Origin: Paraphysomonas bandaiensis
Taxonomy: Eukaryota > Protista > Chrysophyceae
Length of the DNA: 64,000 bases
Direction: 5' to 3'
Assembly (NCBI GenBank): GCA_965644295.1
Contig: CBFFRP010000446.1
Span: 1-64,000, forward strand
Part shown: positions 1-64,000 of the stretch, piece by piece
Numbering within the stretch: position 1 is the stretch's first letter
Layout of the letters: each line of letters starts with the position of its first letter
Made by a program: the position numbers and the translations under genes
The notes under the pieces: generated by a model
The model's database searches: none
Told to the model about the DNA's origin: nothing
The model's input: only the letters and a program-made list of their open reading frames with translations

Positions 1-2793
1 ATGCTGAGTCAGCCTGGGGCTGCACCTGCCCACTTTCCGACTGCTGTGGCACCACTCCGCTGATACCGCCGTCACGGTTGTCAGTAACTCTGGCCCTAAC
101 CACCCTCTGCGCAAGATCCTCTGTCATCTTCTTGATGTCAGCAATATGAATAGGAGTTTTATCCTCCACTTGAACCTGGTTACCAGTAACCAACGACCGG
201 TATCCCACAATAAGTCCCTTCCTTATCACCACTCTGTTAGTCTTGTATAGCAGACCACCATCCTCATGGTGCTTTCCGATAAGATACTCAAACTCACCCG
301 GTTGACGAGCCTCGGGATCTATAGCCACTTGAGCCTCCTCCAGCTCTCTATAATAATCCTGAGACCTCTCAGGTACCGATTCATCAAATAATACATGTAC
401 AGAGTGTACTACGGTGTCCCCCACTAGCACCTTGTATCCTTTTCGATCAGCTGGATACCCTATGAAATAACCTGTCATTGCTTTGTCCTCCCAGTCCTTC
501 CTCCTGTCGGCCTTGGGTGTTAGCACATATGCTTTGCACCCCCATTTCCGTAGCCACGATAGGCTGGGAACGCTCCCCCTGGGACACACTCATATGGAGA
601 CATCCATCCTTGCCACGTCCGAGTTGGCATTCGTCGCACAATGTAACATGCAGTTTGATAAGCATCAGACCAGAACGACTTTGGAAGTCCAGATGCCGTC
701 AACATCGTCAGTGTCATCTCCCCAATTGTTCGGAATTTCCTCTCAGACACCGCGTTGAGCTCTGGCGTGTCTCGTGTTGTATGTGACACCCGAGTCCCAT
801 ATCGCTGCAACAGATACTCTCTTATCTGCTGACTAATAAGTTCGGATCCTCCATCGGCATGATACTCCACTATACGGTTCCACCCCTCGTACTTCACTAA
901 GTGGACCTCGCACAAGTGTCGTAGACATTTGAACACCTCCTCTCCGCTTCGAGTCCTCAATCCATATTCCCATATCATCTTTGTTGCTAAGTCCGTAAAT
1001 AGGAGCACGTACTTATACCCTTGTCTGGATTCACAATTGAGATAGACGGAGATGTCCGCTGTTACTCTTTCCAGGAACCTGACTGCGCTTAGCTCTTCGT
1101 TGTCCCGTGATTTGAACGAATGCCTGGTTATCTTCGCCTTGGCACACCATTTACACAGGGGTTTCTTGCAACTCTTCTCCTTTGCCTTCGAAAGGTGATG
1201 TCGTTGTAGTCCTGATCCTCTGAATAACATGTGTCGGTGAGCTTCTAATAACTTCGATTTCGAGACATGTCCAGTACGCTCATGTAAGCGATCCAACGCA
1301 TCTTGTCCTGTATTATCCGACAAATTTACCTCCTCCATCTGATTGCACATAGACACATTTGGCAGATTTAACACCTCCATCAAGTCCACATACGGCATCC
1401 CTCCATGCTCATCGTACTCTCCAGTCAACACCTCGTTTCCAGAGTCCAATTCCACGATTTTAGGCTTTCGAAGCAGTTGTAATCCGTATCCCATTGATCT
1501 CAGCATCCCTCCTGACACAATGTTCTTCACCGCTTCTTCACTAACTCTGATGTCTCTCCATTCCCCGAATGTACCAGCCCCCTGTGTCTCCAATTGAGAA
1601 CCCTTTCTAGTTAGTTGGATTGCCCCAAACTCAGGAGTAAATGACTCCAGTGCAATTTTATCCTTTACTATAAACAGTCTTTTACTTGCACAACTGTCCA
1701 GATATACACGAGGTTCTTCCGACGTATCCACCGATAGCAAAACCTCTTCTCCAAACATATTCGCTTCATCATCCGACGACTCTCCGTCGTTGACGTATTT
1801 CTTCCATTCTGTCTCGAATTTCCTGTTCGATTTTCGAGGATTCTCATTATCCGGGTTTTTTATGTTCTTCCGTTTTTTCGACTTGCACTGTCGGGCTTTA
1901 TGACTAAAATCTCCACAGATATGACAACCAGTATAATCCTTTGATCCTGGCTGCTGCACACTCTTCGAAGCCTTTTCCTTTGTCTTCCCTTTTCTTTTGA
2001 ACTTATCCATTTTTCTTTGTCGTTCCTTAGCATAACAATTCGCTGCTACATGTCCCTTCTTCCGACAAAATGAACAAACCACTGGCTCCTTCGACGCCGT
2101 AAAATTGATCTCTTCAGATTTGTCTCCCTTTAGTTTCTTCAGCTGCGTCATAGCCTCGTCATACTCTTCACAAGCCTCTTTCACCGAATCAAATGTAGTT
2201 GTTGCTTTAGGCATCATCGCTACCGACATCCATAAATCATGTAATTCCTCTATCTGCAGCGCTGCTTTTATCTTTGCTAATTTACTTGCCTCTGTCTGCG
2301 GTTGTCCCAATTTTATGAGCTTCTGGATTATACCGTTCAGTCGATCTACCCCAACAGACACCTTTTCCCCCGGCCTTATTTTGAACGAATGGTATTCTGC
2401 CGTAGTCTTCTCCAATACAGTCCCAATCTCGCCTCTGAACCTATCAACCAGTGTCTGAAGGAGCTCACTGGATAACACCTCCTTAGCAGGATCATCAGCA
2501 GGTAAAATTGCCTTCCCCTCCAAATATTGATTGGCTACCTCCAACACATCAGGGTCATGCTCGCAAGCCTCCCAAATAGTACTAACACAGGTATCATTAC
2601 GCTCTCTCCATGACTCTAAATTCCTTCCTCCGGCTGGCGGGTCCTCCAAGCCAAGATGGTTTCGGTTTTTCTTCATTAGATGCATCTTGATTTTTCTCGC
2701 TGAATAGTCTGCTTGGTTCTTGTCAAACCGTAGCTTCTTGTCATCTTCCCCATCCCTACAACTAGCATTCGCTACCATAACAGAAGTTGACAT
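1..2793 (-). pseudogene. Copia gag-pol of copy 1 with a 1-bp frameshift near 575-579
   Basis: C5 run at 575-579 versus C6 at 6370-6375 in copy 2 truncates the ORF to 757 aa, and the pol sequence continues in another frame. It may be a homopolymer sequencing error. Confidence 0.8.
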
Positions 2794-3069
2794 TATTTGC
2801 TAAGGTTTACTATTCTCAACTGATAAGATGAAATTATAAACATTACATGATAAAGAACCTAAGTTGTGTTCGATGTGTTCAACACCATTCATTTACTACT
2901 ATAGTGTACAACCACACACTCAGTCATCGTATCCTGTATAGTCATCCACTTCTACTTCAGTTTCATACTACATAATATAATGTACTAATTACATATATAT
3001 CTTTCGATCCTTGCATCTCACATAATACTGCACTCAATTGCAAGTATATAGAATCTTCAGATCTCAACA
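2778..3069 (-). repeat. 5' LTR of Copia copy 1
   Basis: 292 bp, reads TGTTGAGATC...CTTCTGTTA on the minus strand, followed directly by PBS TGGTAGCG; few differences from 8574-8866. Confidence 0.95.
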
Positions 3070-3592
3070 AATTGACGCGACTAAGGGTATTACCTCACTA
3101 GTGGTAATTGTACCAGAATTTTTTCCCTCTTCCATGAACACAGGGACACTGTAATGCAAGAATCTGCACAAGATCACTCAGCAGAGGGTATAAAACCCGC
3201 ATTTTTGTAAAAAGAATTCATCCAAAATTGATATTCATGATTTTCAACTTCCGACTTGGATGGAAAATAACTTAAGTAACTGAACCCACTCAATACTAGT
3301 GAAAGTCTTATTATGAATAATAAGCGTTTAAGAGTGTGAACTAAAAGTTAGCATTGCAACTTTACTATCTAGTGCTTAACTCTGGTATCCTATACTATTT
3401 AACTCTACGAAAGCTGCGTGTGCGTGACCGCAAGCACCAAGGTGGAACCACTTTCGCTCTATCACTCAAAGCAAACGCAGTGAGTAAGATTGACATCTGT
3501 TAACATTAGGACTTTTTAGTCCTTAAGGTGACCAGCCCGGATGCTTGACTTCAGCAGGCAGCCACAAATACCCCGGTTAACGTTGAGGTGGG

Positions 3593-3865
3593 TAACAGAA
3601 GTTGACATTATTTGCTAAGGTTTACTATTCTCAACTGATAAGATGAAATTATAAACATTACATGATAAAGAACCTAAGTTGTGTTCGATGTGTTCAACAC
3701 CATTCATTTACTACTATAGTGTACAAACCACCCACTCAGTGATCGTATCCTGTATAGTCATCCACTTCTACTTCAGTTTCATACTACATAATATAATGTT
3801 CGATCCTTGCATCTCACATAATACTGCACTCAATTGCAAGTATATAGAATCTTCAGATCTCAACA
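3593..3865 (-). repeat. 3' LTR of Copia copy 2 (273 bp)
   Basis: Matches 8574-8866 except for a 20-bp deletion (ACTAATTACATATATATCTT). Confidence 0.95.
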
Positions 3866-3874
3866 CTCCCCCTC
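3866..3874 (-). promoter_or_regulatory. Polypurine tract
   Basis: GAGGGGGAG on the minus strand immediately before the TG of the 3' LTR. Confidence 0.9.
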
Positions 3875-3990
3875 AATTGAGTGTTGTACTTATGACGCCT
3901 CCCAGCTATTGAATGCCTGAGATAAAAAAATTCTTGACAGTAAAATAGACTCATCTCTAAGTCTAAACCTCTGTCTAAAAAACTCAGTAC

Positions 3991-6900
3991 CTACTTGCGC
4001 CTTCTTTTATCCCTTGGTCCCTCATTAATCACTTCAGTGGAACTCTTAACTTTCTCTCCAAGATTTCTCTTTCTCTGCTCCATATATGATAAACCAACCA
4101 ATGACTTTGTATAAATATCTGCTGCTTGTTGCGATGTATGCACATGCACTAACTTAATCGTATTGAACTGATTGGGATCCACGTGCTCTCTCACCATGTG
4201 ATACTTAATCTCAATGTGCTTCGACTTCTTGTGAAACACTGGGTTTTCGGCCAAATCCTGGGCACTCTGACTGTCGATGAAGAATGGTGTGGGTTTGATG
4301 AGCCTCAACTTAATCTCACCCGTCACCCCCCGAACCCATAGCACTTCTTGGAGACCCGAGTAAATACACTGATACTCAGACTGCATGCTTGACGTTGCCA
4401 CTGTCGTCTGCAGTTTGGACTGCCAGACTATAGGCCCTCCCGCTGCAAACCCAACGTACCCCGACGTGGACTTCCTGGAGAGCTGATCTCCCGCCCAATC
4501 CGCGTCAGTAAACATATGGAAGTCGAACCGTCTACTCCCATATTGAATCCCTTTGTCAATAGAACCACGAATATATTGCCATACATGTGTTAATAGCTTG
4601 CATACTTCAATATTCACCTTATTACTGAACCGAGACAGTACTCCCACTGCATAGGCTATATCCGGCCTCGTGTTCATCGATAGATATAGTAATGCACCTA
4701 TCAGCGGCCGATATGGGAAGTTATCTACTATAAGCTGTTCCTCCTCGGTATGCTCATGCCGCGCCCCTTTTGCCACTAGATCCATTGCTTCCGCCGGTAG
4801 AGGACTCTTCCGTACCTTTCGCGGTGACCCAAGATACTTTTCAAACTTTTCTAAGATCTTAGCCGCATATACTGATTGGTCAAGACGAATATACTCTGGC
4901 GTTCTTGTGACTCGAACATTCAGAAAATGTTCCATCTCGCCCATATCCTTCATATCAAACCGGGCACACAGTTGAGCTTTAATATCCTTCACTATGTTGA
5001 CATCACGACCTAACACTAGGATATCATCCACATATATCGTTAATAATATCAATTCATCGCCCTTATACTGATAATACAAACACGGGTCTAATACACATGG
5101 TTTAAAATGCATAGATCGTATGAATTTATCCAATGTTTTCCACCACGACCGCGGGGAACTCCGAAGCCCGTATAACGACTTCTTCAGCTTAAAGCAGTAC
5201 CCCTCAGGCAGCTGAAAGTCCGGAGTTGCCTTCATATATACGTCCCCCTCTATATCTGCATATAGAAATGCGTTAGACACATCCAGTTGATGAATTACCA
5301 TGTTCATCACGAAAGCTATGGCGATTAACAGTCGCACTGTTACCCCCTTAACAACGGGTGCGAAATGGTTCGCCCAACCACTCGACTGCTGTCCACAACC
5401 GATTGCTACAAGACGAGCCTTATATCGGCGGACCTCTCCCTCCTTATCGTACTTCTTTCCATAGACGTACTTGGAGTGCAGTGGGACGACTCCGTCCGGT
5501 ATACGAGTCACCTCCATGGTATCTCGCTTCGCCAAACCCTCTCGCTCTACACGGCGAGCTCGTCTCCACTCCCTGTGCTCGGCACTCTCCAAGGACTCAC
5601 GATGTGTCTGAGGCACTGTCGACTCTTCCGCTGACATCCACACTGAGTCTGCCTCCTGTAAAAGGTCACTCACATCACTCTCATCACTCAAATGATGGAT
5701 TTGTCCTAACACCGACACATTCGTTACCGTCCTTGGAGTTCTTGCGCGTTTGCCGTGCGGATGATTCTCGGCAGGGGTCCCTTCCCCCGAAGGTAATGCT
5801 GAGTCAGCCTGGGGCTGCACCTGCCCACTTTCCGACTGCTGTGGCACCACTCCGCTGATACCGCCGTCACGGTTGTCAGTAACTCTGGCCCTAACCACCC
5901 TCTGCGCAAGATCCTCTGTCATCTTCTTGATGTCAGCAATATGAATAGGAGTTTTATCCTCCACTTGAACCTGGTTACCAGTAACCAACGACCGGTATCC
6001 CACAATAAGTCCCTTCCTTATCACCACTCTGTTAGTCTTGTATAGCAGACCACCATCCTCATGGTGCTTTCCGATAAGATACTCAAACTCACCCGGTTGA
6101 CGAACCTCGGGATCTATAGCCACTTGAGCCTCCTCCAGCTCTCTATAATAATCCTGAGACCTCTCAGGTACCGATTCATCAAATAATACATGTACAGAGT
6201 GTACTACGGTGTCCCCCACTAGCACCTTGTATCCTTTTCGATCAGCTGGATACCCTATGAAATAACCTGTCATTGCTTTGTCCTCCCAGTCCTTCCTCCT
6301 GTCGGCCTTGGGTGTTAGCACATATGCTTTGCACCCCCATTTCCGTAGCCACGATAGGCTGGGAACGCTCCCCCCTGGGACACACTCATATGGAGACATC
6401 CATCCTTGCCACGTCCGAGTTGGCATTCGTCGCACAATGTAACATGCAGTTTGATAAGCATCAAACCAGAACGACTTTGGAAGTCCAGATGCCGTCAACA
6501 TCGTCAGTGTCATCTCCCCAATTGTTCGGAATTTCCTCTCAGACACCGCGTTGAGCTCTGGCGTGTCTCGTGTTGTATGTGACACCCGAGTCCCATATCG
6601 CTGCAACAGATACTCTCTTATCTGCTGACTAATAAGTTCGGATCCTCCATCGGCATGATACTCCACTATACGGTTCCACCCCTCGTACTTCACTAAGTGG
6701 ACCTCGCACAAGTGTCGTAGACATTTGAACACCTCCTCTCCGCTTCGAGTCCTCAATCCATATTCCCATATCATCTTTGTTGCTAAGTCCGTAAATAGGA
6801 GTACGTACTTATACCCTTGTCTGGATTCACAATTTAGGTAGACTGAGATGTCCGCTGTCACTCGTTCCAGAAACCTGACTGCGCTTAGCTCTTCGTTGTC

Positions 6901-8589
6901 CCGTGATTTGAACGAATGCCTGGTTATCTTCGCCTTGGCACACCATTTACACAGGGGTTTCTTGCAACTCTTCTCCTTTGCCTTCGAAAGGTGATGTCGT
7001 TGTAGTCCTGATCCTCTGAATAACATGTGTCGGTGAGCTTCTAATAACTTCGATTTCGAGACATGTCCAGTACGCTCATGTAAGCGATCCAACGCATCTT
7101 GTCCTGTATTATCCGACAAATTTACCTCCTCCATCTGATTGCACATAGACACATTTGGCAGATTTAACACCTCCATCAAGTCCACATACGGCATCCCTCC
7201 ATGCTCATCGTACTCTCCAGTCAACACCTCGTTTCCAGAGTCCAATTCCACGATTTTAGGCTTTCGAAGCAGTTGTAATCCGTATCCCATTGATCTCAGC
7301 ATCCCTCCTGACACAATGTTCTTCACCGCTTCTTCACTAACTCTGATGTCTCTCCATTCCCCGAATGTACCAGCCCCCTGTGTCTCCAATTGAGAACCCT
7401 TTCTAGTTAGTTGGATTGCCCCAAACTCAGGAGTAAATGACTCCAGTGCAATTTTATCCTTTACTATAAACAGTCTTTTACTTGCACAACTGTCCAGATA
7501 TACACGAGGTTCTTCCGACGTATCCACCGATAGCAAAACCTCTTCTCCAAACATATTCGCTTCATCATCCGACGACTCTCCGTCGTTGACGTATTTCTTC
7601 CATTCTGTCTCGAATTTCCTGTTCGATTTTCGAGGATTCTCATTATCCGGGTTTTTTATGTTCTTCCGTTTTTTCGACTTGCACTGTCGGGCTTTATGAC
7701 TAAAATCTCCACAGATATGACAACCAGTATAATCCTTTGATCCTGGCTGCTGCACACTCTTCGAAGCCTTTTCCTTTGTCTTCCCTTTTCTTTTGAACTT
7801 ATCCATTTTTCTTTGTCGTTCCTTAGCATAACAATTCGCTGCTACATGTCCCTTCTTCCGACAAAATGAACAAACCACTGGCTCCTTCGACGCCGTAAAA
7901 TTGATCTCTTCAGATTTGTCTCCCTTTAGTTTCTTCAGCTGCGTCATAGCCTCGTCATACTCTTCACAAGCCTCTTTCACCGAATCAAATGTAGTTGTTG
8001 CTTTAGGCATCATCGCTACCGACATCCATAAATCATGTAATTCCTCTATCTGCAGCGCTGCTTTTATCTTTGCTAATTTACTTGCCTCTGTCTGCGGTTG
8101 TCCCAATTTTATGAGCTTCTGGATTATACCGTTCAGTCGATCTACCCCAACAGACACCTTTTCCCCCGGCCTTATTTTGAACGAATGGTATTCTGCCGTA
8201 GTCTTCTCCAATACAGTCCCAATCTCGCCTCTGAACCTATCAACCAGTGTCTGAAGGAGCTCACTGGATAACACCTCCTTAGCAGGATCATCAGCAGGTA
8301 AAATTGCCTTCCCCTCCAAATATTGATTGGCTACCTCCAACACATCAGGGTCATGCTCGCAAGCCTCCCAAATAGTACTAACACAGGTATCATTACGCTC
8401 TCTCCATGACTCTAAATTCCTTCCTCCGGCTGGCGGGTCCTCCAAGCCAAGATGGTTTCGGTTTTTCTTCATTAGATGCATCTTGATTTTTCTCGCTGAA
8501 TAGTCTGCTTGGTTCTTGTCAAACCGTAGCTTCTTGTCATCTTCCCCATCCCTACAACTAGCATTCGCTACCATAACAGAAGTTGACAT
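3991..8589 (-). CDS. Copia Gag-Pol polyprotein (Gag, protease, integrase, RT, RNase H), 1532 aa
   Basis: RYKARLVA, QLDVSNAFL, LKKSLYGLR, IYVDD, FTDADWAGD and KSKHIEIKYH motifs; integrase precedes RT. Confidence 0.98.
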   Translation of the reverse strand: MSTSVMVANASCRDGEDDKKLRFDKNQADYSARKIKMHLMKKNRNHLGLEDPPAGGRNLESWRERNDTCVSTIWEACEHDPDVLEVANQYLEGKAILPADDPAKEVLSSELLQTLVDRFRGEIGTVLEKTTAEYHSFKIRPGEKVSVGVDRLNGIIQKLIKLGQPQTEASKLAKIKAALQIEELHDLWMSVAMMPKATTTFDSVKEACEEYDEAMTQLKKLKGDKSEEINFTASKEPVVCSFCRKKGHVAANCYAKERQRKMDKFKRKGKTKEKASKSVQQPGSKDYTGCHICGDFSHKARQCKSKKRKNIKNPDNENPRKSNRKFETEWKKYVNDGESSDDEANMFGEEVLLSVDTSEEPRVYLDSCASKRLFIVKDKIALESFTPEFGAIQLTRKGSQLETQGAGTFGEWRDIRVSEEAVKNIVSGGMLRSMGYGLQLLRKPKIVELDSGNEVLTGEYDEHGGMPYVDLMEVLNLPNVSMCNQMEEVNLSDNTGQDALDRLHERTGHVSKSKLLEAHRHMLFRGSGLQRHHLSKAKEKSCKKPLCKWCAKAKITRHSFKSRDNEELSAVRFLERVTADISVYLNCESRQGYKYVLLFTDLATKMIWEYGLRTRSGEEVFKCLRHLCEVHLVKYEGWNRIVEYHADGGSELISQQIREYLLQRYGTRVSHTTRDTPELNAVSERKFRTIGEMTLTMLTASGLPKSFWFDAYQTACYIVRRMPTRTWQGWMSPYECVPGGSVPSLSWLRKWGCKAYVLTPKADRRKDWEDKAMTGYFIGYPADRKGYKVLVGDTVVHSVHVLFDESVPERSQDYYRELEEAQVAIDPEVRQPGEFEYLIGKHHEDGGLLYKTNRVVIRKGLIVGYRSLVTGNQVQVEDKTPIHIADIKKMTEDLAQRVVRARVTDNRDGGISGVVPQQSESGQVQPQADSALPSGEGTPAENHPHGKRARTPRTVTNVSVLGQIHHLSDESDVSDLLQEADSVWMSAEESTVPQTHRESLESAEHREWRRARRVEREGLAKRDTMEVTRIPDGVVPLHSKYVYGKKYDKEGEVRRYKARLVAIGCGQQSSGWANHFAPVVKGVTVRLLIAIAFVMNMVIHQLDVSNAFLYADIEGDVYMKATPDFQLPEGYCFKLKKSLYGLRSSPRSWWKTLDKFIRSMHFKPCVLDPCLYYQYKGDELILLTIYVDDILVLGRDVNIVKDIKAQLCARFDMKDMGEMEHFLNVRVTRTPEYIRLDQSVYAAKILEKFEKYLGSPRKVRKSPLPAEAMDLVAKGARHEHTEEEQLIVDNFPYRPLIGALLYLSMNTRPDIAYAVGVLSRFSNKVNIEVCKLLTHVWQYIRGSIDKGIQYGSRRFDFHMFTDADWAGDQLSRKSTSGYVGFAAGGPIVWQSKLQTTVATSSMQSEYQCIYSGLQEVLWVRGVTGEIKLRLIKPTPFFIDSQSAQDLAENPVFHKKSKHIEIKYHMVREHVDPNQFNTIKLVHVHTSQQAADIYTKSLVGLSYMEQRKRNLGEKVKSSTEVINEGPRDKRRRK
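8561..8573 (-). promoter_or_regulatory. Primer-binding site (TGGTAGCGAATGC)
   Basis: Begins with TGG (complement of tRNA CCA) directly after the 5' LTR; the priming tRNA is not determined, though the TGGTA start resembles Met-type PBSs. Confidence 0.8.
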
Positions 8590-8866
8590 TATTTGCTAAG
8601 GTTTACTATTCTCAACTGATAAGATGAAATTATAAACATTACATGATAAAGAACCTAAGTTGTGTTCGATGTGTTCAACACCATTCATTTACTACTATAG
8701 TGTACAAACCACCCACTCAGTGATCGTATCCTGTATAGTCATCCACTTCTACTTCAGTTTCATACTACATAATATAATGTACTAATTACATATATATCTT
8801 TCGATCCTTGCATCTCACATAATACTGCACTCAATTGCAAGTATATAGAATCTTCAGATCTCAACA
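8574..8866 (-). repeat. 5' LTR of Copia copy 2 (293 bp)
   Basis: Direct repeat of 3593-3865, abutting TSD GTGGG. Confidence 0.95.
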
Positions 8867-8912
8867 GTGGGCCTAGTTCCGGGTGCCTGTTTACTCGTCA
8901 GGGCCTAAAGAC

Positions 8913-9379
8913 CTCTCAACTTAGTCGGACTCGCACCTTTTCATAGTGTTCTGGGGATAAGTACCGTAGAGATTTCTCCGGGAAACTAACTTGAGCCGTA
9001 TTTGTAGCCAGCAGATATTGCTCTACCCACTCATAGCCATATGCTTGTGTAGACGCCTTTGGGCCTTGACGAATAAACAGGCATCCGGGAATGAGCCCAC
9101 CTCAAGGGAAACCTGGGTATTTGGCTGCCTGCTGAAGTCAAGCATCCGGGTTGTTCACCTTAAGGACTGATGTCTGAAGATTTCAGGTATATCTATCACA
9201 GCTTTGAGTGATAGAACAAAAGTGGTTGTACCTTGGTGCTTGCGGTGACGCCCAAGCAGCTTTCGCAGAGTTAATTAGTAGGACATTAGTATGAGTATTA
9301 AGTCCTTGATAGATTTCTGTTTAGTTTAACACTTATATATATATTATGCCTATTGTAAAATAATCAGACATTATATTAT
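8913..9379 (+). mobile_element. Structured non-coding retroposon, copy B (inverted, nested in copy A)
   Basis: Reverse-complement homologue of 17352-17839. 13-bp TSD AGGGCCTAAAGAC (8900-8912) / AGGACCTAAAGAC (9380-9392); TA-rich 3' tail. Confidence 0.9.
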
Positions 9380-9599
9380 AGGACCTAAAGACGTCTACGC
9401 AAGTGACACTTCTATTTGTGTCCCTTGTACGACACAAGCTATGAGTCAGCAGAATGTTATCTGCTGTTTATGTTTGCGGCTCACTTTAGTTTCTCGAAGA
9501 AATCTCTCCGATACATATCATCCCCCAGAATACCACGAAAATGTGCGAGTCTGATTATGATGAGGGACTCACTCAAAACTCAATAAATTAAACTATAGT

Positions 9600-9812
9600 C
9601 AACATCTCATATCATTCATTGACAGTATTGCTACAATTATAATTTCCCTACAGCCTTAGATATAAACAAGCATATATATATAAAGCCACTATACTATTAA
9701 ATCTTATGTAATAGTGCTTAGTACTACTGTATACTTTTTACGCAATGTTCATATTATTTAAATACCATAGAATAGCTTTTAATTGCTTACAGACAGGCAA
9801 AACTCAACATTT
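9600..9812 (-). repeat. AT-rich dispersed repeat family 2, inverted copy (left boundary approximate)
   Basis: Reverse complement TGAGTTTTGCCTGTCTGTAAGCAATTAAAAGCT matches 25201 and 41082. Confidence 0.55.
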
Positions 9813-10486
9813 TAAGGTTAAAATTCACCGCTTATAGTGATTCTCTAGGATAGCGATATATATTTAAGTGCCAGAAAAGATGCATGTTACACCTTGTAAG
9901 CAATAAATTGAAAATAAATACAATTAGTGGAAATATAATACACCGGAAAAAACAACATACTCAGTAACACTTCTATGTTGGAATACGTATGTTTCCCTAA
10001 GATAGTACTGTAGAATAATACATTAAATACAATGTGTAAAACAGTAATACGTAGTCAAAGATATTATATAGCTAAAACTATGAAACTGAAGTATTGTATC
10101 ATGATGACTCAAGATACGGAAGTTGAGCAGTGGTTGATATGAACGAAATATATTATCATGTTGTATGTTTTTGACATGTTTTACATGACGACACACAAAT
10201 GTGTATGCCGTATGCAATATAATAAAATAGTCTATCTAGTTTGATTGCAATAAACTTCTCTTAACAATGTTAATTGTGTGAAATGACCAATAGTCAATAT
10301 TATATTCTAAGTTTCATATTTACAGATATACAGCATATCTAATACGTATTTATTAATTGTAATGGAGTGCGGCAAACAGTATGCATTTAAATCTGAGCTA
10401 CTTGACAAACTTATTTCACATAAAGGCAAGCTGATGTGCATACCTACATACTATTATATAAAGTGTACACAACGTTTCTACGATAA

Positions 10487-13400
10487 CTATAGTAGAGAAA
10501 CAACACCACTATTGGATCTGTTGGACCGAGCACTTGACAAAACTTTATCAAGAAGAAAGTTTCTATTGGAAGATTCCTTCTCCCGCCTATTCGCAAGTTC
10601 TTGTTCGACTCGCGAAGCCGATACAACATTAGCTGAAGAAAAAGCTAGTTTCGGAATCTGATCCAAGGAATGGGGGATCAGCAAATTTGGCACTGACGAC
10701 TGTTGATTGGATGTCGACTCGTCGCGATAAACTCTCATAACACCACCCGTGAGTGTATCTACTAAACTGTATGAACTTTTCTCTAGCTCCAACAAAACTG
10801 CCTTGTCATCACACTGAACTTCCATCCACCCGCTCCAATAGTCATGCCTCAAATCTGGCGAGTCGACCGATTTCACACTAACCTTTGCTGCCTTGATGGT
10901 GACACATATCTCCATACCCCACCAGCTTTGGAAGCACCATGCAACAACAGAGGACATTTGTCTTACTTGATACCCTGCCCCAGGTCCAAAACGGACACTG
11001 GCCTGCGTGAGCAATGAAGAAACAGAAGAATGCACAGGTCCAGAGCAAGTTGTAAAGTGGCGGTGGTTCGCAACAGCAATCTCATCAGAAAGGTTTCCTA
11101 TATATGCATCCTTATCTGGAACGGGTGTTGTGGACACTACCAATGGGTGTTGTGAAAGCACAGGTATTCTACATCCGCGCCTCAGCCTGTTGTGTACAGA
11201 TAAATAAACATCCTTCGGAATTCCGCCCATAAGTGTAGAAGCACTACCAGCAACAGTGCGCATCATTGATGACAAAGCTCCTCCACCATATGGCACCAGC
11301 ATAGCGCATAACGGTATCGAGAAGGGAATGCAATCAAATTTTGCGATTTTAGCAGATTCACAGTCTCTGAGTTTTTTCTTCACTTCGGACTCGTGACCTA
11401 GATGAAAAAGTTCGTACAACAGCCCTTCAAGATAAACTTAATGCATACTTACCTTCGGTAGCATCAGCGTCTTGGACACTTGGGGTACGAGGTATAGTGA
11501 AAACTTCAATGGAACTGGCATCTGCAATCAACTCTCGGTACTCGATTCGCAAGACAACAAACAAGGCAGCTAAAGCGTTAATACTAATGGTAAAACTTCT
11601 ATCCACAATGGCCCCGGGTAGGAAGTAGTCCACGCCTTCAACACTAGAACCAAGTCGGTTAGCGTCTAGTGATGCATGTGTGAGTGGATCGTTCGCCTGA
11701 TGTTGCTCCGATAAACTAAGCAGCAGCTGAAGAGAAAAAACTGGAACCTTGAATCCACTGCTGTTAATAATACGAAAACAGACACGAACAGTTCGTGTAC
11801 ACGGATCACAAGATGAAATTGCAGCAAGTACAGTGAACATGTCTGAGGAACCATTGAGCTGCATCCATTGTCGCATGTCGCCCGCATCATTACTCTGTGC
11901 AAACATTTCAGAGCGACCAAACAGATCTGCAGGTGCATTTACTGGCAGCTGGGACAGCATCCCGCTCGGAACACACAAGTGCGAATCAATAACATCGTCA
12001 ACAACTGCTACAATATCAGCCGTGCTCACTCGCTTCTCTACTTGGGAGTGCACATTAGTGACACCTTCCTCATGGAAATCATCCGAATATCTTGTTGCGG
12101 TGGCAGTAAAGGCCCCAAATTCTTCTGCAATGTCAATAGACAGAGGGAACTCGCTCTTAGTCAGAGTGCACCATAAGGCATCCGCAGCATTTACTCCACC
12201 CCCATCTCGACCCAGAACACCAGTGCTAGACCGGCGCCGAACCGAATGATGCCGGTGCTTATCACCACCAGTGAACACATCAGCCATACTATTGTCGTAT
12301 GTCGTGAAAGGTCCACTCTCTTTCCGATTTAGCACGGCAGAAGACACCTGACTCTTCTTTTGAGGACTAGGCTCCTCCACTTTGACGGCGCTCGGGCGTC
12401 TCACAGAATTTGCGACTTCCTCCGAACAATGAGCCTTGACACGCCTGAGGGCAAGAGCTAAGCGGTGCTCAACAGACGGACAGACAGTATGGTGGTTCCT
12501 CCTGCCTTCTGTAAGACAGAGAGACTCGAACTCATACAGAACTCTCAGGGCACTCTCAGCTGCGGCGTCACTGTGGTGAAATACTAGTCTTTCGATAGTC
12601 GAAAGTGTCTGAAAAAGCTGAGGGGTATAGAGAAAGGGGTGTGGAGGATGTCCAGATATCCATCCCCCAAGATTTCCTTTACTTGCTTGGCTATTCACAG
12701 AGTCGTTGAATCGTTCCCTCTCATTGACTCGAAGAAGCTTGCTGCGAAGGATAGACATGATCACTTTGCACTTCACATCAACGTCCACAAACATCGACTG
12801 CGCATACTGACACAAAAGGCTTATGAACTGCATGCGTGCGTTTTCTGATGGCACGACCTTTGTACCCTCGTACAAAGTTAGCAGTGCACACACAGCATCT
12901 ACAAACGCATCTTTCGCCCAAGACAGCGACCGCTGCACTCTTGTTGCAGATACAAAGTCATCCCCCGCCGCACTGGAACTAATCGGGGTCAAAAGTTCGG
13001 ACATACATGATATGAGTTCCACGTATGCAAGCTGTGCTGACTCCCCTGCCATGCCTCCAGTAGGCCATAATACACACCTAGCAAAAGTATAATAAACACA
13101 CGCAAACCAAAACATGTAAACCCTACTTGTGTGATGATCGCAATACAAACATGGCACAGGCGATGAGGTTATCCAACTGTTCAAAAGCCTTGCCGTCATT
13201 TCTTGAATAGCTCTGCGAACTGTTATCAATAGCATCACTTCCCTCAGATACATGCTGCATATCAGACGACCGTACAGTGGAGTTGAAGAGCTCAGCATAG
13301 CATCCAATACCGCCAAATGGTGGTTTCTGTTTCCTCTCAGACGGGGCCTCGTTGGGGCGTTTACTGGATCCATTCGCTTGCAAGCTCTGTACTACATTCG

Positions 13401-15217
13401 AAGCAGAACCAGAACTGCTTTCGATGACATAAGCCAGTGTATTCGGAAGGAGCTTAACGATGGCACGACATAAAGATAGAGTAAGCCTCTCCCGCAGACA
13501 ACTCGTTCCCTGTCCTTCCGCCCCACCTCCAGGTGTTTTTGAGACAGGATCAACAAGGAAAGCCGCTGTGATCTGCGGATGGCTGAGTAGACTGTGAAGA
13601 GCCTCGGGATGAGCAATATGTCCTCCGCCCTCCACGTCTATAAGCAGAAGAACAGCAGCCTCAGAGAAAAGCTTTGAACGTGACGTGTCATCCCTTATAT
13701 GAGTACAAATATGAGTCAGCAGCAGCGGTAAGAATTCCGCGATAGTGGTCCTGGGAGAATGACGACAGGCTATCAACGACCAGGGTATCAGGTGCTCGTA
13801 ACTTGCTACAAAATCAAGGGGGCTGGATTCTGTATCTCTATGAAGAGAGTGCTGCGGAGATTGCTCGATGATGCGGTGCACGTTTTCAACAATAGCCGGA
13901 CAAACCTACACAACACTGTCACTGCACAGCACTCATACGTAAAACAGAAGGGGACACACCTTTCCTCTTAAATGCGCCAGAAAGCGACATTGAAGAAGCA
14001 TTAGACACGAGCTAACCGCAATGCCCACCTCTCCCGGCACAGGCGAGGCGAGTGCATACATTAGATGCCGCAAGATCCACTCCTGCGGTCAAAGAAAGCA
14101 GGGACTGTGAAAATGGCAAAGGAAATATAGTAGATACCAGTACCTCGGCTAGATCAATTATTCCAACATTTAGTTGAACAGCTCGAGATGCGGCAGTATC
14201 ATCAATGTCTTCCACAGCACCGAACTGCATGGCAGGGGTGTCATCAAACTTCAGAATACAGGCCTCCGCGGTGCCTTGTCCAGAATCAGGGAGCGCAGAG
14301 AGTAATGCAAAAATGAGGTGAGACATACACGATACTGCCCCGGCATGAAATGGAATCTGGTCGTAGCGGGAAAAGAGCAAAAAAGGGTCAGCAAGCATAG
14401 TAGGCAACACTTGCTGCAAAAGGAGGGAGGCGGAAGCGGAGCAGGCACGCGAGTCGGGTTCGCTCTCATCCGGCGGGGAAGAAAGGGCTTGTCCCATGAG
14501 ACCAGCAGTCCACACATGCAACCCCCCAGCATCTCCAGTATACCGTTCCAGGAGCTCACCAATTACCTGAAAATATGCACCTGTGGTATGGGAATGATCG
14601 GGGAGAAGTTGCCCTGGTTCGAGGCCAGGTGCTTGACCCACCACGCCATCTGCAAATACTTTAAATAGCTCTGATATAAAGTCGCATATTTCATCTCTAT
14701 ATCGCCTGGCCTCTGAGGAGGATTCAAATTGAATGAATCCGTCGACACTATTAGCGCTTTGAACAAACATCCATACATCAATAAGAAGAGGTCCCATCGC
14801 CTCAACCGCAACAGCAGATATGTTTATATTCTCTGACAAACAACACGACTTAATAACTGACATGCCGTCTTTGGACCCTATGAAGCGAACGATCTCCTGT
14901 ATGGGCAGTGCTGCGAGTACAGAGATGGCCGCAGAAAGACACGAGGCTGACTCCGCAGTGCCCATCTCAGTGACAACAGCCGCCCTCACCTCCGACCACC
15001 TCACGACCCTATGAGCGTATATCCCTTCCATGCAATGAAAGGAAACAGTCCGTACATGAGTTGACTTCTCACAGCTGAGTCCTCTTTCAATGAGGGCAGA
15101 CAAGAGGTCGTCAGTGTGGTGGCTGCCATACGACGCGCTCATTATCATACCCAGAGACTCTAACTGCTTGCTAGGGTCCTCACTGCGGAGAAGAGTTACG
15201 GCCAGAGAGTAGTCCAT
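10487..15217 (-). CDS. TPLATE-like (TSET complex beta subunit) / beta-adaptin-COPB-like protein, multi-exon
   Basis: Colinear minus-strand ORFs 14012-15217, 13123-13881, 11427-13373 and 10487-11419. N-terminus LRSEDPSKQLESL resembles TPLATE LRSNDALRQSSAL; QLNGSSD followed by a beta-sandwich resembles the LTGSSDP appendage of TPLATE/beta-COP. Exon limits approximate. Confidence 0.7.
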
Positions 15218-15316
15218 GTTGCCGGCCGAGAGGGTTGATGTGATATATCGACACCACTATACTGAAATATACATACGCCAAACTCCATAACTAACACACA
15301 CACACACGGTAAGATA

Positions 15317-15328
15317 TACATACATACA

Positions 15329-15360
<32 letters not shown>

Positions 15361-15557
15361 CATACATACATACATACATACATACATACATACATACATA
15401 CATACATACATACATACATACATACATACATACATACATACATACATACATACATACATACATACATACATACATACATACATACATACATACATACATA
15501 CATACATACATACATACATACGTACATACATACATACATACATACATACGTACATAC
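15317..15557. repeat. (CATA)n microsatellite between divergent genes
   Basis: About 60 tetranucleotide units seen directly. Confidence 0.99.
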
Positions 15558-15711
15558 CATACTCCTGCTATGTACATGCTGGTCGTGTCCATCTGCATCC
15601 TGGAGGGCTACTCTGTGCGTACGGATGGCTATTCTTGAGGTGAAGTGGAGGTGAAGATGTTCGTATGTGTGTTATGTGTGTGTATTCAGGGATGTTTTGA
15701 GTGGTGTGTGT

Positions 15712-16575
15712 ATGATGTCAGAGGAGTTCGCACCTGATATTCCCGCCTATCTCAATCGCATCAATATGAGTGATGAGGTGGATGTGTCTGTGAGGTCTCT
15801 GCGTGCTATTCATATGCACCACACCCTCTCAGTGCCCTTCGAGAACACAGACATCCATATACAGGACAGCAACAGCAGCAGCATCAAGACCAACAGCCAT
15901 AACAGGGGCATCAGCATCAGTCCAGTGGATATACAGCGTAAGATAGTGTATGAGGGCAGAGGCGGTTACTGCTTTGAGCAGAGTACGCTGCTGTATTACG
16001 TATTACGGCGCATGGGCTTTGAGGTGTGTCGAATGGGGTGCCGTGTGCGCTATCAGGTCCCTGATGGTGTTGATACTGGGAAACTTCATATGGTGCTTAT
16101 TGTCGATCTAGAGGGATCCCGCTGGCTCGTGGATGTTGCATTCGGTAGCATGACACCCACGTATCCGCTGAACATGGGCAGTACAGAGGAAGTGAACTCT
16201 CCCTACGACCCTCCAAGACGACTGACTTTCAGTGGTGAGTTAGGTGCACATGAAGCAAAGCTGAACGGAGAGTGGAGAACTTTATATGTTTGGGAGTCAC
16301 GTGTATTTACTCTACAAGACGCTCGGGTGTGCAACTGGTTTGCGTGCACTAACGAGGATTGTATATGCACTCAGGTTCTGATGCTAGCCCGCATCACAAC
16401 TGAAGCCCGGTACACCCTTCTCAACAGCGAGCTTAATGAATGGTATCACGATGGCACTAATCGGAAGCACAGGATCTCTACTTCCGGTGAGCTTCTGGAA
16501 AAAATGAAAGAGTACTTTTGTATATCTCTACCACCTGGTACCGTCATTGGCAACCCTCCCTTTCCTCGTGTGTAG
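15712..16575 (+). CDS. Arylamine N-acetyltransferase family protein
   Basis: VPFEN, GRGGYCFE (catalytic Cys), HMVLIV (His) and WLVDVAFG (Asp) motifs; intronless. Confidence 0.95.
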   Translation: MMSEEFAPDIPAYLNRINMSDEVDVSVRSLRAIHMHHTLSVPFENTDIHIQDSNSSSIKTNSHNRGISISPVDIQRKIVYEGRGGYCFEQSTLLYYVLRRMGFEVCRMGCRVRYQVPDGVDTGKLHMVLIVDLEGSRWLVDVAFGSMTPTYPLNMGSTEEVNSPYDPPRRLTFSGELGAHEAKLNGEWRTLYVWESRVFTLQDARVCNWFACTNEDCICTQVLMLARITTEARYTLLNSELNEWYHDGTNRKHRISTSGELLEKMKEYFCISLPPGTVIGNPPFPRV

Positions 16576-17331
16576 AATGATCGAGTGATATGACTGTACT
16601 CTGCACCAAAAGTGGATGAGAAGTTGCGTTTTCTTCCGTTATTGAGGTTTATTAGCCAGGGGGCGATAACAATACATTGCAATATATTGTCAGCAAAATA
16701 TATAATATTGTACCTACTTTTCTCTTAATCACCTATATTATTTTACGTTATTTAAGCGCAGCGAAATATACGAAAGAAATATATTATTCAAGTATTCCAC
16801 ATCATCAAAATGATTGACTTTATTATTCTAATCTTGGTTTTAATTTATCAAGTGGACGAAAAGCGTCTAATATTAAATTCAATTCTGGGTTCAACAACGA
16901 CTGCGTTGACTATATGTTTATAGTATTTACCTTGCCAAACCTAATATTCCACACACACCTAACCATCAATTAACAATTAATGATTCAAATGAGATTTATG
17001 GCTATTCTTAGTGTCTTAGTAATGAAAGATACACTTCGTATTATTACAAGATAAAGGATAAAGATTGATTATTATTGAAGAATAAAACCTAATAGTCTAA
17101 TAGCAAGACACATTTGAACAGAGCGTTAGCACCACATACTTTTGATATTTGAGTATCTGACAGTCGCGTATCTTACATAGTCCGGTAATTATTCAGTTAA
17201 TTGCCATTTCATTATGTATTTGTTGTATTCACGTGTTGAGAGATATACGTGAATTGGTGAATTTTAACGGATAATGAGATACACTTTCGGCTTCGCAATC
17301 ATGAGAACCAATCAAGTGCCACAGCCTACTT

Positions 17332-18027
17332 GTACTCGTATACATAACACATATAATGAAAGTCTTATTATTAGCAATAGGCGTTAAAATCCTGCACCAA
17401 CTTAGTAGCTAGATGAATGCTAGTCAACCTACTAGTAGTTAGACCTCTACCCGTAACTAATCAGTACACACTTTTTTTATCCTACTATACGCTACGGAAG
17501 CTGCTTGTGCGTCGCCGCAAGCACCAAGGTGCGACCACTTCCGCTCTGAGTTCTTAAGGTGAACATCCAGATGCTTGACTTCAGCAGGCAGCCCAATACC
17601 CCGGTTACCCTTGAGGTGGGCCCATTCCGGATGCCTGTTTATTCGTCAGGGCCCAAAGACGTCTACACAAGTGACACTTATTTTAGTGTCCCTTGTACCA
17701 CGCAAGCATTCGGCTATGAGTGGGCAGAACAATATCTGCTGATTATGTTGGCGGCTCACGTTAGTTTCCCAGAGTGAATCTCTCCGGTACTTATCCCCCA
17801 GAACACCACGAAAAGGTGCGAGTCCGACTGTGTTGAAAGATACATAACACACACCGATAGCAGAAAAGACTATTAGAGGAATCGCTATCTCATGAGCAGG
17901 CAGAGACATCGTAAACAATCAAAATATCTGACAGATTAGATACGCTGCTTCTGCCTCATTCCTTCTGATGGCTTATCGACGACAGACATAACATCCACAG
18001 CTATAGAGCATGCTGGTGGTATGTATA
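17332..18027 (-). pseudogene. Duplicated 5' fragment (UTR plus first ~26 codons) of the DUF599 gene, interrupted by retroposon copy C
   Basis: 17332-17351 plus 17852-18027 match 19162-19352. Flanked by a 31-bp direct repeat (17301-17331 / 18028-18058). Confidence 0.9.
17352..17839 (-). mobile_element. Structured non-coding retroposon, copy C (488 bp, best preserved)
   Basis: Perfect 12-bp TSD ATACATAACACA (17340-17351 / 17840-17851); the empty site is visible in the parent gene at 19170-19181. Confidence 0.95.
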
Positions 18028-18381
18028 ATGAGAACCAATCAAGTGCCACAGCCTACTTCGTTATATTTTATATTGGGCTCAATATTCCGCAATAGAATTA
18101 TATCATCCATGTTTCCGTTCTAAACAACATTTTTAGAATTTTGAGGGACTAACAGCTTTCTAGAAAGATGAAAATATAATCTAGTTTTAGGCACCTTTCG
18201 CTAAATGTGCTTCTAAAGAATTATGTGCGTAAAATGCACACGTAAGTTTCAATGGGCTCAACACAAATTCAATTAACGATATCCAATGTATGGATTGCGA
18301 AATATCATACCTAAGACTTCGATCGGATGACATGCATGGAACTAGAGTACATACAATGTTTCACAACTTCTTGATATTCCA

Positions 18382-19239
18382 TCAAACAGACTTCAACAAA
18401 CTCTTGGTGCCATCTGCTTCCCGCTTTTTATCACTTTCATCAACAGCACTACCCAACTCAACATCTGACACCATGCTGCTTGAATTCATGCACTTCTCGA
18501 ACTCATCCATCTCATTCTGCATCCATCTCAGTCGCTCAAAATTCCGCAACATGAACATATAGATTGGGGCTACTGCCAGTAACGCCCAAGGAGAAAATAC
18601 CCAGGCGAAGAGAGGAACACAAAAGTAGTACATTCTTATCCCTTTATATGAAATTCAATGATATATTAAAACAATAAGGAGATAAAAACGCAGCGTACCA
18701 GTAGAATAAAACGCGTGCGCTTTATTAAATACAGCACTGATAACCGACAGAGGTAATGGCTTCCCTTTGATCTCCTTAACGTTTATCATGAAGCTGCACC
18801 AATGTATTAACTTAATACATGGCAGAAAAAGCACTTACTGCAAGTGAACCGCATATCTCGTAGATAAGAAGAATACAAAAAATATTCCCAAAAATAGTAC
18901 AATACACAATGCAAGCTTGACTAAAGTAAGGTTCCGTCGAGAAGAGTGGTCATCAGTGGCTATTTGAGCAGCAAATCCAGCAAAAACAGTTGCAAGCAAA
19001 ATGGAGTTTCCAGCAAAGAAAATCGTCACTCGAAGATAGTCTCTCGTCGTATTACACGCCGCTTGACCAGTGAGATGGTTCTGTCTTACCCACCCTATGC
19101 GCATCTCCTTAAAAAAACCAAGAGCTTTAGTGTCATTGTTGCCTAAGAAGGTGCCTTGTCGGTACTCGTATACATAACACACACCGATAGCAGTAAAGAC
19201 TATTAGAGGGATCACTATCTCATGAGCAGGCAGAGCCAT
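18382..19239 (-). CDS. DUF599 family membrane protein (3 exons)
   Basis: Hydrophobic helices; spliced reading STRYAVH..FMINVK..VFNKAHAFYSTG..IRMYYFCVPLFAWVFSPW is typical of DUF599. Confidence 0.8.
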
Positions 19240-19440
19240 CGTAAACAATCACAATATCTGACAGATTAGATACGCTGCTTCTGCCTCACTCCTTCTGATG
19301 GCTTATCGACGACAGTCAAAACTCAGCTAGAGAGCATGCTGCTGGTATGTATATGCAGCGCCACTGTCGTACTTCGATCTTACGTCAACCGCCATACAAA
19401 AAAAATCCTCCAAAATTTGACTCATGTACACTATATGGAC

Positions 19441-20227
19441 GTATGTGTGTATGTATGTATGTATGTATGTATGTATGTATGTATGTATGTATGTATGTAT
19501 GTATGTATGTATGTATGTATGTATGTATGTATGTATGTATGTATGTATGTATGTATGTATGTATGTATGTATGTATGTATGTATGTATGTATGTATGTAT
19601 GTATGTATGTATGTATGTATGTATGTATGTATGTATGTATGTATGTATGTATGTATGTATGTATGTATGTATGTATGTATGTATGTATGTATGTATGTAT
19701 GTATGTATGTATGTATGTATGTATGTATGTATGTATGTATGTATGTATGTATGTATGTATGTATGTATGTATGTATGTATGTATGTATGTATGTATGTAT
19801 GTATGTATGTATGTATGTATGTATGTATGTATGTATGTATGTATGTATGTATGTATGTATGTATGTATGTATGTATGTATGTATGTATGTATGTATGTAT
19901 GTATGTATGTATGTATGTATGTATGTATGTATGTATGTATGTATGTATGTATGTATGTATGTATGTATGTATGTATGTATGTATGTATGTATGTATGTAT
20001 GTATGTATGTATGTATGTATGTATGTATGTATGTATGTATGTATGTATGTATGTATGTATGTATGTATGTATGTATGTATGTATGTATGTATGTATGTAT
20101 GTATGTATGTATGTATGTATGTATGTATGTATGTATGTATGTATGTATGTATGTATGTATGTATGTATGTATGTATGTATGTATGTATGTATGTATGTAT
20201 GTATGTATGTATGTATGTATGTATGTA
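19441..20227. repeat. (TATG)n microsatellite between divergent genes
   Basis: About 195 units seen directly. Confidence 0.99.
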
Positions 20228-20274
20228 TCTTGGTGGTATAGATATGGTTATGGTGTCATATAAGTGTGTATGAG

Positions 20275-22032
20275 ATGGACTCGGACGATGTTTTGTGGGA
20301 TGATGTGTATATGGGAAGCAAGAGAGTATTCTTGCGGGCAGTTTCAGGGAGGAGTTATTGTTTTCGTTCCTGTGACTGGTCTCTGTGTGCGTCATCTGTG
20401 TCTGCGTCGGGCGGGATGTGTGAGGAGTATCCTGTTATGGTTCCGGGTGTTCCAGCTCTTGATTTTAAGGCTGATGAAGATGATATGTTAAGAGAGATGA
20501 GTGGTCCTCTGTCAGTTCCTCTCTTAAAGACACCTCACGACCCTCTCTGCTGTTGTGTGCCGTACTATGCTGTTGCTAGTGGTGTGCGCAGTGCACTGGT
20601 AAAGATTGACTCCACATGGTATCGTTTGAAAGGTTGTGGCAATAATGATGAAGGATTTCCAGTGAGGACACATCGTCGGCCCTCGACTGCTTCCGACACT
20701 GAGTCCTGGAGAGAAATTCGAGGCTGTACATTTGAGAATACCGCATACCGTGAATTGAATATGACTAGTAGTCTTTCTGCCACATTGGCTCCCTTGGGTA
20801 TCGTATCCGCGAATAAACCTACCGGCTGTTTCTTTTACGACCACCCCAATCAGCCCCTTGGGCCAAACTTTCCACCTGTTTGTGTTGTCGAGGCCACTAT
20901 TGGAGACAGGCGCTTCGGTTCCCATGTATTGGCGGGTATAGAGTTGATTCTCCCTCTTTTGCTTGAGGTGGACAAACTACAAGATACGGAGGTGCGTGCT
21001 CTGTTTCCCCCTATGCGCCCAGGTGTACGAGAATCAGTAGAAGGGTCAGGTTTTTGTAATTTCCCCTCCACTGGGGCCTTTATTACCGACTTCGCTCTTG
21101 GCACGTTGTTAATGGGACACGCAGAAGGAGCAAAAGGTATCCACTGGCCAGACCTTCCACGTGATTCTTCTACACTTGCCGATCTAACGCGGTGCCCCAC
21201 TGAGACTTTGCCTGAGAGAGCGCCACCAGTATCAGAACCTGCACCTCAGCAGTGGACGAACAGTGGTCACGTGGACATGTCTCCAAAGTGGATACCTGAA
21301 TGGAACAAGACCTGCAAGCTATTGAGTAAGCATTTGGAGACAATAAATAAGTCTTCAGGTCTGACGAAAGATGGTACTAACTCTGTGTTGGTCTATCTCT
21401 TTTCGCGATGTGGCTATGATGCTGGAAGAATTCTTGGAGGCATGCACAAACAGAATATTTCGTGGGGAACATTCCAAGACTCAATGTGTAGAAAGGTTAG
21501 TTACGTTTTTGTAATCTTCCTCGAGTGATAGTATGTATAGGATTTGGACGAGTGGCACTGTAATGCGCACGCGAATAATTTGGTTGTGATACCTGAAGGC
21601 CATATTCGATCGCCCCACCCAGGATATCAAGCACTCTTAAGCTTTCTTGACTTAGATATGGCTTTTAGCACGGATACTTTTTTAAACAGTAGTGGAGAAG
21701 AAGTAACAATAGGAATGAGCGAAGAGCAGTCGAAGCACTTAAGATGGCGGGAGTTTGTAAATATGATGGAGGTACTGGCAGGGAATGATAGCTCAACGGG
21801 TGTGCCGCAGGTTGCAAGGCCTACTGTGGAAGCTCAGAGTGATATTATTAAAGTAGTTAAAGCTGCTCTCTATGACACATTAGTACTGTCTTACACACGA
21901 GGGTACCAAGAGTGTTTGGACCAGTCTATTGCATGCCCCACTGGTGTGCCGTTTTATGATGAAACCATGCACAGTGCCGCTCATTGCATAATACGTCTAG
22001 CTATCATTGTAATGGCAAATTTTGTAGCTTAA
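20275..22032 (+). CDS. Uncharacterised protein with SelO/protein-kinase-like motifs (2 exons, intron ~21496-21540)
   Basis: YRLKGCG...RG...AYRE and GMH...NAHANNLVV...FLDLD motifs; in-frame GT-AG intron. Confidence 0.7.
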
Positions 22033-22140
22033 TATGCCAGTCTTAACTTGGATATATTTCACAGTGTGGTACTTAGACAACATTACTCTTGCTACAACTC
22101 TGTGATGGTCTTCACATCTGCTATTCAGACATCAATATGA

Positions 22141-22206
22141 TGTGATAACAAAGGTGCTATACAGCTTGTTTGTAACCCTATTCATCATCGACACACGAAG
22201 CACATC
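22141..22206 (+). mobile_element. Tiny relic of a different Copia element (RNase H end)
   Basis: Translates to CDNKGAIQLVCNPIHHRHTKHI, the Copia RNase H C-terminal signature. Confidence 0.8.
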
Positions 22207-23121
22207 GTCAAGTTAAAAATTAAAGTATGTTGCACATATTAAAATGTTACTGGCTTAATACGCACTCCATGCCATACTACGCGACTACGCAGGCCTTTAG
22301 TAGTCAATATGTGTATGGTTTATGGTTTACCTGCCTCTTGTGTAAAACTACTGATATACTTTGATCATTACTTCACTAGTTCACGTACTATCTGAGAACT
22401 TTCCTCCAGTTCGCTACGAACGATATAGATTCTATTGTTGATCAATATCCTCTTACTGGTATTATTGGCAATGCAACCCCTACAGACACAATTAGAAAGC
22501 AACACTACCTTATCAAGTCAATAGTCTTCTCTGATCAATGAACCCGTTCTAACCTTTGAGAACCGCTCCGGCTCATCCCTTCATGCACTCCAGTTCTGTG
22601 TTTATGAGGGAGCTTTATCCATATCCTCATCCATATCTGCTGTATAAGATATCTGCGGCAAATGCAGGGGATGCGGGGCTAACAGATCATATGAGGATTA
22701 GAGACAGCTGGCACACTATCAAAGAGTGAACTTGACTGGTTGTCAGGAAGCAGCAGTTAATAACGAGAAGCAACAGCTCGAGGAGCGATATGTGTGACCG
22801 CAATCTGGACATATCTACAGCATGTACCTCTATACCACACAAGCAGCAGTACAGCCGTAACTGTACCTATATACTACGTACACATACAGCAGTACACATT
22901 GTATCTGCACATGTACGGTGTACCTGTGCACAATGTACTTCTATACACATATGCTTGTACTACCTGCAACACTATCGTATACCTCCACTGGTAAAACACA
23001 GCAGAGTCGTCGACTCGTATGTACTGCTGCACGAGTGTCGCACATATCCAGCAGGGTGTGATAGTTCTTAGCTCCATCTCCGGCACAGCGATCACCTTCA
23101 ATCTGTATCCCCGTCCCATCA

Positions 23122-25036
23122 ATGGGTTCTTCAGTCCCATCTCCCCCCCCAAAGGCCCTTACAAGAGATAGCTATTGGCTGTGTCGTGTGCTATGTGTGC
23201 GGTACGTGTGCTTCATGTATATGATCGCATTCATCATATGCGTACATCAAGCTAATGCTCTTATCGGGCCCTCTGGACTCACTCCCGCTACAGCATACAT
23301 GGAGAAGATAGGGGCTCGTCTGGGACCCTCTCTGAGGGACAGATTGATGAGTGTTCCGAGTATCTTCTGGCTGATAGAACCCTCTGATGATAACATACAC
23401 ATCATAAGCATGTCAGGGGCTCTGCTATCAGCCATCATTATGTATTGGGGAGCTGCTAACTCAATCGCACTTGCAATTCTTTGGGTTCTATATATGTCTA
23501 TTGTTAATATAGGGCAGACGTGGTATAGTTTCGGATGGGAGTCGCAGCTACTTGAAGTTGGGTTTCTAGCCATATTTTTAGTTCCGTTTATTACAATATC
23601 GCGTTTTCCTGATAATGTACCCATGCCATTTGTGGTTATATGGGGCTACCGTTGGCTCATATTTCGTATTATGTTAGGAGCTGGTCTTATTAAAATACGT
23701 GGGGATTCCTGCTGGCGTGACCTGACATGTATGAACTACCACTATGAAACACAACCTGTTCCGAACCCTCTATCCAGATATCTTCATTTTCTTCCCAATT
23801 CTTTTCATGCCATGGAGACGATGGCCAATCACATAGTTGAACTGGTTCTGCCTTGGCTTATACTAGTTCCTTATCCACGACTAGCCACTATAGTAGGAGG
23901 CATTTGTCAAATACTATTTCAAGTTGTGCTAATATTTTCGGGAAACTTGTCCTTTCTCAACTGGCTTACCATCATGCCCTGCATATGCTGCTTTGATGAC
24001 CACGCACTTTCTTTTATGTTCTCTAAAAAAACTGTAGCGTTGGCTGCTGAGAAACAAATGCGGTGGCTAAATTTCCGGTCTACCCATCTGACATCTCTCC
24101 GCTTCTTTTCTTCAGACAAGTGGCTGCTGAAGGTCAATGTGGTGTGGCGTTGGACAGTTCTGTTGTGCGTTGGTGCTCTGATAGCTACTCTAAGTGTGCC
24201 TGTGGTGCAGAATCTGTTGTCTCCATCACAAGCGATGAATACTTCGTACGACCCGTTTCGCATAGTGAATACATATGGCGCCTTTGGCAGTATTACGAAA
24301 ACCCGAAATGAAGTGGTGCTACAGTATGCTACTGTTAATAGCAGTCGGACTGAAGATTTGCGGTGGGCAGATATTGAGTTCAAGTGTAAACCGGGAGATA
24401 TCAACAGAAGACCTTGCTTAATATCTCCTTACCACTATAGACTTGATTGGCTGATGTAAGTATGTTCTTATCGTTGCTTGAGAAATTGTGGTATTAACTG
24501 TACATTACTACATCACTATACGTTGTGATAGAAATTTTCCTTTGTGGTGTGTTTGTATGCACAATATATATTAACTTGCATTGTAATTGTTAAAGAACTG
24601 ATAATAAGTGATAGTACGTACGGTACGCATATAATGCTTTTCAGTGGTCTACATACTTGTGTTCTTAAGATAATATTACAGGTGGTTTGCAGCGTTTCAG
24701 AGTTATCAGAGCTGCCCATGGTTGGTGCACTTATCCTACAAATTGCTAAAGGGCGATCCAGTGGTCCTGTCATTACTACCTAGAAACAAGCAGTTCACTG
24801 ACGCAATTGCTGTCTCGACCGCGGACCAAGGGTCAGTGCCCTACATCCGGGCCCAGCTTTATGAGTATCACTATTCGGACTACAATTTCATTACTTCATT
24901 AGCAAGCTCGCAAGAAAACGGGTGGGAAACTGGTAAGTGGTGGAAACGAAAAATGGTACGGAATTATATGCCCCCAGTGTCTCTTCAAGACGACTCCGTG
25001 ATAATGTTCCTGCGGCACTATGAATGGATCGATTAA
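23122..25036 (+). CDS. LMF1: Lipase maturation factor family protein (exons 23122-24455, 24682-25036)
   Basis: GQTWYSFGWESQLLEVGFL, GAGLIKIRGDSCWRDLTCMNYHYETQPVPNP and SPYHYRLDWLM|WFAAFQ motifs. Confidence 0.95.
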
Positions 25037-25195
25037 AGTGTCAGGCGATATTGTCTGCTGCTTTTAGTATTCTGTATTATACTAACCGAACATCTCTGGC
25101 TTGCTTAGTGCTAGCGTAATAATATGTACTTTTGTATTCGCACTGGTACTTTTTTGTGGTGTAGTGCTACTCAACAGAATTTAAGGCTCATCTTT

Positions 25196-25440
25196 TTTGC
25201 TGAGTTTTGCTGTTTGTGAGCAATTAAAAGCTGTAGTTTCCAAGATATTAGAATTATATCCGTTACTCAAAGAATACAGTAGTAGCTAGCTGTATTATAA
25301 GAACCAATAATATGATAGCCATTGTAGTGATGAAACTGAAATATACTGACTGGCGCCTGTACAAGATAGTGACTATGTAAGATCGTACTAGAAATGGTTG
25401 GTGTAGTAGAGATAAAAGGAGTTGGTGAACGTCAATGAAT
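25196..25440 (+). repeat. AT-rich dispersed repeat family 2
   Basis: Colinear similarity with 41078-41320 (TGAGTTTTGCTGTTT..TAAAAGCTGTAGTT..TGAAACTGAAATATA..GAAATGRTTGGT). Confidence 0.7.
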
Positions 25441-25780
25441 GAAGTATGGTATCTCTTATAATTATATAATATTCTATATAAGTGTTTATCAAGGTCTTAT
25501 TACTAAAAATGTCACTTTCTAACATTTTTGTGCTTATTAAAGGATAGAATATGAAGTTCGAAAAAGATATCAATATTTATTACATAGTGTAGTGCATTAA
25601 AAATATTCTAGCATGAAATGGTGATAAAAGTCATTACGCATTCTACTACACTACATAGCAAATGTCCTTTCATAACCTTCTCTCTACGTTGAATAACAAA
25701 ACGTTACAGCAAACATATATTCTAGGACCATCAGTCACTAACACGAACAAACACAGCACACTGTTAACACCAGGAGAATG

Positions 25781-28036
25781 CTATTCTGATGCATACTTTT
25801 TGAAGTTCATGACGTGCCCTAGAAGTCCCAGAGCAATTACACAGCAGCTCAGTAGTGTAGCCGCTAACGGGTGTTTCCAATACTTAGACCCCGTTTGCCG
25901 CACCACTGCAGTGCTGCTGCTTACTCCGTGCCGCGGAGATGATGATGATTCGGAAGACCTCTGAGTAGTTGGCGCAATCTCATACGGGCCACCTTGCTGA
26001 TCCAGCCAAACGCCTTCGCTGACGCTATCGCGTATGTTGGCGTGCATATGTTCATAGGCCTCTAAAAACCGGAACAGCATGTCCTGCATGGGGCTATCCA
26101 TGGGATCACACTCGTTAATTACATTTTCTAGAAACCGGCCTAACTTGAACCTTCGCCTTATAGCTACTGTATCTGACATTTTTCGAAAAAATACTTTCCT
26201 TGGAAATTCAATACTTTCCACTGTTTTAGGAGATATATTTTTGAGCATTTTACGAAACCTATGAAATTGGGAATATCGGCGTTTGACCTGCCATGCGAAT
26301 GAGTGCATAAAGTAATGAAGGATAATCGAGGGCATATGAAGTCAAGGTAGTATACATTGCAACAAATTTACAGCACAATATGGAACATTTATTCATGTGC
26401 AAGATGTTGTCACCTGCCATGGCCTGTTGCGCCGACAACTGACACTAATAACGTACACGTGGAAATTGGATCTCCGCTGTGCATCATCAATGATATTTGG
26501 AATAAATATGAGGCATATACATCACACAATGCTGTACAGCAAAAGTGTATATTAACAAAGTCAATATGCATACCTCGACTCCAACAATCTCAGCAGATAT
26601 AATATCCGACACCTTCATTGTAGAATCTTGCAGAGATAAATCATCTTCATCACATGTACTTTCAACTCTCGTTTCAATTTCCTCCTGAATTTCTACATCC
26701 TGAGCAGCAACTTGATCCATCAAAGACCTCAGCTCGTCCTGTAGCCCTGCAGTCTCATAATGAGACACAATACCATCCAGAACCTGAGCATCAAATATGT
26801 TTTAGATTGAACTGTGTGTACGCAATACGTGCACAGAATATACGCCATAAATACCTGGTTAGCCAAATCTGAGCGCTCTTTCAATATAAGAGCATGCCTA
26901 AGAGCAAGGGCCTCATCCAAGCTGAAATCCTCCTTCATCTCCTGCAACCTGCGCATACAAACAAAGTAACGTGCATTATATACACGGATATAAATAGTAC
27001 TCGTCACTTGCAAACTAATATCGGCATATATGTGTGTATTACCTCTGCACGAAGTAGTCCTCCACTTGCTCTACATGCCCTCCAGACTCTGGTTTGAACT
27101 TCATATTCCATGCCACGTCAGTCATCTCGCCTGTGCAGAGGTTAGTTGCATATAAATCTGTCACTCCTATTGCTGTACAATCTATCTAACTTGTGATATA
27201 GATAAGATACATTCACGTACAATAGCTACAATAAAACGCAATAATCTCCAGCCTATATCCACTGTACTTTTTATACCTCCATACTCCTCAGGGATGTTAG
27301 TAATGTCAATGACTTTAGTCATATCCGCCAAAAAATCAGCCCCCAGTATCATGATTTTATTCCTTGTTTTGGGGTCTATAAATGGTTTAAATATCCCGTA
27401 TAAAGCGTGGAAATACCACGGTGAATTGATTATCATAAGTTTGTATAACCTCTCGGGGTAATAGGCCTGGTCCACAGCAAGCACTTGCTTTATATACCAT
27501 ATACTATCCATATCTAGGTTCATAGTGAGGTGCTTCATATCAAACACGATAACAGACTTGGTAACATCCTGTCCCGAATTCTCTGAAGCATATGCTAATC
27601 GACATTCCAGGACCTCATTGGATATAATGTGATACTGGAGCAGCTCGGCTACGGTAAAATGTCGAGTCACCTCATTGAAACGAGACTGAATTAGTCCCGT
27701 TTTCTCCCAATATATCGGATGATTCTCTCTATCGAATCCCTCATGAGCCACTGGTAGCAGATGTGCATATGGATGATTATCCAGAGTGACGGGTGTCGCC
27801 AGCAGCGTCCTGGGGGTTAACCTCAGGCCATAGGGAGGCAGAGGGTCCATGAAACGGCGTCTCCATGCATACCAGTCTTGAATCATGTCTGCGGCTCGTC
27901 TATGAGAGTCTCTTGCGGCTATGAACCGACACACGTCACTGTCAGACACACGGCTGCTAATAGACGGCGACAGCAGAGCCCGCACACTCGAAATGGGGGA
28001 GTCAGGAGGGGTTGAGGGGGACATCGGGTCCGACAT
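25781..28036 (-). CDS. Sec14/CRAL-TRIO + PX domain + C-terminal transmembrane protein (6 exons)
   Basis: YYPERLYKLMIINSPWYF..KPFIDPKTRNKI..IPEEYGG (CRAL-TRIO). Five GT-AG introns keep the frame to WQ|VKRRYSQF..FPRK..RR..L..FL (PX) and a hydrophobic tail. Confidence 0.88.
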
Positions 28037-28298
28037 GGGGGTGGAGGGTATAGGAGATAGATTACAATGCCATCGAGAGTCGTGGTTATATAAGAGAGTG
28101 ACAGAACCCTGCTATACATACATACACATACATAGTGAACACACAGCGATATCTACTGCAGAGCATATATATACACAGTAGAGTACATACACGCATGAGG
28201 TACCTCACACCTCATATGTAGTGTATATGTGAAAATATGGATAAAGTATGAAAATTAGGGATATTTATTTACCTGTATTGGGATTTCCAGTGTGTACT

Positions 28299-29214
28299 TA
28301 TGTATGTATGTATGTATGTATGTATGTATGTATGTATGTATGTATGTATGTATGTATGTATGTATGTATGTATGTATGTATGTATGTATGTATGTATGTA
28401 TGTATGTATGTATGTATGTATGTATGTATGTATGTATGTATGTATGTATGTATGTATGTATGTATGTATGTATGTATGTATGTATGTATGTATGTATGTA
28501 TGTATGTATGTATGTATGTATGTATGTATGTATGTATGTATGTATGTATGTATGTATGTATGTATGTATGTATGTATGTATGTATGTATGTATGTATGTA
28601 TGTATGTATGTATGTATGTATGTATGTATGTATGTATGTATGTATGTATGTATGTATGTATGTATGTATGTATGTATGTATGTATGTATGTATGTATGTA
28701 TGTATGTATGTATGTATGTATGTATGTATGTATGTATGTATGTATGTATGTATGTATGTATGTATGTATGTATGTATGTATGTATGTATGTATGTATGTA
28801 TGTATGTATGTATGTATGTATGTATGTATGTATGTATGTATGTATGTATGTATGTATGTATGTATGTATGTATGTATGTATGTATGTATGTATGTATGTA
28901 TGTATGTATGTATGTATGTATGTATGTATGTATGTATGTATGTATGTATGTATGTATGTATGTATGTATGTATGTATGTATGTATGTATGTATGTATGTA
29001 TGTATGTATGTATGTATGTATGTATGTATGTATGTATGTATGTATGTATGTATGTATGTATGTATGTATGTATGTATGTATGTATGTATGTATGTATGTA
29101 TGTATGTATGTATGTATGTATGTATGTATGTATGTATGTATGTATGTATGTATGTATGTATGTATGTATGTATGTATGTATGTATGTATGTATGTATGTA
29201 TGTATGTATGTATG

Positions 29215-29246
<32 letters not shown>

Positions 29247-30106
29247 TGTGTATGTATGTATGTATGTATGTATGTATGTATGTATGTATGTATGTATGTA
29301 TGTATGTATGTATGTATGTATGTATGTATGTATGTATGTATGTATGTATGTATGTATGTATGTATGTATGTATGTATGTATGTATGTATGTATGTATGTA
29401 TGTATGTATGTATGTATGTATGTATGTATGTATGTATGTATGTATGTATGTATGTATGTATGTATGTATGTATGTATGTATGTATGTATGTATGTATGTA
29501 TGTATGTATGTATGTATGTATGTATGTATGTATGTATGTATGTATGTATGTATGTATGTATGTATGTATGTATGTATGTATGTATGTATGTATGTATGTA
29601 TGTATGTATGTATGTATGTATGTATGTATGTATGTATGTATGTATGTATGTATGTATGTATGTATGTATGTATGTATGTATGTATGTATGTATGTATGTA
29701 TGTATGTATGTATGTATGTATGTATGTATGTATGTATGTATGTATGTATGTATGTATGTATGTATGTATGTATGTATGTATGTATGTATGTATGTATGTA
29801 TGTATGTATGTATGTATGTATGTATGTATGTATGTATGTATGTATGTATGTATGTATGTATGTATGTATGTATGTATGTATGTATGTATGTATGTATGTA
29901 TGTATGTATGTATGTATGTATGTATGTATGTATGTATGTATGTATGTATGTATGTATGTATGTATGTATGTATGTATGTATGTATGTATGTATGTATGTA
30001 TGTATGTATGTATGTATGTATGTATGTATGTATGTATGTATGTATGTATGTATGTATGTATGTATGTATGTATGTATGTATGTATGTATGTATGTATGTA
30101 TGTATG

Positions 30107-30140
<34 letters not shown>

Positions 30141-30141
30141 T
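28299..30141. repeat. (TATG)n microsatellite, ~1.84 kb, between divergent genes
   Basis: About 460 units with only a few interruptions (29217, 29249, 30109). Confidence 0.99.
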
Positions 30142-30233
30142 GCATGTGTATGAGGCTCTTCATCCTCTCTGTACATGCATATTATGCTCCATGGCGAGCA
30201 GTCTCCTTCCATCCATTCAATGCACTAACCTGA

Positions 30234-31956
30234 ATGCTCTCATTCCTTCTGATGCTGTCTATGTTCTCTCGTATGTCAGTGACCGTATCTTATCGCAGCA
30301 GATCTGTGCGCTTGTGTCCCTCTTACGTGACTCACAGACACACACACAGACACACGCCTCCTCCTCTATCTCACCACACACAGGTGCCTCATGTCCTTCC
30401 CTCTCACCCCCCTGTAGATGTCACTATAGCAGAGACTGTTGAGGATATAGACAGGTGGGTATCTGCGCACATGGCCTCCGGGTGTCATGTCGGGTTTGAT
30501 ATCGAGTGGCGCCCGTCTTTCAGGAAGAATATAATAAATAAAGTTGCATTAGTTCAGTTGTCTACTGATTCATCCGTTCTGCTGGTGCAAACGAGACGGT
30601 TTGGACACTTTCCTACTGCTTTAAAGCATGCTTTAGGACGGGAAGGTGTGGTCAAAGTCGGTGTTGGGATCTTAGATGATCTTATGAAGTTAAATAGCGA
30701 CTGCGGTGTCCCTATAGGAGAATTTTTAGATGTCGGCGCTGTCGTAAAGCGAATTGATAATTTAGATAAGACTGGCTTGAAGCATATCATGAAGCACTAT
30801 TTCAAGTATGACCTATTGACCGAGATGTCGTGTAATAATTTCTTTGCAGTGTGGATACAACTAAGCCCAAGCGTGTACAAATGAGTAACTGGGAAATGGC
30901 CATTCTAACATCAGCTCAGATAAAGTATGCATCTCAGGATGCACTAATGGGCCGGTAAGAGTATGTGTGTCCTCCTTTCTCTGTATTTCTGGTGCACACA
31001 ATTTTGTAGCGCTGCGACTTTGATGCAGCTGTTGTGCGTTATGTAAATGGCAAGAGTTCTCACTAATATGGTTTGTGGGTACAATATATATTACCTATAT
31101 TCATACATCACTGGCATCACTGACTGCTAACTGCTAATTTTGCTGACGGTGTCACATAGATTGATGTATACACTTATTCAAGATAAGGTATGGTTCGACC
31201 ACAAGACATCACTATCTGTTCTTATACTTTTCAGAAAATGTTGAACGACGCGTATACAGATGCTGCTATACAGATTATAAGGGATGCACTACTGCCGGTA
31301 ATCGTAGTGTATGTATATCATCTCTTTTGTTACCTACTATGCAGGGGTCCAGGGCAGCTTATAGACAAGCATTTCATATAGCATCGGAATCAAGTACTCT
31401 GATGTCCTATGTACTTGATTATATGAAAAATGAAGAAACGGTTTCTAGTTTGTTATTGAGTCATGACAATCAACCACGTATGGTGAGTAGTATATTTTAC
31501 GACTCTAATCAAAACTAAATGTTCTTTGTCCACATTTTGCGCTATTGTTGAACAATGTTATGACTATATCTTCGTCACAATACAGACTCTCATCTACTCG
31601 CTGTTGTGTGTACATGTAGGCTCTGAGATCGTTTTGCAGTCGCCTTGATTTAGATGTGAGCTGCTTGACCGTCTGCCATTCTCCTTTTTGCGTGAGTGTC
31701 CTCGTTTTTGTAATTCTACATATTGCACATACATGATAAGTGAAACGTAGCACTCATTACATACTGCAAGATTAGATGGTTGATTATGTAATTTGTGCCC
31801 TTTACTCATCTTTTACAGGCTGTGGTGAAGCTCAACGAAACAGTAGTGTGCAAAGTAAATGCAGACACGAACCTGTCGAAATTGGAAAAAAATAAATGTA
31901 TCAACGATATGATAATTGAACTGTTACATCGCTTAATTCATGGTCAAAGGTACTAG
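30234..31956 (+). CDS. WRN/EXD2-type 3'-5' exonuclease (DEDDy), multi-exon; 3' exons approximate
   Basis: VGFDIEW, VALVQLST, KVGVGILDD and SNWE..LTSAQIKYASQDA motifs. Confidence 0.88.
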
Positions 31957-32896
31957 TGTATGTGTCGTAAATATGTCGAGCAATCGTTTTCTGTGATATT
32001 GTGTATGTGTCTACACCAGCTATGAAGTACGCATATGTGATGAAATATATATAGGCATGTAGAGGATCCATGGAGACTACTGCTTCAGTACACAGTCAGA
32101 TATGACTTTAAACATTCGAAGAGCAGTCATGATCTGCCGAAGTTTATTACCGATTTGTATTCACATCCATTGTATTACCGAGGGATAACTTGAGAAGTAT
32201 ATATCACTTAGTCGTTTGTGCTTTGGTGCAGATATTGTATAAAATAAAATAGATAACTAGTCAACTATTGACGTGATTTGTTGAACATTCGTGCTCTCAA
32301 AATAAAGAATTGATCTTAGGAGTAGTAAAACAATGTTGTGATTATTAGAGTGTAAAGTAATGAACACGATAGAGTGAGAATTATGAATAACAATATAAAA
32401 CATAAATATCATACTCAAAGGAAATGTTAGAAGTGTAAGTGATAATGACGACGTTATGATGACGATCATGTATCTTCAACAGATAGTCTCTCTAATTCAG
32501 TTCATGATATATTTCATTGAACATTATAACTCACAGATACCATCTTGTATTAATCTGAATCCTAATACTCAAGTCCTTGACATAATTATATTAAGAGTCA
32601 TCTGTAACTTCTTCATCATCCTATTAATTGTATGACTGACAAACGTAGGTGCATAATGTGCATATTAACACTATAAGCAGCTATCATCTAGCATTACAAA
32701 ATCAGTATACATGCAAAATCAATTATTAAAACATGCTGCCATTGAGTTTCTACACCAGCTCGTTTACACACATCATCATACACTACTATTTATTCGCAAA
32801 ACACATGGAATATGTCGATACAGAAATGTTAACATTCAATATAGCAGTTACAACATACTTTGAACTAATCCACAAAGAGTAGTTCAGTGAAAGACT

Positions 32897-35800
32897 TTAA
32901 AGCATATTGCGCCTCTTCGTCTTGAGCTCCATGGTCTTTTTCTGCCTTGTAGATCTGAAATACGACTGCGGACTGGGATGGTATTTCAAGAGTAATTCTT
33001 CTTCCTTCGCCCTATACGCTTCGAGTCTCGACATTACAACTAGAGAGTCCGCTTCATCTGCGAGCATATCGATAGTTTTGCCAACTCGAGTAAACTTCGG
33101 AGGTGCAGTGCCGCCGTAAGACTGAGCTTTATTCCCGGTCCCCTGCGCCTTGCGTAGCCTTGTAGCATTCGGAGTTGTCGCATCGTTCGAGTGACTTGAA
33201 TATGTGGAAGGAACACTACAACTCTGCACAAAATTCCTTCTACTGTCCGCTTCTTTCGGTGTGGTTAATGACGGAAAAGTCGTTCCTAGCTTATAATTAG
33301 GTTTCTTAGGAGTGCTCGATAACATAGTCTCAATAGGAGGTAGGAGTGAGGACGCACTTTTCGATACCGTGCTGTTCCGCAGTCTCTTTACAAGCGACCC
33401 TCTGCTAATAACAGACGAGCTGTTAGACTTCATTCCATGATGCGGAAGCGTGCGAGAAACGGCACTGGGGAAATTAGCATCTTCTGAGTACATCAGGTTC
33501 GGGGCATCGTCCAACTCCCCATCCCTGTCAGGGTTCGAGTCTGATCGCATAATTTGCGTGTTCCTCATAACACTTGCCACAGAAGGAGAAGAATCACCAA
33601 AGGTACTGTCAAGAGTGTTCACACTAGCATATTTTTGTTTTTTCATAAAATCAGCTAGTTTTTGAATGATTTCATCTACAGGAAGGGCTTGACATACCAG
33701 CACTAACTCGTGTTTGAAGGTCTTGTCATTCAGTTGCCCTAAAGCCTCACCCACGCTTCCACTAGTTTGTGCCAGGGCACAAAATGCCCCCGCACGAGTC
33801 AGCGGTTCTGGATAAGCCCTTTGCAACGAATGTATGGCTTTGTCCAGTTGCGCTGGTGACGAAAAAGCCCGTAGACAAGCTCGTAATTTACTCTTCCAAA
33901 TAGCCAAGTAGGCACATGTTCCAGTAGAATAACCCATCTGCAAGAAACTTAATATCGATTCGTCAAACATCGGCTCCTCAGAGTCAGCGGCGGTAGCGTC
34001 AGACGCATGCAAGAAATCAACAGGATTGCGCTTTCCCTTTCCGATTGTGCTGAGTTGATTCATTGACTTCATTGTGGCCATTTTAGATTCCCAATTTTGT
34101 ACTTTCTGAGACGGCAAAGATGACAGCAAAGGTGCGGGTTGGGAAATATTTGGTGATAGTGGAGGGGAGTCAGCCCCTCCTGCCACACTGCTCGTCGACC
34201 TCGACATAGCACCTGCAGACATATCATCCTGAACAGGCGCAGGGGCAACAGAGACACCAGTGAAAGATTTTAGAGTGTCAACCAAGTCGCTCGGATTCTC
34301 GGTAAATTTTTCGTCTTTTAACTGCTGATCTAGTAATGCTTTTAACTTTAATTCCAGAGCGTCATCCAAGCCGTCACCACCTTCACTGGGCATTGGTACG
34401 AGAGGGGATATCGACTGTCTCCTCCTACTCGGAGGGGCGGATGTCATAAACATTGGGACACTTCCACGCCGCGATCCCTCAGATTTGAGTTTCGGGCGGG
34501 TTGGTGGCAGAGGTGAGCGCGATGATGGGCCACGCGAAAGGGTCCCTTTTGAAGGAGGCACATCTATAATTGGTGGAGAGGCGGACCTAGCTAGCACTAC
34601 ATCGTCTTCCTCATCTTCAGATGACTGAGGCGATATCACGCTCTCTTGTTTTTCGATAGGTCCAGAAGCCGATGAGATGGTCGATATTCTACGTTTAGCG
34701 GGAACGGGGTTTAGCCTAGCGGCTTCTACCCGCTCCTTAAGGTACGCATGTGCGTTGCGACGGGTGACTTCATGTTTTGCCTTCGCTGCGCGTTCCATTA
34801 AGTAATCCATTGCTTCCAGTCGCTGACCTTGGAAGGCCAAAAATATCGCTGCCTGAACATTAACGGGCTGTCTGACAGGTATCTCATCAATGGCTACAGC
34901 GGTTCTATACGTCTGAATTTCATCCATTGATACGTACGGGTCATCGTCTATGTTCGACAGCTCTTCTATTTTCAACAACGTTATGTTGTTGTGATCCACT
35001 TGAGGAGCTTGATACACAAAAGGGAGCCGCTCTTCTTCCAACTCATCGCTTAGCTTAATGGCTTCATACTCTTTCAGTTTCTCTGGATCTTCTTCATAAA
35101 AACTTCGATTGGCTAAAATTTCTGCCTCAACAATGGCATCTCCAGCCCTTGCATCAAGATATAAGTATGCGCGATCACGTGCAGAACATATATCGAGCAC
35201 TTCAGCAACGGACGCTTCGTCTAACACGGACTTTTCTGCAGTATCATTAAGGGTAACTAGTATGATATCCTCCTTATTTTTACTAACTTCCAATGGAAGT
35301 TCCAATTTTCCACCAAATAGAGGAAGAATGTGTGTATAAGGTAATGCATTCTGCCCAAGGATATCATCAAACTGTGTTCTCAAAGTTCCTAATGTATGCG
35401 CTAATATCGGTAAAAGTGAAGGTAACTTCTCAGCATCTCCAAAACTAATCGGCAGCTTGAACAAAAATAACTCTTCGGATTCCAGTGAGAGAAAACGAAC
35501 AGTTAGTCCTGTACAGTCTCCAGACAACACAAGAGAAGCATTGTAGAAATAGTAACATCCATAGTGTCTCAATGCACCTTTCCGAGACCACTCGACAAAT
35601 TGGACAGCATTCGCATCGCGTGCATTCGCAAGGGCAGATTCCAAAGTCTCTCCCACAGACACATCGACTCCCTCCACAGATGCATCAGCTCCCTTATCAG
35701 ATACCACTGACTTCCCATCAGCTCCTTCCACAGATGCATCAGCAGCCTTATCTGATACCACTGATTTGTCATCAGCTCCCTCCACAGATATATCAGCTCC

Positions 35801-38800
35801 CTTATCAGATACCACTGACTTCCCATCAGCTCCCTCCACAGATATATCAGCTCCCTTATCAGATACCACTGACTTCCCATCAGCTCCCTCCACAGTTACA
35901 TTCGCAGCCTTAACTGATACCACTGATTTGTCATCAGCTCCCTCCACAGATATATCAGCTCCTTTATCAGCTACCACTGACTTCTCATCAGCTCCTTCCA
36001 CAGATGCATCAGCTCCCTTATCAGATACCACTGACTTCTCATCAGCTCCCTCCACAGATGTATCAGCAGCCTTATCAGATACCACTGACTTCTCATCAGC
36101 TCCCTTATTAGATACCACTGACTTGTCATCAGCTCCCTCCACAGATATATCAGCTCCCTTATCAGATACCACTGACTTCTCATCAGCTCCTTCCACAGAT
36201 GCATCAGCTCCCTTATCAGATACCACTGACTTTTCATCTACTCTCTTATCAGATACCACTGAGTTTTCATCAGCTCCCTTATCAGATACCAATGACTTCT
36301 CATCAGCTCCCTTATCAGATACCACTAACTTGTCATCAGCTCCCTCCACAGATACATCAGCAGCCTTATCAGATACCACTGACTTCTCATCAGCTCCTTC
36401 CACAGATGCATCAGCTCCCTTATCAGATACCACTGACTTTTCATCAGCAGCCTTATCAGATACCAATGGCTTCTCATCAGCTCCCTCCACAGATGCATCC
36501 GCAGCCTTATCTGATACCACTGACTTCTCATCAGCTCCCTCCACAGATGCATCCGCAGCCTTATCTGATACAATTGACTTCTCATCAGCTCCCTCCACAG
36601 ATGCATCCGCAGCCTTATCAGATACAATTGACTTCTCATCAGCTCCCTCCACAGATGCATCCGCAGCCTTATCAGATACAATTGACTTCTCATCAGCTCC
36701 CTCCACAGATGCATCCGCAGCCTTATCTGATACAATTGACTTCTCATCTACCATCTTATCAGATACAATTGACTTCTCATCAGCTCCCTCCACAGATGCA
36801 TCCGCAGCCTTATCAGATACAATTGACTTCTCATCAGCTCCCTCCACAGATGCATCAGCAGCCTTATCAGATACCACTGATACCTCATTGCTGGCGTCAT
36901 CTCGTGTATTGTTGTTTTTTTCATGTGATGCATCGTGTGATTTGTTACTGCTTTCAATTGAAGTAGTATCATTCACGTTGCCTATAGAAGCGCTATTTGT
37001 GGTCATATTGTCGACTTTTTGGCTTTCCTTCGCTGCATTGTAACTGGTTCCAGCAGTCGACATACTCTGAGAGTCAGAAAACATTGAGAAGGTATCCAGA
37101 GATTGTGCGTCATAATCAAATGCATCAGCAACCTGGCTCTGAAGAAATGTGAACGCGTGATCCTGTTTCGTAAATACATCAAGGCAACGGGCTACTTTCT
37201 TGTCGTCTGGCGGCTCATGCACTGTCAAGGCAGTAATATTGCCACAACAAAGGAAAACTTCAAGACCTATACTCATCTTCTCGTTGTAAATAGGAACGGT
37301 CACATTCTGCGGCGTCTCGTTTACATTAACACAGTGGGAGCGTACATGATTTAGGCATAGCACCAGTAGGGGAAGATATTGCGACAATTTATCTAAAGTT
37401 CCAATCATTCGTATTGGGACAGTAAATACAAACCGCTGGTTTGTTCGAACTTCCAATAATATAACCTTCAATGCTCCACTCTCTGCCCTAGGAGAAGCTG
37501 CGTGAACGGCTGCTGCCGAAGGAGTTGCCAGTATTTCTGGTGGGCGAGGGGAAGTTTCCAAAAAAGCTCTGTACATGAACATCAATCCAAAATGCCGATA
37601 GCACCCTTTCCTTGAGCGCAGACGGTCAAAAAGAGAGTGCAAGGAATCGACAGTAGCATCCTCGGCCGCCTGATCCTTATCATCCTCAGTGCCCTGTGAG
37701 GACGAAAGTGGTTCGACTGAAGGGTACTCACGATTCCTCTTTCGCATGACATCTACAGCCACCTCGTTCGTTGTAAGGTTCCCTTTCGGGTCTAAGGACA
37801 GATGAAGTTGCCGCATAACATAAAACCCTGTCTCCTTCTCTCTAAACTGGATCGTCACAAGATATAAATCGTGATCAGCTTGTCCCGAGTCATCTTTACT
37901 CTCTTCCCCCAAGGCAACAGGTCGTAGAAATCCACAAGACATCCGCAGCTCATATGTGTACCTGGCATCGAACTGCTTGAGCGGGAGCGCAAATGGAGAA
38001 GACAGCATAATTATTCCCGATTTGTTTGTCTTGACTTCTAAAAATCGAATACGTTGAATTTCACCCTTCCAGTTTGGTTGAACCGACAGCAGAAGGGGAT
38101 ACAAGCCCCCGACCACCAGACCTGCGGATGCGCGCAATTTATGCAACAGATCTCTCCTAACCTCGGGGGTGAGCTTGCTTTTCCAACAGTGCCTACATTC
38201 TTGCCCTCTATAGAAGGCCTGAATTTTACTGGCAGCAGATTCGTTTCGAGATTTTGTACCAGGCAGCTTTTCAATCAAATTCGCAAGTGGCCCTTCGATG
38301 AAGTCTATCACCTCCGATGAATATGTGGACCAAGTCTCGAGTGCAATTGCACATTGAGAATTGCTAGGATCCAAAGTTACAGCTTGCTGCAAGACACAAA
38401 CTATATCAGTACTACATGTGCAATTATTGCGTTAAGCAAGAATACTGACCTTAACAGCAAGTTGTGCATCAGATGTACGCCCACAGCGGAAACAAGATTT
38501 CGCAAACTTAAACCATAGACTGGACTTGAGAAAAGCCTGTCGATCCCTCACCAGTCCCTGACCATAGAAATCTGCCGCAAGTGAATACAGTCCATGCATA
38601 ACGCATTTGTCTCCTATATCCCTCCACGTGACAAAGCTAGATATCCAGGCCTCATATGACTCCTGGCATACACTTTGCTGAGAAACAGACTCTCCACTGG
38701 CCTGGAGACTGTTATCAGCGGCTGCATCCGACTTCTCAGATACCATGTGACTGAACACCTGATAACATGTTACATTTGACACACCAATCATATCAAAAGA

Positions 38801-39737
38801 GAATCACGTACCATTATGTACCCATCTTCGACGGGATCCGATGAGTTGGTCTTGGTTTCAAATCCGAGCTGTTCGAAGGACCGAGACAAAATAAACATTA
38901 GGTCGGATTTGCTAAAAAACTTAGGCAATCCAAGTTGAATTGTCTCAAAAAAATACTGGCCAGCTTGCTCATACTTCCCGAGAGAGCTCAGCATAGCCCC
39001 AGCTGTCAAGTAGAATATGGACATGTTTTTGTTCCCTTCAAACTTTCTCATCACAGATGTGATTGTCTTCAGGCCTTGATCTGACTCCCCTAAATGCATA
39101 AGAACTTTTCCGTACTCGAGCCACACAGAGGCATCCGTGGATATATCTACACTCTTTAAAGCAGCTTCGTACGCTGCTTTTGCATACGTCAAGTGCTCAG
39201 TCTGCGCAAGTAAGATGAGGGAGTGATTAGAGCATGCAAATTCTGGTTTACCTCGCCAACAACACCTCGTGTCATCCACGCTTCATAGTGGGCAGCAGCT
39301 AGTTTTCTTAAGTTTGCAGGTGACATTTCTGCTCCACGGTGATGCGCCCATTCCATTAAAAGTGAGCCGTAATATGTCATTTCGGTATTGCGAATCTGTA
39401 ATCCACGCGCAACACTTTCCTCTAAACACTGAAGCCCAAGCTGGACAACAGAAGACAAGTTCGGCTCCGGTGCTTGAGACAATAAATATTCCTGCAGCTC
39501 TGACCGTTCGATATCCCTATCAGCAGGAGGTGGTCTGGCGTTGGATGGTCTCTGGTTACCAGATCGCTGTCTGTTAATGCCGATGCCCATCCGCTGCACG
39601 GGGGTCTGCGGCCGACTCTCATCAAACGAACCAGCATCCGATTTCTTAAAAAACATTTTTGATATAAAGGAAGAGCCAGTCTCCGACTCTCGTGTTCCCT
39701 CCCTGGTGCCGCCTCCGCTTCCGCTCTCTTCTTCCAT
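32897..39737 (-). CDS. Large protein: TPR-like N-terminus, IQ motif, duplicated unknown domain, acidic tandem repeat, UBA-like region (multi-exon)
   Basis: Colinear ORFs 39189-39737, 38788-39279, 38432-38791 and 32897-38392; TPR-like helices; ASKIQAFYRG; AFCALAQTSGSVGEAL. Confidence 0.8.
35660..36880 (-). repeat. In-frame coding minisatellite, 54-bp and 33-bp units (DEKSVVSDKAADASVEGA)
   Basis: More than 20 frame-preserving tandem units. Confidence 0.95.
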
Positions 39738-40104
39738 GCGTCACTGTGTGTCTGTGTCTGTATCAGTGCACCGGGTGAAGGGGAGACATGCACCGCTCAT
39801 TCACAGTGTTCGGTGTGTGTGTTGACAGCGTGGTTGTTGTGATGGTGTGTGTATGAGCGCTGCGGTCTTCTCACTGCGGTCTCATGTGCATGTGGATCAG
39901 CCCGCACACACAGCACAGATACACACCCCTCCATATGCATACACACACACACACATACACATACACACACACATACACATGCAGGCGTGTGTCTGCACGA
40001 TGTTTAATACCGAAGATCCAGATGAAACGGCTAGTCCTCACCAGCAGCAGACAACACTGTATTCTATCTGTATATATCTGTATATATCTGTATATAGTTC
40101 TATC

Positions 40105-40770
40105 CCTCATGCCCTCATGCCCTCATGCATGCTTGTCCCTCATGCATGCATTGATCACTTGTCCCTCATGCATTGATCACTTGTCCCTCGTGCATGCATT
40201 GATCACTTGTCCCTCATGCATGCATTGATCACTTGTCCCTCATGCATTGATCACTTGTCCCTCATGCATTGATCACTTGTCCCTCATGCATTGATCACTT
40301 GTCCCTCATGCCCTCATGCATTGATCACTTGTCCCTCAGGCATGCATTGATCACATGTCCCTCATGCCCTCATGCATGCAATGATCACTTGTCCCTCATG
40401 TATGCATTGATCACTTGTCCCTCAGGTATTGATCACTTGTCCCTCATGTATGCAATGATCACTTGTCTCTCATGCATGCATTGATCACTTGTCCCTAATG
40501 CATGCATTGATCACTTGTCCCTCATGTATGCATTGATCACTTGTCCCTCATGCATTGATCACTTGTCCCTCATGCATGCATTGATCACTTGTCCCTCATT
40601 CCCTCATGTATGCAATGATCACTTGTCCCTCATGCATGCATTGATCACTTGTCCCTCATGTATGCAATGATCACTTGTCCCTCATACATGCAACGATCAC
40701 TTGTCCCTCATGCCCTCATGCATTGATCACTTGTCCCTCATGCATGCTTGTCCCTCATGCATGCAATGGT
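40105..40770. repeat. Minisatellite, 22-30 bp units GCATTGATCACTTGTCCCTCAT(GCAT)
   Basis: More than 20 tandem units, each typically with TGATCA and ATGCAT palindromes. Confidence 0.95.
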
Positions 40771-41077
40771 CACTGGTGCAATTGTGCACACTACGCAATA
40801 AAACACATTCGCCATAATCTGCGTGTTCTAAACGTTTTTAAAATGTTTTAGTTTACCTGTATCTGACATATTTAATCCTTTGCATAGTCGTTTACATTAG
40901 TTTTGAAATTTTACTAGATTTTGACGGTTTTAACAGGTTTGTTGATCACTTCGACTTTCTGCTATATATTATTTACGATCTATAATATATATGATATATG
41001 ACATGACCAGCCCTCTATTCATACTGTGCTGCTGTGTCAAGTGGATAGCATTTAAATTCTCTGAGTCTCCCTCATAT

Positions 41078-41320
41078 ATGTTGAGTTTTGCTGTTTTAGA
41101 GAATTTAAAAGCTGTAGTTCAAAGATATATGTACTATGACTGTTAATGGAAGAATTCAGAAGTGGTTAACTGCTTTATGAGAACTGAGGTCACAATAGCA
41201 AATAGCAATCATAGTTGTGAAACTGAAATATATTGACCGTATAAGACCGTGATATCTAGCATTGTATGGAAATGATTGGTAGTTGAGAAAACATGAATTT
41301 GGCGATTGACAAGTGATATT
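41078..41320 (+). repeat. AT-rich dispersed repeat family 2
   Basis: Homologous to 25196-25440. Confidence 0.7.
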
Positions 41321-42340
41321 GATCATAAGTTTTTTATATGTTACTATATGTTATAATATCAGTATAGAGTGAAAGAATTGTTCAGTTATGTCATTTTCTT
41401 ACAATATGTACGTATATATAACATTAATGAATGTAATAATAGAAACTGAAAATAATGCAAAGATATAATCACGAGATGTCAATATATGTAATATTCTCTA
41501 TGACGATGAATTAAAGTGATTTAGTTTTATATACAGCGATTCATATACTATGTGACAATATTGCAATCCCATAGTCCACTTTGTATAAAATATTCGAAGT
41601 ACACTGTATATATGGTATATGGGACTTGTTCAAGTAGCCAGGAAATAGTATAAGTAATCATATTTCTCTGTATTTCACGATGCATGTGAAAGTGTAATAA
41701 CGGAAATTTCTACCTAGAATGCCAACTAAGTACCGCTGCTTGAAGCATATTTACTATTTACTCCACTATTAATACTGTTGAAAGGCTTTTCAGTAGAGTA
41801 GCCTGCGCATATCTATGCACCTCATCGATTGGAGGCTCTTATGTCCTTATGTTCTTGCGCCTTAGTAGATTCTGTGGAATGCAAGTACAGTTGAAGGTAT
41901 TAGTCATGCTTGTAATGAGTTACTAATAAAATTACACAATACTTGGCAATTATAATTGCGCGAGCTATAACTAATAATTGAAATTTAATCGCTAAAAAAC
42001 TATTGCAATTAAATTTCAATTAATTGTTACACAGCCCTGATACTCTCAATCAAGCTTCATTCCAGTATAAAGTCCGTATAAGCATATTTTTGCTGCTAGG
42101 GTTAGATCTCTTTCCCGTCTTTCACAACTCGCCTTTTTCTACACACCACTACAGCACGATATATCCTAGCAAATCACGTATTATAAATTTACAACACAAG
42201 AATAATATGCTGAGCCTATACACACTACAGCAGGCAAGTAGAATAGTAGAGTGTAGCATTCACTGCTAACAAATAAACACAAAATTAAGACAGACTAATC
42301 TAGTTATATCTACATGGTTGATATTCATCTCCAGTTCACA

Positions 42341-45300
42341 TCAGTAAAGAGACTTCTTTTTCTTCTTAACGTAAGGATCTGACTGTGCTGACATAATTTG
42401 CTCGTATTGTTTCACTATTTCCGCTTGATCCGGTAATATTCGGCTCCTGCGAATACACATTACACCCGCTTCTCCTCATGACACAAACACTAAGTATACT
42501 ATATACGTAGGTCACACCTGGTAACTTCCTCAATTCCTGATCCATATGCTTTTCCTAAGACAAACTCCAGCTCAGACTTACGGCCAGTGGGGCCTGTGAA
42601 ACAAATTTTAGCACCAGCACTGGCAAATGTGTCACTAATACCTCCTCTCCCAAGTTCTCTTGCCATCGATGTAATTGGCGTTGTCAGAGATATATTTTGC
42701 AGTAAAACTTCGACAACGCGCCTGCAGATACGGGTCACGTCGGGAAAACAGTGACAATTCGAAGTAAATATTCAGATTGGTGCAAATACTGCATAGACAA
42801 ACTAATTGTACTCACATATGTTGCCACGGCATCACTCGCGCCATTTGCGCTGCCCTAGTGTCTCCCTGAATCAAACATAGGAAAAATTGAGAATAAAGAA
42901 TGTTGACCGAATGGATACATCACTGCCCTACCTCAAATCGAAGATTGTGCTCATCCAGTAGTTTCGAAATTTCAGGTTCATATATATACCCCATATATTG
43001 TCGCGCGTTGATTAAGTCATGTCCTACTATCTTGTAGCTACCCCCACAACGGTATACCACCACCGATAACGAGTGATTGCTAACACGAATGCCGCGACGC
43101 AACATTTCAACGACTTCAGGCCCACCTGCTCGACGCCTACGTTCCCTGACTACTTTCAGACGAGCCTGTCGACAACGGGCTACGCACTGAATTATCAAGC
43201 ACGCACGGTTCATTTTCCTCAGTTTTCGGCGGTGAATCCACCCCCTGAATGACATTCTTACAAAACAGCTAGAACAAATTCAGACCATACTTCACTCTGG
43301 ACTGTATGAGGGACGCTTGATAGAAACGCCTCGCGCGCATAGTGTCTTTCCTTGCCTTGGCCTGCCATACAAGCATGAAACAACTCACATTGGGGTCAGT
43401 AAGCAGGTTAGAAAATAGAATACATACGATATAAATCTCATATAACAGTAAGACTGTGCGCACCTCATTAGTATTCGCAATCTGTCTGTTTCTATCCAAG
43501 ATACCCATGTGCAGTCGTTTCCACAGCGATCGCCCTTGAAATCCTCTAAACGCCCGCTGAATAACTTTCGCACAATGTTCTTCTACTCTCAACCTGACAA
43601 TAAGAGAAACGAGTACATCACTCACTCACGATGAATTCGTGTAAACATACCCGTTGCGTTCTTGTCGACGGTACTCTATAAAAGGGAAAGTCAGTCGGGC
43701 AACAGAAGCGTCTGAATAATCCCGAGTGTGATCAGGTCTACCTCGTCCACAGGACACGAGTCGTACACCCTACATATATTTGGCGTAAGTCGCAGGACTG
43801 ATTATATTAAACTTCGGAAACAAGACAAACGTCAGTAAAATCGCTACCTGTGCAGCATATTCCGCCAACAGCTTCCATTTTGGCTTGTTTCGAATATCTA
43901 GCTCTGTCTGATCAAGAGCTTTCGCATAATACTTAACAGCCACTTCATAGACGTGCGAGGTTTCTGATGGAAGTAGGATGAGAGGTCGAACCGAGAGAGA
44001 TCCATTAGATGACCACTTCTGTCGGTTCCTTTGGCAGATAGTTTCATACACCTCCAATGGTGTCCTTTCACGATCCTCTTCTTTCTCCTCTATCACTGTA
44101 GGTGTTTGTTTCTGGTTGCGCCCATGAGGTTGTATCTGAGAGGGTTGAACCATACTTCCTGAAATCATCAACATCTCGCCACACCGAAAACACTCCACGT
44201 CGAGAGACACTGGTCGTCGTCGAGTCGAATCGGACTTCCGCTTGCTACTACTACTGCTTCCAGATGGAACTTCATCTTCGACATCTTCTTTTAAGTCTCG
44301 AAATGCCAACCGTTGCTTTAACACTAATTCATGAGAGTTCTCGAATAGATTCTCGAATACAATCATACGTAGGGATATGCTTTCAGCATCTCTATATGCA
44401 GTCTTGTCTCGGGTCCTGACAAGAAGGCGCTTTAGACGGACGTATATATCTGCTCGCATGCTTCCGTTAGCATGACCTCTCATCCCCCCTCCAAAGCAGC
44501 AGAACTGCTTTGCAATGACAAAACATGACATCAGAGAAAGTGTCCTTGCATTACATCCTGCCACTCTAAACCCATTCCAGAAGTATGATTTCTCTAGTGT
44601 TAATAAAAAATCTGCTGAGGGTGTGCGTTCCCTTGCTTTGAGCTCTTTATTGAGAATGGTAGCATAGAAATCTTCCGTATTCTTATTATAGGCTGACTGT
44701 TGTAGCGGTTTCCTAATTTTCCATAGCTCATTCATTTCAAGTCTCTGAAGAGTAAGTAGAATTGCCACGGCCTCCTCAAGCTGGTCTTCTCGCACCAATT
44801 TAGCGGCGGTGTTACCTGGGGCACACCAAGAGTACAGTAGAGCTACGAGAAGACAAAAAAGTGCAGGTAAGAAGCCAGGAAAACGGGCTAGAAGTATATA
44901 TAACAAGTCTACTGAAAAGTCAGCGCGCCCAGTGCCAACCAAGTGACACAAGGCCAAATGTAGCATGTCCCATCTATCACGATCGCCGTCAGAGCCCCAC
45001 ACAGTTTCCACCCCGGCAGCATGCAGTCCGCTAGATGCGCTATGCATTAGCTTCACAACAAGATTGCGAACAGAAGAAATGGGGGTGCCACGAATGTCAA
45101 CAATCGTTTCTAATGTCATGCGACAACCGAGGTTATTGCTCAAGCGTACATCGTCAGCAACAACCTATATTCTAGTCAAATAACGAAAAGCCACGTATAC
45201 ATGTAACGATAGTGTCAAAATTGCATGTCAACAAGCACTAAAATAAAATACATCCCAAAGGGGATTCAATACGGATCAGTACACAACAAAAGGTAGTGTA

Positions 45301-45897
45301 CCGCGCGCATAGAAGAATAGATTGCCTCAACGGACACCCAGAGACTCTTCACCCATATCCTCGCGAGGTATCCCCGAACATGTTGCTGAATACGGGTTGC
45401 TCTACGCTCCAGAACACGTTGTTTGAGTCCTTCGAAATACATGCGACTGGCTCTGCTGCGGTACGCACACTGAAGCATAGTTGCCATTTGATTTAAGTAT
45501 TGCGCCTTCTTTATTCGAAGCACTCTTCTCGCCTGATAGGCACGTAAGAGGACAACACATGACAACCCTAAACCAACAGACCTTCCAGCACCGACATAGT
45601 CCCCTTATGACTTCTCTTCTCTGCGTTAGATAGTATATGTACAAGTCTCTGGCCCTCTTGCGTCCTCTGTGCCCTCTATACACCCGCTGTATCTTAACAA
45701 CAGCTGCTGCAGTGAGTATTCCGTCATAGCTGTGACAGAGATGACTCAGAGGATGACAAGGAGGCAAACAGGCGTGTACACACTTACCTCCAGAGCTCTC
45801 TGCGCTTGCGGTGCCCTCGATACAGAGACTGAATCTTACGGGCGGCGTAATGGTTCTGAGAGGCCAGCTCCCATAAGCACGCCTTGCCGGTAGACAT
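42341..45897 (-). CDS. Multi-IQ-motif (calmodulin-binding) protein, multi-exon
   Basis: Repeated IQ motifs: KIQSLYRGH, KIQRVYRGH, RIQQHVRGY, VIQRAFRGF, IIQCVARCR. Start MSTGKAC at 45897; internal exons approximate. Confidence 0.8.
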
Positions 45898-46042
45898 GAT
45901 GGTCAATTCAGAGTCCTCATATCAGAACCAGCGGTGACAATCACCATGCCACGCCTCCACTATGAGCGATACATACATATACAATACACCCTTAAAAAAT
46001 ATAACAGACAGATGATCACACACTGCACGTACCCATACACAC

Positions 46043-46432
46043 ATACCTACCTACCTTCCTACAGTACCTTCCTACATACATACATACATACATACATACA
46101 TACATACATACATACATACATACATACATACATACATACATACATACATACATACCTACCTACCTACCTACCTACCTACCTACCTACCTACCTACATACA
46201 TACATACATACATACATACATACATACATACATACATACATACATACATACATACATACATACATACATACATACATACATACATACATACATACCTACA
46301 TACATACATACATACATACATACATACATACATACATACATACATACATACATACATACATACATACATACATACATACATACATACATACATACATACA
46401 TACATACATACATACATACGTACATATACATA
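46043..46432. repeat. (CATA)n microsatellite with a (CCTA)n block, between divergent genes
   Basis: Seen directly. Confidence 0.99.
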
Positions 46433-46519
46433 CGGTATCATACAGGGGGCAGTTGACATGGAGTTGTGTGTATCGTTAGCACAGTGAGGTCGCCATCTCT
46501 TGCACTATAGAAGTGTAGG

Positions 46520-48283
46520 ATGACCCAGTCGGATGACAGTGATCTGGCGTCTCAGTTAAGCTCTCTTCGTTCTGAGGTGTTTGATTATGAGGATGATAAG
46601 CCCTCTCGCTCATCAGCTAAGAAGCCATCGAAGAGGAGCCATCGCAAGCTGTCGTTAGATGACATGCAGAGCCCCGCAGTGCATAGTCGTCATATGCACA
46701 GCAGTAACAGCAGAAACATCTCACGACACTCTTATGTGCATATGCCTGATCGAGATGCGAGCATCAGTCGAGCAGTTATCGAGACGGAGCAGATGGGTCT
46801 TCGGCTAACGGATGAGGTGCAGCGACTCAGAGCAGAATTGAAGCGATCACAGGAACATCATGCAGACCTTAGTTCTACTTTGCGTCGAGTGAATGCTGAC
46901 AACGATATACTGAGAAGGCAATGTGATGACTCAAGCTCTATCATCGAGCAGCTCACTGAACTCAATCACAAGCTATCACTGGAATGTGATAAGCTTAAGA
47001 ATGACATGGTATAACAGATCGTCCTATTACATATAGTTGATTTTGCATAATTCAACTGATTTAATATTTGCTGTACTATGGGTGTATATCTAGTCTCATC
47101 CGTTTGTGTGTATTGTAGAGCGTGCACAGCGAGAAAGTCTCGTTGGTAGAAGAAAAGAACAGTGTGACGACTGAAAAGCTACAGCTAGTAACGGGCGAGA
47201 GAGATAAACTGAAGGAAGAACTTGAAACACTCCGTCAAAAGGTGTGTATGAATAGGTTGTAGGATTTACAGATACTTGTGGGGTATGTTGCAGCTTGAAG
47301 TAATCGTGCCTATAGTTCGGTCGTAACCCGTACCTATTTGTTACACTTATTGATGTATGCGCAGAGCCTCTCCCAAGATTCCCAGTTACTCGCTCTCCAG
47401 AATGCTCTGGATGAGACCAAAGGAGAGTTGGTGACTGTGCGAAAGCAAACCGATGAGGTGAATATACTACAGTGGCACAGTTAAATTCCTGATGTTTTGT
47501 ATACACTACAACGTATAATTTTATTTTAAATTTCTATACAGGGTGGAGAGAGTCGCCAAGGCTTGCTCGCTCTGCTACAAGAACGGGATAGAGATGTCAA
47601 ACGTCTAGGGGGGGCACTGAGAGAGGCTGGTAACACCGTAGAAGAGACAGCAGAGAGTTTGCACCAAGAAAGACGTCGATGTGAAGCTTTGGAGAGAGAG
47701 CTAGACTCTCTCCGCGGAGAGATGTCCAGGAATAGGCAACGTAAATTAAAAGGGGATGATGATCGTGCGTCTCTCGAACGACAGGTTCATGCCTTGGAGG
47801 AGCAACGGAGTTTTTTGCAAAGTGAGAAAACCAAATTACAGGACACTGTCACTGATCTGAAAAGGCGATTGGCAGCCCAGTCAGAGCAGATAACTCAGCT
47901 CGAGGAATCAAACGCCAATATCACCACTGCGCACAACAGTAAGATACATTCACTAAGGTTGCAAGTTAACGCGAGTGCTAACACTCTTGAGAAGATTCAG
48001 GGACAGAAATTTAGGCAAGAGGAAATTATTCAAGAGCTAAGGTTGGTCGCCCTCAGTTTATATATATGACATGTAGCTGCTCGTAGAGTACTTCTTGTTT
48101 AGAATTATACTTCATGCCTTATAGTAATTTCTTATTACTAGACTACAACTGTCGGTGCTGGAGGGAAAGTATGCCACTTTGAAGCGACTCAACAGGCAGC
48201 TCTTGACGGCAACCAACACTTACGAAGATATTCTGCGGAAAAGAGATAATAGTATGGACTCGAGGTCGATAAATATGATGTGA
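46520..48283 (+). CDS. Coiled-coil protein of unknown function, multi-exon
   Basis: Heptad-rich ORFs 46520-47014 and 47563-48069 linked by small GT-AG exons; last exon ends TGA at 48283. Confidence 0.75.
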
Positions 48284-48651
48284 ATTAATGAAAGCTATGA
48301 TCCGATTTTGTAGAATATGAAGTTATATTGCAATGATAAGCAGTGTTGTAGTTCTGGTGTATAGTGGGGTGAATAATGTAGAATGTAACTGTGATAAGTA
48401 AGAAGTATTGAGCCGAATTAAGACAATTTCATGATTATAAAAGATAGGAAAAAATGTAATTCTATTCTTCATCCAAATTTTATGGCAGAACTATAATTAT
48501 ACACGTATCATATATATATATGATATATGTTATCGCAACGGCGAACGAGAAAATGCCAAATCGTCAGAGTAGGAGTAATCACGACAGTTGAGGTCGTATA
48601 TATGACTGCCTAATATAAACAAGCTATCTGAGTAATATACTTAAGGTCCTC

Positions 48652-49299
48652 TTACTTTTCCTCGTCCCAGCCATCTTCACCATCGATGTCTGAGTCATCA
48701 AAATAGCCGCCATCGCTATCGGAACTCAGCCACCATATCCCGCCCGTCCAAATATGATCCCAACTCTTACTGCTGTCCACTTCTCCATCCCACTCTTCAA
48801 CTTCGTCTACTTCGACATCACCATCTCCATCATGATCAATCCACTGACCCATCAAGTGCTCCACTCGCAAAGTGCCAAGAGTCATACCTTCAAACAGACT
48901 ATCCGGGCTATCGCTTCCTTCGCTCAGGTCCCAAAATTCACCATCCCAACAAACTACTGGCCCAGCATCATCATGTTCTAAAGCATGATATTCTTCCAGC
49001 TCCATATCTGCTTCTATTATAGAACTGTCTGTAACCTTCTCGCCAACTGCGATTTCACCTCCTGCTCTACTCACACAGATATTGGAGGGGTCAAATTCAC
49101 GGGAACTATTCACTAGTAACGAATGAGATAACTTCAGGCGGTCGTCATTCACTGACGGCGATATGAACCCTCTGAATAACACACTCGACACTCGACTCAA
49201 AATACACCACGAAACAGGACACGACAGAGACGCTGGAGACTCATGTCTGTCTTTGTGCAGCCACGACACATACACCTTTCGACTGAACCACCAAAACAT
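48652..49299 (-). CDS. Orphan acidic, Trp-rich 215-aa protein
   Basis: Open 648-bp ORF with GC-richer composition, starting 74 bp from a (TATG)n array like the other genes; no family recognised. Confidence 0.45.
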   Translation of the reverse strand: MFWWFSRKVYVSWLHKDRHESPASLSCPVSWCILSRVSSVLFRGFISPSVNDDRLKLSHSLLVNSSREFDPSNICVSRAGGEIAVGEKVTDSSIIEADMELEEYHALEHDDAGPVVCWDGEFWDLSEGSDSPDSLFEGMTLGTLRVEHLMGQWIDHDGDGDVEVDEVEEWDGEVDSSKSWDHIWTGGIWWLSSDSDGGYFDDSDIDGEDGWDEEK

Positions 49300-49372
49300 C
49301 CCTTAATATATACACCCCCCTCTAAACATAACACACCCACGCAAGTGCTACATGTCCACATCCATAACATGA

Positions 49373-49822
49373 ATGTATGTATGTATGTATGTATGTATGT
49401 ATGTATGTATGTATGTATGTATGTATGTATGTATGTATGTATGTATGTATGTATGTATGTATGTATGTATGTATGTATGTATGTATGTATGTATGTATGT
49501 ATGTATGTATGTATGTATGTATGTATGTATGTATGTATGTATGTATGTATGTATGTATGTATGTATGTATGTATGTATGTATGTATGTATGTATGTATGT
49601 ATGTATGTATGTATGTATGTATGTATGTATGTAGGTATGTATGTATGTATGTATGTATGTATGTATGTATGTATGTATGTATGTATGTATGTATGTATGT
49701 ATGTATGTATGTATGTATGTATGTATGTATGGATGTATGTATGTATGTATGTATGTATGTATGTATGTATGTATGTATGTATGTATGTATGTATGTATGT
49801 ATGTATGTATGTATGTATGTAT
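49373..49822. repeat. (TATG)n microsatellite between divergent ORFs
   Basis: About 112 units seen directly. Confidence 0.99.
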
Positions 49823-49876
49823 ACGGTGTGCATCATGTGGAGGTTGTTCTGTTGAGTGTCAGTTATCGTTGCAGTC

Positions 49877-51062
49877 ATGTCAGAGATATCTAAAACAAAG
49901 AGGGCAGTGGACGATCTGTGTAGCAGGCTGTATGATCACAGGCACGTGTCTGCTATGAGTGCGGAGGATCTGCATGCCATGCAGAGCACTCTGCAGACTC
50001 TGCGCGACAGATGCGATGCCTTCATAGGCAAGATAGACCTCAAAGATCCCGTCACGCAGGCCCCCAGATACGGCCCCAATATGGTCAAGAAGATTACCGA
50101 TCTCTCGGATAGTATCGACGCGCTTATAGGGGACTGCAACGAGGCTGTGTCTCAACTGCCCCCTCAAGATGAAGCTGTGCACGAAGACCCTGCTGACGAG
50201 ATGCCCTCTTCAGTCCCAGACCCTTCTGACCACACACATGCACCTGTGGACATCACTACTCCACCTGAGACACAGACACAGTCTACGAAATCGATGCTCT
50301 TATCTGATCGCGTTGCTGAAGAAGAGAAGGAAGCGTTGAGTCAACAAGCAGCATTGATTCGAGCTCGGAAGAATAAAGAAGAGCAAGAAGCCAAAGAAGC
50401 ACAGGGGTGTGAGTTATACCGTTTACGATGGGTGACGCATCATATAAATACTCGCTGGAAATCGGGTGGTATCTCTGAAGCGCTGACTGCCCTTGCTAGT
50501 GAGATCAAGCGCTCTGACGACGAGATTATTCAGAATGTTAAAATTAGAGAAGCTGTAGAACTTGTATCAAATATTTTAGATAACGTGCACAAGAAACCCG
50601 ATGATGAAAAGCTTCGGCGAATCCGATCGAATCACCCAGTTATACATGTGAGTGATTGGATAGTGTTATTATCGTTCACTTATGTGAGATCATCGAAGTT
50701 TCGTAGTGTATGCTAACCGTGTATTGTGTATGGAGTAGGAAAAGCTTACTAGTCATGGAGAGTCTGGATTAGGATTGCTGATCTCAGTTGGATTCCTCGC
50801 CAAGGCAACATACTCCAATGGCACACCTATCATCGATGAACCACCCATAGGCGCTCCTCCTAATGTAAGTGAGGAGGATGTGCCTAGAGCTATAACGGCT
50901 ATTGCGGACCCGGGATACATGTATACAGTCATGCTTGAGATGTTCGAGCCAAGCATAGAGCCTGCTGAAGGGTCTGCGAATTGGATACGTTGGTTTGATG
51001 GCTTGGAGGAGTCTAAGAAACAGTTGCAATTGTTTTTGGATAGTCTAAATATGTCTAAATAG
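49877..51062 (+). CDS. PUB-domain protein (p97/Cdc48 cofactor-like), 2 exons
   Basis: AVELVSNILDNVHKKPDDEKLRRIRSNHPVIH|EKL..GLGLLISVGF fits the PUB consensus; in-frame intron ~50648-50738. Confidence 0.8.
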
Positions 51063-51350
51063 CATTTGATTACAAATATACTTCTTAACTTATTCAAATT
51101 TATATTTTTTAAATTTATATTTAAGGTACGATACTAGGTTTTTAATCTATATATTTCAATATGACACATCTTTGAAAAGTGATTGCTTTTATTGTTTTAG
51201 TGAACACTGCAGGGCTAGGGAATAGGGAACTATATATGGAATTGATATATATTGTAAAATATAGTGATTGGTGGAGAGGCCTAATATTTACTATTCTACC
51301 ATACTGGTTGTAAACGTAACTCACAATATATTGATAGTCATCAATATAGA

Positions 51351-51530
51351 TATATATATGAAAGTATTATTATTAGCAATAGGCGCCGAGAATCAGCAAC
51401 AGATAGGTAGCTAGATGACTAGATAAAAACTAGTCAAGCTAGAGATGGACTTATACCTGTAACTAACTAGTACAAAAGCTATATAACACTACGAAAGCAG
51501 ATTGTACGTCGCCGCAAGCACCAAGGTGCA
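51351..51530 (-). mobile_element. Structured retroposon, copy D (5'-truncated, 3' ~180 bp only)
   Basis: Matches 17352-17531 (GAAAGT..TATTAGCAATAGGCG..GTCGCCGCAAGCACCAAGGTGC) with a (TA)n tail; no clear TSD. Confidence 0.8.
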
Positions 51531-51641
51531 CACTATGACTATCATGAATCTTCAACACATACTATCATCAATTCAGTTTGTGATATGTTTCATTGATTTA
51601 AGATGACACTCAATTCTAAGAGCGCTTCATACAAAAAAATA

Positions 51642-54057
51642 TTAATTAGATTTAATATCGAAATCTAATTTTACTGTTGTATCTCCATAGACAAACCGCG
51701 GACATACCTGTAAATAATTCCTACCATTGACCATGTGGGGTTCCCTGAAAAACTTGACACTAGTTTTGAGGTACGGAGGGAAATTATCCCCCTGACAGAA
51801 GCTGATTTTCTCTGATTCAGAGACATCAAAATCGACCCACACAGCTACACAGTCACATTGCTCTTCGTCAAGTACGGTGAAGGGGACATTCACAGCAGTT
51901 GGCACTGACACAACGGCATCATCTCCGGCTTCTCGTTCCAGTAAACAGCGGTCATAGTGGAGAGTTGCTACAGATGTGGGGGAAGACAATATTTTCTTAC
52001 GATACACCCCAAGCTTGTATGGAAACAAGTTTTCATGCCAACCGGTCTGAACGTCATCAAGGTAATCGTGATTAAATCCCGACACTCTGAATCGCACAAA
52101 ATATATTAATGTGATAACGAAACCAAAAGCAATGCACAACTTACATTCCCGCAGTTCCGTGACTGACCCGCAAATCTGGCAGGCAAAACGCAGCTACCAT
52201 TATATGAGCTCTAATAGGGCACACCTGAAACCTCGATGCCTGTACAGGGCTCCTTCTTATGAAATTCAGGGCATAGAGATAAGATAATGCACTCTCAATG
52301 GGCAAGCAGTGCAACTGGTAAAAGAAACACTCCGAAGTAATTGTTACCACTGATAATTGTGTAGACGGGGAGTTTCCCGTGCTATCGTCTCCCTCGAAAA
52401 GAGAGGTGAAACCACTTGATAGAAAGGATGCCCCATCTTCATCATCAAGTACCACACAACCTTGTGGTGATAGACTACCAGCAGTGATATTACTACTGAT
52501 TAACTGTCCGTAGAACATGGCCGAAAATTGTTTCTTCTCTATTGACACAACCTGAGCCTTACCATCACTGTCTCCTAGATGGCCCACATTTTCTAGAGCT
52601 GAAGCTGTCATCAGAGCCAACGTAGAGCCATCTGAGATGTCCACAAACAGGCCTTTGCCTGGCAATGACTTGGTGGCACTCACGTAGGCTTCTACAACTG
52701 TCTGTATCCCGCTCTGCCACTTACCCATAACTACACTATCGTTTAGCATTTGCAAACGCTCAGGTCCACATAGCAGATGCCAGCCACATCCACAAGGCTC
52801 TGGAGCCTGAGCTACCTGTTCTACCCTAGGTTTTTTTATCTTACTCGGACTCTCGCTTGTCACGGCGCGATCAACAGAGCACCAAATTTGCAGGGCATCA
52901 TGGGTTATAGTAACGTCAAAAATATCTCCGGCATTGCACTTATATCCCCCCTCCTTTCCAAGAGGATATACCACTTGTAACCAATGGTCTTGCCAAGCGT
53001 GCGCACCTGGAGAAGTAGAGTAGCTGTATCCATTATCACGAATGTCTGATTCAGGTAGTAGGTCAGCTCTCCACCACACAAGAAGGCCATGGACAGTCCC
53101 ATCTGCAGTGGCCTCGATTCGAACACTGTGGCTTGCCCCTTCACACTGATGAAACTGCACTGAAAATAAGGGACACGTGTCACTGAGTATCCTTGCTCCT
53201 CTAGACAGCAATTGCTCCCCCCAGTGGACAGGAATCATCCGTCCATGTGCACAGGTTGACCGACTATTGACTCCATCTCTACGGGGGGATAGCCCTCCCA
53301 TGCAACTATTTCCCACAGTAGACATGTGAAGCACATCTTCGCTTTCAATTAGCGATCCAAAAACACAAGCTTGACTGGGGATTACGCGACCTTCAATTGG
53401 CCCAACAGATTTGTCCATGAACCTCTCTATAGCATCCCCATGCGCTAATAACACTCCCTCACCCAGCAACGCAGAATCCATAAGCTCCGATAGTATAATA
53501 TCCGGTGAAAATGGGAGTGCTTCGATGTCAGAACTCTTCGATGCAACTATAAGTATTTGATCGCTCATACCATTGCTCTCAACCACAGCACGAGCAACAT
53601 CAGCAAGAGCTTCAAACATTTCACACCCGATGACAAACTCTGCTCCGTGACGAACACACATCATCGCCAACAGCCCTGTGCCTGTGCCAATATCCAGCAC
53701 TGTAGGCCGTCTGTTGTACTTGTGTATGAAGGTAGAGATGGATGCGGCTATGGCTTGTTCGTATATGTCATTTCTACAGTGATCATGCAGCATAGAGGTC
53801 ATCTGAGACATGCCGATGACACGTCTCATTACTGCCAGTTGATCCTCCTCCTCTGACCATACCAATGACCCGTCAATAGGGCTGACAGAGGCGGATAGCA
53901 TTACTCTAACAGAGTCTCCAGATGGGGTCCTCTTCACGCCTATGAGCACCTCCTCAGCGCTGGACACATCCTGAACATCCGTCAGATCATACGGAGTCAC
54001 TCCGGACCCTCCACTACCAACCAAACCACCGCCTCCCTTGTCCAGACCCTGATACAT
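51642..54057 (-). CDS. PRMT7: Protein arginine methyltransferase 7 (2 exons)
   Basis: MLHD..RN..Y, VLDIGTGTGLLAMM, SELMDSALLGEG, WQDHWLQ (DHW loop) and a degenerate second methyltransferase module. Confidence 0.9.
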
Positions 54058-54087
54058 GGCGAAACGAGGTAGATATAGAGAATAATA

Positions 54088-54720
54088 TGCATGTATGTAT
54101 GTATGTATGTATGTATGTATGTATGTATGTATGTATGTATGTATGTATGTATGTATGTATGTATGTATGTATGTATGTATGTATGTATGTATGTATGTAT
54201 GTATGTATGTATGTATGTATGTATGTATGTATGTATGTATGTATGTATGTATGTATGTATGTATGTATGTATGTATGTATGTATGTATGTATGTATGTAT
54301 GTATGTATGTATGTATGTATGTATGTATGTATGTATGTATGTATGTATGTATGTATGTATGTATGTATGTATGTATGTATGTATGTATGTATGTATGTAT
54401 GTATGTATGTATGTATGTATGTATGTATGTATGTATGTATGTATGTATGTATGTATGTATGTATGTATGTATGTATGTATGTATGTATGTATGTATGTAT
54501 GTATGTATGTATGTATGTATGTATGTATGTATGTATGTATGTATGTATGTATGTATGTATGTATGTATGTATGTATGTATGTATGTATGTATGTATGTAT
54601 GTATGTATGTATGTATGTATGTATGTATGTATGTATGTATGTATGTATGTATGTATGTATGTATGTATGTATGTATGTATGTATGTATGTATGTATGTAT
54701 GTATGTATGTATGTATGTAT
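54088..54720. repeat. (TATG)n microsatellite 30 bp upstream of the PRMT7 ATG
   Basis: About 158 units seen directly. Confidence 0.99.
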
Positions 54721-54724
54721 GGTG

Positions 54725-55993
54725 GATATTCTCGTTATAGTGATTTTTAGCCTTGGTACGGGGATTTTTGCATAAAATCCCCGCTTTATAGTTTTTAAAC
54801 CTATAGTTTTTAATGAAAATCCTTATTTTGGTTGATTGTTGTGAAAAAATTGATAGGTGTAATACATGCATCTGTATGCAGCGATGTCGAAGAAGGCGAG
54901 GAGGTCCAGTAAAGGTGGAAGAGGAAAAGGGGGAGAGGGTTCAAATGGAGCCTAGTACCTCTAGCTCGAAGGAGGGAGGAGGCAGTCTCCAACCCTGAGC
55001 CTCCGCTGCAGGAGGCAGCAGAGGAGAGCTCAGCTAACAGTCCCCACGTGGTGAGATGATGAGGGGGCGAGGGCCCAGAAGAACCCCTTATGATGAGAGT
55101 CGATGAAGAAGGTTTAGTGATTTCAGATGAGTACCTGATTCTGATCGGTGCGATGTTTGTGGCCGGTTGAAGGACTGGCACAAATCCAAGTCATGCCCTC
55201 TGCGAAATGCGGCGGGGGCGGACGTAGACCCCACGATGAAGTGGACTGACTCTGTGCGGCGGGGGCGGACGTAGACCCCACGATGAAGTGGACTGACTCT
55301 GCAGTAGCCGAGGATTTGTTGGCAAATAAGGGTTGTCACTTTTTACCGAGAAATGGGTGGGAGAATAGAAAGACTGGCACTTTTGGGAAGGACTCCAAGG
55401 TGAGTTCCCTGATGTGTATTTCTTAAATCATTCTCTTCATTGCCATTTATAACAGTGATTGTTTGCAATGAACAGGGTGGGACAAGGACGTGCAAGGCTC
55501 TCCTTGATACTGGAGCATCGGCTAATTTCATCAGTACTGACGTAGCAAACTGGTTAGTTGCTAGTGGCACTATTCCTGTTTCCGTAAATAAAAATATAGC
55601 TGGTGGTTTCAAATCCGCTATGTCCTTATGTCAGAGGGGTTTCTCTGGACATTAATATCCATACGGAGACTATGGAATCTCCGGGATTTCAAGCTACAAT
55701 AGACGCTTGGGAGTTGGATTTAAATTTTGAATTTATTTTAGGGGTGCACACAGTCCGCAAATTGGATTTAGTAGTACAATTCCATATCTATAAGTAATTT
55801 TTTCTCTGTCCGAAGATCTAAGTCTACACTATAACAACGTAGTTAATAGCTTTCCAAACTGGAGTGTGGAATACGATACTTTAAACATTAACTTAGGGGT
55901 TTTCAGTATAAAACCATGGTTTTACAAGACAAAAACTGTGTTTTGTAGTAAAAAACTGTTTTTTTAACGAAAACCTGGGTTTTCTAATCGTGG
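54725..55993 (+). mobile_element. Degenerate gag-protease retroelement relic (Ty3/Gypsy-like) with palindromic ends
   Basis: CDVCGRLKDWHKSKSCP knuckle-like segment (~55149), ALLDTGASANFIS aspartic protease (~55496), frameshifts and stops, a 47-bp tandem duplication at 55208-55301, and possible TSD ATGGTG. Confidence 0.7.
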
Positions 55994-56917
55994 ATGGTGC
56001 CGTTATGGTGGACAGTATGGCTTAAGGTACACACCACCCAGCACCATAACCATATCTCTATATATGCTGCTGCTGGTGATGAGCTGTTAGCTGACTACTT
56101 GATCGTTGAGTGTCTTGTAGTTGCAATGTATAGCACGCTACAGTCAGTGCTGTATACTCATGGATGGGGTAAGAAGAACCTCCTCCGTCACGATATGCAG
56201 CAGTGCCGTGGAGCATATGCTACATGCATGTTACAGCAGTATCAGTGCTGGGCTCTGTAGTTAGTTTATTGAACTACAACCAACTCCTACGTGCGTACTT
56301 GAAGTTTGGTAAAGTCAATCGCTAGTAGTTATCCTGTATTCTATGTAGCAATGAAATACAGAATATACATGACTACAGTATAGGAGTAGCTATTACAAGT
56401 ATACAAAGAAACTGAAAATATAGTAGCTGTTAAAGATATGATTTGTAGAACAGAATGTTGATGTTGGTGAATGACGTGGTTCCTAACTCACAGGGCTACA
56501 ACATCATAAACTTACTATATCTCCTATAATATCAATCAGTCAATATTGCACTAACTAAAAGCGTAAATTAATATAGTTATCGTTGTTGAACTTACGATAT
56601 AAACCAGTCGTGCATAGAATCACCTGGCTGTTAGAGGTGCACATGTCACTGAAGTTCACTTGCTCTACACGTGAACCTCAACGTTGCTTGTTGAACACAA
56701 TGCACTACTGATTAATCTGAGCACTGCACTCATATTCATGACCGTCTGCTGATGCATCTGACCTCAGTCACTATGCATCATGCGTTCACCAGTCACTCCC
56801 GTATCTGACATAGTCACAAATCAGTAAATGAATACTCACGTACGTACTGCACACTAACTCACTTCAATCTATATCGCATCATACTGTAGAATTCAACACC
56901 GTCAAGTATCAACTTTC

Positions 56918-58462
56918 AGGGCTGCGTATAAATTAATCGTCAATTATAATTGCAATTTTTACTTGCTGTCTCAATTTCAATTATTGCAATTACTTAATAC
57001 TAAAATATTGTTATCAATCCCTGCTATATCTAGCAATTAGCAGTCAATATATAATATATACCTTAGACCTAGCAGGGCTGCTTCACAATTAATTATCAAT
57101 TAATTGACGCATGTTGTAGTGAATTATAATTACAATTATTACTTGTCGTCCCAATTAATTGAAACTACACTACGTACTCAAATAGCTATATATTAGCTGC
57201 AAATATAGCTACCTCAACGTTCTAAATGCGTAAATTGTTATTATAATCTTAGCTCTACTGAACATTGTTGATTATGGTATGCAAGTGCTTCAGCGATGCT
57301 TGCTTCCGCTGCTTGCTACCACTAATCAAACGTCGTCATACTGAATAAGAATCTCATTGTCATCACCTTCTTCTTCCTCATTGAGAAAAGATGTTTTAAT
57401 ATTATCCTTTTCCGTCCGAGATAGTGCGGCTTCATTCCATTGGATATATACTATATATAATATCTGATTATTTAACAATAGGCATATAAGTGTTAAAACT
57501 AAACAGAAATTTATCTATCGCCAAGGTGCGACCACCTCCTCTCTCTGTCCTTAACGTGCGCTAGCCCGGATGCTTGACTTCAAGTAGGCAGCTCAAACCC
57601 CAGATACCTTGAGGTGAACCCTGTCCCGGATGCCTTTTTATTCGTCAAGGCTCAACGACGTCTACTACACAAGTGACACTTATTAGTGTCCCTTGTACCA
57701 CACAAGCATTCGGCTATGAGTGGGCAGAACAATATCTGCTGACTATATATGCCGCTCACGGTAGTTTCCTGGAGAAATATCTCCGGTACTTATTCCCAGA
57801 ACAAAGGTGCGAGTCCGACTTTGTTGGCATTCCATTGGAAGCATTACTTTGATTTTTCTTTTGTACTCTAAGTCCAAGGCTTCCATAGATACCTCATCAA
57901 AGTTGATCTCAAAATATGACTCAACCTTTTGTTCTTTCGTGTCAATTGTTTAACACAAAAAGGAAAAGGAAGATCACTCACTATCACTCAGTGATACGCA
58001 TTCCACGCTTGAGGTGATATTTTGCGCTCAACATATTTCCCATCGCACCACCACTCGCTGGGCAGCCAAACTTTATCTTTCCATCCATCGTGTTTGATTG
58101 CATGCTGCGACAGGTTGCGCGACCCATAGTGTTAAATTACGCACCTCTTCGTTATTAGCATTTATTTTCTTAAAGAACACTCCTGCAATGACGTCTGGTA
58201 CCAGAATTCCGCTCATATCACTAATTCATTACATGAATTATTATGTGAGATAGTCTTATGGATATTACATCAATCTTCCATATTGATCGTAAGCATTGGA
58301 TTTTCGTGTAATAAAAAATGCCGTTTTTTAAATTTTCACTGTCAAAATATGACATGCAAAATTTTTTATCATTAATTGGAACAAGCTAGAGTCAATTATA
58401 ATTGCAAATACGATTTGATATCCCAATTTCAATACTTGACAATTAATTTCTTCGCAGCCCTC
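56918..58462. mobile_element. MITE/hAT-like non-autonomous DNA element(s) with CAGGGCTGC termini
   Basis: CAGGGCTGC at 56918 and 57073, GCAGCCCT near 58455, and subterminal CAATTATAATTG palindromes; a similar end at 41946-42039. No TSD found. Confidence 0.45.
57445..57827 (-). mobile_element. Structured retroposon, copy E (383 bp, internal deletions)
   Basis: Perfect 12-bp TSD CATTCCATTGGA (57433-57444 / 57828-57839); (TA)n tail; homologous to copy C. Confidence 0.93.
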
Positions 58463-58722
58463 GTAACTCTTAACTACTGATATGAACTCCAATGACGTCC
58501 AATTCCATCAAGTATATTGCATGTATTATTCATGTATCTACGTATGCAATCTTCACGGATACTACACTTTCTACATATACAAACTTAACTTTTTAGAGCA
58601 GTGATTATTTACATGATGCTCTGCACATCACAGCATTCAAGTCCACCGATATATATATGATAGCTATATATCATATTATGGTTACACTCATCATAAACAT
58701 CTAACATGGGAGCATCACAAGC

Positions 58723-61700
58723 TTATCTGGAATGTTGTGATACTGACGATCGTCTCCTGTTGACCAATGCTGATCCCCGTCTACCCGGTCCTCCAGATGT
58801 AGACGAACGTCGGCCACTAGGCGGCATACTAGTCTCCCGTTGTATTCTCCTTGTTGGGGCAGGCACAGAGCTTTTTGTAGTAGGGTTACTGCTGCTACTG
58901 GTCACTGAAACATGGTCATTTTCCAATTCGTAGGCGACGTCAAAATCTGCATCATCATTATCCTCTGGAATATTGTGTCCAGCAGATTTGCGAGAAGGGG
59001 TCGAGCGCTGCGATCGACTGGACCTTGAGCTCTTTTGGGATTCCATTAAAGCTAGACGAGCTAGTCTTTTTCGCTCAAGTTTTTCCTTAAGGCGTTCTTC
59101 CTTCGACTTTTTGTTCTTTTTAGGCTTTTTCTTCCTGCGAATGAATACATTTCAAATAACACTATATTGCACAGTGTACATATTACACAACGCCTGAAAA
59201 TTTATATGAACGCATGCTGCACTGTACGCAAAACATGCTACGAGATTTATATATATTCGCGCACAGTGCCATTACCTAGCCTTTGGGTTATATCCCCACA
59301 TTGCTCCTGCTCCAACTACAATCGCCCTATTCTTCTCTGTTAGTACGAACTCCTCCTCAGAGCTCGAGCTGGACTCCTTCATCTCCTGCAAACACAAATT
59401 CATATATATTCGTTACTGCACACACATGTAATATAAAGCTGTAACATTGGGCATACATCACATCGCGGCATAGTTACCGCAATGCATAACGCTAAATACT
59501 AAATATAGAGCACATCTTATTCCCAAGCACACACCTCCTCGGTGATATAGGTGTCCATATCTTCCTCCTCATCGTCATCTATGAAACTTTCTATTTCTTC
59601 GTCAGTCTATACACACAGAATTTAGTACACACTACAAACATATAAAAAATATACTGCACTACAGAGAGTTCCATATACCCGGTACTACATTGCAGCAACA
59701 GCACACTTTTATTACCTTTTTCTCTCTGAACTTTTCCCACGACCTTTTCGTAGCCTTGGCACACTGCACCGTATGAAACACACACTTAATACATCCTAGC
59801 CTACACCTCCTCGCTGTCCTGCTCACGCAAAACATTAAGCATACTTCGGTCCAGGATAACTTCTTGTGTGTTGGGGTACCTTCTCAGTAGTCGATAAAAC
59901 CTAAGGAACTGCCTCCATGGCATTTGAAATACACCCCCACTGCAAAAGCCATGTTACAACACTCTAGTTAATGGTAACAGCATACACCGCATAGCATACA
60001 CACACGCCCCGTACAGCACATATGTCGAACATACTACGAAATGAATGTAGCGTGTGCGTATCACGATCATGATCTACCTGCCATTGATAGATAACAGCTG
60101 TACAGTGAAGTTGATATTGGACCGTGGTGGTACTGTAGGTCCCATCCAGTAATTGCCATACGCGAAGTCGTATCTGACCTGCGTTTAAATGCATAAAAAT
60201 GAATTACTCTGAATTCATACATTAAAACACTACACATAGAATACTATCCACAACAGACTGAGATGTGGACCACAAAATACAATGGCATACCTTTATTGTA
60301 GAAGTTTCTCCTAGTGTCATATGTCTCACACCTACATCCAGTCCCCGGACTACATGTCCTCTCCTAGAGGGAATCAGACGGACGATGAGCTGACCTCTAC
60401 ACACATAACGTGATTAACAACATTGAATACGGTGTCCACACATATAAACACAATGTAGTACATAACCACCTGTCTTTTTGGTGCACGTCCGCTATATTTT
60501 CATCGACCTGTTTCTGGACCTAATGGTAACATACATCATTGCAAAGCATAAATACACTAATGCCGAGAGCAATGGCACTGGAAGTTTACGCACATCAAAG
60601 TACTTGAGCGGAAACCATTGGGTGACACCCACAGTAGCTGACAGCACAGTTTGCCTCTGCTTGTGAATAACTCTGTCACAGGCAATTAAAATATCATAAT
60701 TTAATAGTGCATATTACTAAGTGTAGTGTATAGTGTGGTAATTATACTACAGCGAATTCATTGCGTGAGAATATACACTTACTCCGCCACTGACTGCCGC
60801 CTGCTACTAGAGGGTCTACTACCATCAGTAGGAAATAGCTGACCCCATTGAGTCTGAGCAAAATTCCCTATAGCACTGCAGAATAGTATTTAAAGTAACA
60901 CATCCGCTGGCATGCATTTAGTAGCGCGTCTCACCTTAGCCCTGATACCATTTTAGAAACTAGGGCGGACTTGGGCTTTTCTGGATCCATTTCCTCCTCA
61001 ATAAATGTGGCCACATCGCTTTCCTGGCTTATATCTTGTGCTGCTGCGGTGTAATTTTCCTGTAGAATATATTTCACAATAATTACACAATAGAAAAAAT
61101 ATGTAGAACTGAAACATAAAAAGGATACATCACGATATATGGAAACAAATTCACAGCAAGAAGATATATAAAAAATATGTCAGCAAGTCAACGAGGAAAA
61201 CTATTAACCATGCATGCATTGAAAATTTACCTCATTCTCTCTAGTTTCATCATCCTCGTCATCAGAAACATGCAAGTCGTGGTCTATCCTAGGGGTAACC
61301 CCTCTTTCGGTGCGTTCGAAGTACTCTGGATGAGTATCTTGCAGGGACTGCTCAGTGCATAAGCCACTATCAGATTGTTCGCTGGAAATCTTCTTCGATG
61401 CAAATTGGTCACGCGACGAAGACAGTTCATCCTCTTCTTCACTCTCAGAAATTTCTTCCCCAGCATTTTCTAATAAACTTCTGTCCTCCATCACTAGTGG
61501 CGGAACAGATTTAGACCGCGATGATGCAGATGTCTCCGACCCCCCTTCCCAACGTCTCCATGCCGGTACATCACTCTGGTCTACATCGCCTTCAGATCCA
61601 TCCTCTTCTATCATATTTTCGGTCTCATATTCAAACACGGGTTCCTTCGGTTCCGGTCGCTGAAGCTCATCGTCTTCTCCTGGAAGGTACACATTCTCAT

Positions 61701-63413
61701 CTCCAAAGAGGTCCTCTGTGGCATCTTGTATTGTCACTGATTCAAAATCCTTTTCTTCGGCATCATCCCTACTTCCCTCACTAATACTCTGATTTCCAGG
61801 ATGATTCTCACTCTGACTTTCTATCTGACTACCTCGTCTACTTTCACCTTCGCTATTCACCTGGCTTTCTACAATACTATCTGATATACTCCCTACTTGA
61901 CTTTGCTGCCTCAGAGAGTTCTCAGCCGCTGAAATGACAGAGCTACTATCCATAGACTCACCATGTGAGGCCTCTTCGATTGGATCGTGTATTCCCAGCT
62001 CTTCGTGGCTGGATGTCGAGCTATTACTTTTCGCTATAATCTCGTCTTTTTCAACGGAAGGTGTGCTCTGACCAGACGATATTGACAATCTCGTGCTTCG
62101 TATCTTCTTCACAAATATGTTCGCACCTCCTATGAAGAAGTGATTCAGAGCCTTACCCGCTTCAATCTCACTAAATGACTTTGGAAAGGAAGGTGCCAAT
62201 TTGCGGAATTGCTCCACTGAGATCTTTATACTGCCCAGATCGCCATGTTTACGGAATCGATTATGGTCATAGAGGTTAATCTGAAACAAATGCATCGCAT
62301 CTAAACTCCCCTCCTTGCGTTGACGACGGGAGTTAGGGCGGTTCAGCTGACCCAGTTGCCGTAAACGAAGTTCTTCAGTTAATACGTCTTCCACGCGGAA
62401 CGTAAAGACATTTCCGGAAGTCCATTCGGGATCGCATGTGTTATCGATGACCTTCGTACGACCCATACTACGTCCCAAAAATATTACCTCGCAGAATGGG
62501 TCAGACAAGCCGATAGCATCCATTTTATCAAGAGACTCTGCTCGAACTATCTTGAGATAACATATATTGGCATTAATTCCAAACTGCACACCCAATCGGC
62601 CATGATATTCCCTGAGGGATAAATTAAGTCGAATGGGCTTCTGATTGGATACATTGGCAAGTTTTAGGAGCTGCGGTCGTGTTATCTCCACATGCCCTGC
62701 ATGACACAGAAAATACAAAATAAAATCACAGGTGCTAGAGCTTCATACTCACCTAGAAAGTCATTAAAGTTGAAGTAATCTCTGTCGAACACCTCCATCT
62801 TCAATATGTCATCCCCTTTCTTTATTTTGTGTACAGCATCTATCTCACATGGCACAACAAAAGTTTCGTTGTTCCAACGTGGATTTATTGTTCTTGGTCT
62901 TGTCCTAGTAGTACCAACACGTTTACCTCCAAATTGAAGGCATACAAAGGGGTCGGACGAACCATGAGCGTCGGCAATAGGTAGTCGCTTCGCACCTAAT
63001 ATTTGAACATGCACACATGTTCCACTTACACCAGAGGGAAATTTAACATACTGCACGGGCTCACGGTGGACAGTTTTACCATTATGAATTACCCTACTCT
63101 TGACTTTGATCTCAACGATGTCGAATAGTTTCGGAAATGAACGCGAATCGCCTCGTATCTGAATCTTCTTACGCACAGCTGGCCCGATGACCACAATACG
63201 CCGCACGTGATCCTTCGTCTTAACGAAACTATGAGCATACTCATCACACTCTTTGCACAGATAGTTACACCGCTGACACTGTTGGCAGTATTTAATGACC
63301 AGCCCCGGATTGCTTCTCGTCTTCTTGTTGCCTAAACACCGCTGACAGAACACAGCCGCAGGGATGGCGTGAGGGGGGGACTTCTCGATATGATACCGCA
63401 GAGGCTCGATCAT
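58723..63413 (-). CDS. B-box zinc finger + FKBP-like domain split by two C2 domains, multi-exon
   Basis: CQQC..LCKECDEYAH..DHVR (B-box); ADAHGSSDPFV and MDAIGLSDPFC (C2); FKBP halves at ~63030-63180 and ~60080-60360. Confidence 0.82.
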
Positions 63414-64000
63414 GCGGCTATGGCACGATACAGGAGGTTATCTGAGTGTACTGTAATCGTGTTCTGGTTATGTATGTGTGTGTGTGTGTGAGCGTGGCAT
63501 ACTTAAACTGCTCGACGTGTACAGGTACAGCTGTGTAGGTGTACGTGTACATGTACAGCACAGCAGTACAGTGTCAGTGGACTCTACCAGCTACCAGCGT
63601 ATAGTATAGTCATACATCCGTTAAGAAGAAATAACCGAAAGAGATCTAAAAAACTGAAACTGAAAAAAAGAAATGAGTGTGGACTGAAATTATAATCATC
63701 TCTTCAAGATACTTCCGTTTTCAAGTCCTTCACATTAAAGTCTACAAACTGAAACATCCCTTTGTGTCTTCTGAAGATCGATGTACCTGAGGCCTCCAGT
63801 GAGTGTTGTTTTTTTAATGGCTCCAACACACACCCTCCAAGGCTGGACACACACATACACACACAACCCACAGGCGCTGTGCTCATTATTTCCTGGAGAT
63901 TAGTGAGACTCCCGTTAACCACGTGAAGCATGGTAACTCACATTGTTACATCACTGGAGAGATCATTTCACGTGTTTGTTTCATGTAGCCGGCTAAGAAT

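Follow-up and report, generated by a model that had tools for sequence, protein, structure and literature searches.

Long TATG microsatellites between head-to-head genes in Paraphysomonas bandaiensis

In a 64,000-nucleotide stretch of the genome of Paraphysomonas bandaiensis (positions 1 to 64,000 of contig CBFFRP010000446.1; hereafter, the window), long arrays of the tetranucleotide TATG lie beside the starts of genes. What are these arrays, and why are they there? A sequence-only reading of the window had proposed that the repeat might itself act as core promoter, or else as a chromatin signal, for a pair of diverging genes, and had pointed to Z-DNA and to adenine methylation (6mA). Its account of where the arrays lie stands: they are sited non-randomly, in head-to-head gaps and next to gene starts. 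The other parts of the interpretation (a core promoter, selection for Z-DNA, and 6mA) find no support.

Results

Six arrays next to start codons

Running TRF on the window, we recovered six TATG/CATA-family arrays with a period of 4 and no others; these are the same six that had been described. Both orientations occur, as had been noted. TATG is on the plus strand in array 2 (19441-20228; 788 bp, 197 copies, 99% matches), array 3 (28299-30147; 1849 bp, 463 copies, 99% matches), array 5 (49369-49822; 454 bp, 113.5 copies, 98% matches), and array 6 (54086-54721; 636 bp, 159 copies, 99% matches). It is on the minus strand in array 1 (15316-15562; 247 bp, 62 copies, 95% matches) and array 4 (46034-46426; 393 bp, 98 copies, 95% matches). 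The arrays range from 247 to 1849 bp and their purity is 95-99%; the TATG strand of array 4 ends 3' in a (TAGG)n tail. As can be read directly from the sequence, TATG is a strict alternation of pyrimidines and purines with one ApT per unit. This alternation runs without a break for 244, 790, 1854, 637 nt and more, and the tracts are 75% A+T.

For each flanking open frame, we measured how far its first in-frame ATG lies from the edge of the array, and we compared the flanking genes to Pfam. Array 1 is 101 bp from an unnamed gene on its left (ATG at 15217, minus strand) and 163 bp from an N-acetyltransferase gene on its right (ATG at 15712, plus strand). Similarly, array 2 lies 210 bp from a DUF599 gene (ATG at 19239, minus) and 49 bp from an unnamed gene (ATG at 20275, plus), and array 3 lies 262 bp from a CRAL_TRIO/PX gene (ATG at 28036, minus) and 91 bp from a 3'-5' exonuclease gene (ATG at 30234, plus). 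For array 4, the neighbors are an IQ-motif gene at about 137 bp (ATG at 45897, minus) and a coiled-coil gene at 101 bp (ATG at 46520, plus); for array 5, they are an unnamed gene at 76 bp (ATG at 49299, minus) and a PUB-domain gene at 57 bp (ATG at 49877, plus). Array 6 is about 29-36 bp from a PRMT-type methyltransferase gene on its left (ATG at 54057, minus), whose first large exon (52141-54057, minus strand) is supported by Pfam and by the spliced contigs X8, X11, and X15. Array 6 has no clear gene on its right and hence no distance to report there. That side is occupied by retroelement debris (54722-57328), which includes an aspartyl-protease-like fragment (55413-55652) and a solo LTR (56265-56577) from a young, high-copy LTR element. 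With no convincing right-hand gene, array 6 may sit at a tandem promoter.

Pfam bore out the earlier labels for the N-acetyltransferase (Acetyltransf_2), DUF599, CRAL_TRIO (along with a PX exon), and the 3'-5' exonuclease, while "TPLATE" and "kinase-like" had no Pfam match. For PUB and for the PRMT-type methyltransferase, the matches fall below the gathering score, the IQ motif is weaker still, and the coiled-coil gene has weak sub-threshold matches only. Overall, each array lies about 36-262 bp from a start codon, which is close to the figures given before. (At loci outside the window, this distance reaches about 2.5 kb.) Five of the arrays fill most of a head-to-head spacer (54-82% of the gap), and introns and convergent gaps hold none of the six.

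Arrays are concentrated between diverging genes

We classified gaps using a hexamer-based coding-potential map of 258 kb, which we made for this analysis. The sample comprised the window and 20 further loci from the same genome that were picked because they carry arrays. Enrichment by spacer class had been put forward as a check on the idea. We found that 22 of 23 long arrays are in divergent gaps (null expectation 0.232, p = 2e-13). Counted by gap, arrays are present in 22 of 28 divergent gaps versus at most 1 of 23 tandem (head-to-tail) promoter gaps of at least 400 bp (Fisher p = 7e-8). On the same map, no array was found in any of 26 convergent gaps, and six incidental head-to-head gaps had none either. 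Within the window, all five head-to-head gaps contain an array, versus 1 of the 14 other gaps of at least 400 bp (0/5 convergent and 1/9 same-strand; Fisher p = 5e-4); the sole same-strand case is that of array 6, which adjoins the PRMT gene. The orientation of the flanking genes was confirmed by Pfam both in the window and at other loci. Enrichment between head-to-head genes is what marks an element associated with bidirectional promoters, and our data support the view that the arrays are a non-random feature of head-to-head gaps and adjoin transcription starts.

Two tandem promoter gaps in the window serve as controls. The gap upstream of the LMF1 gene (22030-23121, plus strand) has a degenerate purine-pyrimidine tract (22784-23002), and the gap upstream of a large repeat-rich gene that starts at about 39737 (39741-42500, minus strand) has an imperfect (AC)n tract and a 26-bp minisatellite. 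Neither has a TATG array. Within the array-bearing gaps of the window, as drawn on the coding map, the sequence outside the array amounts to 130-1017 bp, which matches the range for divergent gaps without arrays (162-1048 bp). This implies that the array is an insert and not a replacement.

A single motif in a microsatellite-poor genome

The genome contains 127,451 matches to (TATG)10, 6 matches to (TA)20, and no matches to (TG)20. Within 253 kb, perfect microsatellites of the TATG family total 18,484 bp, versus 128 bp for every other motif combined. We estimate that there are ~900 arrays in the 62.6 Mb genome, which is roughly 1% of the DNA, and that (as a rough estimate) about one in six head-to-head gaps contains one. 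Short TATG runs are few, and when we tested for a slippage spectrum with many motifs and many short runs, we found that the arrays are not part of one. The motif is extremely specific, in a genome that is nearly devoid of other microsatellites.

The arrays also change in length. In two inverted copies of one locus, the flanks are identical at 1816 of 1817 and 188 of 189 aligned bases, while the arrays are 624 and about 1441 bp (part of this difference could be due to assembly error inside the repeats). High purity along with fast change in copy number is the behavior of an active, unstable microsatellite. Because array length is evolutionarily labile, it has what a tuning knob would require.

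These observations bear on the idea that the arrays are neutral junk: a slippage-prone microsatellite that survives only in DNA that is never transcribed, where it is harmless. Once transcribed, (UAUG)n would introduce upstream AUGs as well as splice donors of the GUAUGU type, and indeed each unit of the TATG strand contains ATG and GT. Coding DNA, introns, and gaps that contain UTRs are free of arrays, as this idea predicts, and both the purity of the arrays and their changes in length are what one would expect of an active microsatellite. However, the CATA strand has neither ATG nor GT, yet arrays of neither orientation occur in introns or UTRs. Furthermore, untranscribed DNA in convergent and tandem gaps accepts other repeats and the remains of transposons but has no arrays. 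For example, the convergent gap at 51166-51665 tolerates a dispersed repeat and has no unique RNA contigs, yet it lacks an array, which implies that tolerance alone is not sufficient. Also, other microsatellites are almost absent, so slippage in general must be low, and the scarcity of short TATG runs is unlike a neutral length spectrum. We consider neutrality to be quite unlikely.

Transcripts end outside the arrays

If the repeat were a core promoter, we would expect transcription to start within the repeat or at some constant distance from it, and we would expect to find it at most promoters of the class. We examined transcript ends for two genes (PRMT and PUB), as given by the ends of assembled contigs and not by mapping of 5' ends. 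A spliced RNA contig from the PRMT gene reaches 54072, which is 14 bp short of array 6 (54086). RNA contigs from the PUB gene start at 49890, 49908, and 49963, or at least 68 bp beyond the end of array 5 (49822). In contrast, a control contig from DNA extends about 30 nt into array 6. So, for these two genes and at the resolution of contigs, RNA stops at least 14 bp outside the arrays, at no fixed distance from them, and only DNA enters.

The proposal that the repeat is itself a core promoter or chromatin signal that fires both ways, with its output set by length, does have points in its favor: start codons are 36-262 bp from the arrays, array length is labile, and, given that only about 14 bp separate the end of the PRMT contig from array 6, the -30 region of that start falls in the repeat. 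On the other hand, besides the transcript ends, arrays are at only 1 of 23 tandem promoters, and six divergent gaps have none. Genome-wide, ~900 arrays compare to several thousand divergent gaps, so most promoters work without an array. Because arrays are missing from tandem promoters and from the majority of head-to-head gaps, and because of where the RNA ends, we conclude that the repeat is not the core promoter, and we view the proposal as quite improbable.

Duplex stability, Z-DNA, and 6mA

The arrays are the weakest duplex in their surroundings. Using nearest-neighbor parameters, the mean stability is -1.09 kcal/mol per bp for arrays, -1.36 for coding DNA, and -1.28 for other non-coding DNA, and among other 200-bp windows just 0.04% match the weakness of the arrays. 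Both single strands have a minimum free energy of 0 and form no hairpins.

In fission yeast, A+T-rich intergenic islands serve as origins of replication, and the arrays might be origins or DNA-unwinding elements. They are of 75% A+T, 0.2-1.9 kb long, locally least stable, and without structure as single strands; they lie in intergenic DNA that contains promoters; and their density genome-wide is about one per 70 kb. But the arrays in the window are just 3-16 kb apart, and the switches in skew at arrays are inseparable from the switch in the direction of transcription. This explanation seems very improbable to us.

As for Z-DNA, the alternating purine-pyrimidine sequence is present, as in known Z-prone elements. 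TpA steps, which make up half of the steps in TATG, are poor for Z-DNA, and (TG)n is a better Z-former. If the alternation were under selection, then changes that break it should be depleted. We found 86 interruptions in 18.8 kb of arrays, and 38 of them break the alternation. The ratio of transitions to transversions within arrays is 28:17, which does not exceed the ratio of 2.0-2.4 found between strains. (These are weak tests because slippage quickly erases variants.) Together with the lack of (TG)20, these results lend no support to selection for Z-type alternation.

The arrays might instead be islands of 6mA, in which each unit would offer its ApT for methylation. Ciliates, green algae, and early fungi are established cases of ApT methylation near gene starts, and there the mark is on linkers downstream of the transcription start. 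The arrays resemble those systems in having dense ApT (once per 4 bp) near gene starts, and differ in that they are upstream of the start and untranscribed. Also, our search of the genome, which gives lower bounds, detected a single MT-A70 gene. Its sole match among solved structures is of the METTL4 type (7cv6), with no match to MTA1/AMT1, METTL3, or METTL14, so an ApT-specific writer of the MTA1/AMT1 type was not detected. We give this idea almost no credence.

Discussion

We think that the arrays are probably untranscribed, length-unstable inserts in divergent gaps whose presence is tied to negative supercoiling. The six arrays in the window are members of a genome-wide class, ~900 strong, of (TATG)n microsatellites that are long, very pure, and unstable in length, and that fill the untranscribed center of bidirectional promoter gaps. 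The genes on either side retain 40-260 bp of unique sequence each, within which their transcripts begin. The array is therefore an insert that spaces two core promoters apart and not a promoter, although for the closest genes the repeat is still just upstream of the start. What the data show is the location of the arrays, their motif specificity, their purity, their length lability, and the ending of transcripts outside them. Arrays may arise or persist where transcription of two diverging genes accumulates negative supercoiling, and they may expand at such sites, be retained as a torsional or chromatin spacer, or both. We infer the link to supercoiling because the arrays are in divergent gaps and hardly ever in tandem or convergent gaps, and because they are A+T-rich, unstructured as single strands, and locally the weakest duplex; any effect on expression would be a further inference. 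Torsional stress alone would also make use of (TG)n, which is absent, so either a factor that reads this sequence or an expansion process particular to the motif must take part.

A stronger version would make the arrays dedicated torsional and chromatin buffers: a sequence-specific, easily unwound or left-handed tract would absorb negative supercoils and so decouple the gene pair or set its coupling, and its fast-changing length would be a heritable tuning that is specific to each pair. This would amount to a promoter architecture founded on one microsatellite, of which we found no description. We see this as possible but unlikely. We know of no dedicated repeat element that acts in the coupling of yeast genes by supercoiling.

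For the arrays as we find them, our literature search likewise found no description of anything comparable, although promoter microsatellites as such are known. According to PMC3899988, which reviews Vinces et al. 2009, about 25% of yeast promoters, whatever their orientation, contain unstable tandem repeats, which have many motifs and are tens of bp long. As described there, those repeats are also A+T-rich and vary quickly in length, lie in nucleosome-free DNA, and can tune expression; in contrast, P. bandaiensis uses one motif, at 0.2-1.9 kb, nearly only between head-to-head genes. In Haemophilus, a phase-variable (TA)n repeat between hifA and hifB is likewise in a bidirectional promoter region, and its length alters the output of both genes (PMC3899988). 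There, a few units shift the spacing of the -10 and -35 elements of a bacterial promoter, whereas the eukaryotic arrays have hundreds of units and transcription starts outside them. Promoters can also carry Z-DNA-prone "flipons"; one example is the (CA/TG)n repeat that precedes the rat prolactin gene (PMC3899988; PMC10474125). TATG arrays share their strict alternation near starts, in DNA that is expected to be negatively supercoiled, but (TG)n is absent here and interruptions do not spare the alternation. Finally, neighboring eukaryotic genes can be coupled by supercoiling through ordinary yeast intergenic DNA and topoisomerases (PMC10205079). There too, divergent genes interact via the DNA between them, and the distribution of arrays fits where net negative supercoiling is expected.

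In summary, one tetranucleotide accounts for about 1% of an otherwise microsatellite-poor genome and lies nearly only between diverging genes. Even if the arrays are neutral, they imply a very unusual expansion process that is specific to both motif and location. Because the way in which divergent gaps differ from tandem and convergent ones fits the expected sign of the supercoiling that transcription produces, P. bandaiensis could be a natural and unusually clean test system, in which to ask whether DNA mechanics shape promoter sequence and whether repeat length tunes the coupling of neighboring genes.

Six arrays and the genes beside them

Tandem Repeats Finder identified exactly six period-4 arrays of the TATG family in the window. 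TATG lies on the plus strand in array 2 (19441-20228, 788 bp), array 3 (28299-30147, 1849 bp), array 5 (49369-49822, 454 bp), and array 6 (54086-54721, 636 bp), and on the minus strand in array 1 (15316-15562, 247 bp) and array 4 (46034-46426, 393 bp). The six are 95-99% pure, and the ATG of a flanking open frame lies 36-262 bp from the array edge. This bears out the earlier sequence-only reading, which had placed six arrays near start codons.

The gene labels of that reading were borne out in part. (Exons were searched one by one.) Pfam identified the N-acetyltransferase, DUF599, CRAL_TRIO with a PX exon, and the 3'-5' exonuclease; the TPLATE and kinase-like labels had no Pfam match. Both the PUB gene (plus strand, right of array 5) and the PRMT-type methyltransferase gene (minus strand, left of array 6) scored under the gathering threshold, the IQ motif was weaker still, and the coiled-coil label drew weak sub-threshold matches only. 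A metagenome scan with the PRMT exon gave no match.

The closest relative of the N-acetyltransferase gene (15712-16575, right of array 1) is just 50% identical and is on a 1.15-kb contig. The other 120 matches are mostly about 33% identical, and those that bear names are bacterial. Judging from these similarities, the gene may be an old transfer out of bacteria.

The window also contains repeats of other kinds. Two adjoining Copia-type retroelement reading frames (rve, RVT_2, SH3_retrovirus) occupy the minus strand of 1-8589 and have identical short repeats in common, 5796 bp apart. A very long minus-strand open frame at 32897-38416 consists largely of 54-nt (18-residue) repeats and has no Pfam match. 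The tandem gap upstream of this frame holds a 26-bp minisatellite of about 24 copies (40132-40747).

Arrays are concentrated in head-to-head gaps

Our sample was the window plus 20 further array loci from the same genome, taken in contig order, and genes were placed with a hexamer coding-potential map of 258 kb. Pfam agrees with the predicted genes and their orientation in the window and at the other loci (Arm repeats, WW, Vps54, histidine phosphatase, and Dak1/Dak2). Among arrays of at least 200 bp, 22 of 23 have a minus-strand gene as left neighbour and a plus-strand gene as right neighbour. Because such divergent gaps make up 23% of the non-array non-coding bases, this is far from random placement (binomial p = 2e-13), and the enrichment by spacer class that the sequence-only reading had suggested looking for is present across these 258 kb.

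Counting by gap gives the same picture: an array is present in 22/28 divergent gaps, in 1/23 same-strand gaps of at least 400 bp, and in 0/26 convergent gaps. (Same-strand gaps of that size are mostly tandem intergenic, because the two introns that the RNA reveals measure 58 and 91 nt.) In the window alone, 5/5 divergent gaps and 1/14 others have an array. Wrong gene calls would favour neither direction, so they would dilute the divergent bias rather than produce it. Array orientation follows no rule with respect to the nearer gene: by hand count, the right-hand gene is nearer in 10/15 TATG-strand and 7/10 CATA-strand arrays. The TATG arrays in head-to-head gaps are a real and unusual genomic feature.

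Abundance and motif specificity

In the 62.6 Mb assembly, (TATG)10 has 62,434 forward and 65,017 reverse matches, and perfect TATG repeat amounts to at least 0.5 Mb. Extrapolating from the arrays that we read, the genome has about 900 long arrays, and TATG arrays account for about 1% of it. The window was chosen for its arrays, so its higher density (6 per 64 kb vs. about 1 per 70 kb genome-wide) is not taken as a sign of clustering.

Other simple repeats are nearly absent. Across the whole genome, (TG)20 has zero matches and (TA)20 has 6, in two places. Perfect microsatellites of at least 20 bp in the 253 kb that we scanned comprise 18,484 bp of the TATG family vs. 128 bp of all other motifs, and 80 of those 128 bp are (TAGG)n variants within arrays. 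Short TATG runs are scarce as well. This profile is unlike the usual spectrum of slippage products, and the near-absence of other motifs together with the few short TATG runs implies an influence specific to this motif. Such specificity would need either a factor that recognizes the sequence or a mechanism that expands this motif in particular.

The (TAGG)n runs occur in 6/25 arrays and without exception fall within the 3' half of the TATG strand. They are at the array's 3' end in 5 arrays (46034-46075 in the window, and the array ends of loci L001, L004, L015, and L020) and at the 5' end in none. This one-sidedness shows that the arrays have an internal polarity, which perhaps reflects directional growth.

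We considered whether the arrays were spread by shared flanking sequence or a transposon carrier. As a general origin this is rejected, because the flanks of the 25 arrays are unrelated, with the exception of one duplicated pair. In that pair, on contig C2, 1.8 kb, an array, and 189 bp recur as an inverted copy. Each aligned flank differs at a single base (1816/1817 and 188/189 identical), and the arrays are 624 and about 1441 bp long. If the assembly is correct here, arrays change in length far more quickly than point mutations accrue, which agrees with the 98% purity of the units.

The inverted duplication (L005:3588-6217 and L006, composite 9217-12726) brackets two genes, one of them a DDE_3 transposase gene (L005:6118-7158), and one copy of the duplication stops 6 bp from a third array. 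The structure may be a DNA transposon whose very long terminal inverted repeats contain TATG arrays.

The closest known kinds of repeat are the unstable promoter repeats of yeast, Z-DNA-prone (CA/TG)n in promoters, and the phase-variable promoter repeats of bacteria (PMC3899988; PMC10474125). In contrast to these, the TATG arrays are a single motif of kilobase length, are restricted almost wholly to head-to-head gaps, and reach 1% of the genome. Our literature searches found no description of such arrays. For Paraphysomonas imperforata, 10.1101/2024.02.03.578753 mentions an annotated assembly.

Transcripts start outside the arrays

The sequence-only reading had proposed that the repeat might itself be a core promoter. 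We aligned four sequencing runs to 49799-54109, the stretch from the last 24 nt of array 5 to the first 24 nt of array 6. Three of the four are RNA, as their spliced contigs skip 50648-50738 and 52087-52144. RNA contigs of the PRMT gene extend to 54072 (X11) and 54018 (X8), with the ATG at 54057 and the start of array 6 at 54086. Those of the PUB gene start at 49890, 49908, and 49963, beyond the end of array 5 at 49822. Past 54080, the DNA control contig X3 runs on for 33 letters, into array 6. This is about the limit of a 31-mer assembly, so RNA that ran into the array would have shown. Judging by contig ends at two genes, which are not mapped 5' ends, transcripts start in the unique flanks, outside the arrays; for the PRMT gene, repeat DNA is already present about 30 bp upstream of the transcript start.

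Promoters that lack an array also speak against the repeat as core promoter. In the window, these include the tandem promoters of LMF1 (at 23122) and of a large repeat-rich gene that starts near 39737; at the other loci, six incidental divergent gaps have no array. Furthermore, divergent gaps occur once per 9-13 kb, which implies several thousand genome-wide, so about 900 arrays are too few to serve them all. By the coding map, what remains of array-bearing gaps in the window without the array is 130-1017 bp, similar in range to array-less divergent gaps at 162-1048 bp. The array resembles an insert that separates two ordinary core promoters.

Upstream of gene starts without an array, degenerate tracts of mixed CA, TG, and TA occur at 22784-23002, 39857-40042, 59155-60095, and 63437-63624. 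Such purine-pyrimidine tracts are not a general rule at array-less promoters: they are present in 4/8 same-strand gaps of the window and 0/14 in the other loci, and promoter and terminator ends are alike (0.544 vs. 0.532, p = 0.16). They may be a regional feature.

Z-DNA, 6mA, and duplex stability

Strict pyrimidine-purine alternation, from which the sequence-only reading had argued that the arrays are Z-DNA-prone, is confirmed. Selection for it is not supported: 38/86 interruptions break the alternation, (TG)n is absent, and within arrays transitions outnumber transversions by 28:17, which is not higher than the 2.0-2.4 between strains. A Pfam search of the genome for a Z-alpha domain had no match, but this carries no weight, as the control genomes had none either. 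Hairpins or cruciforms were rejected, as the minimum free energy is 0 for both single strands.

The same reading had raised ApT as a 6mA target. We detected one MT-A70 gene in the genome, and its sole match among solved structures is of the METTL4 type, unlike the ApT writers of ciliates. What stands of the interpretation is that the arrays are promoter-adjacent and labile. They are not the promoter itself, and neither a 6mA signal nor selection for Z-type alternation is supported.

The arrays are the weakest duplex DNA around. By nearest-neighbour energies, the array duplex has -1.09 kcal/mol per bp, vs. -1.36 for coding and -1.28 for other non-coding DNA, and just 0.04% of other 200-bp windows are equally weak.

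Why only head-to-head gaps?

Arrays might be confined to divergent gaps simply because they are not tolerated elsewhere. We reject tolerance alone as the cause. The CATA strand has no AUG or GU, and still, introns and UTRs hold no array of either orientation. Also, convergent and tandem gaps accept foreign DNA, for instance a dispersed repeat at 51380-51560 or, by array 6, a solo LTR together with retroelement remains.

The dispersed repeat (about 150 bp, 552 candidate copies at 72-78% identity) lies where the PUB and PRMT genes converge, in a stretch free of unique RNA contigs. It has very high word depth in DNA and RNA runs alike and no Rfam match. The solo LTR, to the right of array 6 (56265-56577, about 310 bp), belongs to a very young LTR retroelement: 40 or more copies share 99-100% identity, many of them in pairs 4.87 kb apart. 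A protease-like fragment (55413-55652) likewise lies right of array 6.

Under the twin-domain model, the net negative supercoiling expected between transcription units depends on the orientation of the gap. The ranking of arrays (divergent, then tandem, then convergent) agrees with this expectation. Supercoiling is known to couple neighbouring genes in yeast (PMC10205079). On these grounds, we favour the view that torsional stress and the easily unwound TATG repeat are linked. Stress between diverging genes might drive the expansion of the arrays; alternatively, the arrays might be retained as a buffer or spacer.

Follow-up and report, generated by a model that had tools for sequence, protein, structure and literature searches.

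An insertion with an empty counterpart in the same window

The window analyzed here is a stretch of 64,000 nucleotides from the genome of Paraphysomonas bandaiensis (contig CBFFRP010000446.1). It hosts five copies of a dispersed repeat, which we call copies A to E, and a Copia-type LTR retrotransposon (Table 1). Copy C is a full-length element that lies on the reverse strand. When read on its sense strand, it begins with CTTTCAACACAGTCGGACTCGCACC at the 5' start and closes with ...GACTTTCATTATA at the 3' end, and the same 12 bp are found directly adjacent to both of its ends, as expected of a target site duplication (TSD). The sequence that flanks copy C has a paralogue approximately 1.3 kb downstream, where the flanks match positions 19162-19181 and 19170-19269 with 95-100% identity and without interruption, and where the duplicated 12 bp occur only once. 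This empty site indicates that copy C, with its 488 bp, was inserted into the locus and that 12 bp of the target were duplicated in the process. The junction between positions 17839 and 17840 is also bridged by one contig from a run of the same organism, and the insertion of copy C is therefore present in that run as well.

We placed all copies in the window by BLAST of a consensus built from 30 copies (see below). A first-pass annotation of the window, made from the letters alone, had listed the same five copies, and all of them were recovered with boundaries that coincide with the original ones or deviate by a few bases only. It had also reported TSDs of 12-14 bp in four copies. These are exact in C and in E (12 bp each), while copy B has a TSD of 13 bp with one mismatch and copy A one of 12 bp with two mismatches. 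Copy A is interrupted by copy B and by the Copia element, and its three pieces are now dispersed over more than 6 kb. Copy D, which the same annotation had described as 5'-truncated, indeed retains only a part of the tail (consensus 308-485). With 80% identity to the tail of the SINE and 78% to that of the LINE described below, it would be a 5'-truncated copy of either the SINE or the LINE, the two alternatives being indistinguishable. In a genome search, the diverged heads of copies A and E retrieved members of the main family alone (82-91% identity). Copies A and E are decayed, and we rejected their assignment to separate subfamilies. The Copia element falls outside the retroposon family and displays a contrasting type of TSD in the same window (5 bp, GTGGG).

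Table 1. Coordinates of the elements found in the window and of the structures proposed for copy C. Positions refer to the window, except for the helices of the candidate fold, which are numbered from the first base of the element.
Feature	Position	Strand	Evidence or remark
Copy C, full-length element, 488 bp	17352..17839	-	94.9% identity to the 30-copy consensus, positions 4-485
Copy C head	17548-17839	-	
Copy C LINE-derived tail	17352-17547	-	
Tail with two conserved hairpins and terminal AATAAT.AGAC.TTCA motif	17352..17540	-	90% to the C440 LINE 3' UTR
Copy C TSD, left (ATACATAACACA)	17340..17351	.	direct sequence reading
Copy C TSD, right (ATACATAACACA)	17840..17851	.	direct sequence reading
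Empty site, local paralogue of the copy C flanks (ATACATAACACA once)	19170..19181	.	flank matches
Candidate HDV-like (Pr77-type) fold, first 88 nt	17752..17839	-	manual threading
P1 of candidate fold	1-7 with 38-45		C39 bulged
P2 of candidate fold	14-21 with 82-88		A17 bulged
P3 of candidate fold	22-25 with 33-36		closes 7-nt L3
P4 of candidate fold	53-60 with 64-71		
J4/2 of candidate fold (AAACUAACG)			includes C-U-A-A
Copy A, 5' piece	9380..9566	-	consensus 1-190
Copy A, middle piece	8867..8916	-	consensus 174-223, between Copia LTR and copy B
Copy A, 3' piece	3296..3592	-	consensus 219 to end, with extra ~70-nt linker
Copy A TSD, 12 bp	9567-9578 and 3284-3295		2 mismatches
Copy B	8913..9379	+	inside copy A
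Copy B TSD, 13 bp	8900-8912 and 9380-9392		1 mismatch
Copy D, tail region only	about 51350..51535	-	consensus 308-358 and 404-485
Copy E	57445..57827	-	head positions 5-316 and shortened tail
Copy E TSD, 12 bp (TCCAATGGAATG)	57828-57839 and 57433-57444		
Copia-type LTR retrotransposon	3593..8866	-	nested in copy A; repeat families, Pfam RVT_2/rve, junctions
Copia LTRs	3593-3865 and 8574-8866		

The family accounts for about 1% of the genome

We searched the 62.6 Mb of the genome, distributed over 669 contigs, for further members of the family. Copy C as a query returned dozens of full-length copies with 90-93% identity, and the 30 full-length copies that we assembled into a consensus of 485 nt share on average 96.5% identity with it. 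These 30 copies begin within 1-2 bases of CCCTCAACAAAGTCGGACTCGCACC. Full-length copies end in ...AAGACTTTCAATAT, followed by a short run of A or AT. A 27-nt motif of the head, with up to three mismatches allowed, occurs 1,328 times genome-wide, and a 30-nt motif of the main-type tail 564 times; the reversed pattern gave no occurrence in either case. If each of the 1,328 heads stands for approximately 500 bp, about 1% of this 62.6-Mb genome of a marine protist consists of the family.

The insertion hallmarks seen in the window are also detectable at this scale. Among the 37 copies for which both ends could be compared, 24 are bordered by TSDs of 10-16 bp (mode 13-14) with at most one mismatch, as opposed to 0.5% of 7,177 mismatched flank pairs used as a control. 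The TSDs often start with TA or TAT and overlap the TA end of the element, which fits priming by microhomology. Outside the TSDs, the flanks differ between copies and consist of unrelated sequence. We also sampled 20 loci that carry the main tail and that, among the matches listed, have no exact head. A complete or nearly complete head is present in 11 of them, and approximately eight are truncated at the 5' end, with starts that range from consensus position 168 to 440. One locus (L109) bears positions 8-131 in inverted orientation, joined to positions 168-485 with the loss of 36 nt at the joint. Inversion accompanied by a deletion at the joint is a trace of twin priming in L1, and by analogy the rearrangement of this locus would be of the twin-priming type. 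Two metagenome scans, one with the head motif and the other with the tail hairpin motif, gave no matches, and a search of the literature, as distinct from Repbase and Dfam, returned no paper on such a family in diatom-like algae.

The element is non-coding and lacks recognizable Pol III features

The consensus contains a stop-free stretch of 127 codons, which has no ATG and is interrupted in 24 of the 30 copies. Substitutions are evenly distributed over the three codon positions of this stretch (128, 133 and 153, respectively). The element is non-coding, in agreement with the first-pass annotation, which had seen no conserved ORF. The same annotation had noted the lack of terminal inverted repeats and of a clear tRNA A or B box, and both observations were corroborated: the best inverted identity between the two ends is 12 out of 30 positions, and no match to either box was found in the element even under loose patterns. 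ARAGORN detected no tRNA in the window, and no Rfam model matched the whole window at the gathering score. When the threshold was relaxed to E <= 10, copy C remained without a match and 12 further copies gave only a chance match to a lncRNA (E = 5). The Rfam search that had been recommended as a check thus leaves 13 copies of the family with no relevant match. The sense strand bears a run of four Ts (T4) at position 26 and a run of five (T5) at position 447. Folding of the whole element returned an ordinary stability (z-scores of -0.33 on the sense and -1.6 on the antisense strand).

The tail resembles the 3' UTR of resident LINEs

We scanned the genome for reverse transcriptases (RTs) and compared the DNA downstream of two LINE-type RT matches. 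Positions 293-485 of the SINE match contig C440 with 85-86% identity (BLAST), and the match starts 47 nt past the stop codon of an ORF of 3,021 amino acids with SET (1092-1196), Exo_endo_phos (1262-1499) and RVT_1 (1956-2207) domains (Pfam). In a MAFFT alignment, the tail of copy C and this LINE's 3' UTR share 90% identity over 180 nt, as compared to 66-77% identity between copy C and the tails of other SINE subfamilies and 62-89% between the tails of these subfamilies. The C440 LINE is a young element that spans 9.4 kb. Its 5' end, (A)AATTCTCTGCCCTACG, is sharply defined and common to at least 40 copies with approximately 100% identity; around 90 copies of this type have an intact 5' end. Three copies are readable at both junctions and have TSDs of 12, 13 and 14 bp, which is in the same range as the TSDs of the SINE.

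A second LINE lineage, represented by contig C644, has an open frame of 3,731 amino acids and a shorter 3' UTR, which retains both hairpins of the tail and the terminal AATAATCAGA motif. The two hairpins, GCAC-CUUG-GUGC and UGCG-GNRA-CGCA, are both kept across 11 tails (RNAalifold), with one compensatory change from G-C to A-U in the C644 LINE. The main SINE tail is 90%, and not 100%, identical to that of the sampled LINE, which leaves this LINE a candidate driver of the subfamilies.

The head occurs in several forms and is missing from three LINE lineages

Nothing in the C440 LINE (lineage c, at least 40 copies) matches the head (positions 1-292). The head is also absent upstream of the ORF in the C644 LINE (lineage b) and in C143 (lineage d), both of which have at least 900 nt without the head before their ORFs. 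In lineage a (C426), an antisense SINE adjoins the start of the ORF. The first-pass annotation had suggested looking for an autonomous LINE that shares both ends with the element: such sharing was found at the 3' end, where the C440 LINE is 90% identical, and not at the 5' end, where the head is missing from three lineages.

To describe the forms that bear the head, we sampled 20 loci through an exact 27-mer of it. Besides the element of 485 bp, the head is found in a form of approximately 515 bp with a duplication of positions 203-239, in a form with an extra linker of 70-100 nt such as that of copies A and B in the window, in forms with other and shorter LINE-type tails, and in internally deleted minis. 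At four of the 20 loci, it opens an element of 1,213 bp, in which head positions 1-324 precede a non-coding, unrelated stretch of approximately 870 nt and a tail that is very short. This tail retains only the GNRA hairpin and its final ~30 nt, and ends in ...TTAATAATCAGATTTTCAATAT. The 1,213-bp element has no ORF longer than 55 amino acids and contains five T4 runs, and a TSD of 13 bp borders the copy that is readable at both junctions. We counted approximately 98 copies of it, at least 39 of which are 99-100% identical, and this identity marks the element as the youngest member of the family. A six-frame comparison of the sampled LINE DNA with both the SINE and its 1.2-kb relative recovered only the tail.

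The 1,213-bp element makes do with a minimal tail, which suggests that mobilization requires neither the first hairpin nor the middle of the tail. The head itself is a portable module, shared by the 1.2-kb element and by subfamilies with other LINE-type tails. Judging from the 99-100% identity between the copies of the 1.2-kb relative, and likewise between those of the partner LINE, the family is still active, or was so until very recently.

A candidate HDV-like fold at the 5' end

The first 88 nt of the element could be threaded manually into a candidate HDV-like fold of the Pr77 type (Table 1). The helices follow the HDV order P1, P2, P3 and P4, and the predicted cleavage site coincides exactly with the first base of the element. 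P1 requires a bulged C, and P1.1 consists at best of one weak pair. Pr77 ribozymes start with C1, which pairs with a downstream G (PMC4035085), and the P1.1 of this type measures only 1-2 bp (PMC3185411). Genome-wide, A45 is found in eight of the 16 heads that start with U1 and in eight of the 100 heads that start with C1 (P-value = 1.5e-4, Fisher test). This association fits a base pair between positions 1 and 45, and could equally mark descent within a subfamily.

Over 63 distinct heads, the threaded fold is 94% paired. The same heads show four double changes against 1.9 expected, a count equaled in 56 out of 500 shuffles; with copies so similar to each other, and with most of their changes postdating insertion, this comparison carries no information. 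A covariance model of the head, with the best 150 genome candidates scored, recovered near-identical copies only and no divergent relatives, and the HDV-type models of Rfam gave no score at E <= 10 on 13 copies. Some of the internally deleted copies retain only positions 1-56, 1-75 or 1-82 and hence have no 3' strand of P2; these copies may simply be dead. On balance, we give slightly less than an even chance to the possibility that the first ~88 nt are an HDV-like ribozyme.

A broader proposal, which we regard as tentative and as rather more doubtful than probable, is that the head is a free-standing, portable module of the HDV-like (Pr77) type, present in no resident LINE and repeatedly joined to different LINE 3' handles to give the parasites of 485 bp, ~515 bp and 1.2 kb. 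If true, SINEs headed by a ribozyme would exist outside trypanosomatids, with unrelated sources for the definition of the 5' end and for the recruitment of the RT. What the 1.2-kb member retains of the tail, namely the GNRA hairpin and its final ~30 nt, would then represent a minimal RT handle.

Probable mobilization by a LINE and alternative origins

The copies very probably form a family of non-autonomous, non-coding, non-LTR retroposons, which are SINE-like, have a head that does not come from a Pol III gene, and depend on a LINE. The RNA of the element, of approximately 485 nt, would combine a family-specific head of ~290 nt with a tail of ~190 nt that reproduces the structured 3' UTR found in resident APE-type LINEs. 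It may be produced by Pol II or by read-through transcription and then be trimmed to its exact first base by the 5' ribozyme, a route that we hold to be nearly, although not quite, an even bet. The RT of the closest LINE would recognize the tail, with the two short hairpins and the terminal AATAAT.AGA..TTCA, ending in a short TA/AT run, as the putative handle. The LINE enzyme would then nick the target and copy the RNA by target-primed reverse transcription, leaving TSDs of 10-16 bp. We infer from the sequence comparisons that the C440-type LINE mobilizes the family in trans: the homology of the tail and the TSDs of 12-14 bp in the LINE support mobilization in trans by target-primed reverse transcription. 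The first-pass annotation had already proposed a non-tRNA, non-autonomous RNA that is moved in this way by a LINE, and its proposal is reinforced by the 86-90% identity of the tail with an APE/RT LINE, by the equal range of TSD lengths and by the truncated copies.

Transcription of the family by Pol III seems unlikely because of the lack of a recognizable promoter, the T runs, and the existence of a 1.2-kb relative with five T4 runs. Pieces of the element were found in contigs of a polyA marine metatranscriptome, with a summed depth that exceeds that of the contig matching the paralogue of the neighbouring gene; given more than 1,300 genomic copies, they show neither autonomous transcription nor the ends of the RNA. 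These pieces may derive from host transcripts or from DNA.

Three other origins can be weighed against a LINE-dependent retroposon with a head of its own. The family might be an internally deleted derivative, of the SIDE or NARTc type, of an unsampled autonomous LINE whose 5' UTR is the ~290-nt head found here. This origin would explain why the linker that follows the head in copies A and B and at one further locus (L069) is found in the 1.2-kb element too, which makes the short form look like a deletion product of longer RNAs that bear the head. It could also be accommodated in lineage a, whose 5' region is obscured by the antisense SINE next to the ORF start, or in further lineages among the 150 RT matches listed, whose 5' ends lie outside the comparison. 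However, the LINE with the closest tail has a sharp 5' end and no head, lineages b and d have no head in the long stretches that precede their ORFs, and none of 20 random head-bearing loci continues into an ORF, the longest form being the non-coding element of 1.2 kb. We therefore consider such a derivation unlikely. Less probable still, and in our view very unlikely, is a canonical Pol III SINE with a head derived from a tRNA, 5S, 7SL or snRNA gene that diverged past recognition. A SINE design would be in keeping with the length of ~485 bp, with the copy number and with a tail derived from a LINE, and an internal promoter would give the precise 5' end that we observe. Against this origin stand the negative searches for tRNAs (ARAGORN, window), for Rfam families (E <= 10, 13 copies) and for A or B boxes (loose patterns). 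In addition, the T4 at position 26 and the T5 at position 447 would tend to halt Pol III, and the same head is carried by the 1.2-kb element with its five T4 runs.

The chance that the copies are solo LTRs, MITEs or other DNA transposons, or a dispersed segmental duplication is in our opinion vanishingly small. Repetition alone speaks for it. A solo LTR or a DNA transposon with fixed short TSDs was the outcome that the first-pass annotation had named as contrary to its reading, and we found TSDs that vary between 10 and 16 bp, as opposed to the fixed 5 bp of the Copia element in the same window, and no terminal inverted repeats. At their 3' ends the copies share homology with a LINE 3' UTR, truncation is restricted to the 5' end, and the flanks are unrelated between copies. 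We rejected the solo LTR because of the 10-16 bp TSDs and because the ends of the element, CCCTCAAC...TTCAATAT, are not TG..CA, and the MITE or other DNA transposon because terminal inverted identity is limited to 12 of 30 positions and TSD length is not fixed.

Comparison with known retroposons

A LINE-dependent retroposon with a portable head has counterparts among known systems, and differs from each of them. The stringent SINE-LINE pairs (PMC5786205, PMC3747384), for example UnaSINE1/UnaL2 of eel, the Pol III SINE/CR1 of tortoise and Bov-tA/Bov-B of ruminants, are likewise short, non-coding and high-copy. They also have a 3' region that copies the 3' UTR of the LINE with a stem-loop and a short terminal repeat, variable TSDs, and a head and a tail that are separate modules. 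Unlike in these pairs, the head of our family is not recognizably derived from tRNA, 5S, 7SL or snRNA and contains T runs, and unlike in usual Pol III units it is also found on an element of 1.2 kb, which is too long for such a unit. The design of a SINE with a LINE tail is already known: in classical stringent SINEs, a head and an optional body precede a structured tail of LINE origin. It is the head not derived from tRNA that is unusual.

The NARTc, RIME and SIDER elements of trypanosomatids, which carry Pr77 (PMC3185411, PMC4035085, PMC3383444), are similarly non-autonomous, mobilized by APE-type LINEs and devoid of a tRNA head. The resemblance may extend to Pr77 itself, as the first ~80 nt of the family can be arranged into an HDV-like ribozyme with C1 at its start and a predicted cut at the first base. 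In trypanosomes, however, Pr77 also heads the LINE (L1Tc/ingi) and the tail is poly(A), whereas our family has a structured tail of the LINE 3' UTR type, its head is absent from the three LINE lineages judged, and the HDV-type models of Rfam do not score on it. The analogy with SIDEs, NARTc and SIDERs that the first-pass annotation had drawn is apt for the mode of working and probably not for an origin by simple internal deletion, given that the head is absent in three LINE lineages.

The SIDEs of R2 are also non-coding and LINE-dependent, and they too keep the 3' UTR of the LINE. The 5' end of R2 is defined by an HDV-like ribozyme. The SIDEs themselves derive from R2 by plain deletion, have both ends in common with it and occupy one specific insertion site in the rDNA. 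The family described here, in contrast, inserts genome-wide and its head was not found in LINEs. Another parallel is offered by the SVA elements of hominids, which are modular, non-autonomous composites mobilized by a LINE in trans and not Pol III units. SVAs are built from pieces of Alu, VNTR and HERV-K, and rely on poly(A) and on the relaxed recognition of L1. They have no sequence relationship to our family.

With tails of several lengths, one of which is minimal, the family provides a natural system for how the RT of a LINE selects its template. It is also relevant to the question of how a retroposon that has no Pol III promoter gives its RNA an exact 5' start. In annotation, the family accounts for many short 'orphan' repeats and nested insertions, and TSDs of 12-14 bp are a signature by which insertions driven by LINEs can be told from those of Copia in the same DNA, which have TSDs of 5 bp.

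Local duplication and rearranged copies of the SINE

A local segmental duplication with 95-100% identity relates the flanks of the full-length SINE copy C (17298-17351 and 17840-17992 of the window) to 18025-18058 and 19162-19322 and supplies the empty site of this copy. One contig from a public run connects 18300 back to 17840, a reflection of the paralogy.

Elsewhere in the genome, L104 and L109, SINE copies that are either truncated or inverted, have telomere-like repeats of two units, (CCCTAA)2 and (TTAGGG)2, immediately at their 5' junctions. In L109, the inverted consensus positions 8-131 are fused to positions 168-485, with 36 nt absent. This combination of inversion and loss is twin-priming-like. 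On contig C17 (71725-74413), a variant head (GGATTTGCACC...CATGG) occurs three times in identical form on one strand, at a spacing of 1,322 bp, which suggests that an element with this head is arrayed in tandem there.

Insertion sites and 5' UTR of the C440-type LINE

Several copies of the C440-type LINE, a SET-APE-RT element, sit within, or directly adjoin, the 3' tail of another SINE or LINE. The cause may be that AT-rich tail ends are preferred as targets, or simply that the nesting is dense. The 5' UTR of the element on contig C440 (locus L063, 6718-6792, minus strand) is about 70 nt long and contains an upstream ORF of 12 codons, which is in the same frame as the 3,021-aa ORF and ends in a stop.

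Copia-type elements and tandem repeats in the window

Two copies of a Copia-type LTR retrotransposon are present in the window. The complete one, whose ORF encodes rve, SH3_retrovirus and RVT_2 domains, is inserted in the interior of SINE copy A.

The window also hosts long arrays of (ACAT)n and related purine-pyrimidine microsatellites, some forming inverted pairs (46065-46426 and 49400-49761 are 96% complementary). A tandem repeat with a period of 54 bp (35522-36937) lies within a 1,831-aa ORF (32897-38392, minus strand) that has no match in Pfam, and a distinct array with a period of 26 bp occupies 40106-40777.

Coordinates of repeats and retroelement copies
Feature	Location	Remarks
Copia-type LTR retrotransposon, complete	window 3593-8866	1,532-aa ORF; 5-bp TSD GTGGG
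Copia-type LTR retrotransposon, second copy	window 1-3069	identical to 5796-8866
(ACAT)n/purine-pyrimidine microsatellite arrays	window about 15212-15637, 19274-20400, 28250-30440, 45950-46430, 49370-49820	
SINE copy L104	G000:C19:65658-66347	telomere-like units at 5' junction
SINE copy L109	G000:C46:76852-77541	telomere-like units at 5' junction
C440-type LINE copies	L093, L096, L100, L087	5' or 3' junctions at SINE/LINE tails
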